In this document: one piece after another, positions 1 to 39,313 of the stretch
Layout: each line of letters begins with the position of its first letter
Position numbering within the stretch: the stretch's first letter is position 1
Virus genome (UHGV): UHGV-0145328
Strand: one strand, 5' to 3'
DNA from: a virus
Length of the DNA: 39,313 bases
Position numbers and translations under genes: made by a program
The notes under the pieces: model-generated
The model's input: the letters and a program-made list of their open reading frames with translations, nothing else
Told to the model about the DNA's origin: nothing
Databases searched by the model: none

Positions 1-10
1 TTAGCAAGAC

Positions 11-28
11 TGTGTACATTTGTACACA
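11..28. promoter_or_regulatory. Palindrome TGTGTACAtttGTACACA upstream of rcdA; possible autoregulatory operator
   Basis: Near-perfect inverted repeat about 20 bp upstream of the rcdA start codon; function is inferred only. Confidence 0.3.
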
Positions 29-49
29 ATTGCAGAGAGAGGAAATGAC

Positions 50-586
50 ATGCGTCGCGCTAACGATCCGCAACGGCGAGAAAAAATTATCCAGGCCACG
101 CTGGAGGCGGTGAAACTTTACGGAATACATGCTGTTACACACCGCAAAATTGCTGCCCTTGCCGGGGTGCCGTTGGGATCGATGACCTACTATTTTTCAG
201 GAATTGATGAGTTGTTGCTGGAGGCGTTCAGCCGTTTTACTGAGATCATGTCCCGGCAATATCAGGCATTTTTTAGCGATGTTAGTGATGCTCCAGGCGC
301 ATGCCAGGCTATCACCGATATGATCTACAGCTCACAGGTCGCAACGCCGGATAATATGGAGCTGATGTACCAGCTCTACGCGCTGGCTAGCCGAAAACCG
401 CTCTTAAAAACGGTAATGCAAAACTGGATGCAGCGCAGTCAACAAACGCTCGAACAATGGTTTGAACCCGGAACCGCCCGCGCGCTTGATGCGTTTATTG
501 AGGGGATGACGCTGCATTTTGTCACCGACCGTAAGCCGCTATCACGCGAGGAGATTTTGAGGATGGTTGAGAGGATTGCTGGGTAG
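50..586 (+). CDS. rcdA: TetR-family transcriptional regulator RcdA (YbjK)
   Basis: 178-aa product from the ATG at 50 ([35 protein letters not shown]...) matches my recollection of E. coli RcdA/YbjK; N-terminal TetR-type HTH. Confidence 0.9.
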
Positions 587-589
587 TAG

Positions 590-616
590 ATAAATTTCAG
601 GCAACAAAAAACCCAT
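590..616. repeat. attL core (27-bp direct repeat ATAAATTTCAGGCAACAAAAAACCCAT)
   Basis: Identical 27-mer recurs at 36472..36498; it lies just after the rcdA stop and next to the integrase gene. Confidence 0.85.
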
Positions 617-634
617 TTATGTAAACGGGTTAAT

Positions 635-672
635 GAAAACAATAAGTTAGGTTAAAAACAATAAGTTAGGTT
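635..672. repeat. Tandem 19-bp direct repeat (G/AAAAACAATAAGTTAGGTT x2); candidate integrase arm-type binding sites
   Basis: Two adjacent copies identical at 18 of 19 positions, between the attL core and the int 3' end. Confidence 0.45.
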
Positions 673-690
673 GGTGGTCAGTGGTGGTTA

Positions 691-1743
691 TTACGGGGTA
701 ATGCCAACCGCTGCCGCCACTTTGTCGCCACTTGGCAGCGTTGCCAGAGGATTGAAACGGAGCGCCGTTTCTAGATGATCCGGTGCCAGATGTGCGTAAC
801 GCATAGTCATTTTTATATCGTGGTGTCCGAGAATTTTTTGTAAGGCCAGAATGTTTCCACCCGACATCATGAAGTGCGCCGCAAACGTATGGCGCAGAAC
901 GTGTGTGAGTTGACCGCGAGGGAGCACGATAGACGTTTTTTCCATCACGGATAAAAATTGAAAATAGCAGTCTGTGAAGAAATTGAACCCATCAAGCGCC
1001 ATGATCTCTTCGTAAAGCTCTTTACTGATAGGGATGCTTCTGTTTTTCTTCCCCTTCGTTCTGACAAAGGTAATTCGGTATTTGGTCACCTGTGAGCGGG
1101 TAAGATTTACGGCTTCACGCCAGCGTGCGCCTGTGCTTAAGCATATCTTAACTACCAGTGCCAGAATTGGGTCCTGACGTTTGCAATCAGCCAGCAATTC
1201 AACAATCTGCTCATGGGTAAGCCATGCCATCTCTTTTTCTGCGATGGTGAATTTTCGCATGTTCTCCAGTGGGTTCGGATACGACCATTCGCCCAGACGG
1301 GATAGTTCGCTAAAAACACTACTTAGATAGCTTTGCTCCAGGTTAATGGTGACCGGGCTTGCTCCTTTCTTCCATTTCTCGCTGAAGTAGATCTCGCCTG
1401 TCAGGCGTTTATCTCGATAGTGGGCAAACATTTTAGAGGTGAGATCGGTTGCAAGAGGATTGCCCAGAGCGTCAACCATCAACAGCAATTTGTCATAGAC
1501 ATGCTGCCCAGCTGTCAGAGATTTACCATGTAGTTTGAACCATAGCTCAACCACGTCTTTCAGTGTTCGACGATCCACTGATTCACCCAGCCAGGGCTTT
1601 GCTTCGGTTTCTTCCATCGTGTGGCGCTCAAAAGCCAGTGCTTCGCCTTTGGTGGCGAATTGTTTACGCACACGACGCCCACTTCGTCCGGCGGGGTAAC
1701 ATTCGCAAAGCCATTTCCCTGTGGTTAGTTTTCGTACTGCCAT
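691..1743 (-). CDS. int: Tyrosine integrase (P2 Int family)
   Basis: 350 aa; C-terminal catalytic region with HxxR and a terminal Tyr (…LRHTFAAHFMMSGGNILALQKILGHHDIKMTMRYAHLAPDH…); adjacent to attL. Confidence 0.9.
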   Translation of the reverse strand: MAVRKLTTGKWLCECYPAGRSGRRVRKQFATKGEALAFERHTMEETEAKPWLGESVDRRTLKDVVELWFKLHGKSLTAGQHVYDKLLLMVDALGNPLATDLTSKMFAHYRDKRLTGEIYFSEKWKKGASPVTINLEQSYLSSVFSELSRLGEWSYPNPLENMRKFTIAEKEMAWLTHEQIVELLADCKRQDPILALVVKICLSTGARWREAVNLTRSQVTKYRITFVRTKGKKNRSIPISKELYEEIMALDGFNFFTDCYFQFLSVMEKTSIVLPRGQLTHVLRHTFAAHFMMSGGNILALQKILGHHDIKMTMRYAHLAPDHLETALRFNPLATLPSGDKVAAAVGITP

Positions 1744-1825
1744 AAAAAGCCCTCATATCAGAGGGCTAAATTTAACTGTATATGTAACCAGTAATCAATG
1801 TGTGATTACTATGAAACATACATTG

Positions 1826-3502
1826 CTAAGCAACATGTAGTTCATCGTTGGCGGAAGTGGCTGCTTTGCGCTCCTGCTCAATAGCTAGAGACTCTCTATA
1901 TTCTTTCGCCTCTGCAAACATTGTCCAGTGGGCGTTGATGTTCATGTCTTCAATAACTGATTTGATTTCTTTTAAATTTACGTTAAAAAACTCTTTTCGT
2001 GAGTTAATTTTATTGACCTGCTTTTCGTTGAAAACTTTATGCAGATGGTTTTCTAATGATGGTGCATCATCACTATAAATCATCGCATGAACATCGAACG
2101 AAAAAGGAACACTAGCATCTCCGAGTTCACGAACACGATCAAGTGGTTCAAGGCGGCGTGTCATTCCAATTTTATATACATCTTCGCCAAATGAACCAAT
2201 ATTACTAATGATATAGACGTGGCCTGATCTGGTTTGTTGAGCCATAGAAATAGCTCGTTGATTTTTAGCTTCAGCTTCTTCATATTTTAACTGTAGTTCA
2301 GCTATTTTTTGCTCTAAAGCTAAGCGTTGTTCTTCATTTGCAAGCATAAGTTCTTTCGTTGCTTTATTTATAGCTTGCTGAATAGCTTTTTCTTCTTTTT
2401 CAGCTTCTTTTATCGCTTTTTCATATTCTCTACGAGCTCTTTCCTCTTCACGAAGCTGTTCTTTAATCCTTCTTTGCTCTTCTTTTTCTTCGAGCATAAT
2501 TTCATTAACTGCTACACCCCATTTTAGCTCGTTGAGTCTTGCCTGAAGATAGATGTCACTTATTTTTGCGGACCTAAAGGCAGAGCCATTGTAATTTACT
2601 AGTTGAAATGCATCTTTTATTTCTTGGGAAAGTTTTCCAAAATTGTTGTGTTTGACTTTTGATAAAATACTGTCAACTCTTCCATTGAAGGCATCCAAAA
2701 CAAAGTTTATGGCAGTATTACGCCTGTTTTGCTCAACATAATCACACGAAGCAGCTTTATTAGTTTTTATTAATGATTTGGTTAACTCTCTGGCTTTTTG
2801 TAATTCCTTGCCTGCATCTGTAAATTCATAATTTTCTGCCAGCTCATCAAGTACACTACGGTTAGGGATGATCCATTCATCACCATAACCTTCAATTTTA
2901 TTTTTCATTGATTTTGCAACTGCTTCATATTTTTCTGCAAACTCTTTAGCTTCATATGCTGAACCAGCAATCTCCTTTGCTCTTTCTTCTGCATCAGAAA
3001 TAATTTTTACTGCATTGTCATTAGCATTTGAGATTAGCTCATTTGCTTTATTATTAGCATTATCAAGACGTTCTTTGGCTTTCAGGCGTGCATCGCGAGC
3101 GTCTTTGGTGATTGCTATAGCTTCGCTATTAGCGTTGCTTATTGTCATCTGAGCTTGATAATTTGCTTCGTTTACTGTTTTAGCCGCCTTAATTTGGGCT
3201 TCATCTATTTTTTGCTTGGCTATTGAGTCCGCATTTTTTATCTTATTCTCTGCATCCATTACTGCGCTGTGCAATTCTTCGTATTGCCACAATGGTGCTG
3301 CTCGCCCTTCAAGCTCTGATAATTCTCGTACGGTCTGTGCTAGTTTTTCTTGATTTTCAATCAGTTGGTTAGAAAGGGCTATGTTGTTAGCTGTCAGGTT
3401 ATCTATAGCCGCTTTGTGTTTTTTACTTTGTTTAAATAATATTACAGCTAGAACAGGGGCGAGAAATGCTAATAAGAGTATAACGATGGCAAATGAATTC
3501 AT
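1826..3502 (-). CDS. Membrane-anchored coiled-coil protein with DUF4041-like region and C-terminal T5orf172 (GIY-YIG-like) domain; cargo gene
   Basis: N-terminal hydrophobic helix (SFAIVILLLAFLAPVLAVILF); long K/E/A-rich heptad regions; C-terminal block GHVYIISNIGSFGEDVYKIGMTRRLEPLDRVRELG...VPFSFDVHAMIYSDD typical of T5orf172; visibly AT-rich; co-oriented with cI and int. Confidence 0.7.
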   Translation of the reverse strand: MNSFAIVILLLAFLAPVLAVILFKQSKKHKAAIDNLTANNIALSNQLIENQEKLAQTVRELSELEGRAAPLWQYEELHSAVMDAENKIKNADSIAKQKIDEAQIKAAKTVNEANYQAQMTISNANSEAIAITKDARDARLKAKERLDNANNKANELISNANDNAVKIISDAEERAKEIAGSAYEAKEFAEKYEAVAKSMKNKIEGYGDEWIIPNRSVLDELAENYEFTDAGKELQKARELTKSLIKTNKAASCDYVEQNRRNTAINFVLDAFNGRVDSILSKVKHNNFGKLSQEIKDAFQLVNYNGSAFRSAKISDIYLQARLNELKWGVAVNEIMLEEKEEQRRIKEQLREEERARREYEKAIKEAEKEEKAIQQAINKATKELMLANEEQRLALEQKIAELQLKYEEAEAKNQRAISMAQQTRSGHVYIISNIGSFGEDVYKIGMTRRLEPLDRVRELGDASVPFSFDVHAMIYSDDAPSLENHLHKVFNEKQVNKINSRKEFFNVNLKEIKSVIEDMNINAHWTMFAEAKEYRESLAIEQERKAATSANDELHVA

Positions 3503-3522
3503 TTTAAAATCCTTTTACTATA

Positions 3523-4119
3523 TTAATTCGAGACTATTGTACTTCTTATACAAGCAACCACTTCAATATCAGAAAATGCACATTCAAAGCTATTCTCTGC
3601 TGTTGTAATTTTAATCATTCCTTTAGGAAGCCTTGTGATTTTTCGAATGGAATAGGTTCCGTCGATATTGATTAACCAGTTTCCATCAAGTACTTCAGAA
3701 AATTTTTGATCACAAATGTATGTGACGAGTCCATCCTGAACAACAATTGGTGATGAAAGGTTTGCAGGAAGAAATGATGAATCGAAGACATATGAACCGT
3801 CTTCAATCATTTTGCCTGCGGCAAGGCGAAACTTAACAAGCTCTTCTGTAGCTGCTGTCAGCGAGCTTTGCTTAAGGCCTTGTCCGGTAGTTAACCATTT
3901 GAGGGAGGTTCCTGTTTCAAGAGCACATTGGATTATCCAGTCAGCAGGAAATGTATCCCGCAAATACCTGTTCGCTAGTGTGCTTTTTGATACTTCCAAG
4001 TGATCAGCTAAAGCCTGTCGTGTCGTAAAGCCATAGGCTTCGACTAATCGCTCAATCGCAGCCTTACCACCTTTATTGGGATTTATTTTGATCTCACTTG
4101 GGTACTTTGATGTTGACAT
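3523..4119 (-). CDS. cI: Immunity repressor CI (186-type)
   Basis: 198 aa with N-terminal HTH-like region, divergent from apl/cII; position between int and apl matches the 186 lysogeny module. Confidence 0.75.
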   Translation of the reverse strand: MSTSKYPSEIKINPNKGGKAAIERLVEAYGFTTRQALADHLEVSKSTLANRYLRDTFPADWIIQCALETGTSLKWLTTGQGLKQSSLTAATEELVKFRLAAGKMIEDGSYVFDSSFLPANLSSPIVVQDGLVTYICDQKFSEVLDGNWLINIDGTYSIRKITRLPKGMIKITTAENSFECAFSDIEVVACIRSTIVSN

Positions 4120-4140
4120 ATCTCTTTTGCGATCCTAGTA
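4112..4140 (+). promoter_or_regulatory. Candidate lytic promoter pR (TTGACA-17 bp-TAGTAT)
   Basis: Consensus -35 TTGACA at 4112..4117 and -10 TAGTAT at 4135..4140 with 17-bp spacer, upstream of apl. Confidence 0.55.
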
Positions 4141-4148
4141 TCAGTTTT

Positions 4149-4164
4149 GTACCCAATTGGGTAC
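4149..4164. promoter_or_regulatory. Perfect 16-bp palindrome GTACCCAATTGGGTAC; candidate repressor operator
   Basis: Perfect inverted repeat just downstream of the putative pR -10; a half-site-like TTGGGTAC also occurs at 4098..4105. Confidence 0.5.
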
Positions 4165-4215
4165 TTGTCACGATTACTACAGGCTCACCACAAGCCAATA
4201 GGAGATGTTGCATCA

Positions 4216-4436
4216 TGACCACTAACATTTCAATAACTCTGAATACGCCACACGTCACAATCGAGCGTTATAGCGAACTTACTGGTCTTTCAATCGACAC
4301 AATCAACGATATGTTGGCGGATGGTCGCATTCCTCGGCATCGTCTTCGTAAAGACAAGAAAAGAGAAAAGGTAATGATCAACCTTGCTGCTCTTACCGTT
4401 GATGCACTTACTGATTGCAATGTTGTATTCAACTAG
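4216..4436 (+). CDS. apl: Excisionase / transcriptional regulator Apl (Cox-like)
   Basis: 73 aa from the ATG at 4216 with upstream AGGAG; small basic protein first in the rightward operon; the longer ORF from 4098 is probably an over-extension. Confidence 0.7.
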
Positions 4437-4468
4437 TTCCATTTTGGGATACATCAGAGGTGTCGACC

Positions 4469-4978
4469 ATGTTTGATTACCAAGTTTCCAAACATCCACA
4501 TTTTGATGAAGCCTGTCGTGCATTCGCACTGCGCCACAATCTGGTGCAACTGGCAGAACGTGCGGGCATGAATGTGCAGATTCTGCGGAACAAGCTGAAC
4601 CCAGCTCAACCTCATTTATTAACCGCACCAGAAATCTGGCTGCTTACCGATCTGACTGAAGATTCAACGTTGGTAGATGGTTTTCTGGCACAGATTCATT
4701 GTCTGCCATGTGTACCGATTAATGAGGTAGCAAAAGAGAAACTGCCGCATTACGTCATGAGCGCAACTGCAGAGATCGGGCGTGTTGCAGCAGGTGCGGT
4801 ATCTGGTGATGTAAAAACTAGTGCCGGTCGTCGTGATGCTATCAGCAGCATTAACTCTGTAACACGACTGATGGCGCTGGCTGCTGTTTCATTGCAAGCC
4901 CGTTTACAGGCTAATCCTGCGATGGCGAGTGCAGTTGATACCATGACTGGCCTTGGTGCTTCATTCGGTTTGCTGTGA
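4469..4978 (+). CDS. cII: CII lysogeny-establishment activator (186 CII-like)
   Basis: 169 aa from [37 protein letters not shown]…; closely resembles 186 CII as I recall it. Confidence 0.8.
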
Positions 4979-4985
4979 GGTGTTT

Positions 4986-5282
4986 ATGCTGACGAAAGAA
5001 CCATCATTTGCATCGCTGCTGGTAAAACAAAGCCCGGCAATGCACTACGGTCACGGCTGGATCACGGGTGAGGATGGAAAACGCTGGCATCCATGTCATT
5101 CACAAGATGAATTGCTGTCTGAATTGACCACGAGGAAACGGAGAAAGTCCAAATGTATGCGGCAGAAAGTGAAGTGGTTTATCAGTTTCGTTACAGAGGG
5201 GAGAGTTATTCAGTACCTGAAGATGATTTGCTCTGTTGCTATCCGTCATTGTCGGGCGATGGCAGTTACTTTTTCACGTTAA
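4986..5282 (+). CDS. Early-region hypothetical protein (fil/dhr region); 3' portion uncertain
   Basis: ATG at 4986 (MLTKEPSFASLLVKQ…); C-terminal third is Cys/Arg-rich and overlaps the next ORF in another frame. Confidence 0.4.
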   Translation: MLTKEPSFASLLVKQSPAMHYGHGWITGEDGKRWHPCHSQDELLSELTTRKRRKSKCMRQKVKWFISFVTEGRVIQYLKMICSVAIRHCRAMAVTFSR

Positions 5283-5377
5283 AGGATGGGACGTTTTTAC
5301 GGGGAGAGCAGGTTAAAGAGACGATACGAAAAAATGTATCTCCTCTTGAGCGTTACCGTAAGAACAAAGAACGATAG
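5153..5377 (+). CDS. Early-region hypothetical protein
   Basis: 74 aa with a GGAG RBS about 10 bp upstream; plausible composition. Confidence 0.55.
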   Translation: MYAAESEVVYQFRYRGESYSVPEDDLLCCYPSLSGDGSYFFTLKDGTFLRGEQVKETIRKNVSPLERYRKNKER

Positions 5378-5399
5378 CTGCGTTTGGGGGATATGAAGT

Positions 5400-5741
5400 A
5401 TGGCAATTAATGGCGCTGCAGCAACTGTTCCATTAAGCCCCGGTGAACGCCTGAATGGACTTAATCACATTGCGGAGTTAAGGGCGAAAGTTTTTGGCCT
5501 GAATATTGAGTCAGAGCTTGAGCGGTTTATTAAAGATATGCGTGATCCACGGGATATCAATAATGAACAAAATAAACGGGCACTGGCTGCCATATTCTTT
5601 ATGGCAAAAATTCCAGCTGAACGTCATAGCATCAGCATTAATGAGCTGACCACTGACGAAAAGCGGGAGCTGATTAAAGCAATGAATCATTTTCGTGCAG
5701 TGGTGAGCTTATTTCCCAGACGGCTAACCATGCCGAATTAA
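5400..5741 (+). CDS. Early-region hypothetical protein
   Basis: 113-aa ORF in the early operon; no motif recognised. Confidence 0.55.
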   Translation: MAINGAAATVPLSPGERLNGLNHIAELRAKVFGLNIESELERFIKDMRDPRDINNEQNKRALAAIFFMAKIPAERHSISINELTTDEKRELIKAMNHFRAVVSLFPRRLTMPN

Positions 5742-5808
5742 CCAACTAATGAAATTAATGGCGTAAACCCGCCGGGCATCCCTTTATCTAAATTCAGGAG
5801 AATTGATT

Positions 5809-6042
5809 ATGCGTAATATTGAAACCCTCACGACTAAAACCGGACCGGATGACGCAGGGCTTAATATTTTACTGACAGAGGCTCGTCTGGAAGAACGCCG
5901 GGCAAGGGCTGAAGCAATGGCTGCTCGCCTTGATAGCCTGGCGTGTCATATCTCATCCCGCCAGCTAAACCACGTGGAAGCGGCAGAACTGCTGCGCGTG
6001 ACTGCTGAAGCAATCCAGAACGAAGCGCAGGAGATCCACTAA
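5809..6042 (+). CDS. Early-region hypothetical protein
   Basis: ATG at 5809 preceded by AGGAGAA; the ORF track used an upstream TTG. Confidence 0.55.
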   Translation: MRNIETLTTKTGPDDAGLNILLTEARLEERRARAEAMAARLDSLACHISSRQLNHVEAAELLRVTAEAIQNEAQEIH

Positions 6043-6269
6043 TGGCTGATGCAATGGATCTCGTACAGCAGCGCGTTGAAGAAGAACGCCAGCGCCATAT
6101 CCGTGCAGCCCGTGCCAAATCACCGGGCGTGTCACGCGTACTTTGCATTGAATGTGAAGCGCCAATTCCGCCAGCACGACGCCGCGCCATTCCGGGAGTG
6201 CAGCTTTGCATTACCTGTCAGGAAATCGCAGAGCTGAAAGGCAAACATTACAACGGAGGTGCTGTATGA
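6042..6269 (+). CDS. TraR/DksA-family C4 zinc-finger protein
   Basis: 75 aa with CIECEAPIP…CITCQ four-Cys motif, typical of phage TraR-like proteins. Confidence 0.7.
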   Translation: MADAMDLVQQRVEEERQRHIRAARAKSPGVSRVLCIECEAPIPPARRRAIPGVQLCITCQEIAELKGKHYNGGAV

Positions 6270-7123
6270 GCACCATCCTGAAATGGGCGGGAAATAAAAC
6301 CGCCATTATGCCAGAACTGAAAAAATACCTTCCTGCTGGCCCGCGACTGGTTGAACCTTTCGCGGGTTCCTGTGCTGTGATGATGGAAACGGATTATCCC
6401 AGCTATCTGGTTGCGGATATTAATCCTGATTTAATCAACCTCTATAAAAAGGTTGCCGCTGATTGTGAATCGTTTATATCTCGCGCCAGAGTTTTATTTG
6501 AGATCGCAAACAGGGAGGTGGCTTATTACAACATAAGGCAGGAGTTTAACTGCTCAACTGAAATTACTGATTTCATGAAAGCGGTATATTTCCTGTATCT
6601 CAATCGTCACGGTTACCGTGGTTTATGTCGCTATAACAAGAGCGGGCATTTCAACATTCCCTACGGTAATTATAAAAATCCGTATTTCCCTGAAAAAGAA
6701 CTTCGCACATTTGCAGAAAAAGCCCAGCGAGCAACGTTTATCTGCGCCAGCTTTGATGAAACGCTGGCGATGTTGAAGGCGGGAGATGTGGTGTATTGCG
6801 ATCCGCCATATGACGGTACGTTTTCCGGCTATCACACTGATGGTTTCACTGAAGATGACCAGTATCACCTGGCATCCGTTCTTGAACATCGGTCATCAGA
6901 AGGACATCCGGTCATTGTTTCTAACAGTGACACATCCCTGATCCGTTCGCTGTATCGCAATTTTACTCACCACTATATCAAGGTAAAACGCAGCATCGGT
7001 GTGGCAGCTGGCGAGGGTAAATCAGCAACAGAAATCATTGCTGTTTCCGGGCCGCGCTGCTGGATGGGATTTGATTATTCGCGTGGCGTGGATAGTTCTG
7101 CCGTGTACGGAGTACGTGCATGA
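6266..7123 (+). CDS. dam: DNA adenine methyltransferase (Dam-like, GATC type)
   Basis: [11 protein letters not shown]… N-terminus, FAGSCAV AdoMet-binding motif and DPPY catalytic motif; start overlaps the stop of the preceding gene. Confidence 0.85.
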
Positions 7124-9534
7124 GTCATGCCGATATGAACAACTGCTGCGGCTTTAACGAGGCTGCCGCAGCATTCTCATGGAACAGCCCGAAAAAGGCC
7201 ATTAACCCTTATCTGGACCCGGCGGAAGTTGCGCCGGTTTCTACGCTTTCAAACCTGATCACTCTGTACGCTGCCGATAACGAGCAGGAACAACTGCGCC
7301 GCGAGGCACTGAGTGATCAGGTCTGGGAGCGTTATTTCTTTAATGAATCACGTGATCCTGTCCAGCGCGAAATGGAGCAGGATAAGCTCATTAGCCGGGC
7401 AAAGCTGGCGCATGAGCAGCAGCGTTTTAATTCAGACATGGTCATTCTGGCGGACGTCAACGCCCAGCCTTCCCATATCAGCAAGCCGCTGATGCAACGT
7501 ATTGAATACTTCAGCAGCCTGGGCAGGCCAAAGGCTTATTCCCGCTATTTACGTGAGACGATTAAGCCATGTCTGGAACGACTGGAGCATGTACGCGACA
7601 GTCAGCTATCTGCATCTTTTCGCTTTATGGCAAGCAATGAAGGGCTGGACGGCCTGCTGATCCTGCCTGAAATGAGTCAGGATCAGGTGAAACGCCTGTC
7701 CACCCTGGTAGCTGCGCATATGAGTATGTGCCTTGATGCAGCTTGTGGTGATTTGTATGCCACCGATGACGTTAAGCCAGAAGAAATCCGCAAGACATGG
7801 GAAAAGGTGGCAGCGGAAACCCTGCGTCTGGATGTCATCCCACCTGCGTTTGAGCAACTCCGTCGGAAAAGAAACCGCCGTAAACCCGTGCCCTATGAAC
7901 TCATTCCGGGTTCGCTGGCGCGTATGTTGTGCGCCGACTGGTGGTATCGGAAATTATGGAAGATGCGTTGCGAATGGCGGGAAGAGCAGTTGCGCGCTGT
8001 TTGCCTGGTCAGCAAAAAAGCATCTCCTTATGTCAGCTATGAAGCCGTGATGCATAAACGTGAGCAGCGCCGTAAGTCGCTGGAGTTTTTCCGTTCTCAT
8101 GAACTGGTGAACGAAGACGGCGACACGCTGGACATGGAGGATGTGGTAAACGCCAGCAGCAGCAACCCTGCGCATCGCCGCAATGAGATGATGGCCTGTG
8201 TTAAAGGTCTGGAGCTTATCGCGGAAATGCGCGGTGACTGCGCCGTTTTCTACACTATCACCTGTCCGTCGCGTTTCCATTCCACGCTAAATAACGGCAG
8301 ACCAAACCCGACCTGGACAAACGCGACGGTAAGACAAAGCAGCGATTATCTGGTCGGCATGTTTGCTGCATTTCGTAAGGCGATGCACAAAGCCGGGTTG
8401 CGCTGGTATGGCGTGCGGGTGGCTGAGCCGCATCATGATGGCACAGTTCACTGGCACCTGTTGTGTTTCATGCGCAAAAAAGACCGCCGTGCCATCACTG
8501 CATTACTGCGTAAGTTTGCCATCCGTGAAGACCGCGAGGAGCTGGGCAATAACACTGGGCCGCGCTTTAAGTCTGAGTTGATTAACCCGCGCAAAGGAAC
8601 GCCGACAAGCTACATCGCGAAATATATCAGTAAGAACATTGACGGTCGTGGTCTGGCTGGCGAGATCAGCAAGGAAACGGGTAAATCTCTGCGTGATAAC
8701 GCTGAATACGTGAATGCCTGGGCGTCTCTGCATCGTGTTCAGCAATTCCGCTTCTTTGGTATTCCGGGGCGTCAGGCTTACCGTGAACTTCGCTTGCTGG
8801 CTGGTCAGGCGGCAAGGCAACAGGGTGACAAAAAAGCAGGTGCGCCGGTACTGGATAACCCGCGTCTTGATGCCATTCTGGCTGCTGCTGATGCTGGTTG
8901 TTTTGCCACCTACATCATGAAGCAGGGCGGCGTACTGGTTCCCCGTAAATATCACCTCATCAGAACCGCTTATGAAATCAACGAAGAGCCGACCGCCTAT
9001 GGCGATCACGGCATTCGTATTTATGGCATCTGGTCACCCATTGCAGAGGGCAAGATCTGCACTCATGCAGTGAAGTGGAAAATGGTTCGTAAAGCCGTTG
9101 ACGTTCAGGAGGCGGCAGCCGACCAGGGCGCTTGCGCCCCTTGGACTCGTGGCAATAACTGTCCCCTTGCTGAAAATTTGAACCAACAAGGGAAAGACAA
9201 ATCAGCTGATGGAGATACCAGAACGGATATCACCCGCATGGATGACAAGGAGTTGCACGATTACCTGCACAGTATGAGCAAAAAAGAGCGCCGGGAACTG
9301 GCTGCAAGGTTACGCCTGGTGAAACCGAAACGGCGTAAAGACTACAAACAGCGAATTACAGACCATCAGCGACAGCAGCTCGTCTATGAACTGAAGTCCA
9401 GAGGATTTAATGGCAGCGAGAAAGAGGTCGATTTACTCCTTCGCGGCGGCAGTATTCCGTCAGGAGCAGGCCTGCGTATCTTCTATCGGAACCAGCGTTT
9501 GCAGGAAGATGATAAGTGGCGAAACCTGTATTAA
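7120..9534 (+). CDS. A: Replication initiation protein A (rolling-circle HUH endonuclease, P2 gpA-like)
   Basis: 804 aa containing [11 protein letters not shown] (HUH motif); position after the early genes. Confidence 0.85.
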
Positions 9535-9628
9535 TTACGCGGGTTAACAATTCGTGCTCTTAATAATACCAGGCATATCAGGCTGATGAACGTAAAAAAA
9601 CGTTTTACATCAGTAAGATTATTATATA

Positions 9629-9644
9629 CTGTAAATATAAACAG
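9629..9644. promoter_or_regulatory. LexA box (CTGT-N8-ACAG)
   Basis: CTGTAAATATAAACAG matches the SOS-box core exactly, about 45 bp upstream of the ATG at 9688. Confidence 0.7.
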
Positions 9645-9687
9645 TGGTTATGTATACAGTATTGCTTGTGGTGTCATAGGAGGAAAG

Positions 9688-9876
9688 ATGCAGGACTATT
9701 TTTTGGAGTCTTTGAAGCTCCAGCGCATTGATTTTTTTCTTAAGCTTGTAGCGGCTAGTGAGTGTAGTGATGAAGAGAAGGGGCTGGCTTTGCAGTGGGT
9801 TTCTGAACTGACAGATGAACTCATGGCAAAAATCAGAACCCACGAATACAACCGCTCAATGGATGTCATCAGCTGA
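9688..9876 (+). CDS. Small protein in LexA-controlled operon (possible Tum/antirepressor N-terminal part)
   Basis: 62 aa from the ATG at 9688 with strong AGGAGGAAAG RBS, downstream of the LexA box. Confidence 0.5.
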   Translation: MQDYFLESLKLQRIDFFLKLVAASECSDEEKGLALQWVSELTDELMAKIRTHEYNRSMDVIS

Positions 9877-9886
9877 GGTGACTTTT

Positions 9887-10120
9887 ATGCGCATTGAAAT
9901 AATGATCGATAAAGAGCAGAAGATTAGCCAGTCTACCCTGGACGCCCTTGAATCCGAGCTTTACCGCAATCTGCGCCCCCTATATCCAAAAACGGTAATT
10001 CGCATCCGCAAAGGTAGCTCTAACGGTGTGGAACTGACCGGACTGCAACTGGACGAAGAAAGAAAACAAGTGATGAAAATTATGCAGAAGGTGTGGGAAG
10101 ACGACAGCTGGCTGCATTGA
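9887..10120 (+). CDS. DinI-like protein
   Basis: 77 aa (MRIEIMIDKEQ…LDALESELYRNL…MQKVWEDDSWLH) with the size and pattern of DinI; RBS GAGGTG upstream. Confidence 0.7.
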   Translation: MRIEIMIDKEQKISQSTLDALESELYRNLRPLYPKTVIRIRKGSSNGVELTGLQLDEERKQVMKIMQKVWEDDSWLH

Positions 10121-10233
10121 TTTTGTCAATAGACGCTTGTTTTTACTAATCAAAAAGGGTTACATATGAGTGAGAGGCGATGTCAATCAGATATCGCCTT
10201 GTTTTTTGTCAAGAAAAGAATAATAGGCTAAAA

Positions 10234-10911
10234 ATGAAAATTAATAATGTAGCGTTACCAATATCTCTTGCTGTAATCCTAACTGGTTGCGTGCCACATG
10301 CTTCTAACCGAAATATCACTGCTATTGAAGTGGTGAAGCCTGCTATTGGGCAAAGTGCTACCGCCTACATGGGCGATCCCATTATCACATCTGCTACTGG
10401 ATTTAAAACGGACGTACTAGAACTTGGTGCGGCTAATGGTGCATTGTCTTCTATCGCTGCTGGTACATATTGCAGTGAGGGGAATGGAATTTACCGCAAT
10501 TATCATAACCCTCAAGCTGTTGCGTTAAAAAATCTCTATGGGCAAATCGGTAACTATGTTGATTATGTTAGTTACGATGCTGCAAAAAATGAGATATCAC
10601 CGCCAAATGGTACTTCTTATACTGCATCAGAAATTTCTATCAAACGTGTTCCTGATGGGCTGTGTCGAGTTAGTAACTCATTGGTTAAGACTATCGAATA
10701 CAATGGAAATGCAGGCGGTGTAATGAAGTTCACCTATCGTGAATTTGCAAACGATATGGCTCGTGCAGCATTTACAACAGATTTTTCTGTAGATTCTAAG
10801 GGAAGTGACGTTATCGCTTACAAAGGTGCCAAGTTCAAAGTGAACAAGGCTGATAACTCGTCTATTTCTTATACAATTATTTCTGGCTTTGACAAGGCTG
10901 TCACGTTCTAG
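10234..10911 (+). CDS. Lipoprotein of unknown function (moron)
   Basis: Signal peptide plus lipobox (MKINNVALPISLAVILTGC); AT-rich; followed by a hairpin terminator. Confidence 0.65.
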   Translation: MKINNVALPISLAVILTGCVPHASNRNITAIEVVKPAIGQSATAYMGDPIITSATGFKTDVLELGAANGALSSIAAGTYCSEGNGIYRNYHNPQAVALKNLYGQIGNYVDYVSYDAAKNEISPPNGTSYTASEISIKRVPDGLCRVSNSLVKTIEYNGNAGGVMKFTYREFANDMARAAFTTDFSVDSKGSDVIAYKGAKFKVNKADNSSISYTIISGFDKAVTF

Positions 10912-11013
10912 GTTTCACGCTTACTGAGTATGTTACGATTTTGCACATTCTGCATAAACGCGCATGTCTATGCTGCATGAGATCGCATGATCGTTTGAGG
11001 ATCTTTTGTGTTA

Positions 11014-11040
11014 AGGCCCGCCAGTTCTGGCGGGCTTTTG
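11014..11040 (+). terminator. Rho-independent terminator
   Basis: GCCCGCC / GGCGGGC stem with 6-nt loop followed by TTTT. Confidence 0.6.
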
Positions 11041-11084
11041 CGTAGATCATGCAGGTGCATGAAAACCACTACATAAAGCGGGCA

Positions 11085-11103
11085 GGCGTGGCGGGGATAC
11101 GAG
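11085..11103. other. Candidate cos cohesive-end site
   Basis: GGCGTGGCGGGGATACGAG resembles the 19-nt P2/186 cohesive end as I remember it (GGCGTGGCGGGGAAAGCAT for 186); recalled, not verified. Confidence 0.35.
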
Positions 11104-11255
11104 CGCGCGTTAAGCCATATAAGAGTTATATATTGATTTGATTGCTGGACATACATACAGTATCGCTCTATCATCTAATAAATCTTAGGGTATTTGACAA
11201 TGTTTGGATAAAATGGAACCTAACTTATTCATAATCCGCTAAACAGGGATGTCAG

Positions 11256-12170
11256 ATGCCATACCAATTGGTAGAGCTTAGCCCCGTAGCTAACGATCTT
11301 GAACAGTTAGGAACCAAAGAGAAGTTTTGGTTCTATTTCTCCGATGACACTGTAAATTTGCAGTTGTTTAAGTACTCTAGGCCAGGTACTGGCGAGCATT
11401 GGTCTGAAAAGTGTGCTGCTGAGTTATGTCATTTGCTTAACATTCCACATGCTAGCTATGATTTGGCGCGATACAATGGTCGATTCGGTGTGGTGACTCA
11501 GAATATCATTCCATCTGGTTTCCGGATGGTAATGGGAAATGAAGTGCTTCACAGTTCGACATTCGATTATCCTGGGCCTTTACAAGCCGGGGAAAAGCCG
11601 GTAAGGGTCAGAGAACACACTGTCACAAGGGTCTTGGGTTGTTTAGATAGGGAATCTATCAAGCCTCCTCCGAGTGTATATGATCTAACCGGGCTAAATG
11701 CAGCAGATGTATTTTGTGGATATTTGATGCTCGATGCACTTGTGAGTAATCAAGATCGCCACCATGAAAATTGGGCAATCATGCTTAACAATGAAACTGG
11801 TGAGCAGTTTTTGTGTCCAACATACGATCATGCCGCTAGTTTAGGAAGGGAGATGTTAGATGATGAGCGTAACGAACGGCTTAATACTAAAGATAAAAAT
11901 CGACAAATCCCATGTTTTGTAAGAAAAGCTCGCTCTGAGCTATTCAAAGCAAAAACTGATAAAAAGCCCTTGCTGACTGTTGAAGCATTTCAACATGCAG
12001 TTGAAGGGAGAGTTGCCGCTCGCGACCATTGGTTAGGTAAGTTGAGCGTTTTAACAGAAGATTCCATTACAGATGTGTTTAACCAAGTGCCTTCATCGTG
12101 TATATCCGACAGTGCACGTAGATTTGCAACGTTAATGGTAATGGAAAATCGCAGAAGGTTACTAGAATGA
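11256..12170 (+). CDS. HipA-like Ser/Thr kinase core-domain protein
   Basis: 304 aa with LGTKEKFWF (cf. HipA VAGAQEKT), VSNQDRHHENWAIM (cf. HipA catalytic GATDGHAKNFSV) and CPTYDHAASLG (cf. HipA TPFYDIIS); AT-rich cargo. Confidence 0.6.
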   Translation: MPYQLVELSPVANDLEQLGTKEKFWFYFSDDTVNLQLFKYSRPGTGEHWSEKCAAELCHLLNIPHASYDLARYNGRFGVVTQNIIPSGFRMVMGNEVLHSSTFDYPGPLQAGEKPVRVREHTVTRVLGCLDRESIKPPPSVYDLTGLNAADVFCGYLMLDALVSNQDRHHENWAIMLNNETGEQFLCPTYDHAASLGREMLDDERNERLNTKDKNRQIPCFVRKARSELFKAKTDKKPLLTVEAFQHAVEGRVAARDHWLGKLSVLTEDSITDVFNQVPSSCISDSARRFATLMVMENRRRLLE

Positions 12171-12907
12171 CTAATACAAACTCCGTTTACGTCGCATGGC
12201 AGGCACCAGATACCAGAGACTGGCATGTTGTTGGTAACTTGCAAGAGCGCAAATCGGGGTATGTTTTCAGGTATACCAAAGGTGCTCTTAAATCTTCTAA
12301 ATTTACAAAGTTTAGCGGCATGAGTGATGTTCGTGAAACTTATGTATCGGAAGAATTGTTTCCTCTTTTTAAAAATCGCCTTTTATCACCGAGACGTCCA
12401 GAGTATCCGAGTTTCATTAAATGGCTTGGATTTGAAGAAGATAAGGTAAATCCTATCGATATTCTTGCTCGCTCGGGAGGCTTACGAAGCACTGATCAGC
12501 TGCAGATTTTCAAAAAAATTGATTTTGATTCTGATGGTAACTTTGAGCATTTTTTCTTCTTACATGGACTTGGTTACTTGAATAGCTTAGCTAATGCTCG
12601 TGTATCTGAATTGAAACCGGGGCAAATTTTGCGTCTTTGCTTGGATCTTCAAAATGAATACGATGGGGATGCTGTTGTCGTTCGTGCAGATAAACCAGCT
12701 GAAATCGTTGGTTACTGCCCTAGGTATTTAAGTAATGACATCAAGAAGATGTTATTGGATGATCCAAAATCAATCACTTTAACGGTCGAAAAGATTAGCG
12801 ATGATGCTCCTCATAACTATCGGTTATTATGTAAATTATCAGGGGTACTAAGCCAAGCCTGTCAATCGACGCTGATTCCTCAAGATGAGTTTGAACCTAT
12901 TGAGTAA
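12167..12907 (+). CDS. Partner protein of the kinase; N-terminus possibly HipA N-subdomain-like (HipS-like), C-terminal domain unknown
   Basis: 246 aa; start overlaps the kinase stop (ATGA); N-terminal VYVAWQAPDTRDWHVVGNLQERKSGYVFRYTKGAL loosely resembles the HipA N-terminus. Confidence 0.5.
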   Translation: MTNTNSVYVAWQAPDTRDWHVVGNLQERKSGYVFRYTKGALKSSKFTKFSGMSDVRETYVSEELFPLFKNRLLSPRRPEYPSFIKWLGFEEDKVNPIDILARSGGLRSTDQLQIFKKIDFDSDGNFEHFFFLHGLGYLNSLANARVSELKPGQILRLCLDLQNEYDGDAVVVRADKPAEIVGYCPRYLSNDIKKMLLDDPKSITLTVEKISDDAPHNYRLLCKLSGVLSQACQSTLIPQDEFEPIE

Positions 12908-12913
12908 ATGAAG

Positions 12914-12937
12914 AAAAGCCACCAAACGGTGGCTTTT
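12914..12937. terminator. Bidirectional hairpin terminator between convergent genes
   Basis: AAAAGCCACC-AAAC-GGTGGCTTTT stem-loop with A/T runs on both sides, between the cassette and the portal gene. Confidence 0.65.
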
Positions 12938-12941
12938 CTTA

Positions 12942-13982
12942 TTATGGGGCTATATCTAGCGAGTAGGTATCAAACCGTATCGCCTCCTTGCCAAGCCAAT
13001 CATTCATCTCCTGTAATCGCTTTTGTAGTGGCATTAGCTCATTTCGGACGAATACACGGCTTGCCTTCTCCACATCCCCAAACCCCCCGACATTATTAGG
13101 CATAATCCCCATCATTTGCGGTGGCACACGATGCGCCGCCATCATGTCATCCCGGCTCACGTTCTTGATATTCAAAAACTCATCCTTCGCTGCGACCTCT
13201 GACAACGGGATAATCTGAAGCCCGTCCTTTTTGCCGTTAGGCGAGTACATAAACAGGTTGCGGAAGTTGCCTGGACCTTTGGCGCTTTTCATCGCGTTGC
13301 GGAGGTTGTTCACATCCTCCTGGTTCTGCGCGGCATCGGTCATATACATGATGAAGCCTGCATGACTGCCGTTAATGTAATACTTGCGGCGGAACAGCGT
13401 GGCAGACTCGTTGAGCAGGGCGGATGGAATAGCAGAAAGATAACCGGGCAGGCCGTAGATCTCCTGGTTGATGTCCGGTTCCATCAGATGAAAGATGCTG
13501 CCTTTCGTGAACTGATATGGCTGCGTGGTCATACCGTATTGCACAAACCAGTAGGTATCCAGGTCTAACCCGCGTCGGGTGTATTTTGCCAGGGCAGGTT
13601 CAAGGGCGATAACTTCACCGAAGCGGTTCGTGCGTTTCTCCAGGTAGGCGTTACCAAATACCAGATAGTCCTGCACAAAACGCGAAAAAGCCTGCTGGCT
13701 GAGCAGCGGGTGAGGGATGTAGGTGCTGGTCAGAATGTTGCACTTTACTGCAATCGGGGAACTATGATGCACGGCAGCGCGGAAGGTGCGCGCCAGTCCG
13801 TCAAAGCTGACGGGCGGTTCATACCAGCGGTCCATCTGTACGCATTCCACATAATCCAGCAGTTCTCGGCGGTCCAGAACAGGAACGGGATCGCCGAAGC
13901 TGAATGCTTCGGCTGTAGTTTGACTTTTAAGCTGGATCTGTTTCGTCGCCGCAGCGCGGTTCTTCTTACTCTTTCCCATCAA
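12942..13982 (-). CDS. Q: Portal protein (P2 gpQ-like)
   Basis: 346 aa; size and position next to the terminase large subunit match P2 Q. Confidence 0.85.
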   Translation of the reverse strand: MMGKSKKNRAAATKQIQLKSQTTAEAFSFGDPVPVLDRRELLDYVECVQMDRWYEPPVSFDGLARTFRAAVHHSSPIAVKCNILTSTYIPHPLLSQQAFSRFVQDYLVFGNAYLEKRTNRFGEVIALEPALAKYTRRGLDLDTYWFVQYGMTTQPYQFTKGSIFHLMEPDINQEIYGLPGYLSAIPSALLNESATLFRRKYYINGSHAGFIMYMTDAAQNQEDVNNLRNAMKSAKGPGNFRNLFMYSPNGKKDGLQIIPLSEVAAKDEFLNIKNVSRDDMMAAHRVPPQMMGIMPNNVGGFGDVEKASRVFVRNELMPLQKRLQEMNDWLGKEAIRFDTYSLDIAP

Positions 13983-15745
13983 AAAATCTCCACAATATTG
14001 CTGGTATTGGCGGATTCGCCCTGCAGCGGTTCGTTAAACAGTGCGTGCATCGTTGCCCAGGCCAGATCGGCGTGGCTGGCTTCTTCGCTGCGGCTGGCTT
14101 CATAGGTCGGGCGGTTGCCACTGGCGGTGGTGGCGCGACGGATTGCCATAAAGGACTGCGCTATGTCGGTGTGTCCGGCGTCAAACTCCAGACGGCGGTG
14201 GCTGATAATGTCGTAGGCCTTGAGTACCAGGGCGTTTTTAACGTTGGGGTTGTAGACAAACTCCCGGACGGCAGGAAAAAACGCTTTCACGTTCTCGTAA
14301 ACCCCGTGACCAACGCCGGTTGAGTCGATACCGATATAGGTCACGTTGTACTGTTCGGTCAGTTTTTTGATGGCGTCAGCCTGGGCGCGGAAGTCCATTC
14401 CGCGCCACTGGTGACGCTCAAGAATGCGGAACTTACCGCCCGGCACGGCTGGCGGCGCCACCACCACGCATCCGGCGCTGTCGCCGTTCTGCGTACCTTT
14501 CGCCGGGTCATATCCGATCCACACTTCGCGCCAGCCAAACGGGCGCAGGGCCAGTGCATGAAAGTCGGTCCAGACTTCCCAACTGTCCACCATGCACGCC
14601 TGCAGCTCGCTGAGCGGGAACACAGACGCGAGATCGTCCACGAACTCACACATCAGCAGGTTCTGGTATTCGTCCGGGCTGTACTCCATGCGCAACTGGT
14701 CGAGGTCGAACAGGTTACAGCCGCCGCGCACCGCATCTTCCACAGTGACTATCTGGCGGTACTGCCCGTCTGCGCACAGCAGGCCGGGGGCCAAATTGCT
14801 GTGGGACAGGTCGATGTCCACCTTATCGGCTTTGTTGCGCCCTCGGTTGAACAGTGCACCGGACCAGAACGGATAAGCACTGTGTGTCAGGCTGGATGGC
14901 GTGGAAAAATAGGTTTGTCGCCATTTTTTGTGAATAGCCATACCGGAAGCCACTTTGCGCAGCTCCTGGAATTTCGGTATCCAGAAATATTCATCCAGAT
15001 ACAGGTTGCCGTGGTAACTCTGGGCCGTGCGGGCATTGGTGCCGAGGAAGTACAGTGTGGCCCCGTTAGGAAGCACCATCGGATCGCCTTTCAGCTCCAC
15101 CTCCACTTCTTTGGCGAAGTCGATGATGTACTGCTTAAAGACGTGGGCCTGAGCCTTGCTGGCGGAAAGGAAAATCTGGTTACGCCCGGTTAGCAGGGCG
15201 TCAATCAGGGCTTCACGGGCAAAATAGAAGGTCGCGCCGATCTGGCGTGACTTCAGCAGGTTGCGGATGCGGTTGGTTTTTCCGGCTTCCCACCAGTGGC
15301 GCTGGTAGTTGAACATGGAGGAATGGAAGATTTCTTCCAGCTTCTCAATCTGTTCATCGGTGAAAACGTTCTTTTCCGGCTGACGGCGCGGGCCTTTGTT
15401 GCGGTTGGCGACGTTAGGGTTTAAGTCGGCTTCGTTGCCGCCATTGTTAAACTTGCCGATCCGCGCATGGCGCTCAGACTGGCGCGCCAGCAGGTCAATC
15501 TCTTTGAAATCTTTCCCTTCTTTGTGCTCCTTCATAATGAGCTGACAGTAGCGTGCGGCGGTGGTGAGCTGCATCTGATCCAGCGGCCCATAGTCACCCC
15601 ACTTGTCGCGTTTTTTCCAGCTGTGAACGGTTGCAACTTTCTCGCCCAGCATTTCAGCAATGCGGGCGACGCGGTATCCCTGAAAGTACAGCAGCATGGC
15701 CTGCCGACGGGGATCGAGATCTGCGGGTGTCAGTGTGGTGTTCAT
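13979..15745 (-). CDS. P: Terminase large (ATPase) subunit (P2 gpP-like)
   Basis: 588 aa, divergent from the O-N-M-L operon as in P2. Confidence 0.85.
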   Translation of the reverse strand: MNTTLTPADLDPRRQAMLLYFQGYRVARIAEMLGEKVATVHSWKKRDKWGDYGPLDQMQLTTAARYCQLIMKEHKEGKDFKEIDLLARQSERHARIGKFNNGGNEADLNPNVANRNKGPRRQPEKNVFTDEQIEKLEEIFHSSMFNYQRHWWEAGKTNRIRNLLKSRQIGATFYFAREALIDALLTGRNQIFLSASKAQAHVFKQYIIDFAKEVEVELKGDPMVLPNGATLYFLGTNARTAQSYHGNLYLDEYFWIPKFQELRKVASGMAIHKKWRQTYFSTPSSLTHSAYPFWSGALFNRGRNKADKVDIDLSHSNLAPGLLCADGQYRQIVTVEDAVRGGCNLFDLDQLRMEYSPDEYQNLLMCEFVDDLASVFPLSELQACMVDSWEVWTDFHALALRPFGWREVWIGYDPAKGTQNGDSAGCVVVAPPAVPGGKFRILERHQWRGMDFRAQADAIKKLTEQYNVTYIGIDSTGVGHGVYENVKAFFPAVREFVYNPNVKNALVLKAYDIISHRRLEFDAGHTDIAQSFMAIRRATTASGNRPTYEASRSEEASHADLAWATMHALFNEPLQGESANTSNIVEIF

Positions 15746-15791
15746 GGCACAAACCTACAGCCTTGAATGAAGGCTTTCCCCGCCTGCGGTT

Positions 15792-15809
15792 TGTGTGGTT
15801 GTCGGTACA
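15792..15809. promoter_or_regulatory. Late-promoter dyad TGT-N12-ACA (Ogr-dependent), P/O divergent region
   Basis: TGTGTGGTTGTCGGTACA between the divergent P and O genes. Confidence 0.55.
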
Positions 15810-15887
15810 AATACCGCGCATTGTTTCACTGCCTCCATCACCGCAACCATAAGGCTCCAGTAAGTTTTTTCTAACGGAGCACGGCTC

Positions 15888-16721
15888 ATGACAGTGAAAG
15901 CAAAGCGTTTTCGCATCGGGGTGGAAGGTGCCACCACCGATGGACGCGAAATCCAGCGTGAATGGCTGGAACAGATGGCAGCCAGCTACAACCCGGCGGT
16001 GTATACCGCGCTGATTAACCTTGAGCACATCAAGTCTTATCTGCCGGACAGCACCTTTAACCGCTACGGCAAGGTGACGGCGCTGTTTGCTGAAGAAATC
16101 ACGGAAGGTCCGCTGGCAGGCAAGATGGCGCTGTATGCCGACGTTGAGCCAACGGAGTCCCTGGTGGAGCTGGTGAAAAAAGGCCAGAAATTATTCACCT
16201 CTATGGAAGTCAGCCCGAAGTTCGCTGATACGGGCAAAGCCTACCTAGTCGGCCTGGCTGCCACTGATGACCCTGCCAGTCTGGGCACTGAAATGCTGAC
16301 ATTCAGCGCCAGTGCAGCCCATAACCCGCTGGCAAACCGCAAGCAGAATCCTGCCAATCTCTTTACCGCTGCAGAGGAAACGGTGATCGAACTGGAAGAA
16401 ATCCAGGAGGACAAACCGTCCCTGTTTGCCCGTGTCACGGCGCTGTTCACCAAAAAAGAGCAGTCCGATGACGCCCGGTTCTCTGATGTGCATAAGGCCG
16501 TGGAACTGGTCGCCACTGAGCAGCAGAACCTGAGTGCGCGCACCGAAAAATCCCTGTCTGAGCAGGAAGAACGCCTGTCTGAGCTGGAGACTGCCCTGCA
16601 GGCACAGCTGACCGCCTTTAACGAACTGGTGGACAAGCTGAGCCATGAAGACAGCCGCCAGGACTACCGCCAGCGTGCAACAGGCGGTAACGCCCCCGCT
16701 GACACTCTGACCAATTGCTGA
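15888..16721 (+). CDS. O: Capsid scaffolding protein (P2 gpO-like)
   Basis: 277 aa, first gene of the rightward capsid operon, acidic coiled-coil C-terminal half. Confidence 0.85.
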   Translation: MTVKAKRFRIGVEGATTDGREIQREWLEQMAASYNPAVYTALINLEHIKSYLPDSTFNRYGKVTALFAEEITEGPLAGKMALYADVEPTESLVELVKKGQKLFTSMEVSPKFADTGKAYLVGLAATDDPASLGTEMLTFSASAAHNPLANRKQNPANLFTAAEETVIELEEIQEDKPSLFARVTALFTKKEQSDDARFSDVHKAVELVATEQQNLSARTEKSLSEQEERLSELETALQAQLTAFNELVDKLSHEDSRQDYRQRATGGNAPADTLTNC

Positions 16722-16737
16722 TGGAGCACAAAACCTG

Positions 16738-17796
16738 ATGAAGAAGAATACCCGCTTTGCTTTTAACGCTTACCTGCAGCAGCTGGCGCGTCTGAACGGT
16801 GTGGCAGTTGAAGAACTGTCCAGCAAGTTCACCGTGGAGCCGTCCGTGCAGCAGACGCTGGAAGACCAGATCCAGCAATCCGCCGCATTCCTGACGCTGA
16901 TTAACGTCACGCCAGTGACTGAGCAGTCTGGTCAGTTGCTGGGGCTGGGTGTTGGCAGCACCATTGCCGGAACCACTGATACCACCGCAAAAGAGCGTGA
17001 GCCTGTCGATCCGACGCTGATGGTCGATGTGGAATACAAATGCGAGCAGACCAACTTTGACACGGTGCTGACCTACGCGAAGCTGGACCTGTGGGCGAAG
17101 TTTCAGGATTTCCAGGTGCGTATCCGTGACGCCATCGTGAAACGTCAGGCACTGGACCGCATCATGATCGGCTTTAACGGCGTGAAGCGTGCGAAAACCT
17201 CCAACCGTAGTGAAAACCCGCTGCTGCAGGATGTGAACAAAGGCTGGCTGCAGAAAATCCGTGAGGATTCACCGGATCACGTCATGGGCAGCACCACCAC
17301 GGGCGGCGAAACCACACCGGGTGCGGTGAAAGTCGGGAAAGGTGGCGAATATGCCAACCTGGACGCTGTGGTGATGGATGCGGTCAATGAGCTTATCGAC
17401 GTGGTCTACCAGGACGATGACGATCTGGTGGTGATTTGCGGTCGTGAACTGCTGTCTGACAAGTATTTCCCGCTGGTCAACAAAGAGCAGGAAAACAGTG
17501 AAAAACTGGCTGCCGATATGATTATCAGTCAGAAACGCATGGGCGGTCTGCAGGCCGTGCGTGCGCCGTTCTTCCCGCCGAATGCGCTGCTGATCACCCG
17601 TCTGGATAACCTGTCCATCTACTGGCAGGAAGACACCCGCCGCCGTTCAGTTATCGACAACCCGAAACGTGACCGGATTGAAAATTTTGAATCCGTTAAC
17701 GAAGCCTACGTGGTTGAGGACTACCGCTGCGCCGCACTGGTGGAAAACATCCAGATTGGCGACTTCAGCGCCGCCGCAGCAGAAACCGGAGCGTAA
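16738..17796 (+). CDS. N: Major capsid protein (P2 gpN-like)
   Basis: 352 aa, position after the scaffold gene. Confidence 0.85.
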   Translation: MKKNTRFAFNAYLQQLARLNGVAVEELSSKFTVEPSVQQTLEDQIQQSAAFLTLINVTPVTEQSGQLLGLGVGSTIAGTTDTTAKEREPVDPTLMVDVEYKCEQTNFDTVLTYAKLDLWAKFQDFQVRIRDAIVKRQALDRIMIGFNGVKRAKTSNRSENPLLQDVNKGWLQKIREDSPDHVMGSTTTGGETTPGAVKVGKGGEYANLDAVVMDAVNELIDVVYQDDDDLVVICGRELLSDKYFPLVNKEQENSEKLAADMIISQKRMGGLQAVRAPFFPPNALLITRLDNLSIYWQEDTRRRSVIDNPKRDRIENFESVNEAYVVEDYRCAALVENIQIGDFSAAAAETGA

Positions 17797-17799
17797 TTC

Positions 17800-18450
17800 A
17801 TGAGCCTGAGTCCCGCACGGCAGCATCGCCTGCGCGTTCAGGCTGAACAGGCCGCTCGTGAGGGCGGCAGTGTTCGCCACGCGTCGGGCTATGACCTGAT
17901 GCTGCTGCAACTGGCGGAAGACCGCCGCCGTCTCAAGGGCGTTCAGTCCACGGTGAAAAAAGCGGAAATAAAGGTGGAGCTGCTGCCGAAATATGCCGCC
18001 TGGGCGGAGGGCGTCCTGGCTGCCGGAGGCGCTCAACAGGATGACGTGCTGATGTACGTGATGCTGTGGCGCATTGATGCCGGAGATTATGCCGGGGCGC
18101 TGGAGATCGGGCGTCATGCCCTGCGTCATGGCTGGGTGATGCCGCTGGGTAACCGCAACGTGCAGACCGTGCTGGCAGAGGAAATGGCAGATGCAGCGCA
18201 GAGCGCAATGCTTGCCGCCACCGGCTTTGATGCCGATCTGTTGCTGCAGACGCTGGAGCTGACAGACGGTCTGGATATGCCGGACCAGTCACGGGCGCGT
18301 CTGCATAAAGCGATTGGCGCTGTCCTGAGTGAAAGCAATCCGGCGTCCGCCCTTAATCATCTCAACCATGCGTTACAGCTCGATCCCCGCTGTGGCGTGA
18401 AAAAAGACAAACAGCAGCTGGAGCGCAGACTGCGCAATGACAGCCGCTGA
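17800..18450 (+). CDS. M: Terminase small (endonuclease) subunit (P2 gpM-like)
   Basis: 216 aa, position after N. Confidence 0.8.
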   Translation: MSLSPARQHRLRVQAEQAAREGGSVRHASGYDLMLLQLAEDRRRLKGVQSTVKKAEIKVELLPKYAAWAEGVLAAGGAQQDDVLMYVMLWRIDAGDYAGALEIGRHALRHGWVMPLGNRNVQTVLAEEMADAAQSAMLAATGFDADLLLQTLELTDGLDMPDQSRARLHKAIGAVLSESNPASALNHLNHALQLDPRCGVKKDKQQLERRLRNDSR

Positions 18451-18545
18451 CAGAACGTGCCCCCGCGCACGGGCGGCACGGGGTGGCGAAAGGCACTGCC
18501 ACATCAAAACCCCGTCCACCGCCCTCTATTTCAGGAGAAAGCAGC

Positions 18546-19010
18546 ATGAAGTTTGTTGCGCCAGAACAGGCACCGGAACAGGCGGAAATCATCAGAAATA
18601 CGCCGTTCTGGCCTGATGTGGACCTGTCGGAGTTTCGCAGTGTGATGCGCACTGACGGCACGGTGACGCAGCCGCGTTTAAAGCAGGTTGCGCTGTCGGC
18701 AATTTCGGAGGTCAACGCAGAGCTGTATGAGTTTCGCAGACGCCAGCAGATGCTGGGGTATGTCTCGCTGGCAGAGGTTCCGGCGGAACAGCTGGACGGG
18801 AAAAGTGAGCGCATTCAGCACTATTTCAACGCGGTTTACTGCTGGGCACGCGCCATGCTCAACGAGCGTTATCAGGACTATGACGCCACGGCATCCGGTG
18901 TGAAGCGGGGCGAGGAACTGGCGGAAGCAAGCGGTGATTTGTGGCGTGACGCCCGCTGGGCCATCAGCCGGGTGCAGGATGCGCCGCACTGCACAGTGGA
19001 GCTTATCTGA
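18546..19010 (+). CDS. L: Head completion/stabilisation protein (P2 gpL-like)
   Basis: ATG at 18546 (MKFVAPEQAPEQAEIIRNTPFWPDVD…) with AGGAGAAAG RBS; synteny. Confidence 0.8.
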   Translation: MKFVAPEQAPEQAEIIRNTPFWPDVDLSEFRSVMRTDGTVTQPRLKQVALSAISEVNAELYEFRRRQQMLGYVSLAEVPAEQLDGKSERIQHYFNAVYCWARAMLNERYQDYDATASGVKRGEELAEASGDLWRDARWAISRVQDAPHCTVELI

Positions 19011-19213
19011 TGAAAGTGCGGGCGTATCAGTATGACACGGTGGACGCGCTTTGCTGGCGTCATTACGGGCGCACGCAGGGTGTCACGGAGCAGGTACTGA
19101 AGGCAAATCCGGGGCTTGCCGAATACGGCCCCTTTTTACCTCACGGGCTGCAGGTGGAGCTGCCGGACATTCCGACCACCACCACCGTGCAGACCGTCCA
19201 GCTATGGGACTGA
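19010..19213 (+). CDS. X: Tail protein X (P2 gpX-like)
   Basis: 67 aa, same size and position as P2 X. Confidence 0.8.
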   Translation: MKVRAYQYDTVDALCWRHYGRTQGVTEQVLKANPGLAEYGPFLPHGLQVELPDIPTTTTVQTVQLWD

Positions 19214-19216
19214 ATT

Positions 19217-19432
19217 ATGACGCTTGAGCGAATCAGCGCCTTTATCACGTACTGCATCGCCGTTGTGCTGGCCTGGCTGGGCGATTTGTCCATCAAGGAT
19301 GCCTCAACGCTGGGCGGCCTGATGATTGGTGTGCTGATGCTGGCTATTAACTGGTACTACAAACATAAAGCCTACCAGCTTCTGCGCGACGGGCAGATCT
19401 CGCGGGAGGACTATGAATCCATCAATCGTTAA
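19217..19432 (+). CDS. Holin
   Basis: 71 aa with two hydrophobic helices and a charged C-terminus, immediately upstream of the endolysin. Confidence 0.7.
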   Translation: MTLERISAFITYCIAVVLAWLGDLSIKDASTLGGLMIGVLMLAINWYYKHKAYQLLRDGQISREDYESINR

Positions 19433-19925
19433 ACGCTGCCTTGTCGGGACCGTGCTGGCTATTGCTGCCACGCTGCCGGGTTTTCAGCAGCTTCACACCT
19501 CCGTGGAAGGGCTGAAACTGATTGCCGATTACGAAGGTTGTCGTCTGCAGCCGTATCAGTGCAGCGCGGGTGTCTGGACCGACGGCATTGGTAATACGTC
19601 GGGCGTCATTCCCGGCAAAACCATTACGGAGCGACAGGCAGCAGAAGGGCTGATCTCCAACGTGCTGCGTGTGGAGCGGGCGCTGGAAAGGTGTGTGAAG
19701 CAACAGCCGCCGCAGAAGGTGTATGACGCTGCGGTGTCGTTTGCCTTCAACGTGGGGACGGGCAATGCCTGCAGTTCCACGCTGGTGAAATTGCTCAATC
19801 AGCGGCGCTGGGCGGATGCGTGCCGACAGTTGCCGCGCTGGGTTTATGTGAAAGGTGTTTTTAATCAGGGGCTGGATAACCGCCGTGCGCGGGAGATGGC
19901 CTGGTGCTTACAGGGAGCAAACTGA
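19413..19925 (+). CDS. Endolysin (lysozyme, GH24-like with N-terminal signal-anchor)
   Basis: N-terminal hydrophobic segment then EGxxLxAYxD-like block (VEGLKLIADYEGCRLQPYQCSAGVWTDGIGNT). Confidence 0.8.
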   Translation: MNPSIVKRCLVGTVLAIAATLPGFQQLHTSVEGLKLIADYEGCRLQPYQCSAGVWTDGIGNTSGVIPGKTITERQAAEGLISNVLRVERALERCVKQQPPQKVYDAAVSFAFNVGTGNACSSTLVKLLNQRRWADACRQLPRWVYVKGVFNQGLDNRRAREMAWCLQGAN

Positions 19926-19926
19926 A

Positions 19927-20304
19927 ATGAAAAAGAAATTAATCAGCGGGCTGTTTCTGATGTTATGGATGGGGCTGTTAATCGCCGCAATGGTGTATCC
20001 GCAGGGGATTTTTCCGGTACTGGCAGCATCCGGCGTTTGGGTAGCCTGTCTGCTGACATGGGCAGTAATTCCGGTAGCACTGGCTGCGTTAATTAAGAAC
20101 GGCCCGCTCTGGCAGGAGTTGAGGGCATCTTTGCTGAAGAGCATTACCCGAAAAGAAAACGTATTTATCAACTGGGTGATGCGATTGCTGATTATCGTAA
20201 GTCTCGCCTGGACGGGGTGGGCCATTACCCTGGTCTTTTATCTGCTGACCGTTATTGCCTTCTGGATGACCCGTAATCAGATGGCGCAACAGGTATCAGT
20301 ATGA
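19927..20304 (+). CDS. lysA: LysA-like membrane protein (lysis accessory)
   Basis: 125 aa from MKKKLISG with multiple TM helices; position as in P2. Confidence 0.65.
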   Translation: MKKKLISGLFLMLWMGLLIAAMVYPQGIFPVLAASGVWVACLLTWAVIPVALAALIKNGPLWQELRASLLKSITRKENVFINWVMRLLIIVSLAWTGWAITLVFYLLTVIAFWMTRNQMAQQVSV

Positions 20305-20729
20305 ACCGGTTGCTGCTGGTTGTGCTGGCGTTATTACTGGCGGCGCTGGGCTGGCAGACGTGGCGGCTGGCTGATGCCAGCCAGACCATCAGCACGCAGG
20401 CAGACGAGCTTCGGAGCAAAAGCCAGGCACTGGCAAAGAGCAACAGCCAGCTTATCAGCCTGTCCATTCTGACTGAAACCAATAACCGGGAGCAGGCGCG
20501 GCTCTATGCCGACGCAGAACAGACCAGCGCGCTGCTGAGACAACGACAACACCGGAGCGAGGAACTGAAACGTGAGAACGAGGATCTACGCCGCTGGGCT
20601 GATACTCCTTTGCCTGCTGACATTATCCGGCTGCGGGAACGTCCGACACTCACCGGAGGTGCAGCTTACCGTCAGTGGTTGTCCGCGAGTGACGCCGTGT
20701 CGGCTGGAGCAGGCAACGCCGCGCACTAA
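20301..20729 (+). CDS. lysB: Rz-like inner-membrane spanin (LysB)
   Basis: N-terminal TM, coiled-coil body, Pro-rich C-terminus. Confidence 0.7.
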   Translation: MNRLLLVVLALLLAALGWQTWRLADASQTISTQADELRSKSQALAKSNSQLISLSILTETNNREQARLYADAEQTSALLRQRQHRSEELKRENEDLRRWADTPLPADIIRLRERPTLTGGAAYRQWLSASDAVSAGAGNAAH

Positions 20730-20862
20730 CGGTGATCTGGACGCGTTGCTGGATGAAACGGAGGCCGCCTGGGCGGTCTGTGCAGACAAAGTGGACATGA
20801 TTATTGCGTGTCAGGAGCGAAACAGTGAACAAACCACAATCCCTGCGCCACGCCCTCAATAA
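20572..20862 (+). CDS. lysC: Rz1-like outer-membrane lipoprotein spanin (LysC), out of frame within lysB
   Basis: Lipobox LTLSGC after a signal peptide; overlaps the lysB 3' end in another frame. Confidence 0.65.
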   Translation: MRTRIYAAGLILLCLLTLSGCGNVRHSPEVQLTVSGCPRVTPCRLEQATPRTNGDLDALLDETEAAWAVCADKVDMIIACQERNSEQTTIPAPRPQ

Positions 20863-21256
20863 AGCGGTGCCTTATGTCCGCAATAACCCGGACAAACTGC
20901 ATCTGTTTGTGGATAACGGTTCGCTGGTTGCCACGGGGGCCAGCTCCATGTCATGGGAGTACCGCTATACCCTGAACGTGGTGATAGAGGATTTCAGCGG
21001 CGACCAGAATCTGCTGATGGCCCCGGTTTTGCTGTGGCTTCGGGATAACCAGCCCGATGCCATCAATAACCCGGCGTTACGGGAAAAGCTATTCACCTTT
21101 GAGGTGGATATTTTGCGCAACGATGTCTGTGATATCAGCCTTAACCTGCAACTGACGGAACGTGTGCTGGTCAGCACTGACGGCAGTGTGTCGAGCGTTG
21201 AAGCTGTAGCAGAACCCGATGAACCTGAAGAAATGTGGACGGTGAAACGTGGCTGA
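20825..21256 (+). CDS. R: Tail completion protein (P2 gpR-like)
   Basis: Synteny and size; GTG start at 20825 chosen to avoid overlap with lysC; start is uncertain. Confidence 0.7.
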   Translation: MNKPQSLRHALNKAVPYVRNNPDKLHLFVDNGSLVATGASSMSWEYRYTLNVVIEDFSGDQNLLMAPVLLWLRDNQPDAINNPALREKLFTFEVDILRNDVCDISLNLQLTERVLVSTDGSVSSVEAVAEPDEPEEMWTVKRG

Positions 21257-21695
21257 ACTGCAGAAGGTGGACGACTGGCTGAGTGCCTTGCTGGCGAATC
21301 TGGAACCAGCCACGAGAAGCCGCATGATGCGCCAGCTGGCGCAGGAACTGCGCCGGACACAGCAGCAGAATATCAGGATGCAGCGCAATCCAGATGGCAG
21401 CAGTTATGAACCGCGCAGGGTAACAGCACGCAGCAAGAAGGGGCGCATCAAACGTCAGATGTTTGCAAAGCTGCGCACCACAAAATACCTGAAAACTGCC
21501 GCCAGCGCCGATTCTGCCAGCGTACAGTTTGAAGGCAAGGTGCAGCGTATTGCCCGTGTTCACCATTACGGCCTGCGTGATCGCGTCAGTCGCAAAGGAC
21601 CGGAGGTCCGTTACGTAGAGCGCCGCCTGCTGGGTGTAAATGATGATGTTGAGGCAATGACCCGCGACATGATTCTGCAATGGCTGGCGGGGTGA
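21249..21695 (+). CDS. S: Tail completion protein (P2 gpS-like)
   Basis: 148 aa, position after R. Confidence 0.75.
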   Translation: MAELQKVDDWLSALLANLEPATRSRMMRQLAQELRRTQQQNIRMQRNPDGSSYEPRRVTARSKKGRIKRQMFAKLRTTKYLKTAASADSASVQFEGKVQRIARVHHYGLRDRVSRKGPEVRYVERRLLGVNDDVEAMTRDMILQWLAG

Positions 21696-21741
21696 CTTTG
21701 ATAACCGTAATCAGAATTTTGTCAGTTCGGTTTAATGTGAG

Positions 21742-23070
21742 TCAATTGGTAAAAATTCTACTCTGCTCACCATAGCTGTCCTTTGCTTCGTTAATCAGAT
21801 CCTCCCATGGCCATTTTATGGTTACATATTTTCGATAAATTAAAATGGTTCTGTCGATAGCAGTGACCTCATCAGTTGCATCATTGTAGGAAAGAACTAA
21901 CCCTCTATCGTCACTATCAACCTGTAACTCTTCAATTTTTTGAAGTACAGTTCGCAGATTCCCTTTTAATATTCGACTTTGTCTTCTTGACGCAATTTTA
22001 AAAATGGTATCTAACTCTAATCCTTGAATGAGTTCTTTATCGGATGAGTCCATTATTACAGCCATGGCATGAGCATAAATGCCAGTGGTTTCTGTTCTTT
22101 TACGTATTCCTGATGATATATCTTTAGCAAATTTTTGATATCGAGAATTTAATTGTTCAGCATATTTCATGGCTGCATCAACGAATTTTTCTTGATCATC
22201 TAACATCGTTAATGTTGTACATTCCTCATCAATTCCTGTCTCGTCAAGAATGTTTAAGGCTAGTTGTTGTAAAATCCCAACATTACCATAGCAATCATCA
22301 AGGATGCATCTCTTTATATGATCTGAGAACTTAACTTTTAAAGTTTCTGATCCACTTATTATTACTTGTTCAAGATCGGCTCTAGACCATGATATGGGAA
22401 TTTCTTCTATGCGAGAACCAAGGTCAGAATTTAAATAAATTAGTAGGTTTGTTTTTGTCCAAACACCAATGATTACGAAAAAACAACCATAATCCCAAAG
22501 CGCCTTTAAGTCATAAGCAAATATTTGTCGTTCACGAGTGTTTAAGTAGTGAAAATCTTCAATAACTACTTTTCTTCCTGCTTCGTTAATTATTTCTGCA
22601 ATAAATCTCAAATCATTAATATCTTGACCAACATTTCCTTTTTTTATTACCTCCTCTTCAGAGGTCTCAAGTCCAAATTTAACCTTTAGTTTTGCTATAA
22701 GACCAATGCCTCCTGCAGCAGAGCCCTCCATTACGCCTTTAATTGTATCTTTTTCGGTTCTCTCTAGCACAAGGCTTATACCTAATTGAGATAGAATATC
22801 TATATATATATCTAAAACGGTTGTCTTTAATCTGCATTGTACAACAATAGCATTAGGTATGTTCTTTTGTCTTAACCATGACTTACCACATTTGGATTCC
22901 CCTCTTAAGGCGAGATGTATTGGTCGGCGTAATTTTCTACTGATTTCCTTATCAAGATTTCCTCTGTCTACATATGAATCAGCAAGAATCGTTGGTGAAA
23001 TACCAAAAACTTCGTGTGTTTGTTTCTTCATGATGGCCTCACTATCCGTTTTGTACTGTTTATCACACAA
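21742..23070 (-). CDS. P-loop NTPase (AAA+/STAND-like) of unknown function; antisense cargo between S and V
   Basis: Walker A GESKCGKS and Walker B-like VVIEDF; 442 aa; AT-rich; opposite strand to the flanking late operons. Confidence 0.65.
   Translation of the reverse strand: MCDKQYKTDSEAIMKKQTHEVFGISPTILADSYVDRGNLDKEISRKLRRPIHLALRGESKCGKSWLRQKNIPNAIVVQCRLKTTVLDIYIDILSQLGISLVLERTEKDTIKGVMEGSAAGGIGLIAKLKVKFGLETSEEEVIKKGNVGQDINDLRFIAEIINEAGRKVVIEDFHYLNTRERQIFAYDLKALWDYGCFFVIIGVWTKTNLLIYLNSDLGSRIEEIPISWSRADLEQVIISGSETLKVKFSDHIKRCILDDCYGNVGILQQLALNILDETGIDEECTTLTMLDDQEKFVDAAMKYAEQLNSRYQKFAKDISSGIRKRTETTGIYAHAMAVIMDSSDKELIQGLELDTIFKIASRRQSRILKGNLRTVLQKIEELQVDSDDRGLVLSYNDATDEVTAIDRTILIYRKYVTIKWPWEDLINEAKDSYGEQSRIFTN
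23052..23069. promoter_or_regulatory. Late-promoter dyad TGT-N12-ACA upstream of V
   Basis: TGTACTGTTTATCACACA about 50 bp upstream of the V start; overlaps the 5' end of the antisense NTPase gene. Confidence 0.5.
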
Positions 23071-23115
23071 ACAATACTAAAGGAAAGCCGCTTTCTTTTA
23101 ATTAACTATATCCAT

Positions 23116-23694
23116 ATGAACGCACAATTAACCGAAATCATGCGCCTTATCACCAACCTGATCCGCACAGGGGTAGTCACCGAAGTGGACAAGGAGAACT
23201 GGCTTTGCCGGGTGAAAACAGGCGAGCTTGAAACTAACTGGATCAGTTGGCTGACGCTGCGTGCCGGAAATGCCCGGACATGGTGGCGACCATCGGAAGG
23301 TGAGCAGGTGGTGCTGCTGAGTCTGGGCGGCAATCTGGAGACTGCCTTTGCGCTGCCCGCTGTCTATTCGAATCAGTTCGCACCACCGTCGACGTCGGCG
23401 GACGCCTGCGTGACAGAACATCCTGACGGTGGCTGGTTTGAATACGAACCCGCCACCGGGCGCTGGTATGTCAGGGGCATCAAATCAATGGTCATTGAGG
23501 CCGCTGACAACATCACCCTGAAAACCAATGAGTTTGTACTGGAGGCTGACCGCACGCGCATTAACAGCGAAGTGGTGATCAATGGTGGCGTTACCCAGGG
23601 CGGCGGAGCGATGAGTTCTAACGGGATCGTGGTTGATGCGCATCAGCATACTGGCGTCCTGAAAGGCGGCGACACAACTGGAGGCCCGGTATGA
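23116..23694 (+). CDS. V: Baseplate assembly protein (P2 gpV-like)
   Basis: 192 aa from MNAQLTEIM; synteny V-W-J-I-H-G. Confidence 0.8.
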   Translation: MNAQLTEIMRLITNLIRTGVVTEVDKENWLCRVKTGELETNWISWLTLRAGNARTWWRPSEGEQVVLLSLGGNLETAFALPAVYSNQFAPPSTSADACVTEHPDGGWFEYEPATGRWYVRGIKSMVIEAADNITLKTNEFVLEADRTRINSEVVINGGVTQGGGAMSSNGIVVDAHQHTGVLKGGDTTGGPV

Positions 23695-24050
23695 CGCTTT
23701 ATAGCGGGATGAACAATACCAGCGGTAAAGCCATTACTGATATTGACCATCTGCGCCAGTCGGTGCGGGACATTCTGCTGACGCCGCAGGGTAGCCGCAT
23801 TGCCCGTCGGGAATATGGTTCCCTGCTGTCGGCACTGATTGATCAGCCACAAAATCCGGCATTACGCCTGCAGGTTATGTCGGCTGTGTATGTGGCACTG
23901 AGTCGCTGGGAGCCACGGCTGGCGCTCGATTCCATCACTATTAACAGCAATTTTGACGGTTCAATGGTGGTGGAGCTGAGCGGGCGGCGTAATAACGGTG
24001 TGCCTGTTTCCCTTTCCGTATCAACAGGAGCAGAGAATGGCAGTGATTGA
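23691..24050 (+). CDS. W: Baseplate wedge protein (P2 gpW-like)
   Basis: 119 aa; synteny. Confidence 0.8.
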   Translation: MTLYSGMNNTSGKAITDIDHLRQSVRDILLTPQGSRIARREYGSLLSALIDQPQNPALRLQVMSAVYVALSRWEPRLALDSITINSNFDGSMVVELSGRRNNGVPVSLSVSTGAENGSD

Positions 24051-24945
24051 CCTTTCGCAGTTGCCTGCGCCGCAGATTGTGGATGTGCCGGACTTTGAGA
24101 CGCTGCTTGCCGAACGCAAGGCAGAATTTGTGGCGCTTCATCCGAAAGATGAGCAGGAAGCAGTGATGCGTACGCTGGAACTGGAATCTGAACCCGTCAC
24201 CAAATTGTTGCAGGAGAACGCTTACCGTGAGTTGCTTCTGCGCCAGCGCATTAACGAAGCCGCGCAGGCGGTGATGGTGGCTTATGCGATGGGCGGCGAT
24301 CTTGACCAGCTCGCTGCTAACTACAACGTGAAACGCCTGACGGTGACACCTGCTGATGATGATGCTGTACCGCCCGTTGCGGCTGTGATGGAAAGTGATG
24401 AAGCGTTACGCCTGCGTGTGCCTGCAGCCTTTGAAGGGCTTTCTGTTGCTGGGCCAACTGCCGCTTATGAGTTTCATGCACGAAGCGCCGATGGTCGGGT
24501 GGCGGATGCCAGTGCAACCAGTCCGGCACCTGCAGAGGTGGTGCTGACAGTTCTTAGCCGCGAAGGCGACGGAACAGCAGAAAAAGACCTGCTGGATGTG
24601 GTGGAGAAAGCACTGAACAGTGAGAATGTCCGCCCGGTGGCTGACCGTCTGACGGTTCGCAGCGCGGAAATCATCCCGTACCGCGTGGAAGCCACCATTT
24701 TTCTCTATCCGGGACCGGAAGCAGAGCCGGTAATGGCAGCGGCAAAAGCCAGCCTGCAGAGGTACATTGCCAGTCAGACGCGGCTTGGTCGGGATATTCG
24801 CCGTAGCGCCATTTTTGCCGCGCTGCATGTTGAGGGTGTTCAGCGTGTGGAACTGGCTTCCCCGCAGGCGGACGTGGTCCTGAACAAAACGCAGGCGGCA
24901 TCATGTACGCAGTGGAGCGTGACTAACGGGGGAACGGATGAATAG
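24037..24945 (+). CDS. J: Baseplate protein (P2 gpJ-like)
   Basis: 302 aa from MAVIDLSQLPAPQIVDVPDFETLLAERKAEF; synteny. Confidence 0.8.
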   Translation: MAVIDLSQLPAPQIVDVPDFETLLAERKAEFVALHPKDEQEAVMRTLELESEPVTKLLQENAYRELLLRQRINEAAQAVMVAYAMGGDLDQLAANYNVKRLTVTPADDDAVPPVAAVMESDEALRLRVPAAFEGLSVAGPTAAYEFHARSADGRVADASATSPAPAEVVLTVLSREGDGTAEKDLLDVVEKALNSENVRPVADRLTVRSAEIIPYRVEATIFLYPGPEAEPVMAAAKASLQRYIASQTRLGRDIRRSAIFAALHVEGVQRVELASPQADVVLNKTQAASCTQWSVTNGGTDE

Positions 24946-25543
24946 TCTGCTGCCACCGGGTTCAACGCCACTGGAGCGCCGACTGGCGCAAACCTGCAAC
25001 GGGATTTCTGATCTGCAGGTGTCACTGCGTGACTTGTGGAATCCGGCAACCTGTCCGGTCAGTTTCCTGCCTTATCTCGCCTGGGCGTTCTCTGTGGATC
25101 GCTGGGACGAGGGCTGGACAGAAAGCGTCAAACGCCAGGTAGTGAAGGATGCTTTTTATATTCATCAGCACAAAGGAACCACCAGTGCCGTACGGCGGGT
25201 GGTGGAGCCGTTCGGCTTCCTGATCCGCATTATTGAGTGGTGGCAGACCGGAGAAACACCGGGCACGTTTCGCCTGGACATTGGTGTGCAGGACCAGGGC
25301 ATCACTGAAGATACCTATCTGGAACTTGAGCGACTGATAAGCGATGCCAAACCATGTAGCCGTCACATGATCGGCATGTCCATCAATCTGCAGACCAGCG
25401 GCCCGCATTGGGTGGGAGCCGTCAGTTATCTTGGCGAAGAAATCACGATCTATCCGTATATCAACGAAACAATTATTTCCGGCGGCACCGCGCATGAAGG
25501 CGGGGCGGTCCATGTTATTGACACAATGAGAGTGAATCCATGA
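24938..25543 (+). CDS. I: Baseplate / tail-fibre attachment protein (P2 gpI-like)
   Basis: 201 aa; synteny. Confidence 0.75.
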   Translation: MNSLLPPGSTPLERRLAQTCNGISDLQVSLRDLWNPATCPVSFLPYLAWAFSVDRWDEGWTESVKRQVVKDAFYIHQHKGTTSAVRRVVEPFGFLIRIIEWWQTGETPGTFRLDIGVQDQGITEDTYLELERLISDAKPCSRHMIGMSINLQTSGPHWVGAVSYLGEEITIYPYINETIISGGTAHEGGAVHVIDTMRVNP

Positions 25544-27126
25544 GCACAAAATTTTATACCCTGCTGACGGATATTGGCGCGGCGAAACTTGCCAGCGCCG
25601 CCGCGCTCGGTGTGCCGCTAAAAATTACCCATATGGCGGTGGGCGATGGCGGCGGAGCATTGCCAACGCCGGACGCAAAGCAGACGGCACTGGTAAATGA
25701 GAAACGCCGGGCTGCGCTGAATATGCTCTATATCGACCCGCAGAACAGCAGCCAGATTATTGCTGAACAGGTGATCCCTGAAAATGAGGGGGGTTGGTGG
25801 ATACGTGAAGTGGGTCTGTTTGATGAGTCCGGGGCATTGATTGCCGTAGGCAACTGCCCGGAAAGCTATAAGCCGCAACTGGCTGAAGGCAGCGGGCGCA
25901 CCCAGACCGTGCGCATGGTGCTGATTACCAGCAGTACGGACAATATCACCCTGAAAATCGACCCTGCTGTAGTGCTGGCAACCCGTAAATACGTGGATGA
26001 TGAAGTCCTGGAATTAAAGCTGTATGTGGATGACCAGATGAGAAACCACATTGCCGCACAAGATCCTCATACCCAGTATGCGCAGAAACATAATCCGACA
26101 TTTACCGGAGAACCAAAAGCGCCGACGCCTGCAGCAGGAAATAACACCACGCGGATTGCGACCACTGAGTTTGTTCAGGCCGCTATTACTGCTCTGATTA
26201 ACGGTGCGCCAGCCACGCTGGATACACTGAAAGAAATTGCCGCAGCCATTAACAATGACCCGAAATTCAGTACCACCATTAACAATGCGCTGGCACTAAA
26301 AGCGCCGCTGTCGAGTCCGGCACTCACCGGAACGCCAACAGCACCTACTGCGGCGCAGTCGGTCAACAATACACAGATTGCCACTACGGCTTTTGTGAAA
26401 TCGGCGATTGCAGGAATGGTGGGTTCTGCACCTGCGGCACTGGATACACTGAACGAACTGGCGGCGGCACTGGGGAATGATCCGAACTTTGCCACGACAA
26501 TGCTTAATGCGCTGGCAGGTAAACAACCGCTGGACAATACGCTTACCAATTTGAGTGGAAAGGATGTAGCTGGTCTTCTCACATACCTTGGTTTGGGAGA
26601 AGGTTCGGCATTACCCGTTGGCGTGCCTGTTCCGTGGCCTTCCGCCACTCCGCCAACAGGCTGGCTGAAATGCAACGGTGCCGCTTTTTCTGCTGAAGAA
26701 TACCCGGAACTGGCAAAGGCTTATCCGACAAATAAATTGCCTGATTTACGTGGTGAGTTTATTCGTGGCTGGGATGACGGGCGTGGAGTGGATGCGGGAC
26801 GTGCCTTGCTAAGTCTTCAGGATGACTCTTTTGAAGCGCACAGGCATGAGTCCTTTTTTTACGCGGGTATTTCTCGCAATGAAACACCATTAAAAAATCT
26901 TCCAAGTTCAGACGAGATGCTGACTTTAAGTTCTACAACTAATGCCTTGTCCCCGGACGGTATTGATGCCACTAATTCGTTAATTGGTAATGATGATTAC
27001 AACTGTCTGATTGAAGGAAATAAAAATAACAAACGAACAGCGACGGGGTTGAGTACCAGTATTGTCGGTGCAGCAGAGACACGCCCACGTAATATTTCAT
27101 TTAATTACATTGTGAGGGCTGCATGA
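25540..27126 (+). CDS. H: Tail fibre protein (P2 gpH-like); C-terminal part inside an invertible segment
   Basis: 528 aa with repetitive Ala/Thr-rich middle; the C-terminus after ...TYLGLGE is replaceable by the antisense segment at 28123..28469. Confidence 0.85.
   Translation: MSTKFYTLLTDIGAAKLASAAALGVPLKITHMAVGDGGGALPTPDAKQTALVNEKRRAALNMLYIDPQNSSQIIAEQVIPENEGGWWIREVGLFDESGALIAVGNCPESYKPQLAEGSGRTQTVRMVLITSSTDNITLKIDPAVVLATRKYVDDEVLELKLYVDDQMRNHIAAQDPHTQYAQKHNPTFTGEPKAPTPAAGNNTTRIATTEFVQAAITALINGAPATLDTLKEIAAAINNDPKFSTTINNALALKAPLSSPALTGTPTAPTAAQSVNNTQIATTAFVKSAIAGMVGSAPAALDTLNELAAALGNDPNFATTMLNALAGKQPLDNTLTNLSGKDVAGLLTYLGLGEGSALPVGVPVPWPSATPPTGWLKCNGAAFSAEEYPELAKAYPTNKLPDLRGEFIRGWDDGRGVDAGRALLSLQDDSFEAHRHESFFYAGISRNETPLKNLPSSDEMLTLSSTTNALSPDGIDATNSLIGNDDYNCLIEGNKNNKRTATGLSTSIVGAAETRPRNISFNYIVRAA
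26588..26602. repeat. Left inversion crossover site (15-bp TTGGTTTGGGAGAAG)
   Basis: Exact inverted copy at 28470..28484; encodes GLGE in H and in the antisense alternative fibre segment. Confidence 0.65.
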
Positions 27127-27728
27127 TGTATAACGCCATCTTAAATAGTAAATTTATTGCCACAAAGGCAGGAGAGATTACCGTTTATAACTATGACAGT
27201 GAGACACGGGAGTATATTTCTGCATCAACTGAATATCTTGCTGTGGGTGTCGGTATCCCTGCATATTCCTGTTTAGATGCTCCTGGCACACATAAGGCTG
27301 GTTATGCAATCTGCCGTTCGGCAGATTTAAACTCATGGGAATATGTGCCAGACCATCGCGGTGAAGTTGTCTATAACACCGAAACGGGAGAATCAAAAGA
27401 AATCACAGCTCCGGGTGATTACCCTGAAAATACAACCACTACCGTCCCGTTAACGCCATACGATAAATGGGATGGTGAGAAATGGGTGACAGATACTGAG
27501 GCACAACACGGTGCCGCAGTAGAAGCGGCAGAAGCACAGCGCCAGTCACTGATTGATGCAGCAATGGCTTCCATTAGTCTGATTCAGCTGAAATTACAGG
27601 CCGGGCGGAAACTGACGCAGGCAGAAACAACCCGGCTTAACTCTGTGCTGGATTACATTGACGCGGTGACAGCAACAGATACCAGCACCGCGCCGGATAT
27701 CATCTGGCCTGAACTGCCGGAGGCGTAG
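27123..27728 (+). CDS. G: Tail fibre assembly chaperone (P2 gpG-like)
   Basis: 201 aa ending in the conserved …DTSTAPDIIWPELPEA motif. Confidence 0.8.
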   Translation: MMYNAILNSKFIATKAGEITVYNYDSETREYISASTEYLAVGVGIPAYSCLDAPGTHKAGYAICRSADLNSWEYVPDHRGEVVYNTETGESKEITAPGDYPENTTTTVPLTPYDKWDGEKWVTDTEAQHGAAVEAAEAQRQSLIDAAMASISLIQLKLQAGRKLTQAETTRLNSVLDYIDAVTATDTSTAPDIIWPELPEA

Positions 27729-28119
27729 GCCATTCAATATCTGGAGCACTGGAGGTATCAACCAGTTCCAGTGCGTCCAGATAATCCAGCCACAAATTAT
27801 ATTGCGCCAGTTCCTCACCTTTCAGACGACCAATAGCCGCTTTACCAGGCCATTGCCTGCTGTTCATGTGCTCGTTGGCTTCATTAATAAGTTTTCCTTT
27901 TTTCAACTCTGCCAATGCAATAAGGTTTTCTTTTGATAAAGGTGGTTGCTCTGTCAAAACCGGATATCCCTCCTGATTGCTGACTATTTTCATGCCATTA
28001 TCCTGACCATCCAGTAGTGACAGCCATTCATCCGTGGTTATCTCAACAGCATCTGAAGGTGCTTTATTTAAATCGGTAAAAAAACCATTTTCTTTTTGTG
28101 AATAGAAGTATCTGTCCAT
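27700..28119 (-). CDS. Alternative tail fibre assembly chaperone (inverted orientation)
   Basis: 139 aa ending …DTSSAPDIEWPTPPA, same C-terminal motif as G, on the opposite strand. Confidence 0.75.
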   Translation of the reverse strand: MDRYFYSQKENGFFTDLNKAPSDAVEITTDEWLSLLDGQDNGMKIVSNQEGYPVLTEQPPLSKENLIALAELKKGKLINEANEHMNSRQWPGKAAIGRLKGEELAQYNLWLDYLDALELVDTSSAPDIEWPTPPAVQAR

Positions 28120-28122
28120 TTA

Positions 28123-28524
28123 TCAATCTCCAAAAGCAATCCAGTAAGCAAAAGGATTTATTCCTTGCTCAGTCACAGATGACATTAGGGAAAATTGCGA
28201 TGGTGAAACAGGTAATGCTGCAAAACTAACCATTGTTGACACACCTGACCGTGCATTATCGTACGATGCAACAACACAATAATTGGTATTGCTGAAAGAT
28301 ATCGGCAGGGTGATATTTACAGGTGAGCCTAATGGCCCTGATGCTGATATTCCCATTTGAATGATGGTTCCATCAGGCAATTTTCTCCAGCGATTAGAAC
28401 TCGGATTTCTTTTCCAGGATGACATATCCGGTATCTGATTTTCTCCTGTGCCCACATCCCTTTTCGCCGCTTCTCCCAAACCAACGTTTAAGAAAATGCA
28501 GCGATTACGACTAACTGGCATCAT
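28123..28524 (-). CDS. Alternative tail-fibre C-terminal segment (expressed as an H fusion after inversion)
   Basis: Antisense ORF encoding …VGLGEAAKRDVG… across the crossover repeat; fibre-like Ser/Thr/Gly-rich composition. Confidence 0.6.
   Translation of the reverse strand: MMPVSRNRCIFLNVGLGEAAKRDVGTGENQIPDMSSWKRNPSSNRWRKLPDGTIIQMGISASGPLGSPVNITLPISFSNTNYCVVASYDNARSGVSTMVSFAALPVSPSQFSLMSSVTEQGINPFAYWIAFGD
28470..28484. repeat. Right inversion crossover site (inverted copy of 26588..26602)
   Basis: CTTCTCCCAAACCAA is the reverse complement of TTGGTTTGGGAGAAG; about 70 bp upstream of the invertase gene. Confidence 0.65.
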
Positions 28525-28551
28525 CCCCGGTTTTTATTCAGGGGATTGATC

Positions 28552-29118
28552 ATGCTTATTGGCTATGTACGCGTGTCAACAAATGACCAGAACACCGATT
28601 TGCAACGTAATGCACTGAACTGCGCGGGATGTGAGCGGATTTTTGAGGACAAAATCAGTGGCACTAAGTCCGACAGACCGGGGCTTAAAAAACTGCTCAG
28701 GACACTATCGGCAGGTGACACACTGGTTGTCTGGAAGCTGGACAGGTTGGGGCGCAGTATGCGGCATCTTGTTACGCTGATAGAAGAGTTGCGCCAGCGC
28801 GGCGTGAATTTCCGAAGCCTGACTGACAGTATTGATACCAGTACCCCAATGGGCCGTTTCTTTTTTCATGTCATGGGTGCCCTGGCTGAAATGGAACGCG
28901 AACTGATAGTTGAACGTACCAGGGCAGGGCTGGCTGCAGCTCGTGCTAAAGGCAGAGTAGGTGGACGCCGTCCTAAGTTGACTACCGAACAGTGGGCACA
29001 GATTGGGCGTTTACTCGAGGCCGGAGAATCAAGACAGCGTATTGCACTGATTTTTGATGTAGGCGTTTCTACCATTTATAGAAAATTTCCGGCAAATAAG
29101 AGCAATGAATCTCCCTGA
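28552..29118 (+). CDS. Serine DNA invertase (Hin/Gin/Cin/Pin family)
   Basis: MLIGYVRVSTNDQNTDLQRNAL…TLVVWKLDRLGRS…GRFFFHVMGALAEMERELIVERT closely matches the Hin/Gin family; C-terminal HTH. Confidence 0.9.
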   Translation: MLIGYVRVSTNDQNTDLQRNALNCAGCERIFEDKISGTKSDRPGLKKLLRTLSAGDTLVVWKLDRLGRSMRHLVTLIEELRQRGVNFRSLTDSIDTSTPMGRFFFHVMGALAEMERELIVERTRAGLAAARAKGRVGGRRPKLTTEQWAQIGRLLEAGESRQRIALIFDVGVSTIYRKFPANKSNESP

Positions 29119-29166
29119 ATCAGCATTATTTTGATTATTCCTGCAAGCGGACAAATACCGTCATTT

Positions 29167-29184
29167 TGTGTGAATAACGGTACA
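29167..29184. promoter_or_regulatory. Late-promoter dyad TGT-N12-ACA upstream of FI
   Basis: TGTGTGAATAACGGTACA, sharing the TGTGTG…GGTACAA shape with the dyad at 15792. Confidence 0.55.
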
Positions 29185-29260
29185 ACTGCGCTTAGCTGTT
29201 TGTCGGACACAATCACTTCAACATAGGGCGAAGCCTAATCCAATCAGGAGGTTCGCCGCT

Positions 29261-30433
29261 ATGGCTCAGGATTACCACCACGGGGTGCGCGTTGTTGAAG
29301 TCAACGAAGGCACCCGATCCATTACCACGGTGAGCACCGCCATCGTGGGTATGGTCTGCACGGGCGATGATGCCGATGCAAAAATGTTTCCTCTTAATAA
29401 ACCCGTGCTGATCACTGATGTGCTGACTGCCAGCGGTAAAGCGGGTGAGTCCGGTACGCTGGCCCGTTCGCTGGACGCCATCGCTGACCAGGCAAAACCC
29501 GTGACCGTTGTTGTGCGTGTGCCGCAGGGTGAAACGGAAGAAGAAACCACGACCAATATCATCGGAGCAGTGACCGCTGAAGGTAAAAAAACAGGCATGA
29601 AAGCCTTGTTATCTGCCCAGTCACAGCTTGGCGTTAAACCGCGCATTCTCGGCGTGCCAGGCCACGACACCAAGGCGGTAGCTACTGAGTTGCTGAGCGT
29701 GGCGCAAAGCCTGCGTGGATTTGCTTACCTGTCAGCGTATGGCTGCAAGACGGTACAGGAGGCGATCACTTACCGTGAAAACTTCAGCCAGCGCGAAGGG
29801 ATGCTGATCTGGCCTGACTTTACTGGCTGGGACACGGTGCTGAATGCCGAAGCAACGGCATATGCCACCGCCCGTGCGCTTGGTCTGCGCGCCAAAATTG
29901 ACGAGCAGACCGGATGGCACAAAAGCCTGTCCAACGTGGGCGTGAACGGTGTCACCGGAATTTCTGCTGATGTGTTCTGGGATCTGCAGGACACGGCAAC
30001 AGATGCGGGACTGCTGAACCAGAACGACGTCACCACCCTTATCCGCAAAGACGGTTTCCGCTTCTGGGGTTCCCGCTGCCTGAGTGATGACCCGCTCTTT
30101 GCCTTCGAAAACTACACCCGCACGGCGCAAGTACTTATGGACACAATGGCAGAAGCGCATATGTGGGCGGTGGACAAACCGCTGAACCCGTCGTTGGCCC
30201 GCGACATTATCGAAGGTATCCGCGCCAAAATGCGCAGCCTGGTCAGTCAGGGCTATCTCATTGGTGGTGATTGCTGGCTGGATGAGTCGGTGAACGACAA
30301 AGATACTCTGAAAGCCGGGAAGCTCACCATCGACTACGACTACACGCCAGTGCCGCCACTTGAAAATCTGATGCTGCGTCAGCGCATCACCGATCAGTAC
30401 CTGGTGAATTTCTCCAGCCAGGTCAGCGCGTAA
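29261..30433 (+). CDS. FI: Contractile tail sheath protein (P2 FI-like)
   Basis: 390 aa; synteny FI-FII-E-T-U-D. Confidence 0.85.
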
Positions 30434-30442
30434 GGGGACAAC

Positions 30443-30958
30443 ATGGCTTTACCACGCAAATTAAAACACCTGAACCTGTTTAACGACGGGAACAACTGGC
30501 AGGGGATCGTTGAGTCGCTGACGCTGCCGAAATTCACCCGCAAATATGAGAAGTATCGCGGCGGCGGAATGCCGGGGGCGGTGGATGTGGATCTGGGGCT
30601 TGATGACAGTGCTCTGGACACAGAATTTTCCATTGGTGGTACTGAGCTGCTGCTGTTTAAGCAGATGGGCAAAGCCACGGTGGATGGCATCCAGTTGCGC
30701 TTTACCGGCTCTATCCAGCGTGATGATACCGGGGAAGTGCAGGCCGTGGAGCTTGTGGTGCGTGGACGTCACAAAGAAGTGGATTCCGGCGAGTGGAAGA
30801 CGGGCGAAAGCAACACCACTAAAGTGACCAGTACCAACAGCTACGCGAAGCTGACTATCAATGGTGAGGTGCTCTATGAAGTGGACCTTATCAACATGGT
30901 GGAAATTGTGGACGGTGTGGACCTGATGGAAGCGCACCGCAACGCCCTCGGCCTCTGA
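30443..30958 (+). CDS. FII: Tail tube protein (P2 FII-like)
   Basis: 171 aa directly after the sheath gene. Confidence 0.85.
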   Translation: MALPRKLKHLNLFNDGNNWQGIVESLTLPKFTRKYEKYRGGGMPGAVDVDLGLDDSALDTEFSIGGTELLLFKQMGKATVDGIQLRFTGSIQRDDTGEVQAVELVVRGRHKEVDSGEWKTGESNTTKVTSTNSYAKLTINGEVLYEVDLINMVEIVDGVDLMEAHRNALGL

Positions 30959-31012
30959 TGTATCTGAACGGCGCGGAATGCCGCGCCAGAACCTAATTTA
31001 CAGGACAGCAAA

Positions 31013-31315
31013 ATGAGCGATAAGCAGACTGAAAAGACCATTCAACTGGATACCCCCATCATGCGTGGTAAAACTGAAATCACCGAAATTGTGCTGCGTA
31101 AACCGCAGTCCGGTGCGCTGCGCGGTACACGCCTGCAGGCCATTATGGATATGGATGTGAACGCGATGATGACCGTGATCCCCCGCATCTCCAGTCCGGC
31201 ACTGACTGCACAGGAAATTGCAGAGATGGACCCGGCAGATCTCACTGCCATGTCGGTTGAGGTTGTCACTTTTTTGTTGAAGAAGTCGGTGCTTGCCGGT
31301 TTACCGACAGCCTGA
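31013..31315 (+). CDS. E: Tail assembly chaperone E (P2 gpE-like)
   Basis: 100-aa ORF upstream of the tape measure gene containing a TTTTTTG slippery site. Confidence 0.8.
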   Translation: MSDKQTEKTIQLDTPIMRGKTEITEIVLRKPQSGALRGTRLQAIMDMDVNAMMTVIPRISSPALTAQEIAEMDPADLTAMSVEVVTFLLKKSVLAGLPTA

Positions 31316-31449
31316 CGGTTGACGATCTGGTGGCTGATATCGCCACCATCTTTCACTGGCCGCCATCCGTTACTGACGTTATGCCGCTGACCGAAGTGCT
31401 GGAATGGCGGTATAAAGCGATTCAGAGAAGCGGGGCCAACGATGAGTGA
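31013..31449 (+). CDS. Tail assembly chaperone E+E-prime (programmed -1 frameshift product)
   Basis: A -1 shift at TTTTTTG (31270..31276) continues in an open frame (…FFVEEVGACRFTDSLTVDDLVADIATIFHWPP…RSGANDE) ending at 31449, overlapping the T start. Confidence 0.65.
31270..31276 (+). other. Slippery heptamer TTTTTTG for the E/E-prime -1 frameshift
   Basis: T6G run inside E with a long open -1 frame downstream. Confidence 0.65.
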
Positions 31450-34400
31450 TAATAACCTGCGCCTGCAGGTCATTCTTAATGCGGTTGACAAACTCACCCG
31501 CCCATTCCGTGCTGCACAGGCCAGTTCGAAAGCGCTGGCTGGCGCAATTCAGAATACCCGAAACAGCCTCAAAGAACTGAATAAGCAGGTCGGCAGAATT
31601 GATGAATTTCGCAAGACGCGCTCGCAACTAGCCATAACAGCCAACAACCTGAACGCAGCCCGCGAAGAGGCGGCAAAACTCGCCACACAATTTGCTGCCA
31701 CTAACAGACCAACCGCCGCGCAGGCAAAGTTATTCAGTCAGGCCAAAACACGAGTACAGGAACTTCAGCAGACCTATAACGGCTTGTTGGGGGCGGTCCA
31801 GAGACAACGTCAGGCACTTAAAGAATCAGGGATTGACACCAGACAACTCAGTAGTGCCCAGCGAGAACTTAAGAAAAATGCTGAAGAAACAAGGCAGGCA
31901 CTGGAGGGCCAGCAAAAAGCACTTAAACGTCTGGGTGAACAACAGGCACGGATGAACGCTGCCAGAGAACAATACTCAAGACGGCTTGAAGTGCGCGATC
32001 GCATCGCAGGAGCCGGAGCCACTACCACGGCTGCAGGGCTGGCAATGGGTGCGCCAGTGATGGCGGCAGTAAAAAGCTATACCAGCATGGAAGATGCCAT
32101 GAAAGGTGTGGCAAAGCAGGTCAATGGTCTGCGTGACGATAATGGCAACCGCACTGCACGTTTTTATGAAATGCAGGATGCCATCAAGGCTGCCAGCGAA
32201 CAGTTGCCGATGGAAAACGGTGCGGTGGACTTCGCTGCACTGGTTGAAGGTGGTGCGCGCATGAACGTCGCAAACCCTGACGACAGCTGGGAAGACCAGA
32301 AACGTGACCTGCTGGCCTTCGCCAGTACGGCAGCAAAGGCAGCAACAGCCTTTGAGCTGCCAGCGGATGAACTGTCAGAAAGTCTGGGGAAAATCGCCCA
32401 GCTCTACAAAATACCTACCCGCAATATTGAACAGCTCGGCGATGCGCTGAACTATCTGGATGATAACGCCATGTCGAAAGGGGCGGACATCATTGATGTG
32501 ATGCAACGTCTGGGCGGTGTGGCTGACCGTCTGGATTATCGTAAAGCGGCGGCGCTGGGTTCCACCTTCCTGACACTGGGCGCTGCGCCGGAGGTTGCAG
32601 CCAGTGCAGCAAACGCGATGGTGCGTGAATTGTCCATTGCCACCATGCAAAGCAAGAGTTTCTTTGAAGGGATGAATCTGCTGAAACTCAATCCTGAAGT
32701 GATTGAAAAGCAGATGACGAAGGATGCGATGGGAACTATCCAGCGCGTACTGGAGAAGGTGAACGCACTGCCGCAGGATAAACGTCTGTCTGCCATGACC
32801 ATGTTGTTTGGTAAAGAGTTTGGCGATGACGCGGCGAAACTGGCAAACAACCTGCCGGAACTGCAGCGCCAGCTAAAGCTGACAGCGGGCAATGATGCGC
32901 TCGGCTCCATGCAGAAAGAATCCGACATTAACAAGGACTCACTTTCTGCGCAGTGGTTGCTGGTCAAAACCGGAGCGCAGAACACCTTCAGCAGCCTGGG
33001 CGAAACGCTGCGCCAGCCGCTGATGGATATTCTGTACACGGTGAAAAACATCACGGGGGCGTTGCGCCGCTGGGTGGAAGCTAACCCGGAACTGACAGGC
33101 ACACTGATGAAAGTAGCCGCTGTGGTGGCTGCGGTTACCGTAGGCCTCGGCACCTTAGCGGTGGCGCTGGCTGCAGTGCTGGGGCCGCTGGCAGTGATCC
33201 GTCTGGGATTCTCTGTGCTGGGTATCAAAACGTTACCTTCCGTTACGGCAGCAGTAACTCGAACCAGCAGCGCGTTGTCCTGGCTGGCTGGCGCACCACT
33301 GGCACTGCTGCGACGCGGGCTTGCTTCATCGGGCAACGCCGCAGGTTTACTTACTGCGCTGTTGTCGTCTTTGCGCCGCACGGCATCACTGACGGGAAAT
33401 GTCCTGAAAACTGTAGCAGGTGCGCCGGTTGCACTTTTGCGGTCTGGATTATCCGGTTTACGTGCTGTTGCTGTGATGTTTATGAATCCTTTGGCGGTAC
33501 TGCGCGGTGGACTGGTCGCCGCAGGCACGGTGCTGCGAGTACTGGCATCTGGTCCACTGGCGATGCTGCGCGTTGCCCTGTATGCCGTATCTGGTCTGTT
33601 AGGTGCTCTGCTCAGTCCGATAGGTCTTGTGGTTACTGCACTGGCGGGCGTGGCGCTGGTTGTCTGGAAATACTGGCAACCCATCACCGCATTTCTTGGT
33701 GGCGTGGTGGAAGGATTCAAAGCGGCGGCAGGTCCCGTCAGTGCAGCATTCGAACCGCTTAAGCCCGTGTTCCAGTGGATTGGCGACAAAGTACAGGCGC
33801 TGTGGGGCTGGTTTACTGATCTGCTGACGCCCGTTAAGTCGACCTCTGCCGAACTGCAGAGTGCAGCGGCAATGGGGCGGCGATTCGGAGAGGCACTGGC
33901 GGAAGGGCTGAATATGGTCATGCATCCGCTGGACTCCCTGAAATCCGGCGTTTCCTGGTTGCTGGAGAAACTTGGCATTGTCAGTAAAGAGGCCGCAAAG
34001 GCAAAACTGCCGGAAAGCGTGACGCGTCAGCAACCTACGACGGTGAATGCAGACGGTAAAGTGATGATGCCATCGGGTGGTTTTCCATCATGGGGATATG
34101 GCTTTGCGGGGATGTATGACAGCGGCGGGTATATCCCGCGCGGGCAGTTTGGCATCGTCGGTGAAAACGGGCCGGAAATTGTTAACGGCCCGGCAAATGT
34201 GACCAGCCGGAGAAATACCGCTGCACTGGCTGCCGTTGTTGCCGGAATGATGGGCGTTGCTGCCGCGCCTGCAGAGCTTCCACCGTTGCACCCTTTGGCA
34301 CTTCCCGCGAAAGGCGGCGAAGCGATGGTGAGTCGTGCAGCCACTGTGCCGCCCGTTCAACGGATTGAGGCACCGATGCAGATCATCATTCAGACGCAGC

Positions 34401-34519
34401 CAGGACAAAGTGCGCAGGATATTGCGCGGGAGGTAGCCCGCCAGCTTGATGAACGTGAACGCAGGCTGAAAGCAAAAGCCAGGAGTAACTACAGCGATCA
34501 GGGGGGATACGACGCATGA
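31442..34519 (+). CDS. T: Tail tape measure protein (P2 gpT-like)
   Basis: 1025 aa, coiled-coil N-terminal half and Ala/Gly/Leu-rich hydrophobic repeats. Confidence 0.85.
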   Translation: MSDNNLRLQVILNAVDKLTRPFRAAQASSKALAGAIQNTRNSLKELNKQVGRIDEFRKTRSQLAITANNLNAAREEAAKLATQFAATNRPTAAQAKLFSQAKTRVQELQQTYNGLLGAVQRQRQALKESGIDTRQLSSAQRELKKNAEETRQALEGQQKALKRLGEQQARMNAAREQYSRRLEVRDRIAGAGATTTAAGLAMGAPVMAAVKSYTSMEDAMKGVAKQVNGLRDDNGNRTARFYEMQDAIKAASEQLPMENGAVDFAALVEGGARMNVANPDDSWEDQKRDLLAFASTAAKAATAFELPADELSESLGKIAQLYKIPTRNIEQLGDALNYLDDNAMSKGADIIDVMQRLGGVADRLDYRKAAALGSTFLTLGAAPEVAASAANAMVRELSIATMQSKSFFEGMNLLKLNPEVIEKQMTKDAMGTIQRVLEKVNALPQDKRLSAMTMLFGKEFGDDAAKLANNLPELQRQLKLTAGNDALGSMQKESDINKDSLSAQWLLVKTGAQNTFSSLGETLRQPLMDILYTVKNITGALRRWVEANPELTGTLMKVAAVVAAVTVGLGTLAVALAAVLGPLAVIRLGFSVLGIKTLPSVTAAVTRTSSALSWLAGAPLALLRRGLASSGNAAGLLTALLSSLRRTASLTGNVLKTVAGAPVALLRSGLSGLRAVAVMFMNPLAVLRGGLVAAGTVLRVLASGPLAMLRVALYAVSGLLGALLSPIGLVVTALAGVALVVWKYWQPITAFLGGVVEGFKAAAGPVSAAFEPLKPVFQWIGDKVQALWGWFTDLLTPVKSTSAELQSAAAMGRRFGEALAEGLNMVMHPLDSLKSGVSWLLEKLGIVSKEAAKAKLPESVTRQQPTTVNADGKVMMPSGGFPSWGYGFAGMYDSGGYIPRGQFGIVGENGPEIVNGPANVTSRRNTAALAAVVAGMMGVAAAPAELPPLHPLALPAKGGEAMVSRAATVPPVQRIEAPMQIIIQTQPGQSAQDIAREVARQLDERERRLKAKARSNYSDQGGYDA

Positions 34520-35001
34520 TGATGGTGCTGGGATTGTACGTGTTTATGCTGCGCACCGTGCCGTATCAGGAGCTGCAGTATCAACGCAGTTGGCGACATG
34601 CGGCAAACAGCCGGGTAAACCGACGTCCGTCCACGCAGTTTCTGGGACCGGACAACGACATGCTGACGCTTTCCGGTGTTCTTATGCCGGAGATAACAGG
34701 TGGCAGGCTGTCGTTGCTGGCACTGGAGCAGATGGCAGAACAGGGGAAAGCATGGCCCCTGATTGAAGGCAGCGGCACGATTTATGGCATGTATGTGATT
34801 GAGGGACTGAATCAGACTAAAACGGAGTTTTTCCGCGACGGTATGCCGCGCCGGATTGAGTTCACCCTGTCGCTCAAACGGGTGGATGAATCCCTGTCCG
34901 ATATGTTCGGTGATCTCAGTGCGCAACTGAATAATCTGCAGGAAACGGCAACGTCTGCCTTAAGCGATATCAGTAAAACGGTGGGAGGGCTGCTGTCGTG
35001 A
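34516..35001 (+). CDS. U: Tail protein U (P2 gpU-like)
   Basis: 161 aa; synteny. Confidence 0.8.
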   Translation: MMMVLGLYVFMLRTVPYQELQYQRSWRHAANSRVNRRPSTQFLGPDNDMLTLSGVLMPEITGGRLSLLALEQMAEQGKAWPLIEGSGTIYGMYVIEGLNQTKTEFFRDGMPRRIEFTLSLKRVDESLSDMFGDLSAQLNNLQETATSALSDISKTVGGLLS

Positions 35002-36098
35002 ATTTCAGCTCTGAACTGCTTAACAAAGGCAACAAAACTCCCGCATTCAGCATCAGTATTGAGGGCAGGGATATCACCACTGTGCTGGATAACCGCCTGA
35101 TGAGTTTGACGCTGACGGATAACCGGGGCTTTGAAGCGGACCAGCTTGATCTGGAGCTGGATGACGCTGACGGAAAAATCGTGCTGCCGCGCCGTGGTGC
35201 GGTCATTACGCTGGCGCTGGGCTGGAAGGGGCAGCCGCTTTTCCCTAAAGGGGCATTCACAGTGGACGAGATTGAACACACTGGCGCACCGGACCGCCTG
35301 ACTATCCGGGCGCGAAGTGCTGATTTTCGGGAAACGCTGAATACCCGCCGTGAAAAATCGTGGCATAAGACCACCGTCGGGGAAGTGGTGAAGGAAATAG
35401 CCGCGCGGCACAAGCTGAAGATGGCACTGGGTAAAGACCTGTCGGATAAGCCCGTGGAGCATATAGACCAGACTAATGAGAGTGACGGCAGTTTTCTGAT
35501 GCGGCTGGCGAGACAGTACGGTGCCATCGCGTCGGTGAAAAATGGCAATCTGTTATTCATCCGGCAGGGGCAGAGCAAAAGCGCCAGCGGTAAACCACTA
35601 CCGGTTATCACTATCACACGCAAGGACGGCGACAGTCACCGCTTTACCCTGGCAGATCGCGGAGCCTACACGGGCGTAATTGCCAGCTGGTTGCATACCC
35701 GCGAACCCGAGAAGAAAGAAAGCACCACGGTGAAGCGTAAGCGCAGGACTAAGAAGCAGAAGAAAGAGCCGGAAGCGAAGCAGGGCGATTACCTGGTGGG
35801 TACGGATGAAAACGTGCTGGTACTTAATCGCACTTATGCCAACCGGAGCAACGCCGAACGAGCGGCGAAAATGCAGTGGGAACGCCTGCAACGCGGCGTT
35901 GCGTCATTCTCGCTACAACTGGCAGAAGGTCGGGCAGATCTCTACACGGAAATGCCTGTGAAGGTCAGTGGCTTTAAACAGCCGATAGATGATGCGGAAT
36001 GGACCATTACCACCCTGACGCATACTGTCAGCCCGGATAACGGTTTTACGACCAGTCTGGAGCTTGAAGTGAAGATTGATGATTTCGAAATTGAATGA
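34998..36098 (+). CDS. D: Tail protein D (P2 gpD-like)
   Basis: 366 aa; synteny before ogr. Confidence 0.8.
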   Translation: MNFSSELLNKGNKTPAFSISIEGRDITTVLDNRLMSLTLTDNRGFEADQLDLELDDADGKIVLPRRGAVITLALGWKGQPLFPKGAFTVDEIEHTGAPDRLTIRARSADFRETLNTRREKSWHKTTVGEVVKEIAARHKLKMALGKDLSDKPVEHIDQTNESDGSFLMRLARQYGAIASVKNGNLLFIRQGQSKSASGKPLPVITITRKDGDSHRFTLADRGAYTGVIASWLHTREPEKKESTTVKRKRRTKKQKKEPEAKQGDYLVGTDENVLVLNRTYANRSNAERAAKMQWERLQRGVASFSLQLAEGRADLYTEMPVKVSGFKQPIDDAEWTITTLTHTVSPDNGFTTSLELEVKIDDFEIE

Positions 36099-36188
36099 TT
36101 CTTCGCAATGGAGAACTTTTAAGTTTTCAAAATGGAATAATGCGGTATCATTATTGTGAATTTAGCAAAAATGGGGAGAACTCGAAAA

Positions 36189-36407
36189 ATGATGATTTGC
36201 CCACTGTGTGGAAGTGCCGCCCATACTCGCAGCAGTTTTCAGGTATCTTCATTGACCAAAGAGCGTTACAACCAGTGCCAGAACATTAACTGCAGCCATA
36301 CTTTTGTTACCCATGAAACTTTTGTTCGTTCGATTGCAACGCCAAAAGAGTCAAATCCGGTTCAGCCGCATCCAATGAAATCAGGACAGGTGGCGCTCTC
36401 TCTTTGA
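36189..36407 (+). CDS. ogr: Late-gene transcription activator Ogr (zinc-finger)
   Basis: 72 aa from MMICPLCGSAAHTRSS…CQNINCSHTF, a four-Cys zinc finger; last gene before attR as in P2. Confidence 0.85.
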   Translation: MMICPLCGSAAHTRSSFQVSSLTKERYNQCQNINCSHTFVTHETFVRSIATPKESNPVQPHPMKSGQVALSL

Positions 36408-36471
36408 CTCTGCCGCCAATTTGTCGCCATCGTTAAAAAACACTGCTTCTAACATCATGATTTTAAAAGGC

Positions 36472-36498
36472 ATAAATTTCAGGCAACAAAAAACCCAT
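36472..36498. repeat. attR core (27-bp direct repeat)
   Basis: Identical to 590..616. Confidence 0.85.
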
Positions 36499-36643
36499 CA
36501 ACCTTGAACCGAAATGGCGGGGTTGATGGGCTCCACAAAATGGGGACATCAAAGAAAAGCAGTGGCACTAATTAAGACTGATGCCCTGCGGAAAAGTTCT
36601 GCGGTTGTGCAAAAAAAATTTCATTTTCAGGGCAACTTCAGTT

Positions 36644-38329
36644 TTATCCTAATCCTGGCCATACCATGACGATGATTGTCCCTGCCAGCGTCAGCAGGAC
36701 GTTGGCGATTGCATAGGTGCCCGCATAGCCCAGCGCCGGGATGTTACTGCGAGCTGTATCACTGATGATCTCCATTGCCGGCGCGCAGGTGCGTGCGCCC
36801 ATCATTGCGCCGAATAACAGTGCGCGGTTCATTCGCAATACATAAGCACCGAACAAGAAACAGATAACCACTGGCACAAGACTGACAATCAATCCGGCAA
36901 TCAACATCTGACCGCCAATCGCGCCCAGGCCGTTATTAATACCGCTACCGGCGCTCAGACCAACGCCTGCCATAAACACCATTAAGCCGAACTCTTTCAC
37001 CATGCTTAATGCACCCTGCGGAATGTAACCGAAGGTCGGGTGGTTAGCGCGCATAAATCCCAGCATAATTCCGGCGAATAACAACCCGGCAGCGTTCCCC
37101 ATGCCGAAACTGAATGTGCTGAACTGGAAGGTGATCATCCCGATCATCAGCCCAATAACAAAGAAGGCGCAGAATGCCAGCAAGTCAGTGACCTGGCTGT
37201 GAATCGAGATAAAGCCGATGCGATCGGCGATGGTTTTTACGCGACGGGCATCGCCGCTGACTTGTAAAACGTCACCTTTGTTAAGCACGACGTTGTCATC
37301 TATCGGCATCTCAATCTGGCTACGAATGACGCGGTTAAGGAAGCAACCGTGATCGGTCAACTTCAGTTGTGCGAGACGTTTGCCCACGGCGTTATGGTTT
37401 TTAACGACCACTTCTTCAGTGACGATACGCATGTCGAGAAGGTCACGATCGAAAACTTCTTTGCCGTTACGGAAGCTGGGATCGAGTCGGGCGTGGGCGT
37501 CGGGATAGCCTACCAACGCTATTTCATCTCCCATTTGTAGCACAGCATCACCGTCTGGATTCGCCAGAATCCCGTTACGTCGAATACGTTCAATGTAGCA
37601 GCCGGTTTGTCGATAAATACCCAGTTCACGCAGATTTTTGCCGTCGGTCCAGGCCACCAGCTCCGGGCCGACGCGGTAGGCGCGGATCACCGGTAAATAA
37701 ACCTTACGGTTGGCATCAGTGTCCAGGCCACGTTCGCGGGCGATTTGCTGGGCGCTGGTCTGTAAGTCCTGATGCTGCAATTTCGGCAAGTAACGCGCAC
37801 CAACAATCAAACTCACCAGACCGATTAAATAGGTTAAGGCATACCCGAGGCTCAGATTATCCAGTGCCAGTGAGAGCTGCCTGCTTTCCATGCCGGAATG
37901 ACGCAGTGTATCGCCAGCACCGACCAGAACCGGTGTCGACGTCATAGAGCCAGCTAACATACCGGCCGTCAGGCCAATATCCCAGCCAAACAGCTTACCT
38001 AACCCTAAGGCGATCACCAGCGCACTGCCAACCATCACCAGTGCTAACATTAGGTAATTTTTCCCATCGCGAAAAAAAATGGAAAAAAAGTTCGGTCCGG
38101 CTTCGACCCCGACGCAGAAAATAAACAGCATAAAGCCAAGATTAAGCGCGTCGGTGTTAATGCTGAAATGTTGTTGGCCTAATAACAGCGATACGACTAA
38201 AACGCCAATGGAATTACCCAGTTGGATCGAACCAAGTCGTAATTTCCCGAGACATAGCCCAAGCGCGAGGACCACAAATAATAACAGAATGTAATTCCCA
38301 TTTAACAATTCGGCGACGTTTATATTCAC
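36644..38329 (-). CDS. ybjL: Putative transport protein YbjL (AAE-family transporter with TrkA-C domains)
   Basis: 561-aa polytopic membrane protein; sequence and the ybjL-ybjM-grxA neighbourhood match E. coli. Confidence 0.9.
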
Positions 38330-38598
38330 GGAGGCTAACTTCTTGTTTACTAGTAAGCTGTTGAAAGAAATGGTAATTTACGATAATGTTTTTTACCAGA
38401 ATTCAGGGCGCAGATTCATTCAGCGCACCTAAACGATAGTAAAGTAACAATATATTTTACTAGTGTAATCACATTAGGTATCAACGGCTATATGAATTGC
38501 GTTGGCCTATATTAGCATGGAATGCGAAGCGGCTTTATCTTACTGAACGCCACACTGGCGAAAAATGTGTTCGATAGACGCAGTGTCAGGAGGAACGA

Positions 38599-38976
38599 GT
38601 GAAACATAAACAACGTTGGGCGGGGGCAATCTGCTGTTTTGTCCTCTTCATTGTGGTGTGTCTTTTTCTGGCGACGCACATGAAAGGCGCTTTTCGGGCT
38701 GCCGGGCATCCTGAAATCGGTTTGCTATTTTTCATTCTTCCTGGTGCAGTTGCCAGCTTCTTTTCACATCGTAGAGAAGTCCTGAAACCTCTGTTTGGCG
38801 CAATGCTGGCGGCACCCTGTTCGATGCTCATTATGCGGCTGTTTTTTTCACCGACGCGCTCATTCTGGCAAGAGCTGGCATGGTTATTAAGTGCGGTGTT
38901 CTGGTGTGCGCTGGGGGCATTGTGTTTCTTATTTATCAGTAGCTTGTTTAAACCACAGCACAGAAAAAATCAATAA
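38599..38976 (+). CDS. ybjM: Inner membrane protein YbjM
   Basis: 125-aa hydrophobic protein between ybjL and grxA. Confidence 0.85.
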   Translation: MKHKQRWAGAICCFVLFIVVCLFLATHMKGAFRAAGHPEIGLLFFILPGAVASFFSHRREVLKPLFGAMLAAPCSMLIMRLFFSPTRSFWQELAWLLSAVFWCALGALCFLFISSLFKPQHRKNQ

Positions 38977-39000
38977 AGCCCTCAACGCGAGGGCTTGTCA
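38975..39000. terminator. Bidirectional hairpin terminator between ybjM and grxA
   Basis: AAGCCCTC-AACGC-GAGGGCTT stem-loop between convergent genes. Confidence 0.6.
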
Positions 39001-39005
39001 GACGA

Positions 39006-39278
39006 TCAGGCGTCCAGATTCTCTTTCACCCATGCAGCAAAATCGGTATAGCCGCCGATATGTTGCTGATCGACAAAAATCTGCGGCACGGTTTCTACGG
39101 GTTTACCTGCCTTTTGTTGTAGATCTTCTTTAGTGATCCCTTCCGCACGAATATCTACATACTGATACTGGAAATCATCGCGTTCATTGCTCAATTTCTC
39201 AGCCAGATCTTTTGCACGCACACAGTAAGGGCAACCCGGACGACCAAAAATAACGGTTTGCATTATTTCTCTCCTCAT
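39006..39278 (-). CDS. grxA: Glutaredoxin 1
   Basis: 90-aa ORF whose product begins at an internal Met, MQTVIFGRPGCPYCVRAKDLAEKL… with the CPYC active site. Confidence 0.9.
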   Translation of the reverse strand: MRREIMQTVIFGRPGCPYCVRAKDLAEKLSNERDDFQYQYVDIRAEGITKEDLQQKAGKPVETVPQIFVDQQHIGGYTDFAAWVKENLDA

Positions 39279-39313
39279 AGATTTATGCCTGTAATGATCA
39301 CGCTAAAATGTAT

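Follow-up and report, generated by a model that had tools for sequence, protein, structure and literature searches.

A P2-family prophage at the 3' end of rybB, between rcdA and ybjL: attachment site and accessory genes

The window (the whole 39,313-nt stretch of UHGV virus genome UHGV-0145328) has the host genes rcdA at its left end and rybB and ybjL at its right, and between rcdA and ybjL a 35.9-kb P2-family prophage bracketed by a pair of 27-mers (Table 1). A repeat search finds exactly two copies of this sequence in the 39-kb window, at 590-616 and 36472-36498, in direct orientation; as a first-pass annotation of this DNA had noted, the left one starts 3 bp downstream of the rcdA stop codon (TAG, 584-586). 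Its placement of the prophage ends at the two copies is also upheld. Both flanks joined by one 27-mer run uninterrupted in 4293 of 5426 complete E. coli genomes, K-12 included, with 100% identity to the joined-flank query in strain PSUO2, while the integrase of this phage abuts rcdA in 1071 of the 5426 (about one fifth; genomes with at least 80% of a query made of rcdA, core and int). The insertion is thus strain-variable, as had been proposed. A chance match, or a target duplication of the kind left by transposition, would also give a direct repeat, whose bare presence is all that speaks for either; both are vanishingly improbable, given a chance expectation of about 4e-8 for such a pair in 39 kb, empty sites that already hold one copy, a 27-mer that is the attP junction in a related phage, and the identical position of the integrase beside rcdA in so many genomes.

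Table 1. Features of the window, by nucleotide position; members of a block are listed directly below it.
Feature	Position	Strand	Basis
rcdA (host), left flank	50-586	+	ORF; annotated rcdA in homologous loci
attL copy of 27-bp identity block ATAAATTTCAGGCAACAAAAAACCCAT; invariant part, last 14 nt (603-616)	590-616		Repeat search, junction comparison
Phage-supplied hairpin AACCCGTTTACATAAATGGGTT then TTTTGTTGCC	610-631	-	Terminator scan; fold, -9.2 kcal/mol
Two tandem AAAACAATAAGTTAGGTT copies, period 19, int-proximal arm	636-672	+	Repeat search; partly conserved across genera
Tyrosine integrase (Int_N + Phage_integrase)	691-1743	-	Domain and sequence matches
20-nt arm repeat CTGCCGCCACTTTGTCGCCA	711-730	+	Partner copy 36410-36429
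SNIPE/PD-lambda-1 homologue, slot 1 (int-cI)	1826-3502	-	PADLOC, domain search
186-type CI repressor (Phage_CI_repr + Phage_CI_C)	3523-4119	-	Domain search; PGAP name in relative
Early operon	4215-9534	+	Relatives' annotation, PADLOC/phrog profiles
Apl/Cox-like excisionase-repressor	4215-4436	+	phrog_575, Cox-like excisionase
CII	4469-4978	+	phrog_101
Fil	4986-5282	+	
DUF5347 protein	5400-5741	+	
DUF2732 protein	5809-6042	+	
TraR/DksA	6042-6269	+	
Dam methylase	6266-7123	+	
Replication endonuclease A	7120-9534	+	
Presumed SOS module: LexA-box-like CTGTAAATATAAACAG (9629-9644), 62-aa ORF (9688-9876), DinI-like/Tum-like ORF (9887-10120)	9629-10120	+	
Predicted lipoprotein, signal peptide with lipobox LTGC, phrog_1353	10234-10911	+	Profile and sequence
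cos-like GGCGTGGCGGGGATACGAG	11085-11103		In block 10962-11109, conserved in relatives with differing flanks
hipIN-like pair, slot between cos and Q	11256-12907	+	PADLOC, Pfam
Small HipA-like kinase	11256-12170	+	PADLOC candidate PDC-M03A/B pair
HipS-like + HIRAN protein	12167-12907	+	PADLOC candidate PDC-M03A/B pair
Head and lysis block	12942-21695		ORFs, relatives' annotation, TIGRFAM
Portal Q	12942-13982	-	TIGR01540
Terminase P	13979-15745	-	
Scaffold O	15888-16721	+	
Major capsid N, P2-type	16738-17796	+	TIGR01551
M	17800-18450	+	
L	18546-19010	+	
X	19010-19213	+	
Holin	19217-19432	+	
Lysozyme	19413-19925	+	
LysA-like	19927-20304	+	
LysB	20301-20729	+	
LysC	20614-20862	+	
R	20825-21256	+	
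S	21249-21695	+	TIGR01635
429-aa AAA+ ATPase, slot S-V, PADLOC candidate PDC-S59	21742-23031	-	PADLOC, E 1.9e-197
Baseplate and tail-fibre block	23116-27728	+	
V	23116-23694	+	TIGR01644
W	23691-24050	+	
J	24037-24945	+	
I	24938-25543	+	TIGR01634
H	25540-27126	+	
Tail-fibre assembly G	27123-27728	+	
Invertible tail-fibre region and invertase	26576-29118		Inverted repeats 26576-26602 / 28470-28496
Alternative fibre assembly gene, inside invertible segment	27700-28119	-	
Alternative fibre C-terminus, inside invertible segment	28123-28524	-	
Serine invertase	28546-29118	+	Domain search
Tail and late control block	29261-36407	+	
Sheath FI	29261-30433	+	
Tube FII	30443-30958	+	TIGR01611
E	31013-31315	+	
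E'	31330-31449	+	
Tape measure T	31442-34519	+	
U	34516-35001	+	
D	34998-36098	+	
Ogr zinc-finger activator, adjoining att	36189-36407	+	phrog_603
Arm repeat, second copy CTGCCGCCAATTTGTCGCCA, ogr-proximal arm	36410-36429	+	Repeat search
attR copy of 27-bp identity block; 36485-36498 is the last 14 nt of rybB	36472-36498		Repeat search, Rfam
rybB sRNA gene (host), intact	36485-36566	-	Rfam match 36485-36563, fold, sequence
RybB terminator stem 36492-36503 / 36521-36532; U-run 36487-36492	36487-36532	-	Fold
Predicted sigma-E-type rybB promoter, GAACTT, 16 nt, TCTTAA	36572-36599	-	Sequence; host side, untouched by prophage
ybjL (host), right flank	36644-38329	-	ORF; identity from homologous loci

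The first reading of the element as a P2-family prophage is confirmed by a complete P2-type gene set, by capsid, portal, baseplate and tail profiles (330.6 bits against a cutoff of 219.7 for TIGR01551, major_capsid_P2), and by nucleotide similarity to Peduoviridae. Q and P, on the minus strand, diverge from O, N and M on the plus strand in the P2-type layout, and the tail genes follow the P2 order V W J I H G ... FI FII E T U D with Ogr last, as they do in PGAP-annotated relatives. The cos-like sequence presumably resembles the end of the 186 cos site; the P2 cos consensus used for comparison has no match. The invertible segment is laid out as in the ATCC 8739 prophage, and presumably inverts.

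Judged by its sequence, the prophage looks intact. That it is instead a defective, immobile remnant merely keeping its att repeats is unlikely: all the conserved P2-type genes are open over their whole length and agree in size with their counterparts in relatives, the two att copies are without a mismatch, and the element retains int, apl and cI as well as the cos-like site and the invertible fibre segment. That prophages of this lineage can decay is seen in PA45B, whose copy at the same site, to which positions 1-10118 are 99.5% identical, has frameshifted tail-fibre genes.

The lysis-lysogeny switch is of the coliphage 186 type, judged by its genes and their domains: CI has an N-terminal HTH and a 186-type C-terminal domain (PF07022, E 8e-32; PF16452, E 3.5e-27), a divergent Apl-like gene precedes CII and Fil, and a DinI-like gene preceded by a LexA box follows the replication gene. 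The box (CTGT-N8-ACAG) lies just upstream of the 62-aa ORF and the 77-aa DinI-like ORF, which matches the C-terminal half of phrog_189; because 38 of 100 shuffles also give such a box, its occurrence in the window is by itself without significance, and its position is what counts. This stretch is likely to be an SOS-induction module, in which a LexA-controlled Tum-like gene probably makes the prophage inducible by the SOS response. Coliphage 186 itself uses a tRNA gene for integration. P2, which has a C/Cox switch, is not known to be SOS-inducible, and differs from the present phage, with its 186-type CI/Apl/CII/Tum-like set, in its target gene as well and in an integrase only 39% identical. 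P2 likewise has a short core that overlaps an sRNA gene at its 3' end, in this case cyaR/ryeE at the P2 site locI. Among the P2-type insertion sites of PMC3032704, cyaR stands alongside rybB. The ryeE gene is noted in the literature as a phage target.

The right-hand repeat ends within a host gene on the opposite strand. The RybB small RNA (Rfam RF00110) matches over the whole of its model (positions 1-79 of 79) at 36485-36563 of the minus strand, scoring 105.3 bits where the gathering score is 40. It overlaps the attR core by 14 nt, and gives the same match at the empty K-12 site; its transcription start, which from the published RybB sequence would be 36566, lies just downstream of a predicted promoter whose two hexamers and spacer agree with the sigma-E consensus. 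To the right of the 27-mer, and overlapping it, is the inverted repeat CCCATCAACC (36494-36503) / GGTTGATGGG (36521-36530), which folds into a 12-bp stem followed on the minus strand by UUUUUU: the Rho-independent terminator of rybB itself.

The first-pass annotation had taken this hairpin for the native rcdA terminator, and the phage for one that targets and regenerates the 3' flank of rcdA. The start of the core 3 bp past the rcdA stop invites that reading, and the plus-strand hairpin is also stable (-26.8 kcal/mol), so that some bidirectional pausing of rcdA transcription is possible; the rcdA reading as a whole is nonetheless very improbable. The hairpin belongs to full-length RybB on the opposite strand. 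Only when the stem is read on the minus strand does a U-run (TTTTTTGTT) come after it, the rcdA strand continuing into CTCCACAAAATGG without a T-run, and the hairpin was therefore rejected as an intrinsic terminator of rcdA. (A simple terminator scan finds none on the plus strand, with a limit on loop length that makes it miss the longer-looped RybB hairpin too.) After integration the hairpin stands at attR, 35.9 kb from rcdA, and so is not restored to that gene, and in other genera the phage arm is the same and the rybB tail is kept, but the adjoining host DNA does not align with the Escherichia rcdA 3' end. Because the hairpin is the RybB terminator, what integration rebuilds is the 3' end of rybB, at attR. 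The annotation is corrected to an sRNA gene on the opposite strand as target; errors of this kind arise when protein genes alone are considered.

The 27-bp att core of the earlier annotation holds as an exact repeat here, but as a measure of the core it is only a host-dependent upper bound. In K-12, where rcdA and ybjL are neighbouring protein genes as had been stated, the expected empty site is present, but its version of the 27-mer, ATAAGTTTTAGATAACAAAAAACCCAT, matches at 23 of 27 bases, with 4 differences. Lysogens ATCC 8739 and 98193, which have K-12-like sites, combine a host-type attL (...TTTTAGAT followed by AACAAAAAACCCAT, as in K-12) with a phage-type attR (...TTTCAGGC followed by AACAAAAAACCCAT), and the crossover therefore lies to the right of position 13, inside the invariant AACAAAAAACCCAT. 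Representatives of 13 Enterobacteriaceae species have the same phage arm, with host DNA diverging to the left of AA[C/T]AAAAAACCCAT, and the part common to all versions of attB, attP, attL and attR examined is at most 14 nt, all belonging to rybB. Natural polymorphism, in these two lysogens and the cross-species junctions rather than at a mapped cleavage site, thus suggests strand exchange within the last ~14 nt of rybB, and a 27-bp match confined to some host lineages. In Klebsiella phage KP12 the predicted attP (the ogr-core-int junction) runs without a break over 711 bp, with 98.9% identity. The KP12 record is a "partial sequence" clone, so that the contiguity of attP, though good, falls short of formally proving a free circle.

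Very probably, then, the element is a temperate P2-family phage (Peduoviridae) that was integrated by its own tyrosine integrase into the 3' end of rybB, and no observation speaks against this. Its attP would carry the last ~14 nt of rybB, comprising the 3' half-stem of the terminator, the U-run and a few bases beyond; in the present host lineage the match between attP and attB would reach 27 bp, with strand exchange inside the common segment. At attR, the host's 5' part of rybB and its promoter would be joined to the common 3' end, rebuilding rybB intact. At attL, the common 3' half-stem and U-run would be joined to a 5' half-stem from the phage, creating a further hairpin terminator at a position suited to stopping int transcription. 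The rcdA gene itself is untouched. The attL hairpin does have its 3' half-stem and U-run inside the att core, and is likely to be the int terminator. In the flanking arms, the tandem AAAACAATAAGTTAGGTT copies are candidate Int or Apl arm-binding sites, and the 20-nt repeat shared by the two arms (2 matches against 0.02 expected) is a candidate arm-type site for Int.

Neither this type of prophage nor its site is new: P2-like prophages at rybB are on record for the laboratory E. coli strains W, B and Crooks and for Klebsiella, and across the E. coli pan-genome they form a known defence-island hotspot; the accessory cargo is the sole noteworthy part. Earlier work has described the site as a P2-like/Felsduovirus hotspot (Archer 2011; Hudson 2014; Hochhauser 2023): for E. 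coli W, B and Crooks the rybB ncRNA appears among the P2-type insertion sites (PMC3032704), a Klebsiella island is located "precisely within" the RybB gene (PMC4048246), and in the E. coli defence-island literature the phages at rybB go by the name Felsduovirus, hotspot #29 containing only Felsduovirus prophages, integrated within rybB (PMC10121019). The Rybb* prophages (of E. coli W, of B strains REL606/BL21, and of Crooks, ATCC 8739) and those of hotspot #29 share with the present one the site within rybB between rcdA and ybjL, the integrase beside rcdA and the P2-type backbone, with varying defence genes at fixed positions; here too rybB is intact and the integrase is of the same lineage. 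Cargo blocks excluded, the backbone is 96-99% identical to other rybB-site prophages, and the cargo alone differs: the E. coli B prophage carries retron Ec86 (PMC3032704), and the present one a SNIPE homologue, a lipoprotein, a hipIN-like pair and the PDC-S59 AAA+ ATPase.

Among classified phages, Klebsiella phage 4LV2017 (Peduoviridae; Elveevirus) is the nearest: the nucleotide sequences are 96.5% identical across 76% of the first 24 kb, and the 4LV2017 record starts with an annotated attL feature. With KP12 and Escherichia phage vB_EcoM-813R9 the range is 96-98% over 76-85% of these 24 kb, and all three have the same att sequence, apart from one base in the KP12 core, and integrases 99-100% identical to this one. 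The match is 100% for vB_EcoM-813R9, whose record includes rcdA. These are mostly Klebsiella-host records, and they differ in cargo blocks and tail-fibre ends.

The accessory genes occupy dedicated slots between conserved modules: between int and cI, on either side of cos, and between S and V. Any role of this cargo in defence is putative. The SNIPE homologue has a transmembrane helix at its N-terminus (MNSFAIVILLLAFLAPVLAVILF), a central DUF4041, and a C-terminal T5orf172/GIY-YIG nuclease domain with a MUG113 match (PADLOC PD-Lambda-1, E 2.4e-120), an architecture matching that described, with its mechanism, for the SNIPE family (PMC13190303). The hipIN-like pair follows the published hipIN gene organisation (PMC8262856) and matches PADLOC PDC-M03A/B with E-values of 2e-122 and 7e-93; HIRAN is recognized at E 1e-13, and HipA_C (E 3.6e-4) and Couple_hipA (E 0.014) both below Pfam cutoffs. 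The PDC-S59 ATPase has a Walker A motif (GESKCGKS) and an ORC/Cdc6-like fold, with no sequence match in Pfam, NCBIfam or PDB, and is 55-60% identical from E. coli to Paenibacillus and Bradyrhizobium.

One joint reading, which we hold tentatively and at slightly less than even confidence, is that the PDC-S59 ATPase and the hipIN-like pair are functional, experimentally unvalidated anti-phage systems in dedicated slots, and that att recombination is confined to the ~11-14-nt tail of the rybB terminator, with attP mimicking a terminator half-site. The rare accessory genes catalogued here are candidates for screens of prophage-borne defence systems: among the 5426 complete E. coli genomes, the S-V cargo block occurs in four, and block 9540-12940, with the lipoprotein gene, cos and the hipIN-like pair, in one.

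The prophage in this window is inserted in the 3' end of a small RNA gene, rybB, and the hairpin at its right end belongs to that gene. An Rfam search of the whole window gave RybB as its sole match, and the same match is present in the empty K-12 site. No rybB feature appears in the PGAP/RefSeq annotation of any E. coli record examined, including the K-12-derivative locus L003 (761-1617), although Rfam detects the gene with its full score, so that from annotation tables alone rcdA and ybjL seem to be direct neighbours; the first-pass annotation described them as adjacent in K-12, which for protein genes is correct (RefSeq K-12 annotation). The attR copy of the 27-bp direct repeat shares the last 14 nt of rybB (36485-36498: the 3' side of the stem, ATGGG, then the U-run and GUU), indicating that the phage integrates into the 3' end of the sRNA gene and rebuilds rybB. 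A putative promoter precedes the RybB 5' end; we take it to be of the sigma-E type known for rybB.

The inverted repeat described earlier at the right end is present, and is the Rho-independent terminator of RybB. Its reading as the native rcdA terminator is rejected, since the T-run is on the minus strand only and the hairpin lies within the minus-strand RF00110 match: on folding, the minus strand gives a 12-bp stem and then UUUUUUGUU, while on the plus strand, the direction of rcdA, the stem is followed by CTCCACAAAATGG, without a T-run. The associated proposal that integration regenerates the 3' flank of rcdA falls as well, the hairpin being 35.9 kb from rcdA after integration. A terminator scan of attR found no terminator, because the RybB loop (17 nt) exceeds the 8-nt limit of the scan; Rfam and folding decided the question. 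The first-pass annotation was thus wrong in its one mechanistic statement; its finding is real, with the right boundaries, and already known. Archer et al. (2011; PMC3032704) list “rybB ncRNA: Rybb*W, Rybb*B, Rybb*Cr (P2)”, of which Rybb*B bears retron Ec86, and Hudson et al. (2014; PMC4048246) place a Klebsiella prophage “precisely within the gene for ... RybB”; together with Hochhauser et al. (PMC10121019), these put rybB in the literature as a P2-type insertion site. sRNA genes in general have been discussed as phage targets (Bobay et al., 2013). Only two things merit follow-up: the cargo genes, which are rare and unvalidated, and the precise location of the crossover.

The 27-mer occurs exactly twice in the window, in direct orientation, the left copy beginning 3 bp beyond the rcdA stop codon as originally described. 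About 4e-8 exact pairs of this length would be expected by chance in 39 kb, and a chance repeat is rejected on that ground; a transposon target duplication was also rejected. A synthetic empty site (window 1-616 joined to 36499-37300, with a single 27-mer) was searched against all complete E. coli genomes: 4293 of 5426 contain it in one unbroken piece, annotated rcdA / ybjL, with 100% identity in the empty-site strain PSUO2 and 97.9% in K-12 MG1655 derivatives, and among the remaining genomes listed the match is interrupted at query position 590/591. A second query running from rcdA through the core into int (300-1800) was at least 80% covered in 1071 of the 5426. Roughly one-fifth of these genomes therefore carry a phage with the same integrase exactly here and four-fifths are empty, in agreement with the proposed strain-specific insertion. 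The expectation of a single 27-mer in K-12 holds in part: the site there is empty, but its version of the 27-mer differs at 4 positions (5, 9, 12, and 13 of the core).

The exact 27-mer is absent from K-12 even when 2 mismatches are allowed; the K-12 attB, ATAAGTTTTAGATAACAAAAAACCCAT, aligns to the phage core at 23 of 27 bases, with identity to the phage copy limited to the 14 rybB nt. The crossover was analyzed in two lysogens with K-12-like host sites and differing cargo, ATCC 8739 and 98193. In both, attL reads ATAAATTTTAGAT followed by AACAAAAAACCCAT, which is host type, and attR reads (A/T)TAAATTTCAGGC followed by AACAAAAAACCCAT, which is phage type; under reciprocal exchange, this combination places the crossover within AACAAAAAACCCAT, rightward of position 13. 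When one genome per species was scanned, the junction of core and phage arm was found in 13 Enterobacteriaceae species of about 11 genera (L009-L021), including Raoultella, Klebsiella michiganensis, Citrobacter, Enterobacter, Leclercia, Lelliottia, Buttiauxella, Scandinavium, Silvania, Dryocola, and two Escherichia species, so that this type of integrase and attP is widely distributed in the family. In the cross-species alignment the host side is fully divergent to the left of AA[C/T]AAAAAACCCAT, and the full 27-bp identity block is common to PSUO2 and the lysogens NGF1 and PA45B. Polymorphism and divergence together indicate that the “27-bp core” is an identity block particular to certain host lineages, this one among them; the predicted functional common core is the rybB tail at most. 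Joining window 36172-36498 to 617-1000 gives the predicted attP, which occurs as one contiguous 711-bp piece with 98.9% identity in Klebsiella phage KP12, where it sits between ogr and int and has a single core with 1 base different.

At attL, phage DNA (AACCCGTTTACATAA) pairs with ATGGGTT of the core in a further hairpin, found by the terminator scan directly downstream of the int stop codon, where it would end int transcription. Thus attB and attR bear the RybB terminator, and attP and attL a predicted phage terminator; the 3' half-stem and U-run are common to the two across all four att sites. Both sets of arm repeats are candidate binding sites for Int or Apl. The tandem repeat is partially conserved across the 13 species, its second unit (CAATAAGTTAG) being near-invariant.

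Positions of host, attachment-site, and prophage features in the window
Feature	Position	Strand	Details
rcdA ORF	50-586	plus	TAG stop 584-586
27-mer ATAAATTTCAGGCAACAAAAAACCCAT, attL copy	590-616		
attL hairpin	610-631	minus	9-bp stem, then TTTTGTTGCC; -9.2 kcal/mol (folding)
Tandem repeat AAAACAATAAGTTAGGTT	636-672		two copies
Arm repeat CTGCCGCCA[C/A]TTTGTCGCCA	711-730 and 36410-36429		one per arm; 2 matches against 0.02 expected
SNIPE/PD-lambda-1 homologue	1826-3502	minus	int-cI slot; PADLOC E 2.4e-120
LexA-box-like CTGTAAATATAAACAG	9629-9644		CTGT-N8-ACAG
Predicted lipoprotein	10234-10911	plus	phrog_1353; signal peptide ending in lipobox LTGC
cos-type sequence, presumably 186-like	11085-11103		noticed by eye
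Small HipA-like kinase, then HipS-like/HIRAN protein	11256-12907	plus	PADLOC candidate PDC-M03A/B
429-aa AAA+ ATPase	21742-23031	minus	S-V slot; PADLOC candidate PDC-S59
Inverted repeats of tail-fibre segment	26576-26602 and 28470-28496		27 nt each
Serine invertase gene	28546-29118		190 aa
Block in tape-measure gene T	31615-31984		~370 bp
27-mer, attR copy	36472-36498		
rybB (RF00110)	36485-36563	minus	model 1-79/79; 105.3 bits against gathering score 40
Right-end inverted repeat	36494-36503 / 36521-36530		CCCATCAACC / GGTTGATGGG
Putative rybB promoter	36599-36572		GAACTT-N16-TCTTAA

The earlier assignment to the P2 family holds for both gene set and gene order: head and packaging (portal, terminase, scaffold, P2-type major capsid [TIGR01551], M, L, X), lysis (holin, lysozyme, LysB, LysC), and tail and late control (R, S, V, W, J, I, H, G, sheath, tube, E/E', tape measure, U, D, Ogr). 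The regulatory region is 186-type, with a CI repressor (PF07022 + PF16452), a Cox/Apl-like protein, CII, Fil, Dam, and replication protein A. After A comes the LexA-box-like sequence, then a 62-aa ORF and a DinI-like 77-aa ORF whose match to phrog_189 is confined to the C-terminal half. This arrangement may point to SOS induction via a Tum-like antirepressor, and the region 9629-10120 may represent the Tum module of 186 in split or two-gene form. A P2 cos consensus had no match at up to 3 mismatches.

The integrase shares 39% identity with P2 Int, about 55% with other P2-like integrases, and 99-100% with those of vB_EcoM-813R9, whose record includes rcdA and ybjJ, and of a set of Klebsiella phages. 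The closest classified relative is Klebsiella phage 4LV2017 (Peduoviridae, Elveevirus); in the defence-island literature, occupants of the rybB site go by the name Felsduovirus (PMC10121019). Four variable blocks excepted, identity to the PA45B prophage along the backbone is 96-99%, and since the conserved genes are also all full length, the prophage looks intact. Its predicted invertible tail-fibre segment, beside the serine invertase gene, contains minus-strand ORFs for an alternative fibre C-terminus and an alternative assembly protein; the PA45B counterparts of the genes in 26576-29118 are frameshifted pseudogenes. The block in T, a local mosaic patch, cannot be aligned to the PA45B prophage, which is otherwise 98-99% identical.

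Comparison with four other lysogens at this site (PA45B, ATCC 8739, NGF1, 98193) shows cargo slots that are fixed and contents that vary: int-cI, tum-cos, cos-Q, and S-V. The product of the int-cI gene combines DUF4041 and a T5orf172/GIY-YIG domain with a transmembrane helix; its family comprises membrane-anchored nucleases that cut siphovirus DNA at injection (PMC13190303). The same slot elsewhere holds a KAP NTPase (NGF1), two hypothetical proteins (98193), or a 63-aa ORF (ATCC 8739). The predicted lipoprotein, encoded between the Tum-like gene and cos, might be of the superinfection-exclusion type. The kinase and HIRAN genes, between the cos-like sequence and portal gene Q, have a hipIN-like organisation (Gerdes et al., 2021; PMC8262856).

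The AAA+ ATPase had no above-threshold Pfam match, and neither it nor the kinase, HIRAN protein, or lipoprotein was matched in NCBIfam and PDB sequence searches. The AlphaFold model of the ATPase (mean pLDDT 81) has a predicted fold best matched by Cdc6/Orc1, RFC subunits, and the archaeal AAA+ protein SSO1545, and homologues 55-60% identical extend to Vibrio, Paenibacillus (Firmicutes), and Bradyrhizobium (Alphaproteobacteria). In ATCC 8739, NGF1, and 98193 the S-V slot holds genes unrelated to it. A literature search on PDC-S59 and PDC-M03 found no paper; the lipoprotein, the hipIN-like pair, and the PDC-S59 ATPase are unproven, candidate defence genes only. Among the 5426 complete E. coli genomes, the block 9540-12940 was found in one (EC361, 99% identity) and the S-V block in four.

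Follow-up and report, generated by a model that had tools for sequence, protein, structure and literature searches.

A SNIPE-family (PD-λ-1) gene located between the cI repressor and integrase genes of a P2/186-like prophage

The window analyzed here is the whole 39,313-nucleotide stretch of the viral genome UHGV-0145328. Its minus strand carries, at positions 1826..3502, a gene for a 558-aa protein that, from its open reading frame, its PADLOC and BLASTP matches and its RefSeq names, is almost certainly a member of the SNIPE (PD-λ-1) family. The gene is very probably prophage cargo encoding an anti-phage membrane nuclease that would be expressed in the lysogen. PD-λ-1 emerged from functional screening of E. 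coli strains (Vassallo et al. 2022, PMC9519451) and was later named SNIPE, an inner-membrane GIY-YIG nuclease that cuts the DNA of siphoviruses as their genomes are injected (Saxton et al., Nature 2026, PMC13190303). Because the family, its mechanism and its N-terminal diversity were published between 2022 and 2026, the finding is already explained and opens no new question; a preliminary description of this DNA had called the function of the architecture unknown to its reader, a statement overtaken by the mechanism since published under the name SNIPE.

The gene belongs to a P2/186-like prophage of 35.9 kb that lies within the window, ends in a 27-bp direct repeat (590-616 and 36472-36498) and has an insertion point adjoining rcdA. 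On the minus strand, the order of genes is cI (3523..4119), the 558-aa open reading frame and int (691..1743). The cI gene encodes a 198-aa repressor allele of the 186 type (Pfam Phage_CI_repr and Phage_CI_C), and int encodes a tyrosine integrase (Pfam Int_N and Phage_integrase) that forms the conserved left flank of a variable slot and shares 99% identity or more with its counterparts in 80 IMG/VR loci. The GC content is 0.34-0.39 over positions ~1800-3800 as compared to 0.46-0.50 on both flanks. The open reading frame, the Pfam matches and the GC profile confirm the preliminary description, which had an AT-rich 558-aa gene wedged between cI and int on the same strand. Its premise that int directly follows the repressor gene in 186 was also correct, since in the phage 186 record (NC_001317), cI (22433-23011) and int (21423-22433) overlap by 1 nt inside the pL/pE lysogenic operon. 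The reading frame starts at the first ATG past a stop, with an AAGGA Shine-Dalgarno sequence 7 nt upstream. When estimated from composition, stops make up about 7% of random codons at the composition of this frame, and an open frame of 558 codons is, on the same estimate, far beyond what is expected by chance.

Two PADLOC profiles of PD-Lambda-1 matched the protein, PDLC03976 with an E-value of 2.4e-120 (aa 106-550 against profile positions 36-481 of 491) and PDLC03977 with an E-value of 7.9e-117, and standard defence annotators would label the gene PD-Lambda-1. The RefSeq products for the exact gene are named "DUF4041 domain-containing protein" or "SNIPE associated domain-containing protein". 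As a reference, we used the 500-aa CDS annotated "PD-lambda-1" in the lambdoid phage PhiR26_1, which we took as the SNIPE protein studied experimentally because all nine residues named in the paper (E223, N250, L253, W257, E264, K305, I308, T319, and E414) are present in it at the stated positions. In a BLASTP comparison with this reference, the window protein showed 50% identity over 293 aa (aa 265-555, E 5e-77). The identity to the validated SNIPE is confined to the C-terminal 53% of the protein, with a nuclease core about 80% identical, and BLASTP detected no significant similarity between aa 1-264 and the N-terminus of the reference. The family is large, as 3,368 clusters at 50% identity were retrieved with an E-value of 1e-3 or lower, many of them aligned over the full length.

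The domain organization, encoded throughout on the minus strand, was examined with an AlphaFold2 model built on an alignment of 70 diverse homologues (pLDDT 82.9). The model predicts one continuous helix from residues 2 to 203, a helical module at about 217-306, two helices at 316-387 and 390-425, and an α/β domain at 427-520. A single N-terminal transmembrane helix is predicted at aa 5-23 (3434..3490), where the Kyte-Doolittle mean over 19 residues reaches 3.16, this being the sole segment of the protein above 1.6. The sequence KQSKKHK follows immediately, with four lysines within the seven residues after the helix, and from the positive-inside rule, together with the PhoA/LacZ topology of the reference SNIPE, we infer an N-out, C-in orientation. 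An equivalent transmembrane segment was found in 102 of 128 diverse family representatives; the published survey reported a transmembrane helix in 66% of SNIPE homologues (PMC13190303). The helix is followed by a predicted alanine-rich coiled-coil stalk (aa 24-203, 2894..3433) that resembles ATP synthase subunit b and DivIVA, as judged from the AlphaFold2 helix and from profile matches.

The DUF4041 domain spans aa 267-322 (2537..2704) and was matched by PF13250 with an E-value of 3.1e-12 and a score of 46.6 bits against a cut-off of 27; in the current Pfam, PF13250 bears the name "SNIPE". Conserved basic columns were observed in and around this domain (R238, K242, K282, K284, K313, R322, and K327). 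A long, charged helical hairpin predicted at aa 316-425 (2228..2557) joins DUF4041 to the nuclease and aligns with the "downstream α-helix" of the reference SNIPE. The GIY-YIG nuclease domain itself (aa 427-520, 1943..2224) was recognized by Pfam as T5orf172 (E 3e-17), overlapped by a MUG113 match (E 4e-20). Its residue E484, encoded by the codon at 2051-2053, aligns with the catalytic E414 of the reference. Among the 70 homologues, with identities down to 34%, Y430, K444, G446, R449, R450, E459, E484, N497, and N500 were invariant, and H472, H488, K503, and E504 were nearly so. The HMM searches thus returned DUF4041, T5orf172, MUG113, and PADLOC PD-Lambda-1, and the GIY-YIG catalytic residues, whose retention had been left to be verified, are conserved across diverse homologues. 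The membrane anchor, long helical regions and C-terminal T5orf172/GIY-YIG module that had been recognized from the letters alone were recovered by the hydropathy, AlphaFold2 and Pfam analyses, and the modeled architecture matches the published description of an elongated protein composed of a transmembrane helix, DUF4041, a helix and a GIY-YIG domain.

Foldseek gave no significant match in the PDB, the only compact matches being to Slx1 through a weak local GIY-YIG similarity (E 0.25). An AlphaFold2 prediction of the C-terminal 143 aa alone, made with no alignment, had a pLDDT of 60. No PDB sequence was matched by the protein in a phmmer search. Among solved structures, the family profile matched ATP synthase subunit b best, along the coil (E 9e-4). 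Adapters of the ATP synthase b and DivIVA type are likewise built from a transmembrane helix followed by a long alanine-rich coil; the likeness to ATP synthase b is one of coiled-coil sequence only, and nothing points to a role in ATP synthase.

When the N-terminal 241 aa were used alone as a query, only fragments of the same DUF4041 subfamily were matched, indicating that this module appears nowhere else. [quoted passage not shown] As the ATP-synthase-b-like class is already tabulated, the divergent N-terminus of the window protein falls within the documented diversity of the family. Docking to ManYZ cannot, however, be assumed for a protein whose N-terminal region is unlike that of the reference, and both its docking partner and its target range may differ.

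Variation within the subfamily of 558-aa proteins is highest in the transmembrane helix, in the tail and in the first coil (residues 1-60 and 81-120), and positions 201-500 are 88-98% conserved. This conservation bears on the possibility that the gene has decayed or is inactive and serves no function at present, which we regard as improbable. Of two S. thermophilus homologues sharing 98.5% identity, one was active and the other inactive (PMC12322248), so that activity is not readable from sequence, and IS elements were inserted in the region in two E. coli genomes. Nevertheless, 164 complete E. coli genomes and many genera retain an undisrupted 558-aa frame, none of the catalytic residues varies, and the subfamily is invariant at 78-86% of positions 201-525. 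An intact frame with invariant residues is the pattern expected under purifying selection.

The mechanism that we propose for the window protein is transferred from the ECOR26 SNIPE for the parts that are conserved, namely the transmembrane anchor, DUF4041, the helix and the nuclease. ECOR26 SNIPE (RCP76574.1) is a single-pass protein with its N-terminus out, as determined with PhoA and LacZ, and is constitutively located at the membrane (PMC13190303). Radiolabelled λ DNA was cleaved by SNIPE while being injected, with an induced prophage left untouched (PMC13190303). [quoted passage not shown] DUF4041 mediates DNA binding, its deletion abolished defence, and the E414A substitution abolished both defence and toxicity (PMC13190303). 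Gain-of-function mutations of SNIPE sit in DUF4041 and Bas14 escapers map to the Bas14 tape measure protein; mutations at such SNIPE positions strengthened binding to the tape measure protein, W257R turning a weak defence against Bas14-type phages into a strong one (PMC13190303). No myovirus or podovirus of the BASEL set was restricted by SNIPE (PMC13190303).

The window protein and ECOR26 SNIPE share the order of N-terminal transmembrane helix, coil, DUF4041, long helix and GIY-YIG domain, are both prophage-borne and both keep the catalytic glutamate (E414 and E484, respectively). They differ in length (558 aa versus 500 aa) and in genomic context, as the ECOR26 gene lies between ren and rha of a lambdoid prophage and has its own promoter, whereas the window gene lies inside the lysogenic operon of a P2/186-like myovirus. 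A second validated homologue, PD-Lambda-1 EU01 of S. thermophilus, protects against siphoviruses (PMC12322248). It belongs to the same family by the DefenseFinder/PADLOC definition and, unlike the prophage-borne window gene, has a chromosomal locus in a Gram-positive host.

By analogy with ECOR26 SNIPE, the membrane tether of the window protein would keep the nuclease off the host chromosome. During injection by a siphovirus, contact of DUF4041 with the incoming DNA and the tape measure protein complex would be followed by cleavage of this DNA by the nuclease, and the infection would fail while the cell survives. It is reasonably probable that the window protein acts in this way on siphovirus DNA, through recognition of the tape measure protein, like the reference. 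Its anti-phage activity, target range and docking partner are thus all put forward by extension from the homologue. Three of the positions facing the tape measure protein are changed with respect to the reference (E223 to S292, N250 to Q320, and W257 to K327), and one may speculate that K327, a naturally basic residue at the site of the W257R substitution, and S292 hint at a preferred set of phages different from that of the reference. Since the prophage that carries the gene is a P2/186-like myovirus, a class spared by the reference SNIPE, the cargo should not block the spread of its own prophage. Zorya and Kiwa are likewise membrane-localized and act at or near genome injection; they are multi-component systems that sense perturbation of the envelope, and their proteins are unrelated and show no homology to the window protein.

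It might alternatively be argued that the protein is an abortive-infection or toxin-type nuclease, released or activated by infection, which degrades both host and phage DNA and kills the cell. SNIPE devoid of its transmembrane helix is highly toxic, as it binds and cuts the chromosome in a nuclease-dependent manner (PMC13190303), and a release mechanism is therefore conceivable. Moreover, abortive infection is the mode of many prophage cargo nucleases, and the N-terminal region of the window protein is unlike that of the reference. The defence conferred by SNIPE was nonetheless direct, infected cells surviving at high MOI, unlike those of the abortive-infection control PD-λ-3 (PMC13190303), and the nuclease, DUF4041 and transmembrane helix are all conserved in the window protein. 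We thus consider this alternative unlikely and retain direct cleavage of entering DNA by a membrane-anchored nuclease as the preferred reading.

The gene is separated from cI by a spacer of only 20 nt (3503..3522), which contains its Shine-Dalgarno sequence (3514..3510), and the same spacing of 20 nt was found in the Klebsiella and Citrobacter copies. In a promoter scan, nothing promoter-like was detected in this spacer, and promoter-like sites were fewer than in shuffled sequence. Upstream of cI, a putative lysogenic promoter resembling pL (TTGAAA-17-CAACAT, minus strand, 4205..4233) occupies a position that matches that of the curated pL of 186 (TTGCGA-17-CATGAT) and, by this positional homology, is presumed to be the source of a cI-gene transcript. 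From this geometry, the gene is likely to be co-transcribed with cI and, lying 20 nt past it, is probably made constitutively in lysogens from pL. In that case, the host of the prophage would be constitutively protected, as a first line of defence, against siphoviruses that attempt entry.

For int, co-transcription is less assured, given the terminator-like hairpin that separates it from the gene. The 82-nt spacer (1744..1825) folds into two hairpins with a minimum free energy of -32.1 kcal/mol (z = -5.0), the second of which (1767..1748) consists of a 7-bp GC stem and U5, runs to the int AUG and gave a terminator-like match. Read-through into int may thus be attenuated. The spacer is conserved from 1744 to about 1805 in sibling prophages carrying other cargo, and this int-proximal part therefore belongs to the int module.

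The content of the slot between cI and int was surveyed in 80 IMG/VR loci selected for an integrase at least 99% identical to that of the window. Apl and cII were almost invariant across these loci, and cI was 43-73% identical in most of them. The gap between cI and int ranged from 401 to 2,634 bp, and clustering gave about 15-20 architectures; 41 loci had a gap of about 410 bp with only small ORFs. The other cargo included, according to PADLOC or Pfam, Old (E 9e-235), two KAP-NTPase types of PDC-S20 (E 1e-171 and 7e-78), an AriA/Old-like ATPase (E 2e-23), PDC-M18A+B and PDC-M11A+B. Several other cargo proteins had no PADLOC or Pfam match. By this variable content between conserved flanks, the slot is a defence hotspot of the prophage. 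The preliminary description had regarded the placement of the gene as typical of defence or superinfection exclusion, in agreement with both the SNIPE homology and the defence systems found in sibling slots.

The 558-aa gene was present in 14 of the 14 loci with the 198-aa cI allele, including phage vB_EcoM-813R9 and the prophage of E. coli MS8345, and was paired with no other cI allele among the loci examined. The window is not the MS8345 prophage itself, as the two differ in the gpA-portal hotspot and in the tail-fibre region. In the comparison of loci, homology to the window stops at 1801-1825, right past the stop codon of the gene, and resumes either inside cI (3867-3911) or at the cI start (4106-4112). 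From these breakpoints, the cargo is exchanged as a unit with some or all of cI, and this also accounts for the extension of the low-GC tract into cI. The same arrangement of the 198-aa cI, the 558-aa gene and int, with the same spacing, was found in Klebsiella and Citrobacter prophages with protein identities of 83-85%, indicating that the association is old and not the result of a recent insertion.

Variable, defence-rich cargo between conserved genes of P2-like prophages is already known from previous studies (Rousset 2022, PMC9122126; Vassallo 2022; NAR 2026, PMC13586616). These P2-like hotspot papers report a cI-integrase hotspot for K139-like Vibrio phages and an "integrase-primase" hotspot that holds 8% of P2 systems. 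The classical E. coli P2 hotspots are the gpA-portal locus and the tail (Z/fun) locus, whereas the slot is here located between cI and int, with the immunity type moving along with the cargo. We did not find a strict linkage between cI allele and cargo stated in the accessible P2-hotspot literature; as far as these sources go, this linkage and a handful of unannotated cargo families go slightly beyond what has been published. More tentatively, the ATP-synthase-b-like stalk, unrelated in sequence to the N-terminus of the reference, may find its docking site at some inner-membrane entry route distinct from ManYZ, which would give another target range. Separately, recombination within cI may move the repressor gene and the defence gene jointly, as a single "immunity plus defence" cassette; we put both forward as possibilities that are rather doubtful. 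If such cassette exchange were true, the immunity type of a prophage would predict its defence cargo.

The exchange pattern of the slot also weighs on whether the gene could be a selfish homing endonuclease of the T5orf172 GIY-YIG type, inserted between cI and int and devoid of any role in defence. T5orf172 and GIY-YIG domains are found in phage homing endonucleases, and the gene is AT-rich relative to its flanks. We rejected this explanation as very improbable since the protein has a membrane anchor and DUF4041, with a full-length match to a validated defence family. In addition, the content of the slot is swapped together with part or all of cI and for unrelated cargo, which argues for recombination of modules and not for site-specific homing, and other genera keep the gene at the same spacing. 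The idea of a coiled-coil protein with a structural, cell-division or chromosome-segregation role is still harder to defend and was dismissed as extremely improbable: the GenBank phage records ON470620 and OM835953 do annotate it as a "chromosome segregation ATPase", and NCBIfam gave weak DivIVA, V-ATPase E and SMC matches over the coils, but these were all below threshold, by 200-700 bits relative to the curated cut-offs, and were rejected as compositional matches to coiled-coil sequence only, while Pfam detected no P-loop or ATPase domain and the specific matches are to DUF4041 and GIY-YIG.

What this analysis adds to the published family is modest: a survey of what occupies the cI-int slot in 186-like E. 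coli prophages, with cargo linked to the cI allele, several cargo families of this slot without a PADLOC or Pfam match, and a natural variant that could be used to probe how the N-terminal adapter sets specificity. The SNIPE-family gene was found in 164 of 5,426 complete E. coli genomes, and being common, it bears on the prediction of phage host range and on the choice of therapeutic phages. Close relatives were also observed in Klebsiella, Citrobacter, Salmonella, and Enterobacter.

The region extending from apl to int, equivalent to positions 1826–4110 of the window, was compared among IMG/VR loci L006–L085, whose integrase is at least 99% identical to that of the window. Approximately 15–20 distinct gene sets were found in the slot between cI and int, and each of these sets was accompanied by its own cI allele. 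Homology to the window is lost directly 3' of the stop codon of the cargo and restarts within cI or at its start. The position of these boundaries suggests that defence cargo and immunity type are swapped as one unit, and they thus appear to be exchanged together as a single cassette. Certain cI alleles of the slot are about 307–318 aa long. A cI-like protein of 307 aa is encoded in L018 (746–1669, counted within the region extracted after apl) and also in L012, and at least one allele of this length contains two tandem CI HTH domains, as indicated by sequence inspection and by double blastn hits on window positions 3892–4072.

Several cargo families of the slot had no match in PADLOC or Pfam. 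These include two-protein cargos of 349 and 201 aa (L056:1033–2689) and of 342 and 226 aa (L068/L072), coiled-coil proteins of 314–355 aa with C-terminal TM helices (L004, L005, L044, and L080), and cargos of 488 aa (L037:712–2178) and 354 aa (L073:741–1805), the coordinates in L056, L037, and L073 being counted within the region extracted after apl. One unmatched cargo type is a pair made up of a ~345-aa soluble protein and a ~200-aa multi-TM protein. As their neighbours in the slot include Old, PDC-S20, and SNIPE, among others, these families are candidates for undescribed defence genes.

For the spacer that separates int from the SNIPE-like gene (window 1744–1829, minus strand), a fold of −32.1 kcal/mol (z −5.0) was predicted that contains two hairpins, of which the second is a GC stem followed by U5 that reaches the int start codon. 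The int-proximal part of this spacer (1744 to ~1805) is kept in sibling prophages that carry other cargo. The spacer may attenuate int expression in lysogens. Phage 186 is devoid of such a spacer.

In two complete E. coli genomes, NZ_CP116094.1 (H32) and NZ_CP075487.1 (H43), the cI-SNIPE-int stretch (regions matching window 1700–4200) was interrupted by an IS element, ISVsa5 or IS1A. The SNIPE-like protein is labelled "chromosome segregation ATPase" in GenBank phage records (ON470620.1, 27790–29466; OM835953.1, 27415–29019) and its homologues "vacuolar-type H+-ATPase subunit H" by JGI, but it has no ATPase domain and both labels are misannotations stemming from its coiled-coil composition.

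The prophage, about 35.9 kb long, lies between rcdA and ybjL and is flanked on both sides by a 27-bp direct repeat, ATAAATTTCAGGCAACAAAAAACCCAT (window 590–616 and 36472–36498), that constitutes the att core. At the classical P2 gpA-portal hotspot, we found the candidate defence pair PDC-M03 A and B (11256–12170 and 12167–12907, plus strand; E 2e-122 and 7e-93), the A component showing a weak HipA_C-like match and the B component a HIRAN domain. An adjacent ORF of 243 aa (10180–10911, plus strand) gave no match. In this region the prophage differs from that of E. coli MS8345, to which it is otherwise closely related.

Finally, an invertible tail-fibre cassette was located at 27123–29118. Downstream of the expressed tail fibre (25540–27126) and its assembly gene (27123–27728), an alternative assembly gene (27700–28119) and an alternative fibre C-terminus (28123–28524), both inverted on the minus strand, adjoin a serine invertase gene (28546–29118, plus strand; Resolvase and HTH_7 domains). 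This arrangement implies host-range switching in the manner of Mu and P1.

What the first reader, a model, noticed from the sequence alone, without database searches (positions are those of the whole stretch)
9627..10120. LexA box upstream of a two-ORF operon ending in a DinI-like gene: likely SOS-inducible antirepressor, possibly a split Tum
A perfect CTGT-N8-ACAG LexA-box core precedes a 62-aa ORF with a strong RBS, followed 10 bp later in a different frame by a 77-aa DinI-like protein. In phage 186, SOS induction works through the LexA-repressed antirepressor Tum. The two ORFs together are close to Tum in length (139 versus about 146 aa, from memory). This may be a naturally bipartite module or a frameshifted tum.
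Basis: partly seen in the sequence, partly recalled or inferred. Interest (0 to 1): 0.5.

Follow-up and report, generated by a model that had tools for sequence, protein, structure and literature searches.

The report
Split Tum SOS antirepressor operon (Fels-2 type)
This is the DNA-damage switch of a common Fels-2/186-like prophage: a LexA-repressed promoter drives a small antirepressor gene and a separate DinI-like gene. The arrangement is already described for phages Fels-2 and PSP3, so the finding is real but ordinary.

Summary
A 20-bp LexA box (9627-9646, 17/20 to consensus) overlaps the -10 of a promoter laid out like 186 p95. It precedes a 62-aa ORF (9688-9876). Ten bases later, in the +1 frame, comes a 77-aa DinI-family ORF (9887-10120), followed by a terminator hairpin.

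The window holds an intact 35.9-kb P2/186-like prophage (att repeats 590-616 / 36472-36498). This region is 98% identical to Salmonella phage Fels-2 (STM2728 + STM2726.1) and occurs in 1125 of 5426 complete E. coli genomes.

ORF2 aligns to 186 Tum residues 71-145 (41% identity). ORF1 shows no BLAST similarity to Tum. Profile comparison does link it to the Tum N-terminal domain (hhalign 96.6%, residues 2-46 to 2-46), and reciprocal PHROG cross-hits agree.

The split is natural, not a frameshift. Three junction geometries exist in relatives, each with its own stop, Shine-Dalgarno sequence and ATG. Distant relatives keep the LexA box and the small ORF but lack any DinI gene.

PSP3 annotates these genes as tumA/tumB, and Lemire et al. 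2011 state that Fels-2 and PSP3 have tum split in two.

Verdict: already known, under-annotated, low interest.

One modest new hint: the TumA type tracks the CI N-terminal DNA-binding domain, not the C-terminal domain.

The parts
9604..9609 (+). Putative -35 hexamer TTTACA of the SOS (p95-like) promoter
   Evidence: Read from the sequence. There is a 17-nt spacer to TACTGT. The layout matches the annotated 186 p95 promoter, TTCACA-18-TACTGT. Inferred by analogy; the consensus scanner did not report it because TACTGT matches only 3 of 6 positions of TATAAT.
9627..9646 (.). LexA box TACTGTAAATATAAACAGTG. Its first 6 bases form the putative -10 (TACTGT).
   Evidence: 17/20 to consensus with both CTG/CAG cores. 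An equivalent box is present in all 12 related loci. The 186 record annotates the equivalent site as LexA binding, overlapping the -10.
9642..9661 (.). Doubtful second, degenerate LexA-like site (CAGTGGTTATGTATACAGTA). It looks like a duplicated right half-site.
   Evidence: 15/20, with only one core. It accounts for the longer distance from box to start (41 nt here and in Fels-2, against 15-29 nt elsewhere). Function not shown.
9678..9683 (+). Shine-Dalgarno AGGAGG for ORF1
   Evidence: Read from the sequence; 4 nt before ATG 9688.
9688..9876 (+). tumA-like gene: 62-aa predicted antirepressor, a remote homologue of the Tum N-terminal domain
   Evidence: phrog_698, full length, E 3.6e-38. hhalign to the Tum N-domain family 96.6%, E 6e-10. 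PHROG cross-hits. 61/62 identical to Fels-2 STM2728. The AF2 model is a two-helix hairpin, pLDDT 87.
9875..9880 (+). Shine-Dalgarno-like GAGGTG for ORF2, overlapping the ORF1 stop codon
   Evidence: Junction sequence.
9887..10120 (+). tumB-like gene: 77-aa DinI-family protein
   Evidence: Pfam PF06183 E 6.6e-23. 41% identity to 186 Tum 71-145. 100% identical to Fels-2 STM2726.1 and 78% to PSP3 TumB. Matches E. coli DinI 1ghh at E 2.7e-6.
10174..10207 (+). Intrinsic-terminator-like hairpin plus T-run after tumB, at the position of 186 t95a
   Evidence: Scanner hit with an 11-pair stem. RNA fold z-score -3.1. 186 has the partial terminator t95a at the same position.
10234..10911 (+). 225-aa predicted lipoprotein (lipobox LTGC). 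It may be a read-through member of the operon. It occupies the slot of 186 orf97 but is unrelated to it.
   Evidence: phrog_1353 E 3e-105. No similarity to 186 Orf97. Equivalent to Fels-2 STM2726. Membership of the operon is not shown.
3523..4119 (-). 186-type CI repressor, the inferred target of TumA
   Evidence: Pfam PF07022 + PF16452 and no S24 peptidase domain. That it is the target is inferred from the 186 mechanism.

Best explanation
This is the SOS-induction operon of an intact Fels-2/186-like (P2-family) prophage. In undamaged cells, host LexA binds the box at 9627-9646, which overlaps the -10 of a p95-like promoter, and keeps the operon off. DNA damage activates RecA and LexA cleaves itself, so the promoter fires.

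Two separately translated proteins are then made. TumA (62 aa, a two-helix hairpin) binds the prophage CI repressor (3523-4119), which cannot cleave itself. This stops CI from binding its operators, so the early lytic promoter is derepressed and the prophage is induced. TumB (77 aa, DinI-like) acts on RecA filaments and modulates the SOS signal rather than CI.

Transcription mostly stops at the hairpin at 10174-10207.

Shown here: the sequence features, their homologies, their conservation and their context.
Inferred from 186 and PSP3: LexA binding, the TumA-CI interaction and the role of TumB.
For: Context
- The prophage is intact, with 27-bp att repeats.
- It carries the gpA replicase and a 186-type CI lacking a peptidase domain.

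Identity to described phages
- The region is 98% identical to Fels-2.
- PSP3 annotates the equivalent pair as tumA ('similar to 5' end 186 tum; UV induction of prophage') and tumB.
- The 186 record annotates p95, the LexA site, tum ('inhibits CI DNA binding') and an internal start at residue 71.

Homology
- ORF2 matches Tum 71-145 and is DinI family.
- ORF1 matches the Tum N-domain by hhalign at 96.6% and by reciprocal PHROG cross-hits.

Comparative evidence
- Six distant ORF1 relatives (36-52% identity) all sit directly after gpA in P2-like prophages.
- All have a 186-type CI where the flank reaches it.
- All carry a 16-19/20 LexA box 15-29 nt upstream of the start.
- A DinI gene follows in only one of these six lineages.

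Literature
- PMC7708051 describes induction of 186 by Tum expressed from the LexA-regulated p95 promoter.
Against: - There is no experiment on this allele.
- ORF1 has no BLAST-level similarity to 186 Tum or PSP3 TumA. Against PSP3 TumA alone its profile match is weak (9.5%).
- The antirepressor activity of a split TumA rests on a personal communication cited second-hand. The primary paper (Bunny et al. 2002) could not be read.
- The putative -10 (TACTGT) is a poor consensus match and the promoter scanner did not call it.
- The same TumA sequence occurs with CI proteins only 41-51% identical overall. A highly specific repressor-antirepressor pair would not obviously be expected to behave this way.
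Confidence: 0.85

Rival explanations
1. ORF1 is an SOS-induced small protein with a role other than antirepression (for example a host-directed modulator, or the 'levan regulatory protein' named by some sources). Induction of this prophage would then depend on something else.
For: ORF1 has no hit in Pfam, NCBIfam or PADLOC, and PHROGs lists its family as 'unknown function'. Some sources name it 'levan regulatory (domain) protein'. One TumA sequence is paired with many divergent CI proteins.
Against: ORF1 has co-linear profile homology to the Tum N-terminal domain. The position after gpA, the LexA box and the co-occurrence with 186-type CI are invariant across distant relatives. TumA identity correlates with CI N-domain identity. 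No other LexA-controlled candidate antirepressor is evident in the early region.
Confidence: 0.1
2. The two ORFs are a recently frameshifted or mis-sequenced tum gene, i.e. a pseudogene or an indel artefact at 9860-9890.
For: 62 + 77 = 139 aa, close to Tum at 146 aa. The ORF2 frame is open for 24 codons upstream of its ATG (ORF 9815..10120).
Against: The same junction is present in Fels-2, in many isolated phages and in 1056 or more complete E. coli genomes. Relatives use three different junction geometries (+1, 0 and +2 frame offsets), each with a stop, a Shine-Dalgarno sequence and an ATG. The ORF1 family consists almost entirely of stand-alone 55-75-aa proteins, none fused to DinI. Several lineages have no DinI gene at all. 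An open run of 24 codons is expected by chance about one time in three.
Confidence: 0.02
3. A fused 139-aa Tum-like protein is also made, by programmed +1 frameshifting or by readthrough, alongside the two separate products.
For: The ORF2 frame overlaps the 3' end of ORF1 without a stop. In PSP3 the two genes are in the same frame, separated by one stop codon plus one sense codon. 186 makes both long and short products from one gene.
Against: A +1 shift is needed, not the common -1 shift. No slippery heptamer was seen on reading 9815-9876. The frame relation is not conserved among relatives. ORF2 has its own Shine-Dalgarno sequence and ATG.
Confidence: 0.03

Closest known systems
Salmonella phage Fels-2 STM2728 + STM2726.1 (NC_010463)
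   Same: 98% nucleotide identity over 9540-10180. TumA is 61/62 identical and TumB 77/77. The LexA box, the 10-nt junction, the downstream lipoprotein gene and the position after gpA are all the same.
   Different: CI is only 41.5% identical overall (N-domain 71%, C-domain 30%). The cargo genes on both sides of the module differ.
Phage PSP3 tumA/tumB (NC_005340)
   Same: A LexA box (19/20), then a small ORF annotated as the antirepressor half of Tum, then a separate DinI-like ORF, all directly after the replicase gene. TumB is 78% identical.
   Different: TumA belongs to a different PHROG family (phrog_1993) and shows no BLAST similarity to ORF1. The genes are in the same frame with a 3-nt gap.
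Coliphage 186 Tum and the p95 SOS operon (NC_001317)
   Same: A LexA site overlapping a TACTGT -10. An N-terminal domain homologous to ORF1 and a C-terminal DinI-like domain 41% identical to ORF2. A partial terminator after the gene. A CI repressor that does not cleave itself.
   Different: In 186 the two halves are fused in one 146-aa protein, with the DinI half also made from an internal GTG. The downstream gene orf97 is unrelated to the ORF at that position here.
Gifsy-1/2/3 dinI-antirepressor(gfoA/gftA)-irsA operons (Lemire et al. 2011, PMC3121763)
   Same: A LexA-controlled operon combining a DinI homologue with a small antirepressor that inactivates a repressor which does not cleave itself.
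   Different: The gene order is reversed (dinI first). They are lambdoid phages with a different repressor family. No sequence comparison with GfoA/GftA was made here.
E. coli DinI (PDB 1ghh)
   Same: ORF2 aligns over its full length (residues 1-75 to 1-77), including the MRIE start and the acidic C-terminal W-E-x-D-W motif.
   Different: The match is below the NCBIfam equivalog cut-off (42.7 against 111 bits). ORF2 is a phage paralogue, not the host gene.

Membership tests
Tum-type LexA-controlled antirepressor (186 Tum N-terminal domain / PSP3 TumA) | Sequence homology to the Tum N-terminal (non-DinI) region | tested here: met
   BLASTP finds nothing. hhalign of the two family alignments gives 96.6%, E 6e-10, co-linear over residues 2-46. 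Reciprocal PHROG cross-hits give E 5.9e-6 and 5.8e-5.
Tum-type LexA-controlled antirepressor (186 Tum N-terminal domain / PSP3 TumA) | LexA operator overlapping the promoter directly upstream | tested here: met
   At sequence level only: a 17/20 box overlapping the putative -10, conserved in 12 of 12 related loci. Same layout as annotated 186 p95.
Tum-type LexA-controlled antirepressor (186 Tum N-terminal domain / PSP3 TumA) | Resides in a P2/186-like prophage, after replicase gene A, together with a 186-type CI that lacks an autocleavage domain | tested here: met
   gpA is at 7120-9534. CI has PF07022 + PF16452 and no S24 peptidase domain. The same context holds in distant relatives.
Tum-type LexA-controlled antirepressor (186 Tum N-terminal domain / PSP3 TumA) | The protein binds CI and blocks operator binding; LexA binds the box in vitro and in vivo | not testable with these tools
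   Needs EMSA, two-hybrid and induction assays. Only a monomer structure could be predicted here.
DinI family (Pfam PF06183) | Matches the family model above the curated threshold over the full domain | tested here: met
   81.3 bits against a cut-off of 24.2, profile positions 1-63 of 63. Aligns to E. coli DinI 1ghh.
DinI family (Pfam PF06183) | Binds RecA filaments and modulates the SOS response | not testable with these tools
   Inferred from family membership and from the 186 annotation 'modulates SOS induction'.
Split tumA-tumB arrangement (Fels-2 / PSP3 type) | Two adjacent ORFs, each with its own stop, Shine-Dalgarno sequence and ATG, in place of a fused tum | tested here: met
   Junction TGA-ggtgactttt-ATG, identical to Fels-2. 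PSP3 and the L016 lineage have analogous junctions with different geometry.
Frameshifted tum pseudogene | Frame disruption relative to close intact relatives, with no conservation of the disrupted state | tested here: not met
   No fused close relative was found among 484 clusters or 66 representatives. The split state is conserved in over 1000 E. coli genomes.
186 SOS operon including orf97 | An Orf97 homologue downstream of tum | tested here: not met
   The 243/225-aa ORF at 10180/10234-10911 shows no similarity to 186 Orf97 (E 4.5). It is a predicted lipoprotein in phrog_1353.

The most novel reading that the evidence does not exclude
One nearly invariant TumA sequence may serve as a shared 'master key' antirepressor for many P2-like prophages. 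Their CI repressors have unrelated-looking C-terminal domains but a conserved N-terminal DNA-binding domain. This would imply two things. First, TumA targets the CI N-terminal domain directly. Second, co-resident or related prophages with different CI alleles can be cross-induced. On this reading the DinI half is an optional accessory that has been gained, lost or fused repeatedly.

Support:
- An identical TumA is paired with CI proteins 41-51% identical overall.
- Within the TumA-sharing group the CI N-domain is 59-83% identical, against 38-48% to 186 and PSP3. The C-domain is 25-57% identical within the group, against 23-34%.
- Across 13 prophages, TumA identity correlates with CI N-domain identity (Spearman 0.70, Mantel p 4e-4) but not with C-domain identity (0.10, p 0.26).

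Caveats: six of the 13 prophages share one TumA, relatedness is not controlled for, and one locus (L023) has a similar CI N-domain (77%) but a TumA only 40% identical.
Probability: 0.25. Interest if true: 0.4.

Novelty: already known. Interest (0 to 1): 0.15.

Why it matters
There is little new biology here. LexA-controlled Tum antirepression is the textbook induction route of phage 186. The split tumA/tumB form is annotated in PSP3 and noted in print for Fels-2.

The practical value is in annotation. This exact module sits in about one fifth of complete E. coli genomes and in many Klebsiella and Salmonella prophages. There the antirepressor gene is labelled 'hypothetical protein' (RefSeq), 'unknown function' (PHROGs) or 'levan regulatory protein'. 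Recognising it marks these P2-like prophages as SOS-inducible rather than P2-type non-inducible.

The hint that TumA tracks the CI N-terminal domain is cheap to test. If it holds, it would bear on cross-induction between prophages.

Tried and rejected
- BLASTP of ORF1 against 186 Tum and PSP3 TumA gave no alignment. Profile methods were needed.
- Pfam, NCBIfam, PADLOC and PDB-sequence searches gave nothing for ORF1.
- The AF2 model of ORF1 is a confident two-helix hairpin. Foldseek against PDB and BFVD returned only generic helical hairpins, with no match at E <= 0.001 in either library (best E 1.3 and 0.28), so nothing can be inferred from fold.
Context was obtained through the look-up of encoding contigs instead.
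- The downstream ORF was compared with 186 Orf97 and no similarity was found.
- The primary papers (Bunny et al. 2002; Lamont et al. 1989) are not held. What is known about Fels-2 and PSP3 is therefore cited through Lemire et al. 2011.
- A literature search for which CI domain Tum binds found nothing relevant. A 'TumA/TumB' word search returned only unrelated papers.
- The 96-aa upstream-extended form of ORF1 (ATG 9586) was rejected. That start lies upstream of the promoter and the LexA box, and the family's conserved N-terminus begins at 9688.
- The frameshift-artefact and programmed-frameshift readings were rejected (see rival explanations).

Full report
**1. What is in the sequence**

- The motif CTGTAAATATAAACAG is at 9629-9644.
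- ORF1 runs from ATG 9688 to TGA 9876 (62 aa), preceded by AGGAGG at 9678-9683.
- ORF2 runs from ATG 9887 to TGA 10120 (77 aa).
- The gap between them is 10 nt, and ORF2 is in the +1 frame relative to ORF1.

The 16-mer core of the box is the only perfect copy in the window, but on its own it is not beyond chance: 0.54 copies are expected, and 38 of 100 shuffles have at least one. The full 20-mer, TACTGTAAATATAAACAGTG (9627-9646), matches the LexA consensus at 17/20. Sites with at least 15/20 and both CTG/CAG cores are expected only 0.015 times per shuffled window.

**2. Context**

The window holds a complete P2/186-like prophage.

- It is bounded by 27-bp direct repeats at 590-616 and 36472-36498.
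- It encodes an integrase and a 186-type CI repressor at 3523-4119. CI has Pfam PF07022 + PF16452 and no S24 autocleavage domain.
- It has the 804-aa gpA replicase at 7120-9534, ending just upstream of the finding, followed by portal, terminase and tail genes.

The stretch 9540-10180 is 98% identical to Salmonella phage Fels-2, where the two ORFs are STM2728 ('hypothetical protein') and STM2726.1 ('DinI family protein; similar to TumB of PsP3'). It is equally close to many Klebsiella and E. coli P2-like phages. The module occurs in 1125 of 5426 complete E. coli genomes, mostly at 95-99% identity. RefSeq annotates it there as 'hypothetical protein' plus 'DinI family protein'.

**3. The two proteins**

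ORF2:
- It is a DinI-family protein: PF06183, 81 bits against a cut-off of 24.
- It aligns with E. coli DinI (1ghh) over its full length.
- It is 41% identical to residues 71-145 of 186 Tum, E 3e-24.
- Its first residue aligns with Tum residue 71. That is exactly the internal GTG start which the 186 record annotates for a 'truncated Tum - modulates SOS induction'. So 186 itself also makes the DinI-like half as a separate product.

ORF1:
- It has no Pfam, NCBIfam or PADLOC match.
- It shows no BLASTP similarity to 186 Tum or to PSP3 TumA.
- It is a full-length member of phrog_698, 'unknown function', E 3.6e-38.
- A search of 5.8 billion proteins found 484 clusters. A search of 1.84 billion cluster representatives found 66. 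Nearly all are stand-alone proteins of 55-75 aa, and none is fused to a DinI domain.

An alignment of 29 diverse ORF1 relatives (A1) was compared with an alignment of the 186 Tum N-terminal domain family (A2). The result was hhalign probability 96.6%, E 6e-10, with ORF1 residues 2-46 aligned co-linearly with Tum residues 2-46.

Independent support comes from PHROG cross-hits:
- 186 Tum(1-70) hits phrog_698 at E 5.9e-6.
- An ORF1 relative (P0172) hits the N-terminal part of the Tum PHROG (phrog_189, positions 7-43) at E 5.8e-5.
- ORF1 and 186 Tum(1-70) both hit phrog_8554 and PSP3 TumA's family phrog_1993; PSP3 TumA itself hits phrog_1993 strongly (E 2.7e-32) but phrog_8554 only at E 0.15.

The shared motif is Q/E-R-I/V-E/D-hydrophobic(3)-R/K-L ... 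C-x(3)-D/E-K/R-x-L/I-A-L-x-W/L-I/V-A/S-E-L/I. An AlphaFold2 model (pLDDT 87) is a two-helix hairpin with the conserved Cys in the turn. Fold searches returned only generic hairpins.

**4. The split is natural**

- Members of the 186-type Tum N-domain family are also mostly stand-alone proteins of 63-78 aa, some named 'Tum protein'.
- PSP3 annotates tumA ('similar to 5' end 186 tum; UV induction of prophage') and tumB ('similar to dinI and 3' end of 186 tum').
- Junctions differ between lineages: 10 nt and +1 frame here and in Fels-2; 3 nt and the same frame in PSP3; 11 nt and +2 frame in the P0141 lineage. Each has its own stop, Shine-Dalgarno sequence and ATG.
- A sequencing indel or recent pseudogenisation is therefore excluded.
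- Programmed frameshifting to a fused product is unlikely. It would need a +1 shift, no slippery site was seen on reading 9815-9876, and the frame relation is not conserved.

**5. The invariant unit is LexA box plus small ORF**

Six distant ORF1 relatives (36-52% identical) were located on contigs.

- All lie directly downstream of gpA in P2-like prophages. A 186-type CI is present wherever the flank reaches it.
- All have a 16-19/20 LexA box with both cores, 15-29 nt upstream of the start codon.
- Only one lineage has a DinI gene downstream. In four lineages the next gene is a convergent ogr/delta gene followed by portal; in one it is a GmrSD/HEPN pair (the gene downstream of the sixth relative, P0175, was not identified).
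- In the window and in Fels-2 the box-to-start distance is longer (41 nt). The extra sequence contains a degenerate second site (9642-9661, 15/20, one core) that looks like a duplicated half-site.

**6. Promoter and terminator**

TTTACA (9604-9609), 17 nt, then TACTGT (9627-9632) reproduces the annotated 186 p95 layout, TTCACA-18-TACTGT, with the -10 inside the LexA site. The generic scanner does not call it because TACTGT is a weak -10.

After ORF2 there is an 11-pair hairpin with a T-run at 10174-10207 (RNA fold z -3.1). It sits where 186 has the partial terminator t95a.

The next ORF is best started at ATG 10234, giving MKINNVALPISLAVILTGC, a lipoprotein signal. It is in phrog_1353 and is unrelated to 186 Orf97.

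**7. Mechanism**

- Shown: the sequence features, homologies, conservation and context above.
- Established for 186: LexA represses p95, and SOS-induced Tum reversibly inhibits CI and derepresses pR (PMC7708051; the 186 record; Shearwin et al. 1998 as cited there).
[quoted passage not shown] 2002 and a personal communication).
- Inferred for this locus: LexA occupies 9627-9646; DNA damage relieves repression; TumA sequesters CI; TumB modulates RecA and the SOS signal.

**8. A modest extra observation**

The identical TumA sequence is paired with CI proteins that are only 41-51% identical overall. Broken down by domain:

| CI domain | Identity within the TumA-sharing group | Identity to 186 / PSP3 |
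|---|---|---|
| N-terminal HTH domain | 59-83% | 38-48% |
| C-terminal domain | 25-57% | 23-34% |

Over 13 prophages, TumA-core identity correlates with CI N-domain identity (Spearman 0.70, Mantel p 4e-4) and not with C-domain identity (0.10, p 0.26). This suggests that TumA recognises the DNA-binding domain.

The sample is small and six of the 13 share one TumA. Relatedness is uncontrolled, and L023 is a partial counter-example (CI N-domain 77% identical, TumA 40%).

**9. Verdict**

The arrangement is already known (Fels-2, PSP3), extremely common and simply under-annotated. Interest is low.

Noticed in passing
window 11143-11162 (with 11146-11174, 11256-12170 and 12167-12907): A second good LexA-like box, TGCTGGACATACATACAGTA (16/20, both cores), overlaps the -35 of a promoter-like site, TGGACA-17-TATCAT. 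It lies upstream of a two-gene candidate defence system: PDC-M03A (HipA_C-like kinase, E 2e-122) and PDC-M03B (HIRAN domain, E 7e-93). This may be SOS-regulated defence cargo in the slot between gene A and gene Q of the P2-like prophage.
   Followed up: partly
window 1774-1793: A LexA-like box, AACTGTATATGTAACCAGTA (16/20, both cores), sits in the 82-bp gap between the end of the 558-aa cargo gene and the start of int (691-1743, minus strand), i.e. just upstream of int. In Fels-2, int follows cI directly with no such gap.
   Followed up: no
window 1826-3502 (-): A 558-aa protein with DUF4041 and T5orf172/MUG113 domains is inserted between cI and int. It matches the PD-Lambda-1 anti-phage defence family at E 7e-120.
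   Followed up: partly
window 10234-10911 (+): A predicted lipoprotein (signal and lipobox ...AVILTGC), in phrog_1353 'unknown function' and equivalent to Fels-2 STM2726, occupies the position and almost the length of 186 orf97. It is unrelated to orf97 in sequence. Whether it is read through from the SOS promoter is unknown.
   Followed up: partly
proteins P0147, P0149, P0152, P0155, P0164, P0169, P0172, P0177, P0180, P0181 (loci L011, L018, L021, L023): Many distant TumA-family members carry a conserved Gly-rich C-terminal tail, roughly K-N/S-P-Q-x-G-G-x(3)-G-G-x(1-2)-L/F-Q. The window's protein lacks it. It was seen mainly in lineages without a downstream DinI gene. Its function is unknown.
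   Followed up: no
window 9642-9661: A degenerate second LexA-like site abuts the main box and looks like a duplicated right half-site (ATATAAACAGTG / ATGTATACAGTA, 15 bp apart). It explains the 41-nt box-to-start distance unique to the Fels-2 type.
   Followed up: partly
window 590-616 and 36472-36498: Perfect 27-bp direct repeats (ATAAATTTCAGGCAACAAAAAACCCAT) bound a 35.9-kb prophage. It lies between a TetR-family gene (20-586) and an Asp-Al_Ex/TrkA_C transporter gene (36644-38329). No tRNA gene is present at the site.
   Followed up: partly
locus L003 1501-1731 (phage 186): The internal GTG start annotated in 186 tum for the truncated 'SOS-modulating' product is at residue 71. That is exactly the residue aligning with Met1 of the window's DinI-like ORF. 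Fused and split phages therefore both deliver a free DinI-like polypeptide.
   Followed up: yes

Follow-up and report, generated by a model that had tools for sequence, protein, structure and literature searches.

A lipoprotein gene at the distal end of the LexA-controlled tum operon of a Fels-2/186-type prophage: a candidate envelope exclusion factor

Introduction

Phage 186 possesses an operon of the same architecture as the locus described here, in which the promoter p95 is followed by tum, the terminator t95a (annotated as 'partial termination'), orf97, the terminator t95b and the cos site. In the 186 record, orf97 is annotated with the statement that 'expression from plasmid blocks 186 infection'. 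P2-type phages use LPS (core) as their receptor.

Envelope exclusion proteins encoded by phages are likewise known from T5 (Llp) and from phi80, N15 and T1 (Cor), Llp being an outer-membrane lipoprotein. These proteins have about 60–80 aa, their genes adjoin receptor-binding or tail genes, and they target one TonB-dependent receptor. Other lipoproteins of mobile elements, namely Bor/Iss of lambda and TraT of the F plasmid, alter surface properties, and their genes show constitutive carrier-state expression instead of control by LexA. On the P22 map, exclusion genes (SieA, immI-region cargo) lie beside the antirepressor module. The function of SieA, an inner-membrane protein, in exclusion has been described (PMC10883804). 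Llp is made at the start of the lytic programme and blocks superinfection and the loss of progeny (PMC9586334).

The present study concerns a gene in a 39,313-nt stretch of viral DNA (UHGV-0145328, hereafter the window), for which an original prediction, made from the letters alone, had proposed a prophage lipoprotein moron of a kind that often acts in superinfection exclusion (Llp/Cor-like) or in lysogenic conversion. The host prophage is a Fels-2/186-type P2-family prophage of E. coli.

Results

The lipoprotein gene and the hairpin upstream of it make up an optional cassette (Table 1), which begins immediately after the stop codon of the Tum/DinI-like gene and ends where the conserved terminator/cos segment starts. 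The backbone segment 10962-11060 was found in 489 E. coli genomes, 50 of which carry the lipoprotein gene, and the slot is empty or otherwise filled in the prophages AR_0017, STEC306 and A14. Among about 50 P2-like loci, the order was always gpA, small ORF, DinI, lipoprotein, cos, variable cargo and portal, even where the lipoprotein is only 79–88% identical. The GC content of the lipoprotein ORF (40.7%) and of the cassette (39.4%) is low compared with that of the window (50.3%) and of gpA (52.8%), in agreement with the AT-richness originally noted.

Table 1. Coordinates and properties of the features around the lipoprotein gene in the window.
Feature	Position	Strand	Remarks
p95-like SOS promoter	9604-9646	+	-35 TTTACA at 9604-9609; 17-nt spacer; -10 TACTGT
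Small ORF, 62 aa (Fels-2 STM2728, phrog_698)	9688-9876	+	first gene of SOS operon
DinI-like/Tum-type gene, 77 aa (Fels-2 STM2726.1/STM2727)	9887-10120	+	Pfam DinI E 1.3e-22; phrog_189
Optional cargo cassette, ~840 bp, 39% GC	10121-10961	+	alignment with empty prophage of E. coli AR_0017 and with A14
Intrinsic-terminator-like hairpin	10174-10208	+	GAGGCGATGTC-AATCA-GATATCGCCTT then GTTTTTTG; between tum and lipoprotein gene
Lipoprotein gene	10234-10911	+	225-aa precursor; signal peptide 10234-10287; Cys19 codon 10288-10290
GC-rich hairpin, terminator	11015-11042	+	GGCCCGCCAG-TTCT-GGCGGGC then TTTTGCG; cos-proximal backbone
cos site	11085-11109	.	19-nt cohesive end GGCGTGGCGGGGATACGAG (11085-11103) and conserved GCGCGC

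Concerning the extent of the gene, the 243 codons of the original prediction correspond to the maximal ORF (10180-10911), but the product begins at 10234. This start is the choice of PGAP (678-bp CDS, WP_000700647.1) and is shared by every homologue. The longer version was rejected because its ATG at 10180 falls within the stem of the terminator hairpin (10174-10200) and is not conserved among homologues.

The precursor begins with MK-INNVALPISLAVI-LTG directly before the cysteine, in which a 14-residue hydrophobic stretch follows MK and the lipobox L-T-G-C is encoded at codons 10279-10290. The positive n-region, the hydrophobic h-region and the lipobox [LVI][ASTVI][GAS]C of bacterial lipoproteins are therefore all present. 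Cys19 is invariant in both the 22- and the 79-sequence alignments of the family, and 134 of the 165 full-length members carry a strict lipobox, so the lipoprotein signal of the original prediction is well supported. At position +2, the window protein has Val and most relatives have Ala, Val or Ser, with Asp never appearing among those listed. Since this residue is Val and not Asp, the +2 rule predicts Lol sorting of the lipoprotein to the outer membrane. The mature protein has 207 aa and appears as an all-beta structure in the AF2 model (pLDDT 87).

Comparison with orthologues of 79–99% identity gave dN/dS values of 0.04–0.15 (dS up to about 3), and the exact window protein is present on at least 1000 contigs. 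Based on this evidence, the gene is real and well conserved, far beyond chance. The ORF and the lipobox were intact at every locus examined.

The operon runs in the order LexA-controlled promoter, 62-aa ORF, tum, hairpin terminator, lipoprotein gene, backbone terminator and cos. The LexA box TACTGTAAATATAAACAGTG (9627-9646) overlaps the promoter, its first half doubling as the -10 element, and contains a perfect CTGT-N8-ACAG at 9629-9644. Four diverged lineages retain the box, which lines up with the p95/LexA site annotated in 186. The Tum-type product is 41% identical to the C-terminus of 186 Tum. The hairpin behind tum is the positional equivalent of the partial terminator t95a of 186 and is conserved with compensatory stem changes across the 88–100% lineages.

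The second hairpin, about 105 nt past the lipoprotein stop, is likely the end of the SOS-operon transcript. It had been assigned to the lipoprotein gene as its own terminator, which it is not, because it belongs to the conserved backbone and is also found in prophages without the gene. A correctly placed promoter of its own was not found upstream of the gene either, the sole match (10206-10235) overlapping the ATG, and an Rfam scan of 9400-11400 revealed no RNA motif. The lipoprotein gene belongs to the LexA-controlled tum operon as its last gene and follows a partial terminator. It does adjoin cos as proposed, but it is not separate from the SOS operon. The moron designation in the sense of Hendrix/Juhala is consequently correct only in part: the gene is a present-or-absent element of deviant composition between neighbours that are adjacent in related phages, but it is not an autonomous unit with its own promoter and terminator. 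SOS coupling is not universal, since in the 79% lineage the terminator is absent and a promoter-like TTGATG-17-TATGAT lies 5' of the lipoprotein gene.

The Fels-2 gene STM2726 is the orthologue, with 99% amino acid identity and the same position. In Salmonella, all three genes of the Fels-2 operon STM2726-2727-2728 were upregulated 2.6–14.8-fold (p<0.05) by the DNA-damaging mutagen MX, as reported in a 2007 microarray study that gives this range for the whole operon and no separate value for STM2726 (PMC2225428, Tables 2-3). The tum gene is the top-expressed transcript of a related Salmonella prophage (PMC7067206).

The cohesive end matches the annotated 186 cos at 14 of 19 bases when the window is aligned to the right end of 186. 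The 25-mer of the cos site is conserved in the checked loci in which its 12-nt core was found (one has a single substitution; L002 has no exact match to the core), and divergent cargo begins directly after it in the compared loci. On either side of cos lie the lipoprotein gene, which is at the right end of the phage genome in its linear form, and the variable defence hotspot, which is at the left end. Cargos that accompany the lipoprotein there include a reverse transcriptase gene, a TIR gene and STM2723.1, or there is almost no cargo.

The lipoprotein is a full-length match to phrog_1353 (E 3.1e-105, residues 1-223 of 225 against profile positions 1-230 of 230), and STM2726, WP_000700647.1 and phrog_1353 are everywhere labelled as hypothetical protein or of unknown function. 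No meaningful match was obtained in scans of Pfam (none at E <= 0.1), NCBIfam and PADLOC; the PHROG scan returned, besides phrog_1353, only one marginal family of unknown function and no annotated exclusion PHROG. A Pfam scan of 50 diverse relatives found no consistent match, and a PDB profile sequence search gave nothing below E 1. These data confirm that the protein belongs to no nameable family. PADLOC-DB v2, which includes the PD-T4, PD-T7 and PD-Lambda models, was without a match. No relation was found to the lipoprotein of the defence systems of Vassallo et al., which is not named there. A literature search on STM2726, the accessions, phrog_1353 and prophage lipoproteins returned no experimental work on the family, and STM2726 appeared only in the microarray paper.

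The family comprises 2434 clusters at 50% identity with conserved motifs, and very common prophages from three genera carry the identical protein, their hosts being E. coli, Salmonella and K. pneumoniae (including the ST258, ST11 and ST512 lineages). A scan of the genome contigs returned one locus. The diverse alignment was too divergent for pattern scanning. Homologues lie beside Arc/Mnt/antirepressor genes in siphoviral prophages of K. aerogenes and Providencia and beside pRha in Acinetobacter phages; in two siphoviral prophages that are unrelated to each other, the homologue immediately follows an antirepressor or Rha gene of the same orientation. This adjacency to antirepressors concerns a handful of loci and is not a statistic. 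Further homologues were found in one Mu-like prophage, in the Moraxella phage Mcat28 and in serine-recombinase islands, with an AbiC-like gene in L006-9 and, in island L063, a neighbour whose N-terminal motif was judged by eye to resemble an OLD/AAA ATPase.

The family is not exclusive to phages. Full-length homologues of Oxalobacteraceae (27% identity, E 8e-20) are fixed in aryl-polyene-type lipid clusters in three genera (Rugamonas, Massilia and Undibacterium), with the order MMPL, DUF3261, KS, DH, KR, KS, homologue and PPTase, and other homologues are plainly chromosomal. The family may therefore have a conserved biochemical activity unconnected with phages. Aryl-polyene lipids are located in the outer membrane (PMC8253772). 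Within the C-terminal ~85 residues, Y168, R169, E170, R177, D187, K197 and N208 are invariant in phage and chromosomal members, which suggests a conserved ligand. E. coli ApeA, which is the lipoprotein in the aryl-polyene cluster of CFT073, was rejected as a homologue, as the signal peptide alone aligns.

Discussion

The window gene has in common with 186 orf97 the distal position in a LexA/tum operon, behind a partial terminator and adjoining cos, as well as a length of about 240 codons, predicted envelope anchoring and the character of non-essential cargo. The two proteins are without sequence homology (BLASTP E 4.5), and their anchoring would differ: the translation of Orf97, inspected by eye, contains hydrophobic stretches near its N-terminus that resemble membrane helices, whereas the window protein would be held by a lipid-modified Cys.

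As 186 holds the infection-blocking orf97 in the same slot, the reading of the lipoprotein as an exclusion factor gains support, and envelope-level superinfection exclusion is the best available hypothesis for its function. Judged solely from position and context, the lipoprotein may be an SOS-coupled envelope exclusion factor against incoming phage, a tentative reading to which we assign a probability of roughly 40%. The prolipoprotein would be processed by signal peptidase II and then sorted by Lol to the outer membrane. In the lysogen, leakage of the LexA-repressed promoter together with read-through of the hairpin would provide a low level of lipoprotein, and the SOS response would trigger Tum-mediated induction, resulting in strong synthesis. 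The beta-rich domain would then act in the envelope and block a step at or after adsorption, by which further phage would be prevented from entering the induced cell; it may also prevent the loss of released progeny on cell debris. The lipoprotein would in this way be a functional analogue of 186 Orf97, unrelated in sequence. Against this reading stand the missing homology to Orf97, the different anchoring, the full-length homologues in chromosomal lipid clusters and the departure of the 79% lineage from SOS coupling.

The likeness to Llp/Cor put forward in the original prediction turned out to be mere analogy. No sequence relation was found and no exclusion PHROG matched, the mature window protein is far longer than the Llp/Cor proteins, and its gene adjoins tum and cos and not a receptor-binding or tail-fibre gene, the tail fibre gene lying about 15 kb away (25540-27126). 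Moreover, Llp/Cor target a single receptor, whereas phages from three host genera share the window protein in identical form. The likeness to P22 SieA is limited to genomic context, in that the distant homologues of K. aerogenes and Providencia stand beside Arc/Mnt/Ant modules; SieA itself has no similarity to the window lipoprotein.

Concerning the target of an exclusion factor, masking of a single host-specific receptor protein is disfavoured by the identical protein in phages of three genera and by the conservation of the C-terminal domain as far as the chromosomal lipid clusters. Of the tail fibres of these phages, one from Klebsiella was compared (phage Kp4878-2), and its tip differs. The strong conservation of the C-terminal domain, which holds over widely differing hosts and phages, makes a conserved envelope component a more likely target than one variable receptor protein. 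A more specific version starts from the chromosomal relatives, which form part of the export clusters for aryl-polyene lipids. The target of the phage copies may accordingly be a lipid of the outer membrane, for example LPS, giving an SOS-triggered superinfection exclusion at the lipid level. The gene would then represent a large outer-membrane lipoprotein domain family without a name, captured repeatedly by temperate phages of unrelated lineages (P2-like, Mu-like and several siphoviruses) and wired to their induction circuits behind the antirepressors Tum, Ant or Rha. This version, which would be distinct both from the masking of protein receptors by Llp/Cor and from the inner-membrane injection blocks of SieA/Imm, is decidedly improbable as it stands.

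If the protein does exclude phage, a new and widespread family would join the short list of envelope exclusion proteins of Gram-negative bacteria, and 186/Fels-2-type phages would possess, in the tum-cos slot, a second cargo site, timed by SOS and devoted to envelope defences, just across cos from the well-known defence hotspot of P2. As the identical protein is carried by common prophages, a phenotype would bear on host range in phage therapy. The link to aryl-polyene clusters provides a starting point for finding out what this unnamed family, with more than 2,400 sequence clusters, does biochemically. If there is no effect on phage, the protein would be an ordinary hypothetical prophage lipoprotein.

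An unlikely alternative is that the protein serves lysogenic conversion or envelope remodelling unrelated to phage exclusion, by binding or handling a lipid of the outer membrane or some other conserved component of the envelope. It would alter serum or antimicrobial resistance, biofilm or LPS/lipid organisation to the benefit of the host, like Bor/TraT in outcome but not in ancestry. The full-length homologues in aryl-polyene-like biosynthesis/export clusters, whose lipids belong to the outer membrane (PMC8253772), are consistent with such a role, as are the invariant polar residues shared by phage and chromosomal members and the identity of the protein in three genera. However, expression coupled to SOS at prophage induction is a poor fit for a long-term benefit to the host, and the gene recurs by antirepressor/immunity modules and in islands with an Abi-like gene. 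In addition, the only characterised occupant of the slot is the infection-blocking product of 186 orf97. Pfam contains models of Bor and TraT, the latter being similar in length to the window protein, and neither family was matched at E <= 0.1.

Expression in the LexA/Tum operon, with co-induction by DNA damage, would also suit a helper of the phage's own induced lytic cycle, which might assist progeny release, prevent re-adsorption to debris or disrupt the outer membrane. The position directly downstream of antirepressor/Rha genes in the two siphoviral prophages points in the same direction, and Llp is a precedent for early-expressed receptor blocking, a role against progeny loss on debris having been proposed for it as a second function (PMC9586334). 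We nevertheless consider such a helper rather improbable: about 90% of the related E. coli prophages, with flanks otherwise alike, dispense with the gene; no spanin, holin or endolysin family was matched in Pfam or PHROGs; the gene is placed in the early/SOS region and not among the late genes; and a periplasm-facing lipoprotein could hardly mask the LPS core on debris.

The lipoprotein could be conceived as a third component or sensor of the adjacent candidate defence system PDC-M03 (a HipA-like kinase and a HIRAN protein), as both loci share a strand and a similarly low GC content and are separated by about 345 bp. However, cos intervenes and places them at opposite ends of the packaged genome, the gene is accompanied by many different cargos, with HipA/HIRAN alongside in only 2 of about 50 loci, and the lipoprotein has no PADLOC match; this very improbable explanation is effectively refuted by the co-occurrence data. 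That the gene is a decaying or functionless passenger ORF, as its optional nature and want of a known function might suggest, is scarcely credible in view of its low dN/dS over a large dS, the many clusters with conserved motifs and the ORF and lipobox that are always intact.

The Lipoprotein Gene as Cargo of an SOS Operon

This study showed that the lipoprotein gene is the distal gene of a LexA/Tum operon and is carried as cargo in the slot of phage 186 orf97. The window comes from the chromosome of E. coli (prophage flank ybjL-ybjM-grxA) and contains an entire Fels-2/186-type prophage of the P2 family; the right end of 186 aligns with it as far as 11084. A perfect LexA box, TACTGTAAATATAAACAGTG, was found at 9627-9646 upstream of the 62-aa ORF; its first half doubles as the -10 element, 17 nt after the -35 TTTACA, and the box is kept across four diverged lineages and lines up with the annotated p95/LexA site of 186. 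A second, imperfect LexA-like half-site, GGTTATGTATACAGTAT, follows immediately (9646-9662), and it is this stretch that aligns with 186's single LexA site.

No properly placed promoter-like site was found in the sequence upstream of the lipoprotein gene in this lineage. In the 79%-identity lineage (L053/L055, about 4930-4965), the hairpin is missing and a promoter-like TTGATG-17-TATGAT stands in its place, which suggests that expression in this lineage has changed from SOS read-through to an autonomous mode. When S. Typhimurium TA100 (Fels-2+) was exposed to MX, a DNA-damaging mutagen, STM2726, the Fels-2 orthologue, was significantly upregulated together with STM2727 and STM2728; the fold changes of 2.6 to 14.8 are a range for the operon in which STM2726's own value is not given, and STM2727 (14.8-fold) was placed with the LexA regulon (PMC2225428). 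This operon-wide induction is consistent with transcription passing a partial terminator. In lysogens of a related Salmonella prophage, the prophage gene with the highest transcript level was tum (PMC7067206).

The 186 record has the same layout, namely p95 (LexA), tum, t95a ("partial termination of p95 transcript"), orf97, t95b and cos. Orf97 equals the window's maximal ORF in codon count. The lipoprotein shows no homology to it (BLASTP E 4.5). Thus, the window gene is a non-homologous replacement occupying the orf97 slot. The Orf97 N-terminus has hydrophobic segments that look membrane-spanning by eye and no lipobox, unlike the window protein.

Of the 489 E. coli genomes that have the segment 10962-11060 (terminator hairpin plus the flank of cos), just 50 carry the lipoprotein; in AR_0017 and STEC306, which have identical DinI proteins, the tum stop lies ~80 nt from this segment. 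The insertion spans 10121, the base after the tum stop, to about 10961, including the upstream hairpin and excluding the downstream terminator, so the latter, within the segment of the 489 genomes, belongs to the backbone and not, as had been proposed, to the gene. In E. coli A14 (L079 2452-3122), the slot holds two other small hypothetical ORFs (71 and 151 aa); therefore, this slot between tum and cos itself serves as a small cargo site.

Across ~50 P2-like loci from IMG/VR and GenBank, the order gpA, small ORF, DinI, lipoprotein, cos, cargo and portal gene was invariable. The cargo between cos and portal gene (0.4-3.6 kb) differed per locus; in loci whose annotation was consulted, it includes a reverse transcriptase gene in 4LV2017, a TIR-domain gene in Ec1120, STM2723.1 in Fels-2, and the candidate defence pair PDC-M03 in the window. 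Therefore, the lipoprotein lies outside the classical P2 hotspot: cos separates the two, and the lipoprotein is at the right end of the packaged genome. The original prediction, which placed the gene between the SOS operon and cos, holds on the cos side; its separation from the operon does not, the gene being the distal member.

Wherever the 12-nt cos core was found among loci L001-L079, variable cargo starts right after the 25-nt GGCGTGGCGGGGATACGAGCGCGCG (window 11085-11109), with a single substitution in one locus; L002 has no exact core match. Therefore, the left junction of the hotspot is the cos site itself.

Positions of features in the window and of homologues in aryl-polyene-type clusters
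Feature	Position	Strand	Remarks
Integrase	691-1743
CI	3523-4119
gpA	7120-9534
62-aa ORF	9688-9876
DinI/Tum-like gene (tum)	9887-10120
Intrinsic terminator	10174-10208		Hairpin 10174-10200, with U-run
Lipoprotein gene	10234-10911	+
GC hairpin + TTTT	11015-11042
cos	11085-11103		14/19 bases as in annotated 186 cos
Portal gene Q	12942-13982	-
Homologue, L081	6001-6651		Between last ketosynthase and phosphopantetheinyl transferase genes
Homologue, L084	5001-5636		As L081
Homologue, L085	5001-5621		As L081

The Lipoprotein and Its Family

The product was initially given as 243 aa, which is the maximal ORF from the ATG at 10180; this codon lies within the terminator hairpin stem and is not conserved, and PGAP and all homologues use the start at 10234 (225-aa ORF). 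The lipoprotein signal was confirmed: the N-terminus, MKINNVALPISLAVILTG followed by C, is of the textbook type, the Cys is invariant in alignments of 22 and 79 sequences, and 134 of 165 full-length family members match the strict lipobox pattern. By the +2 rule, the Val after this Cys should direct the lipoprotein to the outer membrane. The ORF is AT-rich as noted originally (40.7% GC versus 50.3% for the window), and dN/dS was 0.04-0.15 against orthologues 79-99% identical, indicating strong purifying selection. The lipoprotein gene noted originally is therefore real.

The gene is 99-100% identical in DNA to Fels-2 (STM2726), Salmonella RE2010, many K. pneumoniae P2-like prophages and phages (4LV2017; ST258, ST11 and ST512 prophages) and copies in 50 complete E. 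coli genomes, and the exact protein occurs in at least 1000 contigs. Databases already list it as a hypothetical protein, and its existence is therefore not new; what is new is its placement in an SOS operon as an orf97 analogue, the recognition of the tum-cos slot as a cargo site, the family's breadth and recurrent capture by unrelated phages, and the aryl-polyene cluster link.

That no family could be named at first sight was borne out, the only match being full-length to phrog_1353 (unknown function, E 3e-105); Pfam, NCBIfam and PADLOC scans of the lipoprotein gave zero matches, and Pfam likewise had none for 50 diverse relatives. When 1.84 billion cluster representatives were searched with a profile, 2434 relatives came up at E <= 1e-3, of which 1256 reached E <= 1e-10. 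Almost all are lipoproteins of 200-240 aa, and named examples, labelled "hypothetical protein" or "lipoprotein", come from gamma-, beta- and alpha-proteobacteria and one planctomycete. The conserved core is the C-terminal ~85 residues, with Y168, R169, E170, R177, D187, K197 and N208 invariant or nearly so. In a 90%-identity protein collection, the lipoprotein (10234-10908) falls in a 1023-member cluster represented by a Proteus IlvE branched-chain aminotransferase, a clustering artefact mixing two unrelated proteins.

At 54-58% identity, orthologues occur in small serine-recombinase islands; L006-9 have a called AbiC-like gene, and in L063 one ORF has an N-terminal motif that by eye looks OLD/AAA-ATPase-like. 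More distant relatives (24-31% identity) were found directly 3' of Arc-Arc-Ant-Rha and ahead of the tape-measure gene in K. aerogenes siphoviral prophages; beside HicAB, Arc/Mnt and an ORF6N antirepressor in a Providencia prophage; between tail chaperone and tape-measure gene, once immediately 3' of a pRha gene, in Acinetobacter phages and prophages; and in Moraxella phage Mcat28 and a Mu-like Neptuniibacter prophage. Nor is the family confined to phages: copies in Leminorella, Erwinia and Glycocaulis appear chromosomal, and a full-length homologue (27% identity, E 8e-20) is fixed in an aryl-polyene-type cluster of three Oxalobacteraceae genera, Rugamonas, Massilia and Undibacterium, in the order MMPL, DUF3261, KS, DH, KR, KS, homologue, PPTase. 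ApeA, the lipoprotein of the E. coli CFT073 aryl-polyene cluster, was considered as kin and rejected as unrelated.

Possible Function

In the 186 record, orf97 is annotated "expression from plasmid blocks 186 infection". By analogy, the lipoprotein may act in the envelope during SOS-triggered induction, excluding further phage and perhaps sparing progeny; we put this at only about 0.4, because the argument comes from analogy of position and from context rather than from homology or experiment. The proposed likeness to Llp/Cor failed on size, sequence and neighbourhood, every membership feature that could be tested. In further contrast to Llp/Cor, the lipoprotein is identical in phages from three host genera, and Kp4878-2, the one Klebsiella phage compared, differs in the tip of its tail fibre. 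With the C-terminal domain also deeply conserved, this points to a conserved envelope component as target rather than one variable receptor.

A conversion factor related to the envelope or to lipids, favoured by the relatives in aryl-polyene clusters, is a weaker possibility, and weaker again is that the protein assists the lytic cycle of its own phage. That exclusion works at the lipid level, timed by SOS, through a new fold family is doubtful. A role as a component of PDC-M03 is refuted by co-occurrence and the intervening cos, and a functionless ORF, the least probable reading, by the selection on the gene.

Other Candidate Defence Cargo

PDC-M03 (11256-12907) comprises a HipA-like kinase (E 2e-122) and a HIRAN-domain protein (E 7e-93). 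Ahead of the pair lies a LexA-box-like TGCTGGACATACATACAGTAT (11143-11174) overlapping a promoter-like TGGACA-17-TATCAT, and in the 91%-identical cargo copy of L033 and L035 the box is retained as TACTGGACATGTATACAGTAT; this candidate system may be SOS-regulated. The integrase-CI interval, third defence cargo site of the prophage, holds a 35-38% GC island encoding a 558-aa protein (1826-3502, minus strand) with DUF4041 and T5orf172/MUG113 domains that matches PD-Lambda-1 (E 2e-120). A 442-aa ORF at 21742-23070 (minus strand), in a 34-35% GC island among the late genes, is a match to PDC-S59, a candidate defence family (E 2e-197), and probably marks the second P2 hotspot, at the Z/fun position.

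Follow-up and report, generated by a model that had tools for sequence, protein, structure and literature searches.

Identity of the 19-mer

Where the packaged genome of a P2/186-type prophage begins, and which genes are placed at its tip, is the question raised by a 19-nt sequence in the DNA analysed here (the window, i.e. the whole 39,313-nt stretch of UHGV virus genome UHGV-0145328). This 19-mer, GGCGTGGCGGGGATACGAG at 11085–11103 on the + strand, occurs once in the window, with no further match at ≤ 3 mismatches. An earlier note, made from the sequence alone, had likened it to the cohesive end of P2 and 186, and comparison with the published ends bore this out: it agrees with the ends of 186 and PsP3 at 15 of 19 positions and with those of P2 and P4 at 14, its first 13 nt are those of 186 and PsP3, and the conserved cohesive-end head GGCG(A/T)GGCGGGG, which served as our test for a P2-family cos, is present. 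The GenBank records of 186 and PsP3 annotate nt 1–19 as cos, and by homology the same cut geometry would place the top-strand cut 5′ of G11085 and the bottom-strand cut after 11103, leaving 5′ overhangs. It is thus a well-supported prediction that the virion DNA opens with 11085 as nucleotide 1 and closes with base pair 11084.

In order to compare the flanks as well as the ends, we rebuilt the circular junctions of P2, 186, PsP3 and P4 by joining the ends of their GenBank records. All four align base for base with the window over a 55-bp core (Table 1), in which 29 nt of right-end flank, reading TGCATNAAAACC...AAGNGGGCN, precede the 19-mer, and 41–44 of the 55 positions are identical to the window. 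The core has the same layout in P2 and P4 (41–42 identical bases), whose 19-mer, GGCGAGGCGGGGAAAGCAC, differs from that of the window, whilst in 186 and PsP3 (Eganvirus) 23–24 of the 29 flank bases are shared and GCGCGC follows the 19-mer as it does here, the last six cohesive-end bases being AAGCAT in those phages and TACGAG in the window. According to PMC2231350, which cites Ziermann & Calendar (1990), a '55-bp cos sequence' is common to P2 and P4. Using a 54-position pattern composed only of the positions common to P2, P4, 186 and PsP3 around cos, we obtained a single match in the window, at 11056–11109 and with no mismatches, and none in 100 shuffles.

These results bear on the simplest objection, namely that 14–15 of 19 bases shared with the classical ends are a chance match between G-rich sequences. 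Loose matches to the conserved 13-mer head GGCGWGGCGGGGA are indeed not rare, four being found in the window at two mismatches vs 1.5 expected; there is, however, no second exact copy of it in the window, and the position of the 19-mer in the gene order is that of the 186 cos. The probability of such a coincidence is in our estimate negligible, and it is refuted by the junction alignment and the consensus pattern, as well as by the mapped cos of a close relative and the conservation profile (both below).

The close relative is the prophage of Escherichia coli HS, which is mitomycin-inducible and whose cos was reported as 5′-GGCGTGGCGGGGATACGAG-3′ at 926016–926034, identical to the sequence studied here (Zünd et al., 2021; PMC8008629, Supplementary Table 4). 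It was mapped by read start-site analysis/PhageTerm on DNA from induced cultures, not from purified virions, and the text of that paper gives no coverage step at the HS cos hinting at the direction of packaging. Likewise, the record of Salmonella phage SEN8 begins at GGCGTGGCGGGGATACGAG, and its genome announcement names the 19-mer as cos. As the last six bases differ from those of 186 and P2, the evidence for a 19-nt stagger comes from the HS and SEN8 reports and not from classical sequencing of the ends. The window, HS and Fels-2 agree at every position of the 75 nt preceding the 19-mer and of the 6 nt that follow it, and identity between the window and HS prophages is 97.7 % over 6001–11109 and 97.0 % over 13034–17907.

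Across our species loci L017–L094 the cohesive end reads GGCGTGGCGGGG-N-TACGAG, any of the four bases being found at position 13, whilst all other positions of the 19-mer are far better conserved.

The prophage and its packaging genes

Two exact copies of an att core, AACAAAAAACCCAT, as defined by mapping in E. coli HS, bound a unit genome of 35,882 bp between rcdA and ybjL, and what they enclose is apparently an intact, 35.9 kb prophage of the P2/186 (Fels-2-like) type. According to the ORF map and Pfam matches its gene order is that of 186 and PsP3, with A, DinI/Tum, an orf97-sized ORF, a terminator and then cos. The site accordingly lies between this A side and a divergent packaging and head cluster (Q-P / O-N-M), in which the scaffold gene O and the capsid gene N are found between P and M, all packaging and head genes are intact by Pfam and the genes for the cognate terminase subunits gpM and gpP are present (Table 1). 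The orf97-like ORF, the gene closest to the right end of the virion DNA, gave no Pfam or PADLOC match; in the 186 record, orf97 is noted to block 186 infection when expressed from a plasmid.

Table 1. Features in and around the predicted cohesive-end site (window coordinates)
Feature	Coordinates	Strand	Basis or score
att core copy 1, AACAAAAAACCCAT, prophage boundary	603–616	+	Core from E. coli HS mapping
Replication gene A	7120–9534		Upstream of cos; ORF map, Pfam
DinI/Tum-like gene	9815–10120		Upstream of cos; ORF map, Pfam
A-side cargo ORF, 243 aa, 732 bp	10180–10911	+	Length and position as 186 orf97
Conserved cos island, 151 bp, − 124 to +26 from the cut	10961–11111		Information content, homology breakpoints
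Intrinsic-terminator-like hairpin and T-run in cos island	11013–11040	+	− 22 kcal/mol, z = − 4.85
55-bp cos core: 29-nt right-end flank, 19-mer, YGCGCGC	11056–11110	+	Junction alignment
cosN, 19-nt cohesive-end sequence	11085–11103	+	Homology to annotated cos of 186, PsP3
Sigma-70-like promoter candidate, TGGACA-17-TATCAT	11146–11174	+	10/12 consensus positions
Putative small HipA-family kinase, HipI-like, PADLOC PDC-M03A	11256–12170	+	PADLOC 2e-122
HipN-like partner, PDC-M03B	12167–12907	+	PADLOC 7e-93
Bidirectional terminator hairpin (tQ/tW equivalent)	12911–12940		Fold energies
Portal protein gpQ	12942–13982	−	Pfam Phage_portal
Terminase large subunit gpP, cos-cutting enzyme	13979–15745	−	Pfam Terminase_5, Terminase_6N, Terminase_6C
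Terminase small subunit gpM	17800–18450	+	Pfam Phage_term_smal 2e-40
att core copy 2, AACAAAAAACCCAT, other prophage boundary	36485–36498	+	Exact direct repeat; core from E. coli HS mapping

The 19-mer could still be a relic, the prophage being defective or using another packaging site, so that the genes next to it would not lie at a genome end. One base of the 55-bp core lends itself to this reading, the seventh after the 19-mer (11110), which reads T in the window but C in the named relatives of the junction alignment (after CGCGCG in HS, SEN8 and Fels-2/RE-2010 as well), and a point defect elsewhere could make the prophage non-inducible. The same T is, however, found in several of the species-representative loci and in strain CFSAN061772. 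Furthermore, the 39 kb hold no second cos-like motif, the gap next to Q is a 34-nt terminator, the packaging and head genes are undamaged, and the whole prophage is colinear, at 95–98 % identity, with the inducible HS phage, which uses the identical site. The sequence around the 19-mer has moreover been kept across dozens of species, which argues for selection on function, and as such we consider a relic very improbable. Given flanks homologous to the cos of 186, PsP3, P2 and P4 in addition to the identity with the mapped HS cos, the identification as cos proposed in the earlier note stands: the 19-mer is, with high probability, the cohesive-end site (cosN) of a P2/186-type prophage with a replaceable cargo bay between cos and Q.

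Extent of the conserved cos region

In order to define how much sequence around the cut is conserved, we took 80 loci encoding relatives of Q, one genome per species, and found a cos core downstream of Q in 58 of them. A conservation profile of 65 distinct sequences, anchored at the cut and ungapped, showed information content near zero up to − 124, high through +26 and zero again thereafter. The limits of this cos island coincide with breakpoints of homology between the window and its relatives, which fall at 10960–10962 and at 11109, and the sequences flanking the island on either side are unrelated between phages. Nearly all of it belongs to the future right end of the virion DNA, only 7 nt being constrained to the right of the 19-mer.

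The long arm carries five GCATG/CATGC motifs (at 10962, 10975, 10985, 11048 and 11057), a motif that is ∼22-fold enriched in the island over the window background, and these are candidate terminase-binding repeats. Similar TGCAT repeats are seen upstream of cos in P2, 186 and PsP3. It is probable that the small terminase subunit gpM reads this arm. Also within the island is a hairpin followed by a T-run (Table 1), a positional counterpart of the 186 terminator t95b, which the 186 record places between orf97 and cos; it would end the A-side (DinI/orf97-like) transcript.

Two minor points emerged from the database records. Those of phages Midge and Cartapus end inside or near the cos island. In addition, two of the loci combine enterobacterial-type Q genes and P2-family cos cores with odd assembly labels, L076 (97 % Q identity) being labelled as a Bacillota MAG and L079, with the 186-type cos GGCGTGGCGGGGAAAGCAT, as Chryseobacterium sp.; both assignments probably reflect contamination or mis-binning.

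Comparison with the lambda cos helps to place these features. The lambda site (cosQ-cosN-cosB) consists of a staggered-nick site and an asymmetric recognition region, is used by a two-subunit terminase, yields 12-nt ends and has concatemeric DNA as its packaging substrate. The site in the window resembles it in the predicted staggered nick and the asymmetric flank, and differs in that its long arm and the terminase and portal genes lie on opposite sides of the cut. Cohesive ends of P2 are 19 nt long (PMC5557969), and both P2 and P4 package from circular DNA (PMC2231350, PMC5557969).

Cargo between cos and Q

The earlier note had placed the 19-mer ∼1.8 kb from the portal gene with a kinase cassette in between, and this was confirmed, as 1,838 nt separate the end of the 19-mer from the Q stop codon. 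Homology with Fels-2, RE-2010, KP12 and HS breaks off at 11109 and picks up again only within the 3′-terminal part of Q, at ∼12983–13063 (for HS at 13034 by megablast or 13003 by blastn); with SEN8 it ends at 11084 because the SEN8 record, which opens with the 19-mer, ends there. Each of these five relatives has different cargo genes between cos and Q, and among them unrelated cargo occurs in either orientation. Thus, HS phage 1, SEN8 and Fels-2/RE-2010 (Felsduovirus-type) share with the window the 19-mer, the gene order and the cargo bay, whereas the cargo itself is a hipIN-type cassette in the window, a 463-aa hypothetical protein in HS, a hypothetical protein plus an HNH endonuclease in SEN8, an AIPR-family protein in RE-2010 and, in the same position, a hypothetical protein in Fels-2. 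By contrast, 186 and PsP3 have cos only ∼175 nt from the portal stop codon and carry no cargo there. In P4, variable cargo (gop, beta) begins right after cos+7, as it does in the window, whilst in P2 the cargo (old, tin) is on the gpA side of cos with none on the Q side.

Among the 58 species-representative loci with a cos core, the cos-to-Q distance exceeds 300 nt in 50, with a median of 1,667 nt; it is < 300 nt in eight, 300–1000 nt in six and 1 kb or more in 44. The earlier note missed that phages of the P2/186-type lineage normally carry cargo here and that this has already been described. Foreign genes are on record between cos and the Q terminator of P2-like phages (PMC5694545), and the cos-to-Q interval has been recognized as a cargo hotspot since 1996 (Dodd & Egan, 1996, retrons Ec67/Ec86; Nakayama, 1999, phiCTX). 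The gpA–gpQ hotspot of P2-like phages was subsequently catalogued by Rousset et al. (2022; PMC9122126), and the P2 hotspot loci in their Table S5 include WP_001146828 together with WP_000185756 or WP_000185757. As such, this kind of site and the cargo hotspot are already known and the exact proteins already catalogued.

The variable block also takes in the last ∼25–30 codons of Q (12942–13033), so that the C-terminal tail of the portal protein seems to travel with the cargo. These tails differ between the window prophage, HS, Fels-2 and P2.

On the other side of cos the cargo varies as well. In other strains, this cos and the hipIN cassette are accompanied not by the orf97-like gene but by a 177-aa ORF (strain CFSAN061772) or by a SIR2 gene and an ATPase gene (strain 89-3156), and the orf97-like side (10119–10960) is found elsewhere with TIR-domain cargo on the Q side (11110–13033). 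Of 5,426 complete E. coli genomes, one (EC361) has both sides in the exact combination of the window. The two sides thus vary independently, and therefore cos divides into two bays what Rousset et al. (2022) treat as a single gpA–gpQ hotspot. This split is a refinement rather than a new kind of feature. A second refinement made here is that cos, as a functional element, has sharp limits and spans ∼150 bp, almost all of them on one side of the cut. Both leave the current understanding of P2-like phages unchanged. For annotation and cloning, these results predict the ends of the packaged genome and identify the kinase cassette as mobile cargo in a recognized defence hotspot.

The HipA-like and HIRAN-domain cassette

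The cassette consists of two genes overlapping by 4 nt (Table 1). The product of the first, named 'HipA domain-containing protein' in RefSeq (WP_001146828), carries the catalytic-loop motif SNQDRHHENW in its translation, with a Pfam HipA_C score of 20.7 bits, below the cut-off of 30.5. The second encodes a protein with a C-terminal Pfam HIRAN domain (1e-13) and, at its N-terminus, a weak HipS/Couple_hipA-like match (E = 0.014, below cut-off). In the hipIN organization described by Gerdes et al. (2021; PMC8262856), where toxin–antitoxin behaviour is only predicted, the gene of a small HipA-family kinase precedes that of a HIRAN-domain partner. With its putative kinase the cassette would have the same order, and the HipS-like N-terminal domain is weakly detectable. 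A defence or toxin–antitoxin role may be inferred for the cassette; a literature search found no experimental validation of anti-phage activity for this cassette, which PADLOC lists as a candidate (PDC-M03).

A promoter candidate precedes the kinase start codon by ∼80 nt, in a stretch that other E. coli strains with the cassette also carry. The number of matches in a promoter scan of the region was not above that in shuffled sequences, so it is a match to the consensus alone. At the other end, a gap of 34 nt separates the cassette from the Q stop codon and is taken up by a hairpin that is stable on both strands (− 21 kcal/mol on the + strand and − 20.4 kcal/mol on the − strand; z = − 8.6 and − 7.8). 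We also considered a cos placed beside the Q stop codon, and rejected it: this gap is the terminator hairpin, contains no cos motif and leaves no room for one.

The cassette is present in 21 of the 5,426 complete E. coli genomes, and in all three of the loci that we examined (CFSAN061772, 89-3156 and the window) it lies directly to the right of cos. With the kinase start codon 171 nt from the predicted left terminus, the earlier proposal that the HipA-like cassette sits in the cos-to-Q interval, and hence leftmost in the packaged genome, agrees with what we found, and we hold the assignment of cos, and with it this left-end location, to be correct with a high degree of confidence.

Predicted packaging and order of DNA entry

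On this basis, the following course of packaging can be proposed. After excision and replication of the prophage, the gpM + gpP terminase would recognize the ∼150 bp cos island (10961–11111), the long GCATG-rich arm of which is on the gpA side, introduce nicks at 11085 and 11103, with a stagger of 19 nt, and package one unit genome; cleavage at these positions in the window prophage is inferred from the sequence. The virion DNA would then start with 5′-GGCGTGGCGGGGATACGAG, followed by the HipA-like/HIRAN cassette, Q, P and the late genes, and would end after the orf97-like gene, at 11084. Between 11111 and the 3′ tip of Q lies a replaceable cargo bay, here occupied by a hipIN-type cassette (PADLOC candidate PDC-M03) that has a promoter-like site of its own and shares a bidirectional terminator with Q.

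The earlier note had further suggested that the cassette would be among the earliest genes to reach a newly infected cell, in which case its position might matter for its function. Its start codon is certainly close to the predicted left terminus, and the long cos arm lies on the right end; if this arm behaved like the lambda cosB, packaging would start from the right end and finish with the left, which on a last-in-first-out basis would be the first to exit. However, reviews give the right end as the one attached to the tail in P2 and 186, and the cassette would then enter last. To our knowledge, transcription-coupled or slow DNA entry has not been described for P2-type phages. A search of full-text literature returned nothing P2-specific on which DNA end enters first, a classical study of 1974 being outside its reach. 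A fixed polarity of ejection is disputed even for lambda (PMC10287942), and the bays of relatives hold unrelated cargo in either orientation. Moreover, cargo of this hotspot is taken to exert its effect from a resident prophage (PMC9122126), where the order of entry would have no relevance. Taken together, that the cassette is among the earliest genes to enter, with its position mattering for its function, seems to us possible but rather unlikely.

A broader combination of these ideas, in which the cohesive end is itself the substrate for swapping cargo (the bay starting 7 nt beyond the cut) and the genes at the tip lead injection and act before the genome circularizes, strikes us as improbable. 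If true, it would mean that a position at the tip of the genome is functionally selected rather than merely tolerated, and the HIRAN type of domain is known to bind DNA 3′ ends.

Other cargo in the prophage

The window prophage is ∼4.4 kb longer than the HS phage, owing to extra cargo and a different tail-fibre region (26000–29140). Two blocks that the otherwise colinear HS prophage lacks were seen outside the cos region. The first, at 1826–3502 on the − strand between the integrase gene (691–1743) and that of the CI repressor (3523–4119), encodes a 558-aa protein with DUF4041 and T5orf172/MUG113 domains that matches PADLOC PD-Lambda-1 (2e-120). The second is a 442-aa ORF at 21742–23070 on the − strand with no Pfam match, which is a PADLOC candidate (PDC-S59, 2e-197) and lies between a tail gene (21249–21695) and the baseplate gene V (about 23014), a position that we take to be that of the P2 orf30 hotspot.

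Follow-up and report, generated by a model that had tools for sequence, protein, structure and literature searches.

The mechanism, crossover sites and enzyme family of invertase-driven switches have been known since the 1980s. The closest described counterpart of the locus analysed here is the P segment of the e14 element in E. coli K-12 (stfP-tfaP-tfaE-stfE-pinE), which has its genes in the same order and likewise carries the invertase beyond the right site. The e14 P-segment repeat TTGGTTTGGGAGAAGG has been used experimentally and is inverted by both PinE and PinQ (PMC12529663). In both logic and layout (Sc / Sv-U / U'-S'v / gin), the G segment of phage Mu is identical; its enhancer lies in the 5' coding region of the invertase gene, where the putative one lies here. 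Mu gixL and gixR resemble the 26-bp sites described below; however, the gix core is TC/GA rather than TT/AA, the segment is 3 kb rather than 1.9 kb, and the Mu tips and chaperones are unrelated to ours at the DNA level. The C segment of P1 has the same TT/AA core and similar half-sites in cixL and cixR, but P1 has a 4.2-kb segment with cin at the opposite side, adjoining cixL, and a much longer constant fibre part than here.

Two further systems are relevant. P2-like loci of EPEC E2348/69 likewise combine an invertase with inverted repeats, and their variants coexist in clonal cultures (Goldberg et al. 2014, PMC4272514), a likeness that we draw from their description only. Whole-genome sequencing revealed inversion in these prophages, and for the four-variant locus the authors state that PCR confirmed it; that locus has three repeats, whereas ours has two sites and two states (PMC4272514). 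Salmonella Hin belongs to the same invertase subfamily as the enzyme encoded here and uses 26-bp sites with an AA/TT core, and some 100 bp separate its Fis enhancer from the nearest site (PMC3798978), compared with 96 bp for the putative enhancer at our locus. While hin lies inside its segment, whose inversion moves the flagellin promoter, the invertase gene here lies outside, and the 3' ends of coding sequences are exchanged.

From our analysis of the window (the whole stretch of DNA studied, 39,313 bp), it is very probable that a P2/186-like E. coli prophage, apparently complete, carries a two-state Pin-type site-specific inversion switch in its tail-fibre operon. The prophage is bounded by attL (590-616) and attR (36472-36498) and encodes its own late activator, ogr. 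The crossover sites, fibre modules and invertase of a Gin/Cin/Pin-type tail-fibre switch are all present and intact, along with a putative enhancer. The switch is of an already known kind, with the same repeat and nearly the same enzyme as the e14 Pin system; earlier work has shown flipping in P2-like E. coli prophages, and current understanding is unchanged. The elements are as follows.

25540-27126, plus strand: tail-fibre gene H, whole, in the sequenced state (528 aa)
25540-26587, plus strand: constant N-terminal part of H, about 349 aa (Pfam Phage_tail_fib, positions 1-150, E 4e-65)
26576-26601: left 26-bp crossover site, pixL-like, TTCTCACATACC-TT-GGTTTGGGAGAA, core TT at 26588-26589
26602-27126, plus strand: tip A, the variable C-terminus of H, StfE-like (Pfam Collar, E 4.7e-15; S_tail_recep_bd, E 0.0024)
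27123-27728, plus strand: chaperone A, gpG / TfaE-like tail-fibre assembly protein (Pfam Caudo_TAP, E 2.3e-31)
27700-28119, minus strand: chaperone B, TfaP-like tail-fibre assembly protein (Pfam Caudo_TAP, E 2.3e-26)
28123-28469 (ORF to 28485), minus strand: tip B, the alternative fibre C-terminus (Pfam Gp53-like_C, E 1.3e-13)
28471-28496: right 26-bp crossover site, pixR-like, TTCTCCCAAACC-AA-CGTTTAAGAAAA, core AA at 28483-28484
28552-29118, plus strand: DNA invertase, a small serine recombinase of the Pin/Cin/Gin/Hin subfamily, directly outside the invertible segment
28570-28641: putative Fis-dependent recombinational enhancer, at nt 19-90 of the invertase gene (5' coding region)

Crossover sites and fibre modules

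An exact 15-bp inverted repeat in H and on the opposite strand was the starting point of the original prediction, and we recovered it at the same positions. TTGGTTTGGGAGAAG occurs in exactly 2 copies in the window, at 26588-26602 (plus strand) and 28470-28484 (minus strand), where 0.04 would be expected; none of 100 shuffles gave 2 matches, and no further copies were found in the whole window when up to 2 mismatches were allowed. At 81% complementarity, the repeat can be followed over 27 nt (26576-26602 and 28470-28496), the exact 15 bp being the inner half of two hix/gix/pix-type 26-bp sites. Since the functional site is 26 bp long, the element starts at 26576. The 2-bp cores of the two sites, TT and AA, are complementary and in inverted orientation. 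The 15/16-bp repeat of the e14 P segment is the same as that of the window; the left site shares 22 of its 26 positions with e14 pixL, including the whole inner half, and the right site shares 25 of 26 with e14 pixR. A scan of the window that tolerated as many as 8 mismatches to the palindromic consensus gave no crossover sites beyond the two, which excludes a third or cryptic site of a multi-inversion (Min- or shufflon-like) system. We also considered an internal inverted similarity (27647-27664 and 27773-27790) as a recombination site, but it stems instead from homology between the two chaperones, encoded convergently, at their C-termini (LDYIDAV and LDYLDAL).

The ORF map and Pfam matches place two tip-plus-chaperone modules convergently within the segment and the constant fibre N-terminus outside it, in the order annotated in Mu, P1 and e14. 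This agrees with the layout foreseen in the original prediction, namely a tip and gpG on the plus strand, a chaperone and a second tip on the minus strand, and H joined to the plus-strand tip in the sequenced orientation. The chaperone genes overlap by 29 nt at the 3' end of chaperone B, as the convergent chaperone genes of e14 do. Chaperone A has 89% amino acid identity to e14 TfaE and chaperone B 55% to e14 TfaP. The first ~65 residues of tip A past GLGE are nearly identical to e14 StfE, while tip B is only ~30% identical to e14 StfP. Three further differences set the locus apart from e14: its constant fibre portion resembles P2 H (Phage_tail_fib) where e14 has StfP, it resides in a P2/186-like myovirus prophage that appears complete whereas e14 is a defective lambdoid element, and the sequenced arrangement of the modules is opposite to that of K-12 e14. 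An NCBIfam search of the fibre proteins gave no matches.

The constant part of H ends in ...TYLGLGE across the left site and is collinear with its relatives in both orientations. When we inverted the segment in silico, tip B joined H in frame to give a 469-aa H', and both this protein and the 528-aa H read ...YLGLGE... through the junction, so that the readthrough as GLGE expected for both fibre versions holds. LD26-1 and p13TMH22-1 each have a natural H' in their annotation. The domains of the two tips are unrelated: tip A has Collar and a weak match to the gp12-type receptor-binding domain S_tail_recep_bd, and tip B has Gp53-like_C. This suggests that the tips may differ in host range or receptor specificity.

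Invertase and putative enhancer

The invertase has an N-terminal Resolvase catalytic domain at aa 3-135 (Pfam, E 2.2e-53) and a C-terminal HTH_7 DNA-binding domain at aa 138-181 (E 1.4e-15), and it aligns over its full length to the Gin structures 3uj3 and 4m6f (E ~1e-92); an NCBIfam search gave only sub-threshold matches (XisF, Mpi and others), far under the cut-offs. It is 85.3% identical to PinE, 77.4% to Cin and 73.4% to Gin, without internal gaps against any of the three, the length differing only at the C-terminal tail. The description of the locus as a Mu G-type switch with a Hin-like invertase holds for the position of the enzyme gene beside the segment and for the type of switch, but the closest relative is e14 PinE with its P segment, not Hin or Mu. 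The N-terminus MLIGYVRVSTNDQNTDLQRNAL is that of PinE, and also that of Gin except for the GTG-encoded first residue of Gin. The most likely start of the invertase is ATG 28552 (MLIGYVRVST, as in PinE and Cin) rather than TTG 28546. The catalytic Ser9, whose inactivation had been named as a sign against a working switch, is intact in the GYxRVST motif (equivalent to S9 of Gin and S10 of Hin).

In Fis/enhancer-dependent invertases, the basic helix-B residues 47, 48 and 51 of Hin and Q151, R154 and L155 in helix 1 of the DNA-binding domain are reported to be uniquely conserved (PMC3798978). Our invertase has K46, K47 and R50, and Q150, R153 and L154 (numbering is that of Hin minus one). M114 is wild type, and the enzyme therefore carries no known Fis-independence mutation.

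The stretch 28570-28641 aligns gap-free to the enhancer annotated in P1 cin (31678-31749 of that record; nt 19-90 of cin). It is 78% identical to cin, 87.5% to pinE and 72% to gin, conservation that coding constraint alone could explain. Two 15-mers of the form G-N13-C (28573-28587 and 28622-28636) are conserved in position and 49 nt apart, and the centre of the proximal one lies 96 bp from the right core. Among the few sequences compared, synonymous-codon identity within nt 19-90 was slightly above that outside for pinE (16/23 vs 61/121) and cin (10/19 vs 44/112), but not for gin (8/22 vs 43/104). The stretch may act as an enhancer, and inversion here may depend on Fis. The interval from the right site to the start of the invertase yielded no sigma-70-like promoter, and a promoter and terminator scan of 26400-29400 gave match counts no higher than those of shuffles.

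Segment orientation in related prophages

Close E. coli relatives (~95% nucleotide identity) have been sequenced in both orientations, and their breakpoints lie in the core of the site. One such pair comes from E. coli 13TMH22, whose chromosome and 36-kb circular copy (p13TMH22-1) carry the segment in opposite orientations. The flanks of this pair are 100.000% and 99.984% identical over 6.3 kb each, with one gap in all, the segment is 99.95% identical, and both copies have the same 26-bp sites as the window. The 36-kb "plasmid" might have arisen during assembly from mixed orientations and not be a true episome; either origin implies that both orientations were present in the 13TMH22 culture. 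LD22-1 and LD26-1 likewise have identical flanks and an inverted segment, and in both pairs the breakpoints map to the 15-bp repeat. In this second pair, an A/G polymorphism in the inner half-site moves with the segment, and the crossover is thus confined to 7 bp containing the core. The junction of the constant part of H with tip B occurs in LD26-1 at 99.0% identity. The inverted orientation, proposed earlier as the thing to look for in sequence data, therefore exists in near-identical prophages with the same 26-bp sites, and in two copies within the assembly of one strain. Together with the in-frame in silico inversion, these flipped relatives support the earlier claim that inversion would swap the receptor-binding tip and its chaperone.

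Inverted repeats can mislead assemblers, and the segment holds a second inverted similarity in its related chaperone C-termini; orientation differences might then reflect assembly error, or RecA-dependent general recombination between inverted homologous sequences. We regard this as extremely improbable. An exact repeat of 15 bp is far below efficient RecA substrates, the breakpoints fall within the 26-bp sites in two independent pairs, the half-site polymorphism places the exchange at the core, and a dedicated invertase adjoins the segment.

Among 5,426 complete E. coli genomes, the full cassette (at least 80% coverage) was present in 25 cases in the native orientation and in 12 in the inverted one. 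None of these genomes held the cassette at 99% identity or above, the best native left junction reaching 96.3%. The chromosomal right flank of the prophage is 100% identical to that of strains TUM13066 and muskdeer13-4. The constant part of H was joined to an StfE-like tip in 377 E. coli genomes and to tip B in 9, counts that are confounded by cassettes with other second tips. This imbalance could be taken to mean that the switch architecture here is a frozen relic, with the fibre fixed on tip A and no flipping, either because the invertase is unexpressed or because the outer half-sites are too weak. The lack of a promoter-like site upstream of the invertase would fit such a state, as would the right site, which is 4 positions off the palindromic consensus. 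Imperfect outer halves are, however, normal in cix, gix and pix sites, and those of the window belong to 26-bp sites identical to the ones in 13TMH22. The invertase ORF is intact, and its protein is 98.9% identical to those of the relatives found in both orientations. Considering also the confounding of the junction counts, we judge a frozen state very unlikely; the locus is a real switch that is probably active in this prophage copy.

Proposed mechanism and possible roles

We propose the following scheme for the two-state switch. Invertase dimers would bind both 26-bp sites, and the bound dimers would form a synapse at a Fis-occupied enhancer within the 5' part of the invertase gene. Cleavage at the central TT/AA via Ser9, 180-degree rotation of the subunits and religation would then invert the 1.9-kb segment. 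As sequenced, H continues from its constant part past ...GLGE into tip A (StfE-like, Collar), and chaperone A (TfaE-like) comes next; after flipping, H would run in frame into tip B (Gp53-like), followed by chaperone B (TfaP-like). Because there are two states, virions from a lysogen population would carry one of two receptor-binding tips, and this exchange may serve as a bet-hedging switch of host range.

Another possibility concerns a leader ORF on the minus strand, which starts at ATG 28524, outside the segment (MMPVSRNRCIFLNVGLGE...), and crosses the right site in both orientations, so that it continues into the tip that lies next to it at the time. Inversion of the e14 P segment produces a chimeric StfE2, reported to block T2 adsorption (PMC12529663), and the leader ORF in the window is homologous. 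By analogy, it might, if expressed in the lysogen, yield a free tip-only receptor-binding protein that masks a surface receptor, and flipping might then also toggle a block to superinfection or adsorption, the role proposed for e14 StfE2. Since the crossover repeat is common to e14, the switch could also be wired in trans to the PinE or PinQ of the host; if such cross-talk with the host enzymes and e14 is real, the invertase of this prophage could in turn flip e14. We think this combination unlikely. That the switch would serve the host in this way, besides or instead of setting phage host range, with the tip-only protein masking the receptor and blocking adsorption of other phages, we consider quite unlikely. 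The e14 precedent, the leader ORF and the possible action of PinE or PinQ on the identical repeat speak for such a role. On the other side, no promoter-like site was found for the leader ORF, a similar leader ORF in Mu is a gene-finder prediction only, and the fibre switch has an obvious phage function, given that the prophage appears complete and has ogr.

As a two-state fibre switch, the locus gives this prophage a fibre gene with two alternative 3' ends, of which a single assembly shows one only. Both states should be considered in host-range prediction, prophage typing and comparisons of "tail fibre" proteins. The exact 27-nt left site had no match in a one-genome-per-species collection and is present in 95 stretches of IMG/VR viral-contig DNA. 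In these contigs, at least 8 different tip families follow the identical 27-nt site: GLGE with the pix site is a universal junction that plugs many tip families onto the same P2-type fibre shaft.

Crossover sites and reading frames of the fibre cassette

The fibre region of this prophage is very probably a classical invertase switch that exchanges a tail-fibre tip together with its chaperone. Two tip/chaperone modules had been placed on opposite strands between the arms of an exact 15-bp inverted repeat, and the ORF positions and Pfam domains both agree with that arrangement.

Features of the fibre cassette, in window coordinates
25540-27126 (+): H, P2-type tail-fibre gene, 528 aa; P2-type fibre N-terminus, Pfam Phage_tail_fib, E 4e-65
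26576-26601: left crossover site, 26 bp, TTCTCACATACC-TT-GGTTTGGGAGAA
27123-27728 (+): chaperone A; Caudo_TAP
27700-28119 (-): chaperone B; Caudo_TAP
28123-28485 (-): tip B; Gp53-like_C, with ...NVGLGE read across the right site
28471-28496: right crossover site, 26 bp, TTCTCCCAAACC-AA-CGTTTAAGAAAA
28552-29118 (+): recombinase; Resolvase and HTH_7
29261-30433 (+): tail sheath gene; tail sheath domains

The 15-mer TTGGTTTGGGAGAAG has exactly two copies, at 26588-26602 (+) and 28470-28484 (-), with no third copy in the window even when up to 2 mismatches are allowed; two matches occurred in 0 of 100 dinucleotide-preserving shuffles. With a repeat finder the match grew to 27 nt on each side (26576-26602 / 28470-28496), of which 81% are complementary. 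The repeat does lie at 26588, where the original prediction began the element, but the true sites are 26 bp long, each consisting of two 12-bp half-sites flanking a 2-bp core, so the element starts at 26576; the 15-mer corresponds to the core, the inner half-site and 1 extra base. On the plus strand one core reads TT and the other AA; this complementarity puts the sites in inverted orientation. A palindromic-consensus scan allowing up to 8 mismatches found no additional site in the 39 kb, and with two sites in all this is a simple two-state system.

Both fibre versions read GLGE through the repeat, as had been noted: TYLGLGE in H, where a Collar domain and a weak gp12-type receptor-binding domain lie downstream, and NVGLGE in tip B. 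When 26588-28484 is inverted in silico, H stays in frame and becomes a 469-aa fibre (H') ending in the Gp53-like tip, with chaperone B directly after it, which is the predicted swap of tip and chaperone. The 3' ends of the two chaperone genes, which converge, share 29 nt (27700-27728), and tfaP/tfaE are annotated with the same 29-nt overlap in the e14 record (L004 3518-3546).

Tip B is also included in a 133-aa ORF at 28123-28524 (-). Its ATG at 28524 lies outside the invertible segment, so that the tip next to the right site, in either orientation, gains a short leader, MMPVSRNRCIFLNVGLGE. The counterpart in e14 is stfE/StfE2, and since StfE2 is reported to block T2 adsorption, a tip-only product might by analogy serve the host, possibly in addition to the main function; with no promoter-like site found for this ORF, we consider such a role unlikely.

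Resemblance to e14, P1 and Mu

The e14 sites are nearly equal to those of the window (pixL, CTCTCGAAAACC-TT-GGTTTGGGAGAA; pixR, TTCTCCCAAACC-AA-CGTTTATGAAAA), and the repeat on which PinE and PinQ act in the e14 P segment, TTGGTTTGGGAGAAGG (2025, PMC12529663), is the window's repeat. The cix sites of P1 resemble the window sites and have the same TT/AA core, whereas the gix sites of Mu resemble them with a TC/GA core instead. Chaperone A is 89% identical to e14 TfaE and chaperone B 55% identical to TfaP, while e14 StfE is nearly identical to the first ~65 residues of tip A past GLGE. The Mu, P1 and e14 annotations also share the window's layout of constant fibre part, tip-chaperone, chaperone-tip and invertase. 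The element is thus a Pin-type cassette on a P2/186-like prophage. Systems of this kind are already known, and in essence so is the sequence of this one; a "DNA invertase" is already annotated in many phage records with the same cassette, including Escherichia phage 500465-1, Klebsiella phage KP12 and "P2" from O157:H43 T22.

In IMG/VR, 75 contigs carry an identical 27-nt left site, and at least 8 different tip families follow GLGE directly and in frame, among them (contigs L010-L089) GSALPVG..., AAKR[DN]VGTG..., ARYVIQRGANANGA..., AAKMPAATALASSA..., GAPAIGVPFFWPSA... and the StfP-like GAKLNAATATLGRT.... The site is therefore a general junction for fibre-tip exchange. One of these contigs, L045, has the full 27-mer at both segment ends (44-70 and 1946-1972) as a perfect inverted repeat.

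Inversion in related prophages

The evidence for flipping comes from relatives rather than from reads of the source strain. A synthetic inverted left junction, joining the constant N-terminal part of H to tip B, was found among complete E. coli genomes, where the best match over the full 600 nt is 99.0% identical, and a whole-cassette query at 80% coverage or more found the native arrangement in 25 of these genomes and the inverted one in 12. In E. coli 13TMH22 the segment is in native orientation in the chromosome and inverted in a circular 36-kb record of this prophage. Flanks of 6.3 kb on either side are 100.000% and 99.984% identical with one gap overall, the segment is 99.95% identical in reverse, and both 26-bp sites equal the window's exactly. 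This pair is decisive: the cassette flips in a relative. Orientation differences could also arise from RecA-dependent recombination or as an assembly artefact, but the alignment switches inside the 15-bp repeat, and such breakpoint mapping makes this explanation very improbable. The circular record, p13TMH22-1, is a 36,172-bp "plasmid" that copies the chromosomal P2-like prophage (strain records NZ_CP019256.1 and NZ_CP019257.1); both copies share an IS1203 insertion in a tail gene and differ in the orientation of the fibre segment. This "plasmid" may represent phage DNA that has excised or is replicating, or else a by-product of assembling mixed orientations.

The inversion also distinguishes two sister strains, LD22-1 and LD26-1. 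Here the inner half-site has an A/G polymorphism that moves with the segment, whereas the outer half-sites keep their places, which confines the exchange to 7 bp containing the core. Their 6.3-kb flanks are identical on each side, but six SNPs lie within 270 bp of the StfE-like tip (L008 6419-6689, compared with L009), a cluster that points to gene conversion by a paralogous tip located elsewhere in the genome. At the protein level the invertase of either relative is 98.9% identical to the window's, and their enhancer stretches are 97-99% identical. Coexisting orientations have been shown by whole-genome sequencing for EPEC E2348/69 in its P2-like prophages, where the four-variant locus is stated to have been validated by PCR, and by whole-genome sequencing and PCR for the e14 segment in K-12 (PMC4272514). 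The window might instead hold a frozen relic, with the architecture of a switch that no longer flips; with its enzyme intact and its sites identical to those of copies that flip, we regard this as quite unlikely.

The invertase, its putative enhancer and the prophage

Over its full length the recombinase aligns with the sequences of two Gin crystal structures (E ~1e-92), and its identity, with no internal gaps, is 85.3% with e14 PinE, 77.4% with P1 Cin and 73.4% with Mu Gin. A serine recombinase does adjoin the segment as proposed; where a Hin-like enzyme and the Mu G segment had been named, the nearest relative is e14 PinE with its P segment. Damage to the catalytic serine had been named as counter-evidence; Ser9 is present in the N-terminus MLIGYVRVSTNDQ, and that objection fails. 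Basic helix-B residues and Q-x-x-R-L in helix 1 of the DBD are described as uniquely conserved in Fis/enhancer-dependent invertases (McLean et al., PMC3798978), and the window invertase has them (K46, K47, R50; Q150, R153, L154). The wild-type residue is also present at Met114, which is mutated to Fis independence in the Gin that was crystallised. Observation and interpretation in the original prediction were both right, with three refinements: the e14 relationship, the 26-bp sites and an invertase start at 28552.

A Fis-type enhancer is plausible at 28570-28641. This stretch is equivalent to the Cin enhancer annotated at nt 19-90 of cin in the P1 record and aligns gap-free with cin (78% identity), pinE (87.5%) and gin (72%). 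Two G-N13-C 15-mers are positionally conserved (28573-28587 and 28622-28636), and from the centre of the proximal one to the right core there are 96 bp; the corresponding distance in the native Hin system is about 100 bp (PMC3798978). Since a highly conserved peptide is encoded in this stretch too, we compared synonymous-codon identity inside and outside it, and the excess inside was small and inconsistent. In the mechanism we favour, invertase dimers at the two 26-bp sites would synapse on the Fis-bound enhancer, Ser9 would make double-strand cleavage at the site cores, and a 180-degree subunit rotation followed by religation would swap tip and chaperone. Between the right site and the invertase start lies a terminator-like hairpin followed by a T run (28513-28541 (+), AACTGGCATCATCCCCGGTT TTTATTCAGG), which could block read-through of the late fibre operon into the invertase gene; terminator-like matches in the region do not outnumber those in shuffles.

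The window comes from an E. coli chromosome; on the right, the flank (the ybjL, ybjM, grxA side) is 100% identical to the complete genomes of TUM13066 and muskdeer13-4, which have a related prophage at the same place. The prophage is inserted between a TetR-family gene (20-586) and ybjL and is bounded by a 27-bp direct repeat, ATAAATTTCAGGCAACAAAAAACCCAT, at 590-616 and 36472-36498, likely the attL/attR core. With an integrase, 186-type CI and CII, replication genes, head and tail genes and ogr, it appears complete, so that a host-range switch, if it works, would be of consequence for a viable phage.

Between the integrase and cI, a 558-aa gene (1826-3502 (-)) matches the PADLOC defence family PD-Lambda-1 (E 2e-120); its product has Pfam DUF4041 and T5orf172/MUG113 domains, and it looks like anti-phage cargo of the prophage. 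The overlapping genes 11256-12170 and 12167-12907 (+) match A and B of the PADLOC candidate system PDC-M03 (E 2e-122 and 7e-93); a HIRAN domain and a weak HipA_C-like one are also recognised in them. A 243-aa ORF without any family match (10180-10911 (+)) comes before the pair, and the whole cluster (10180-12907 (+)) sits between the replication genes and the portal gene.
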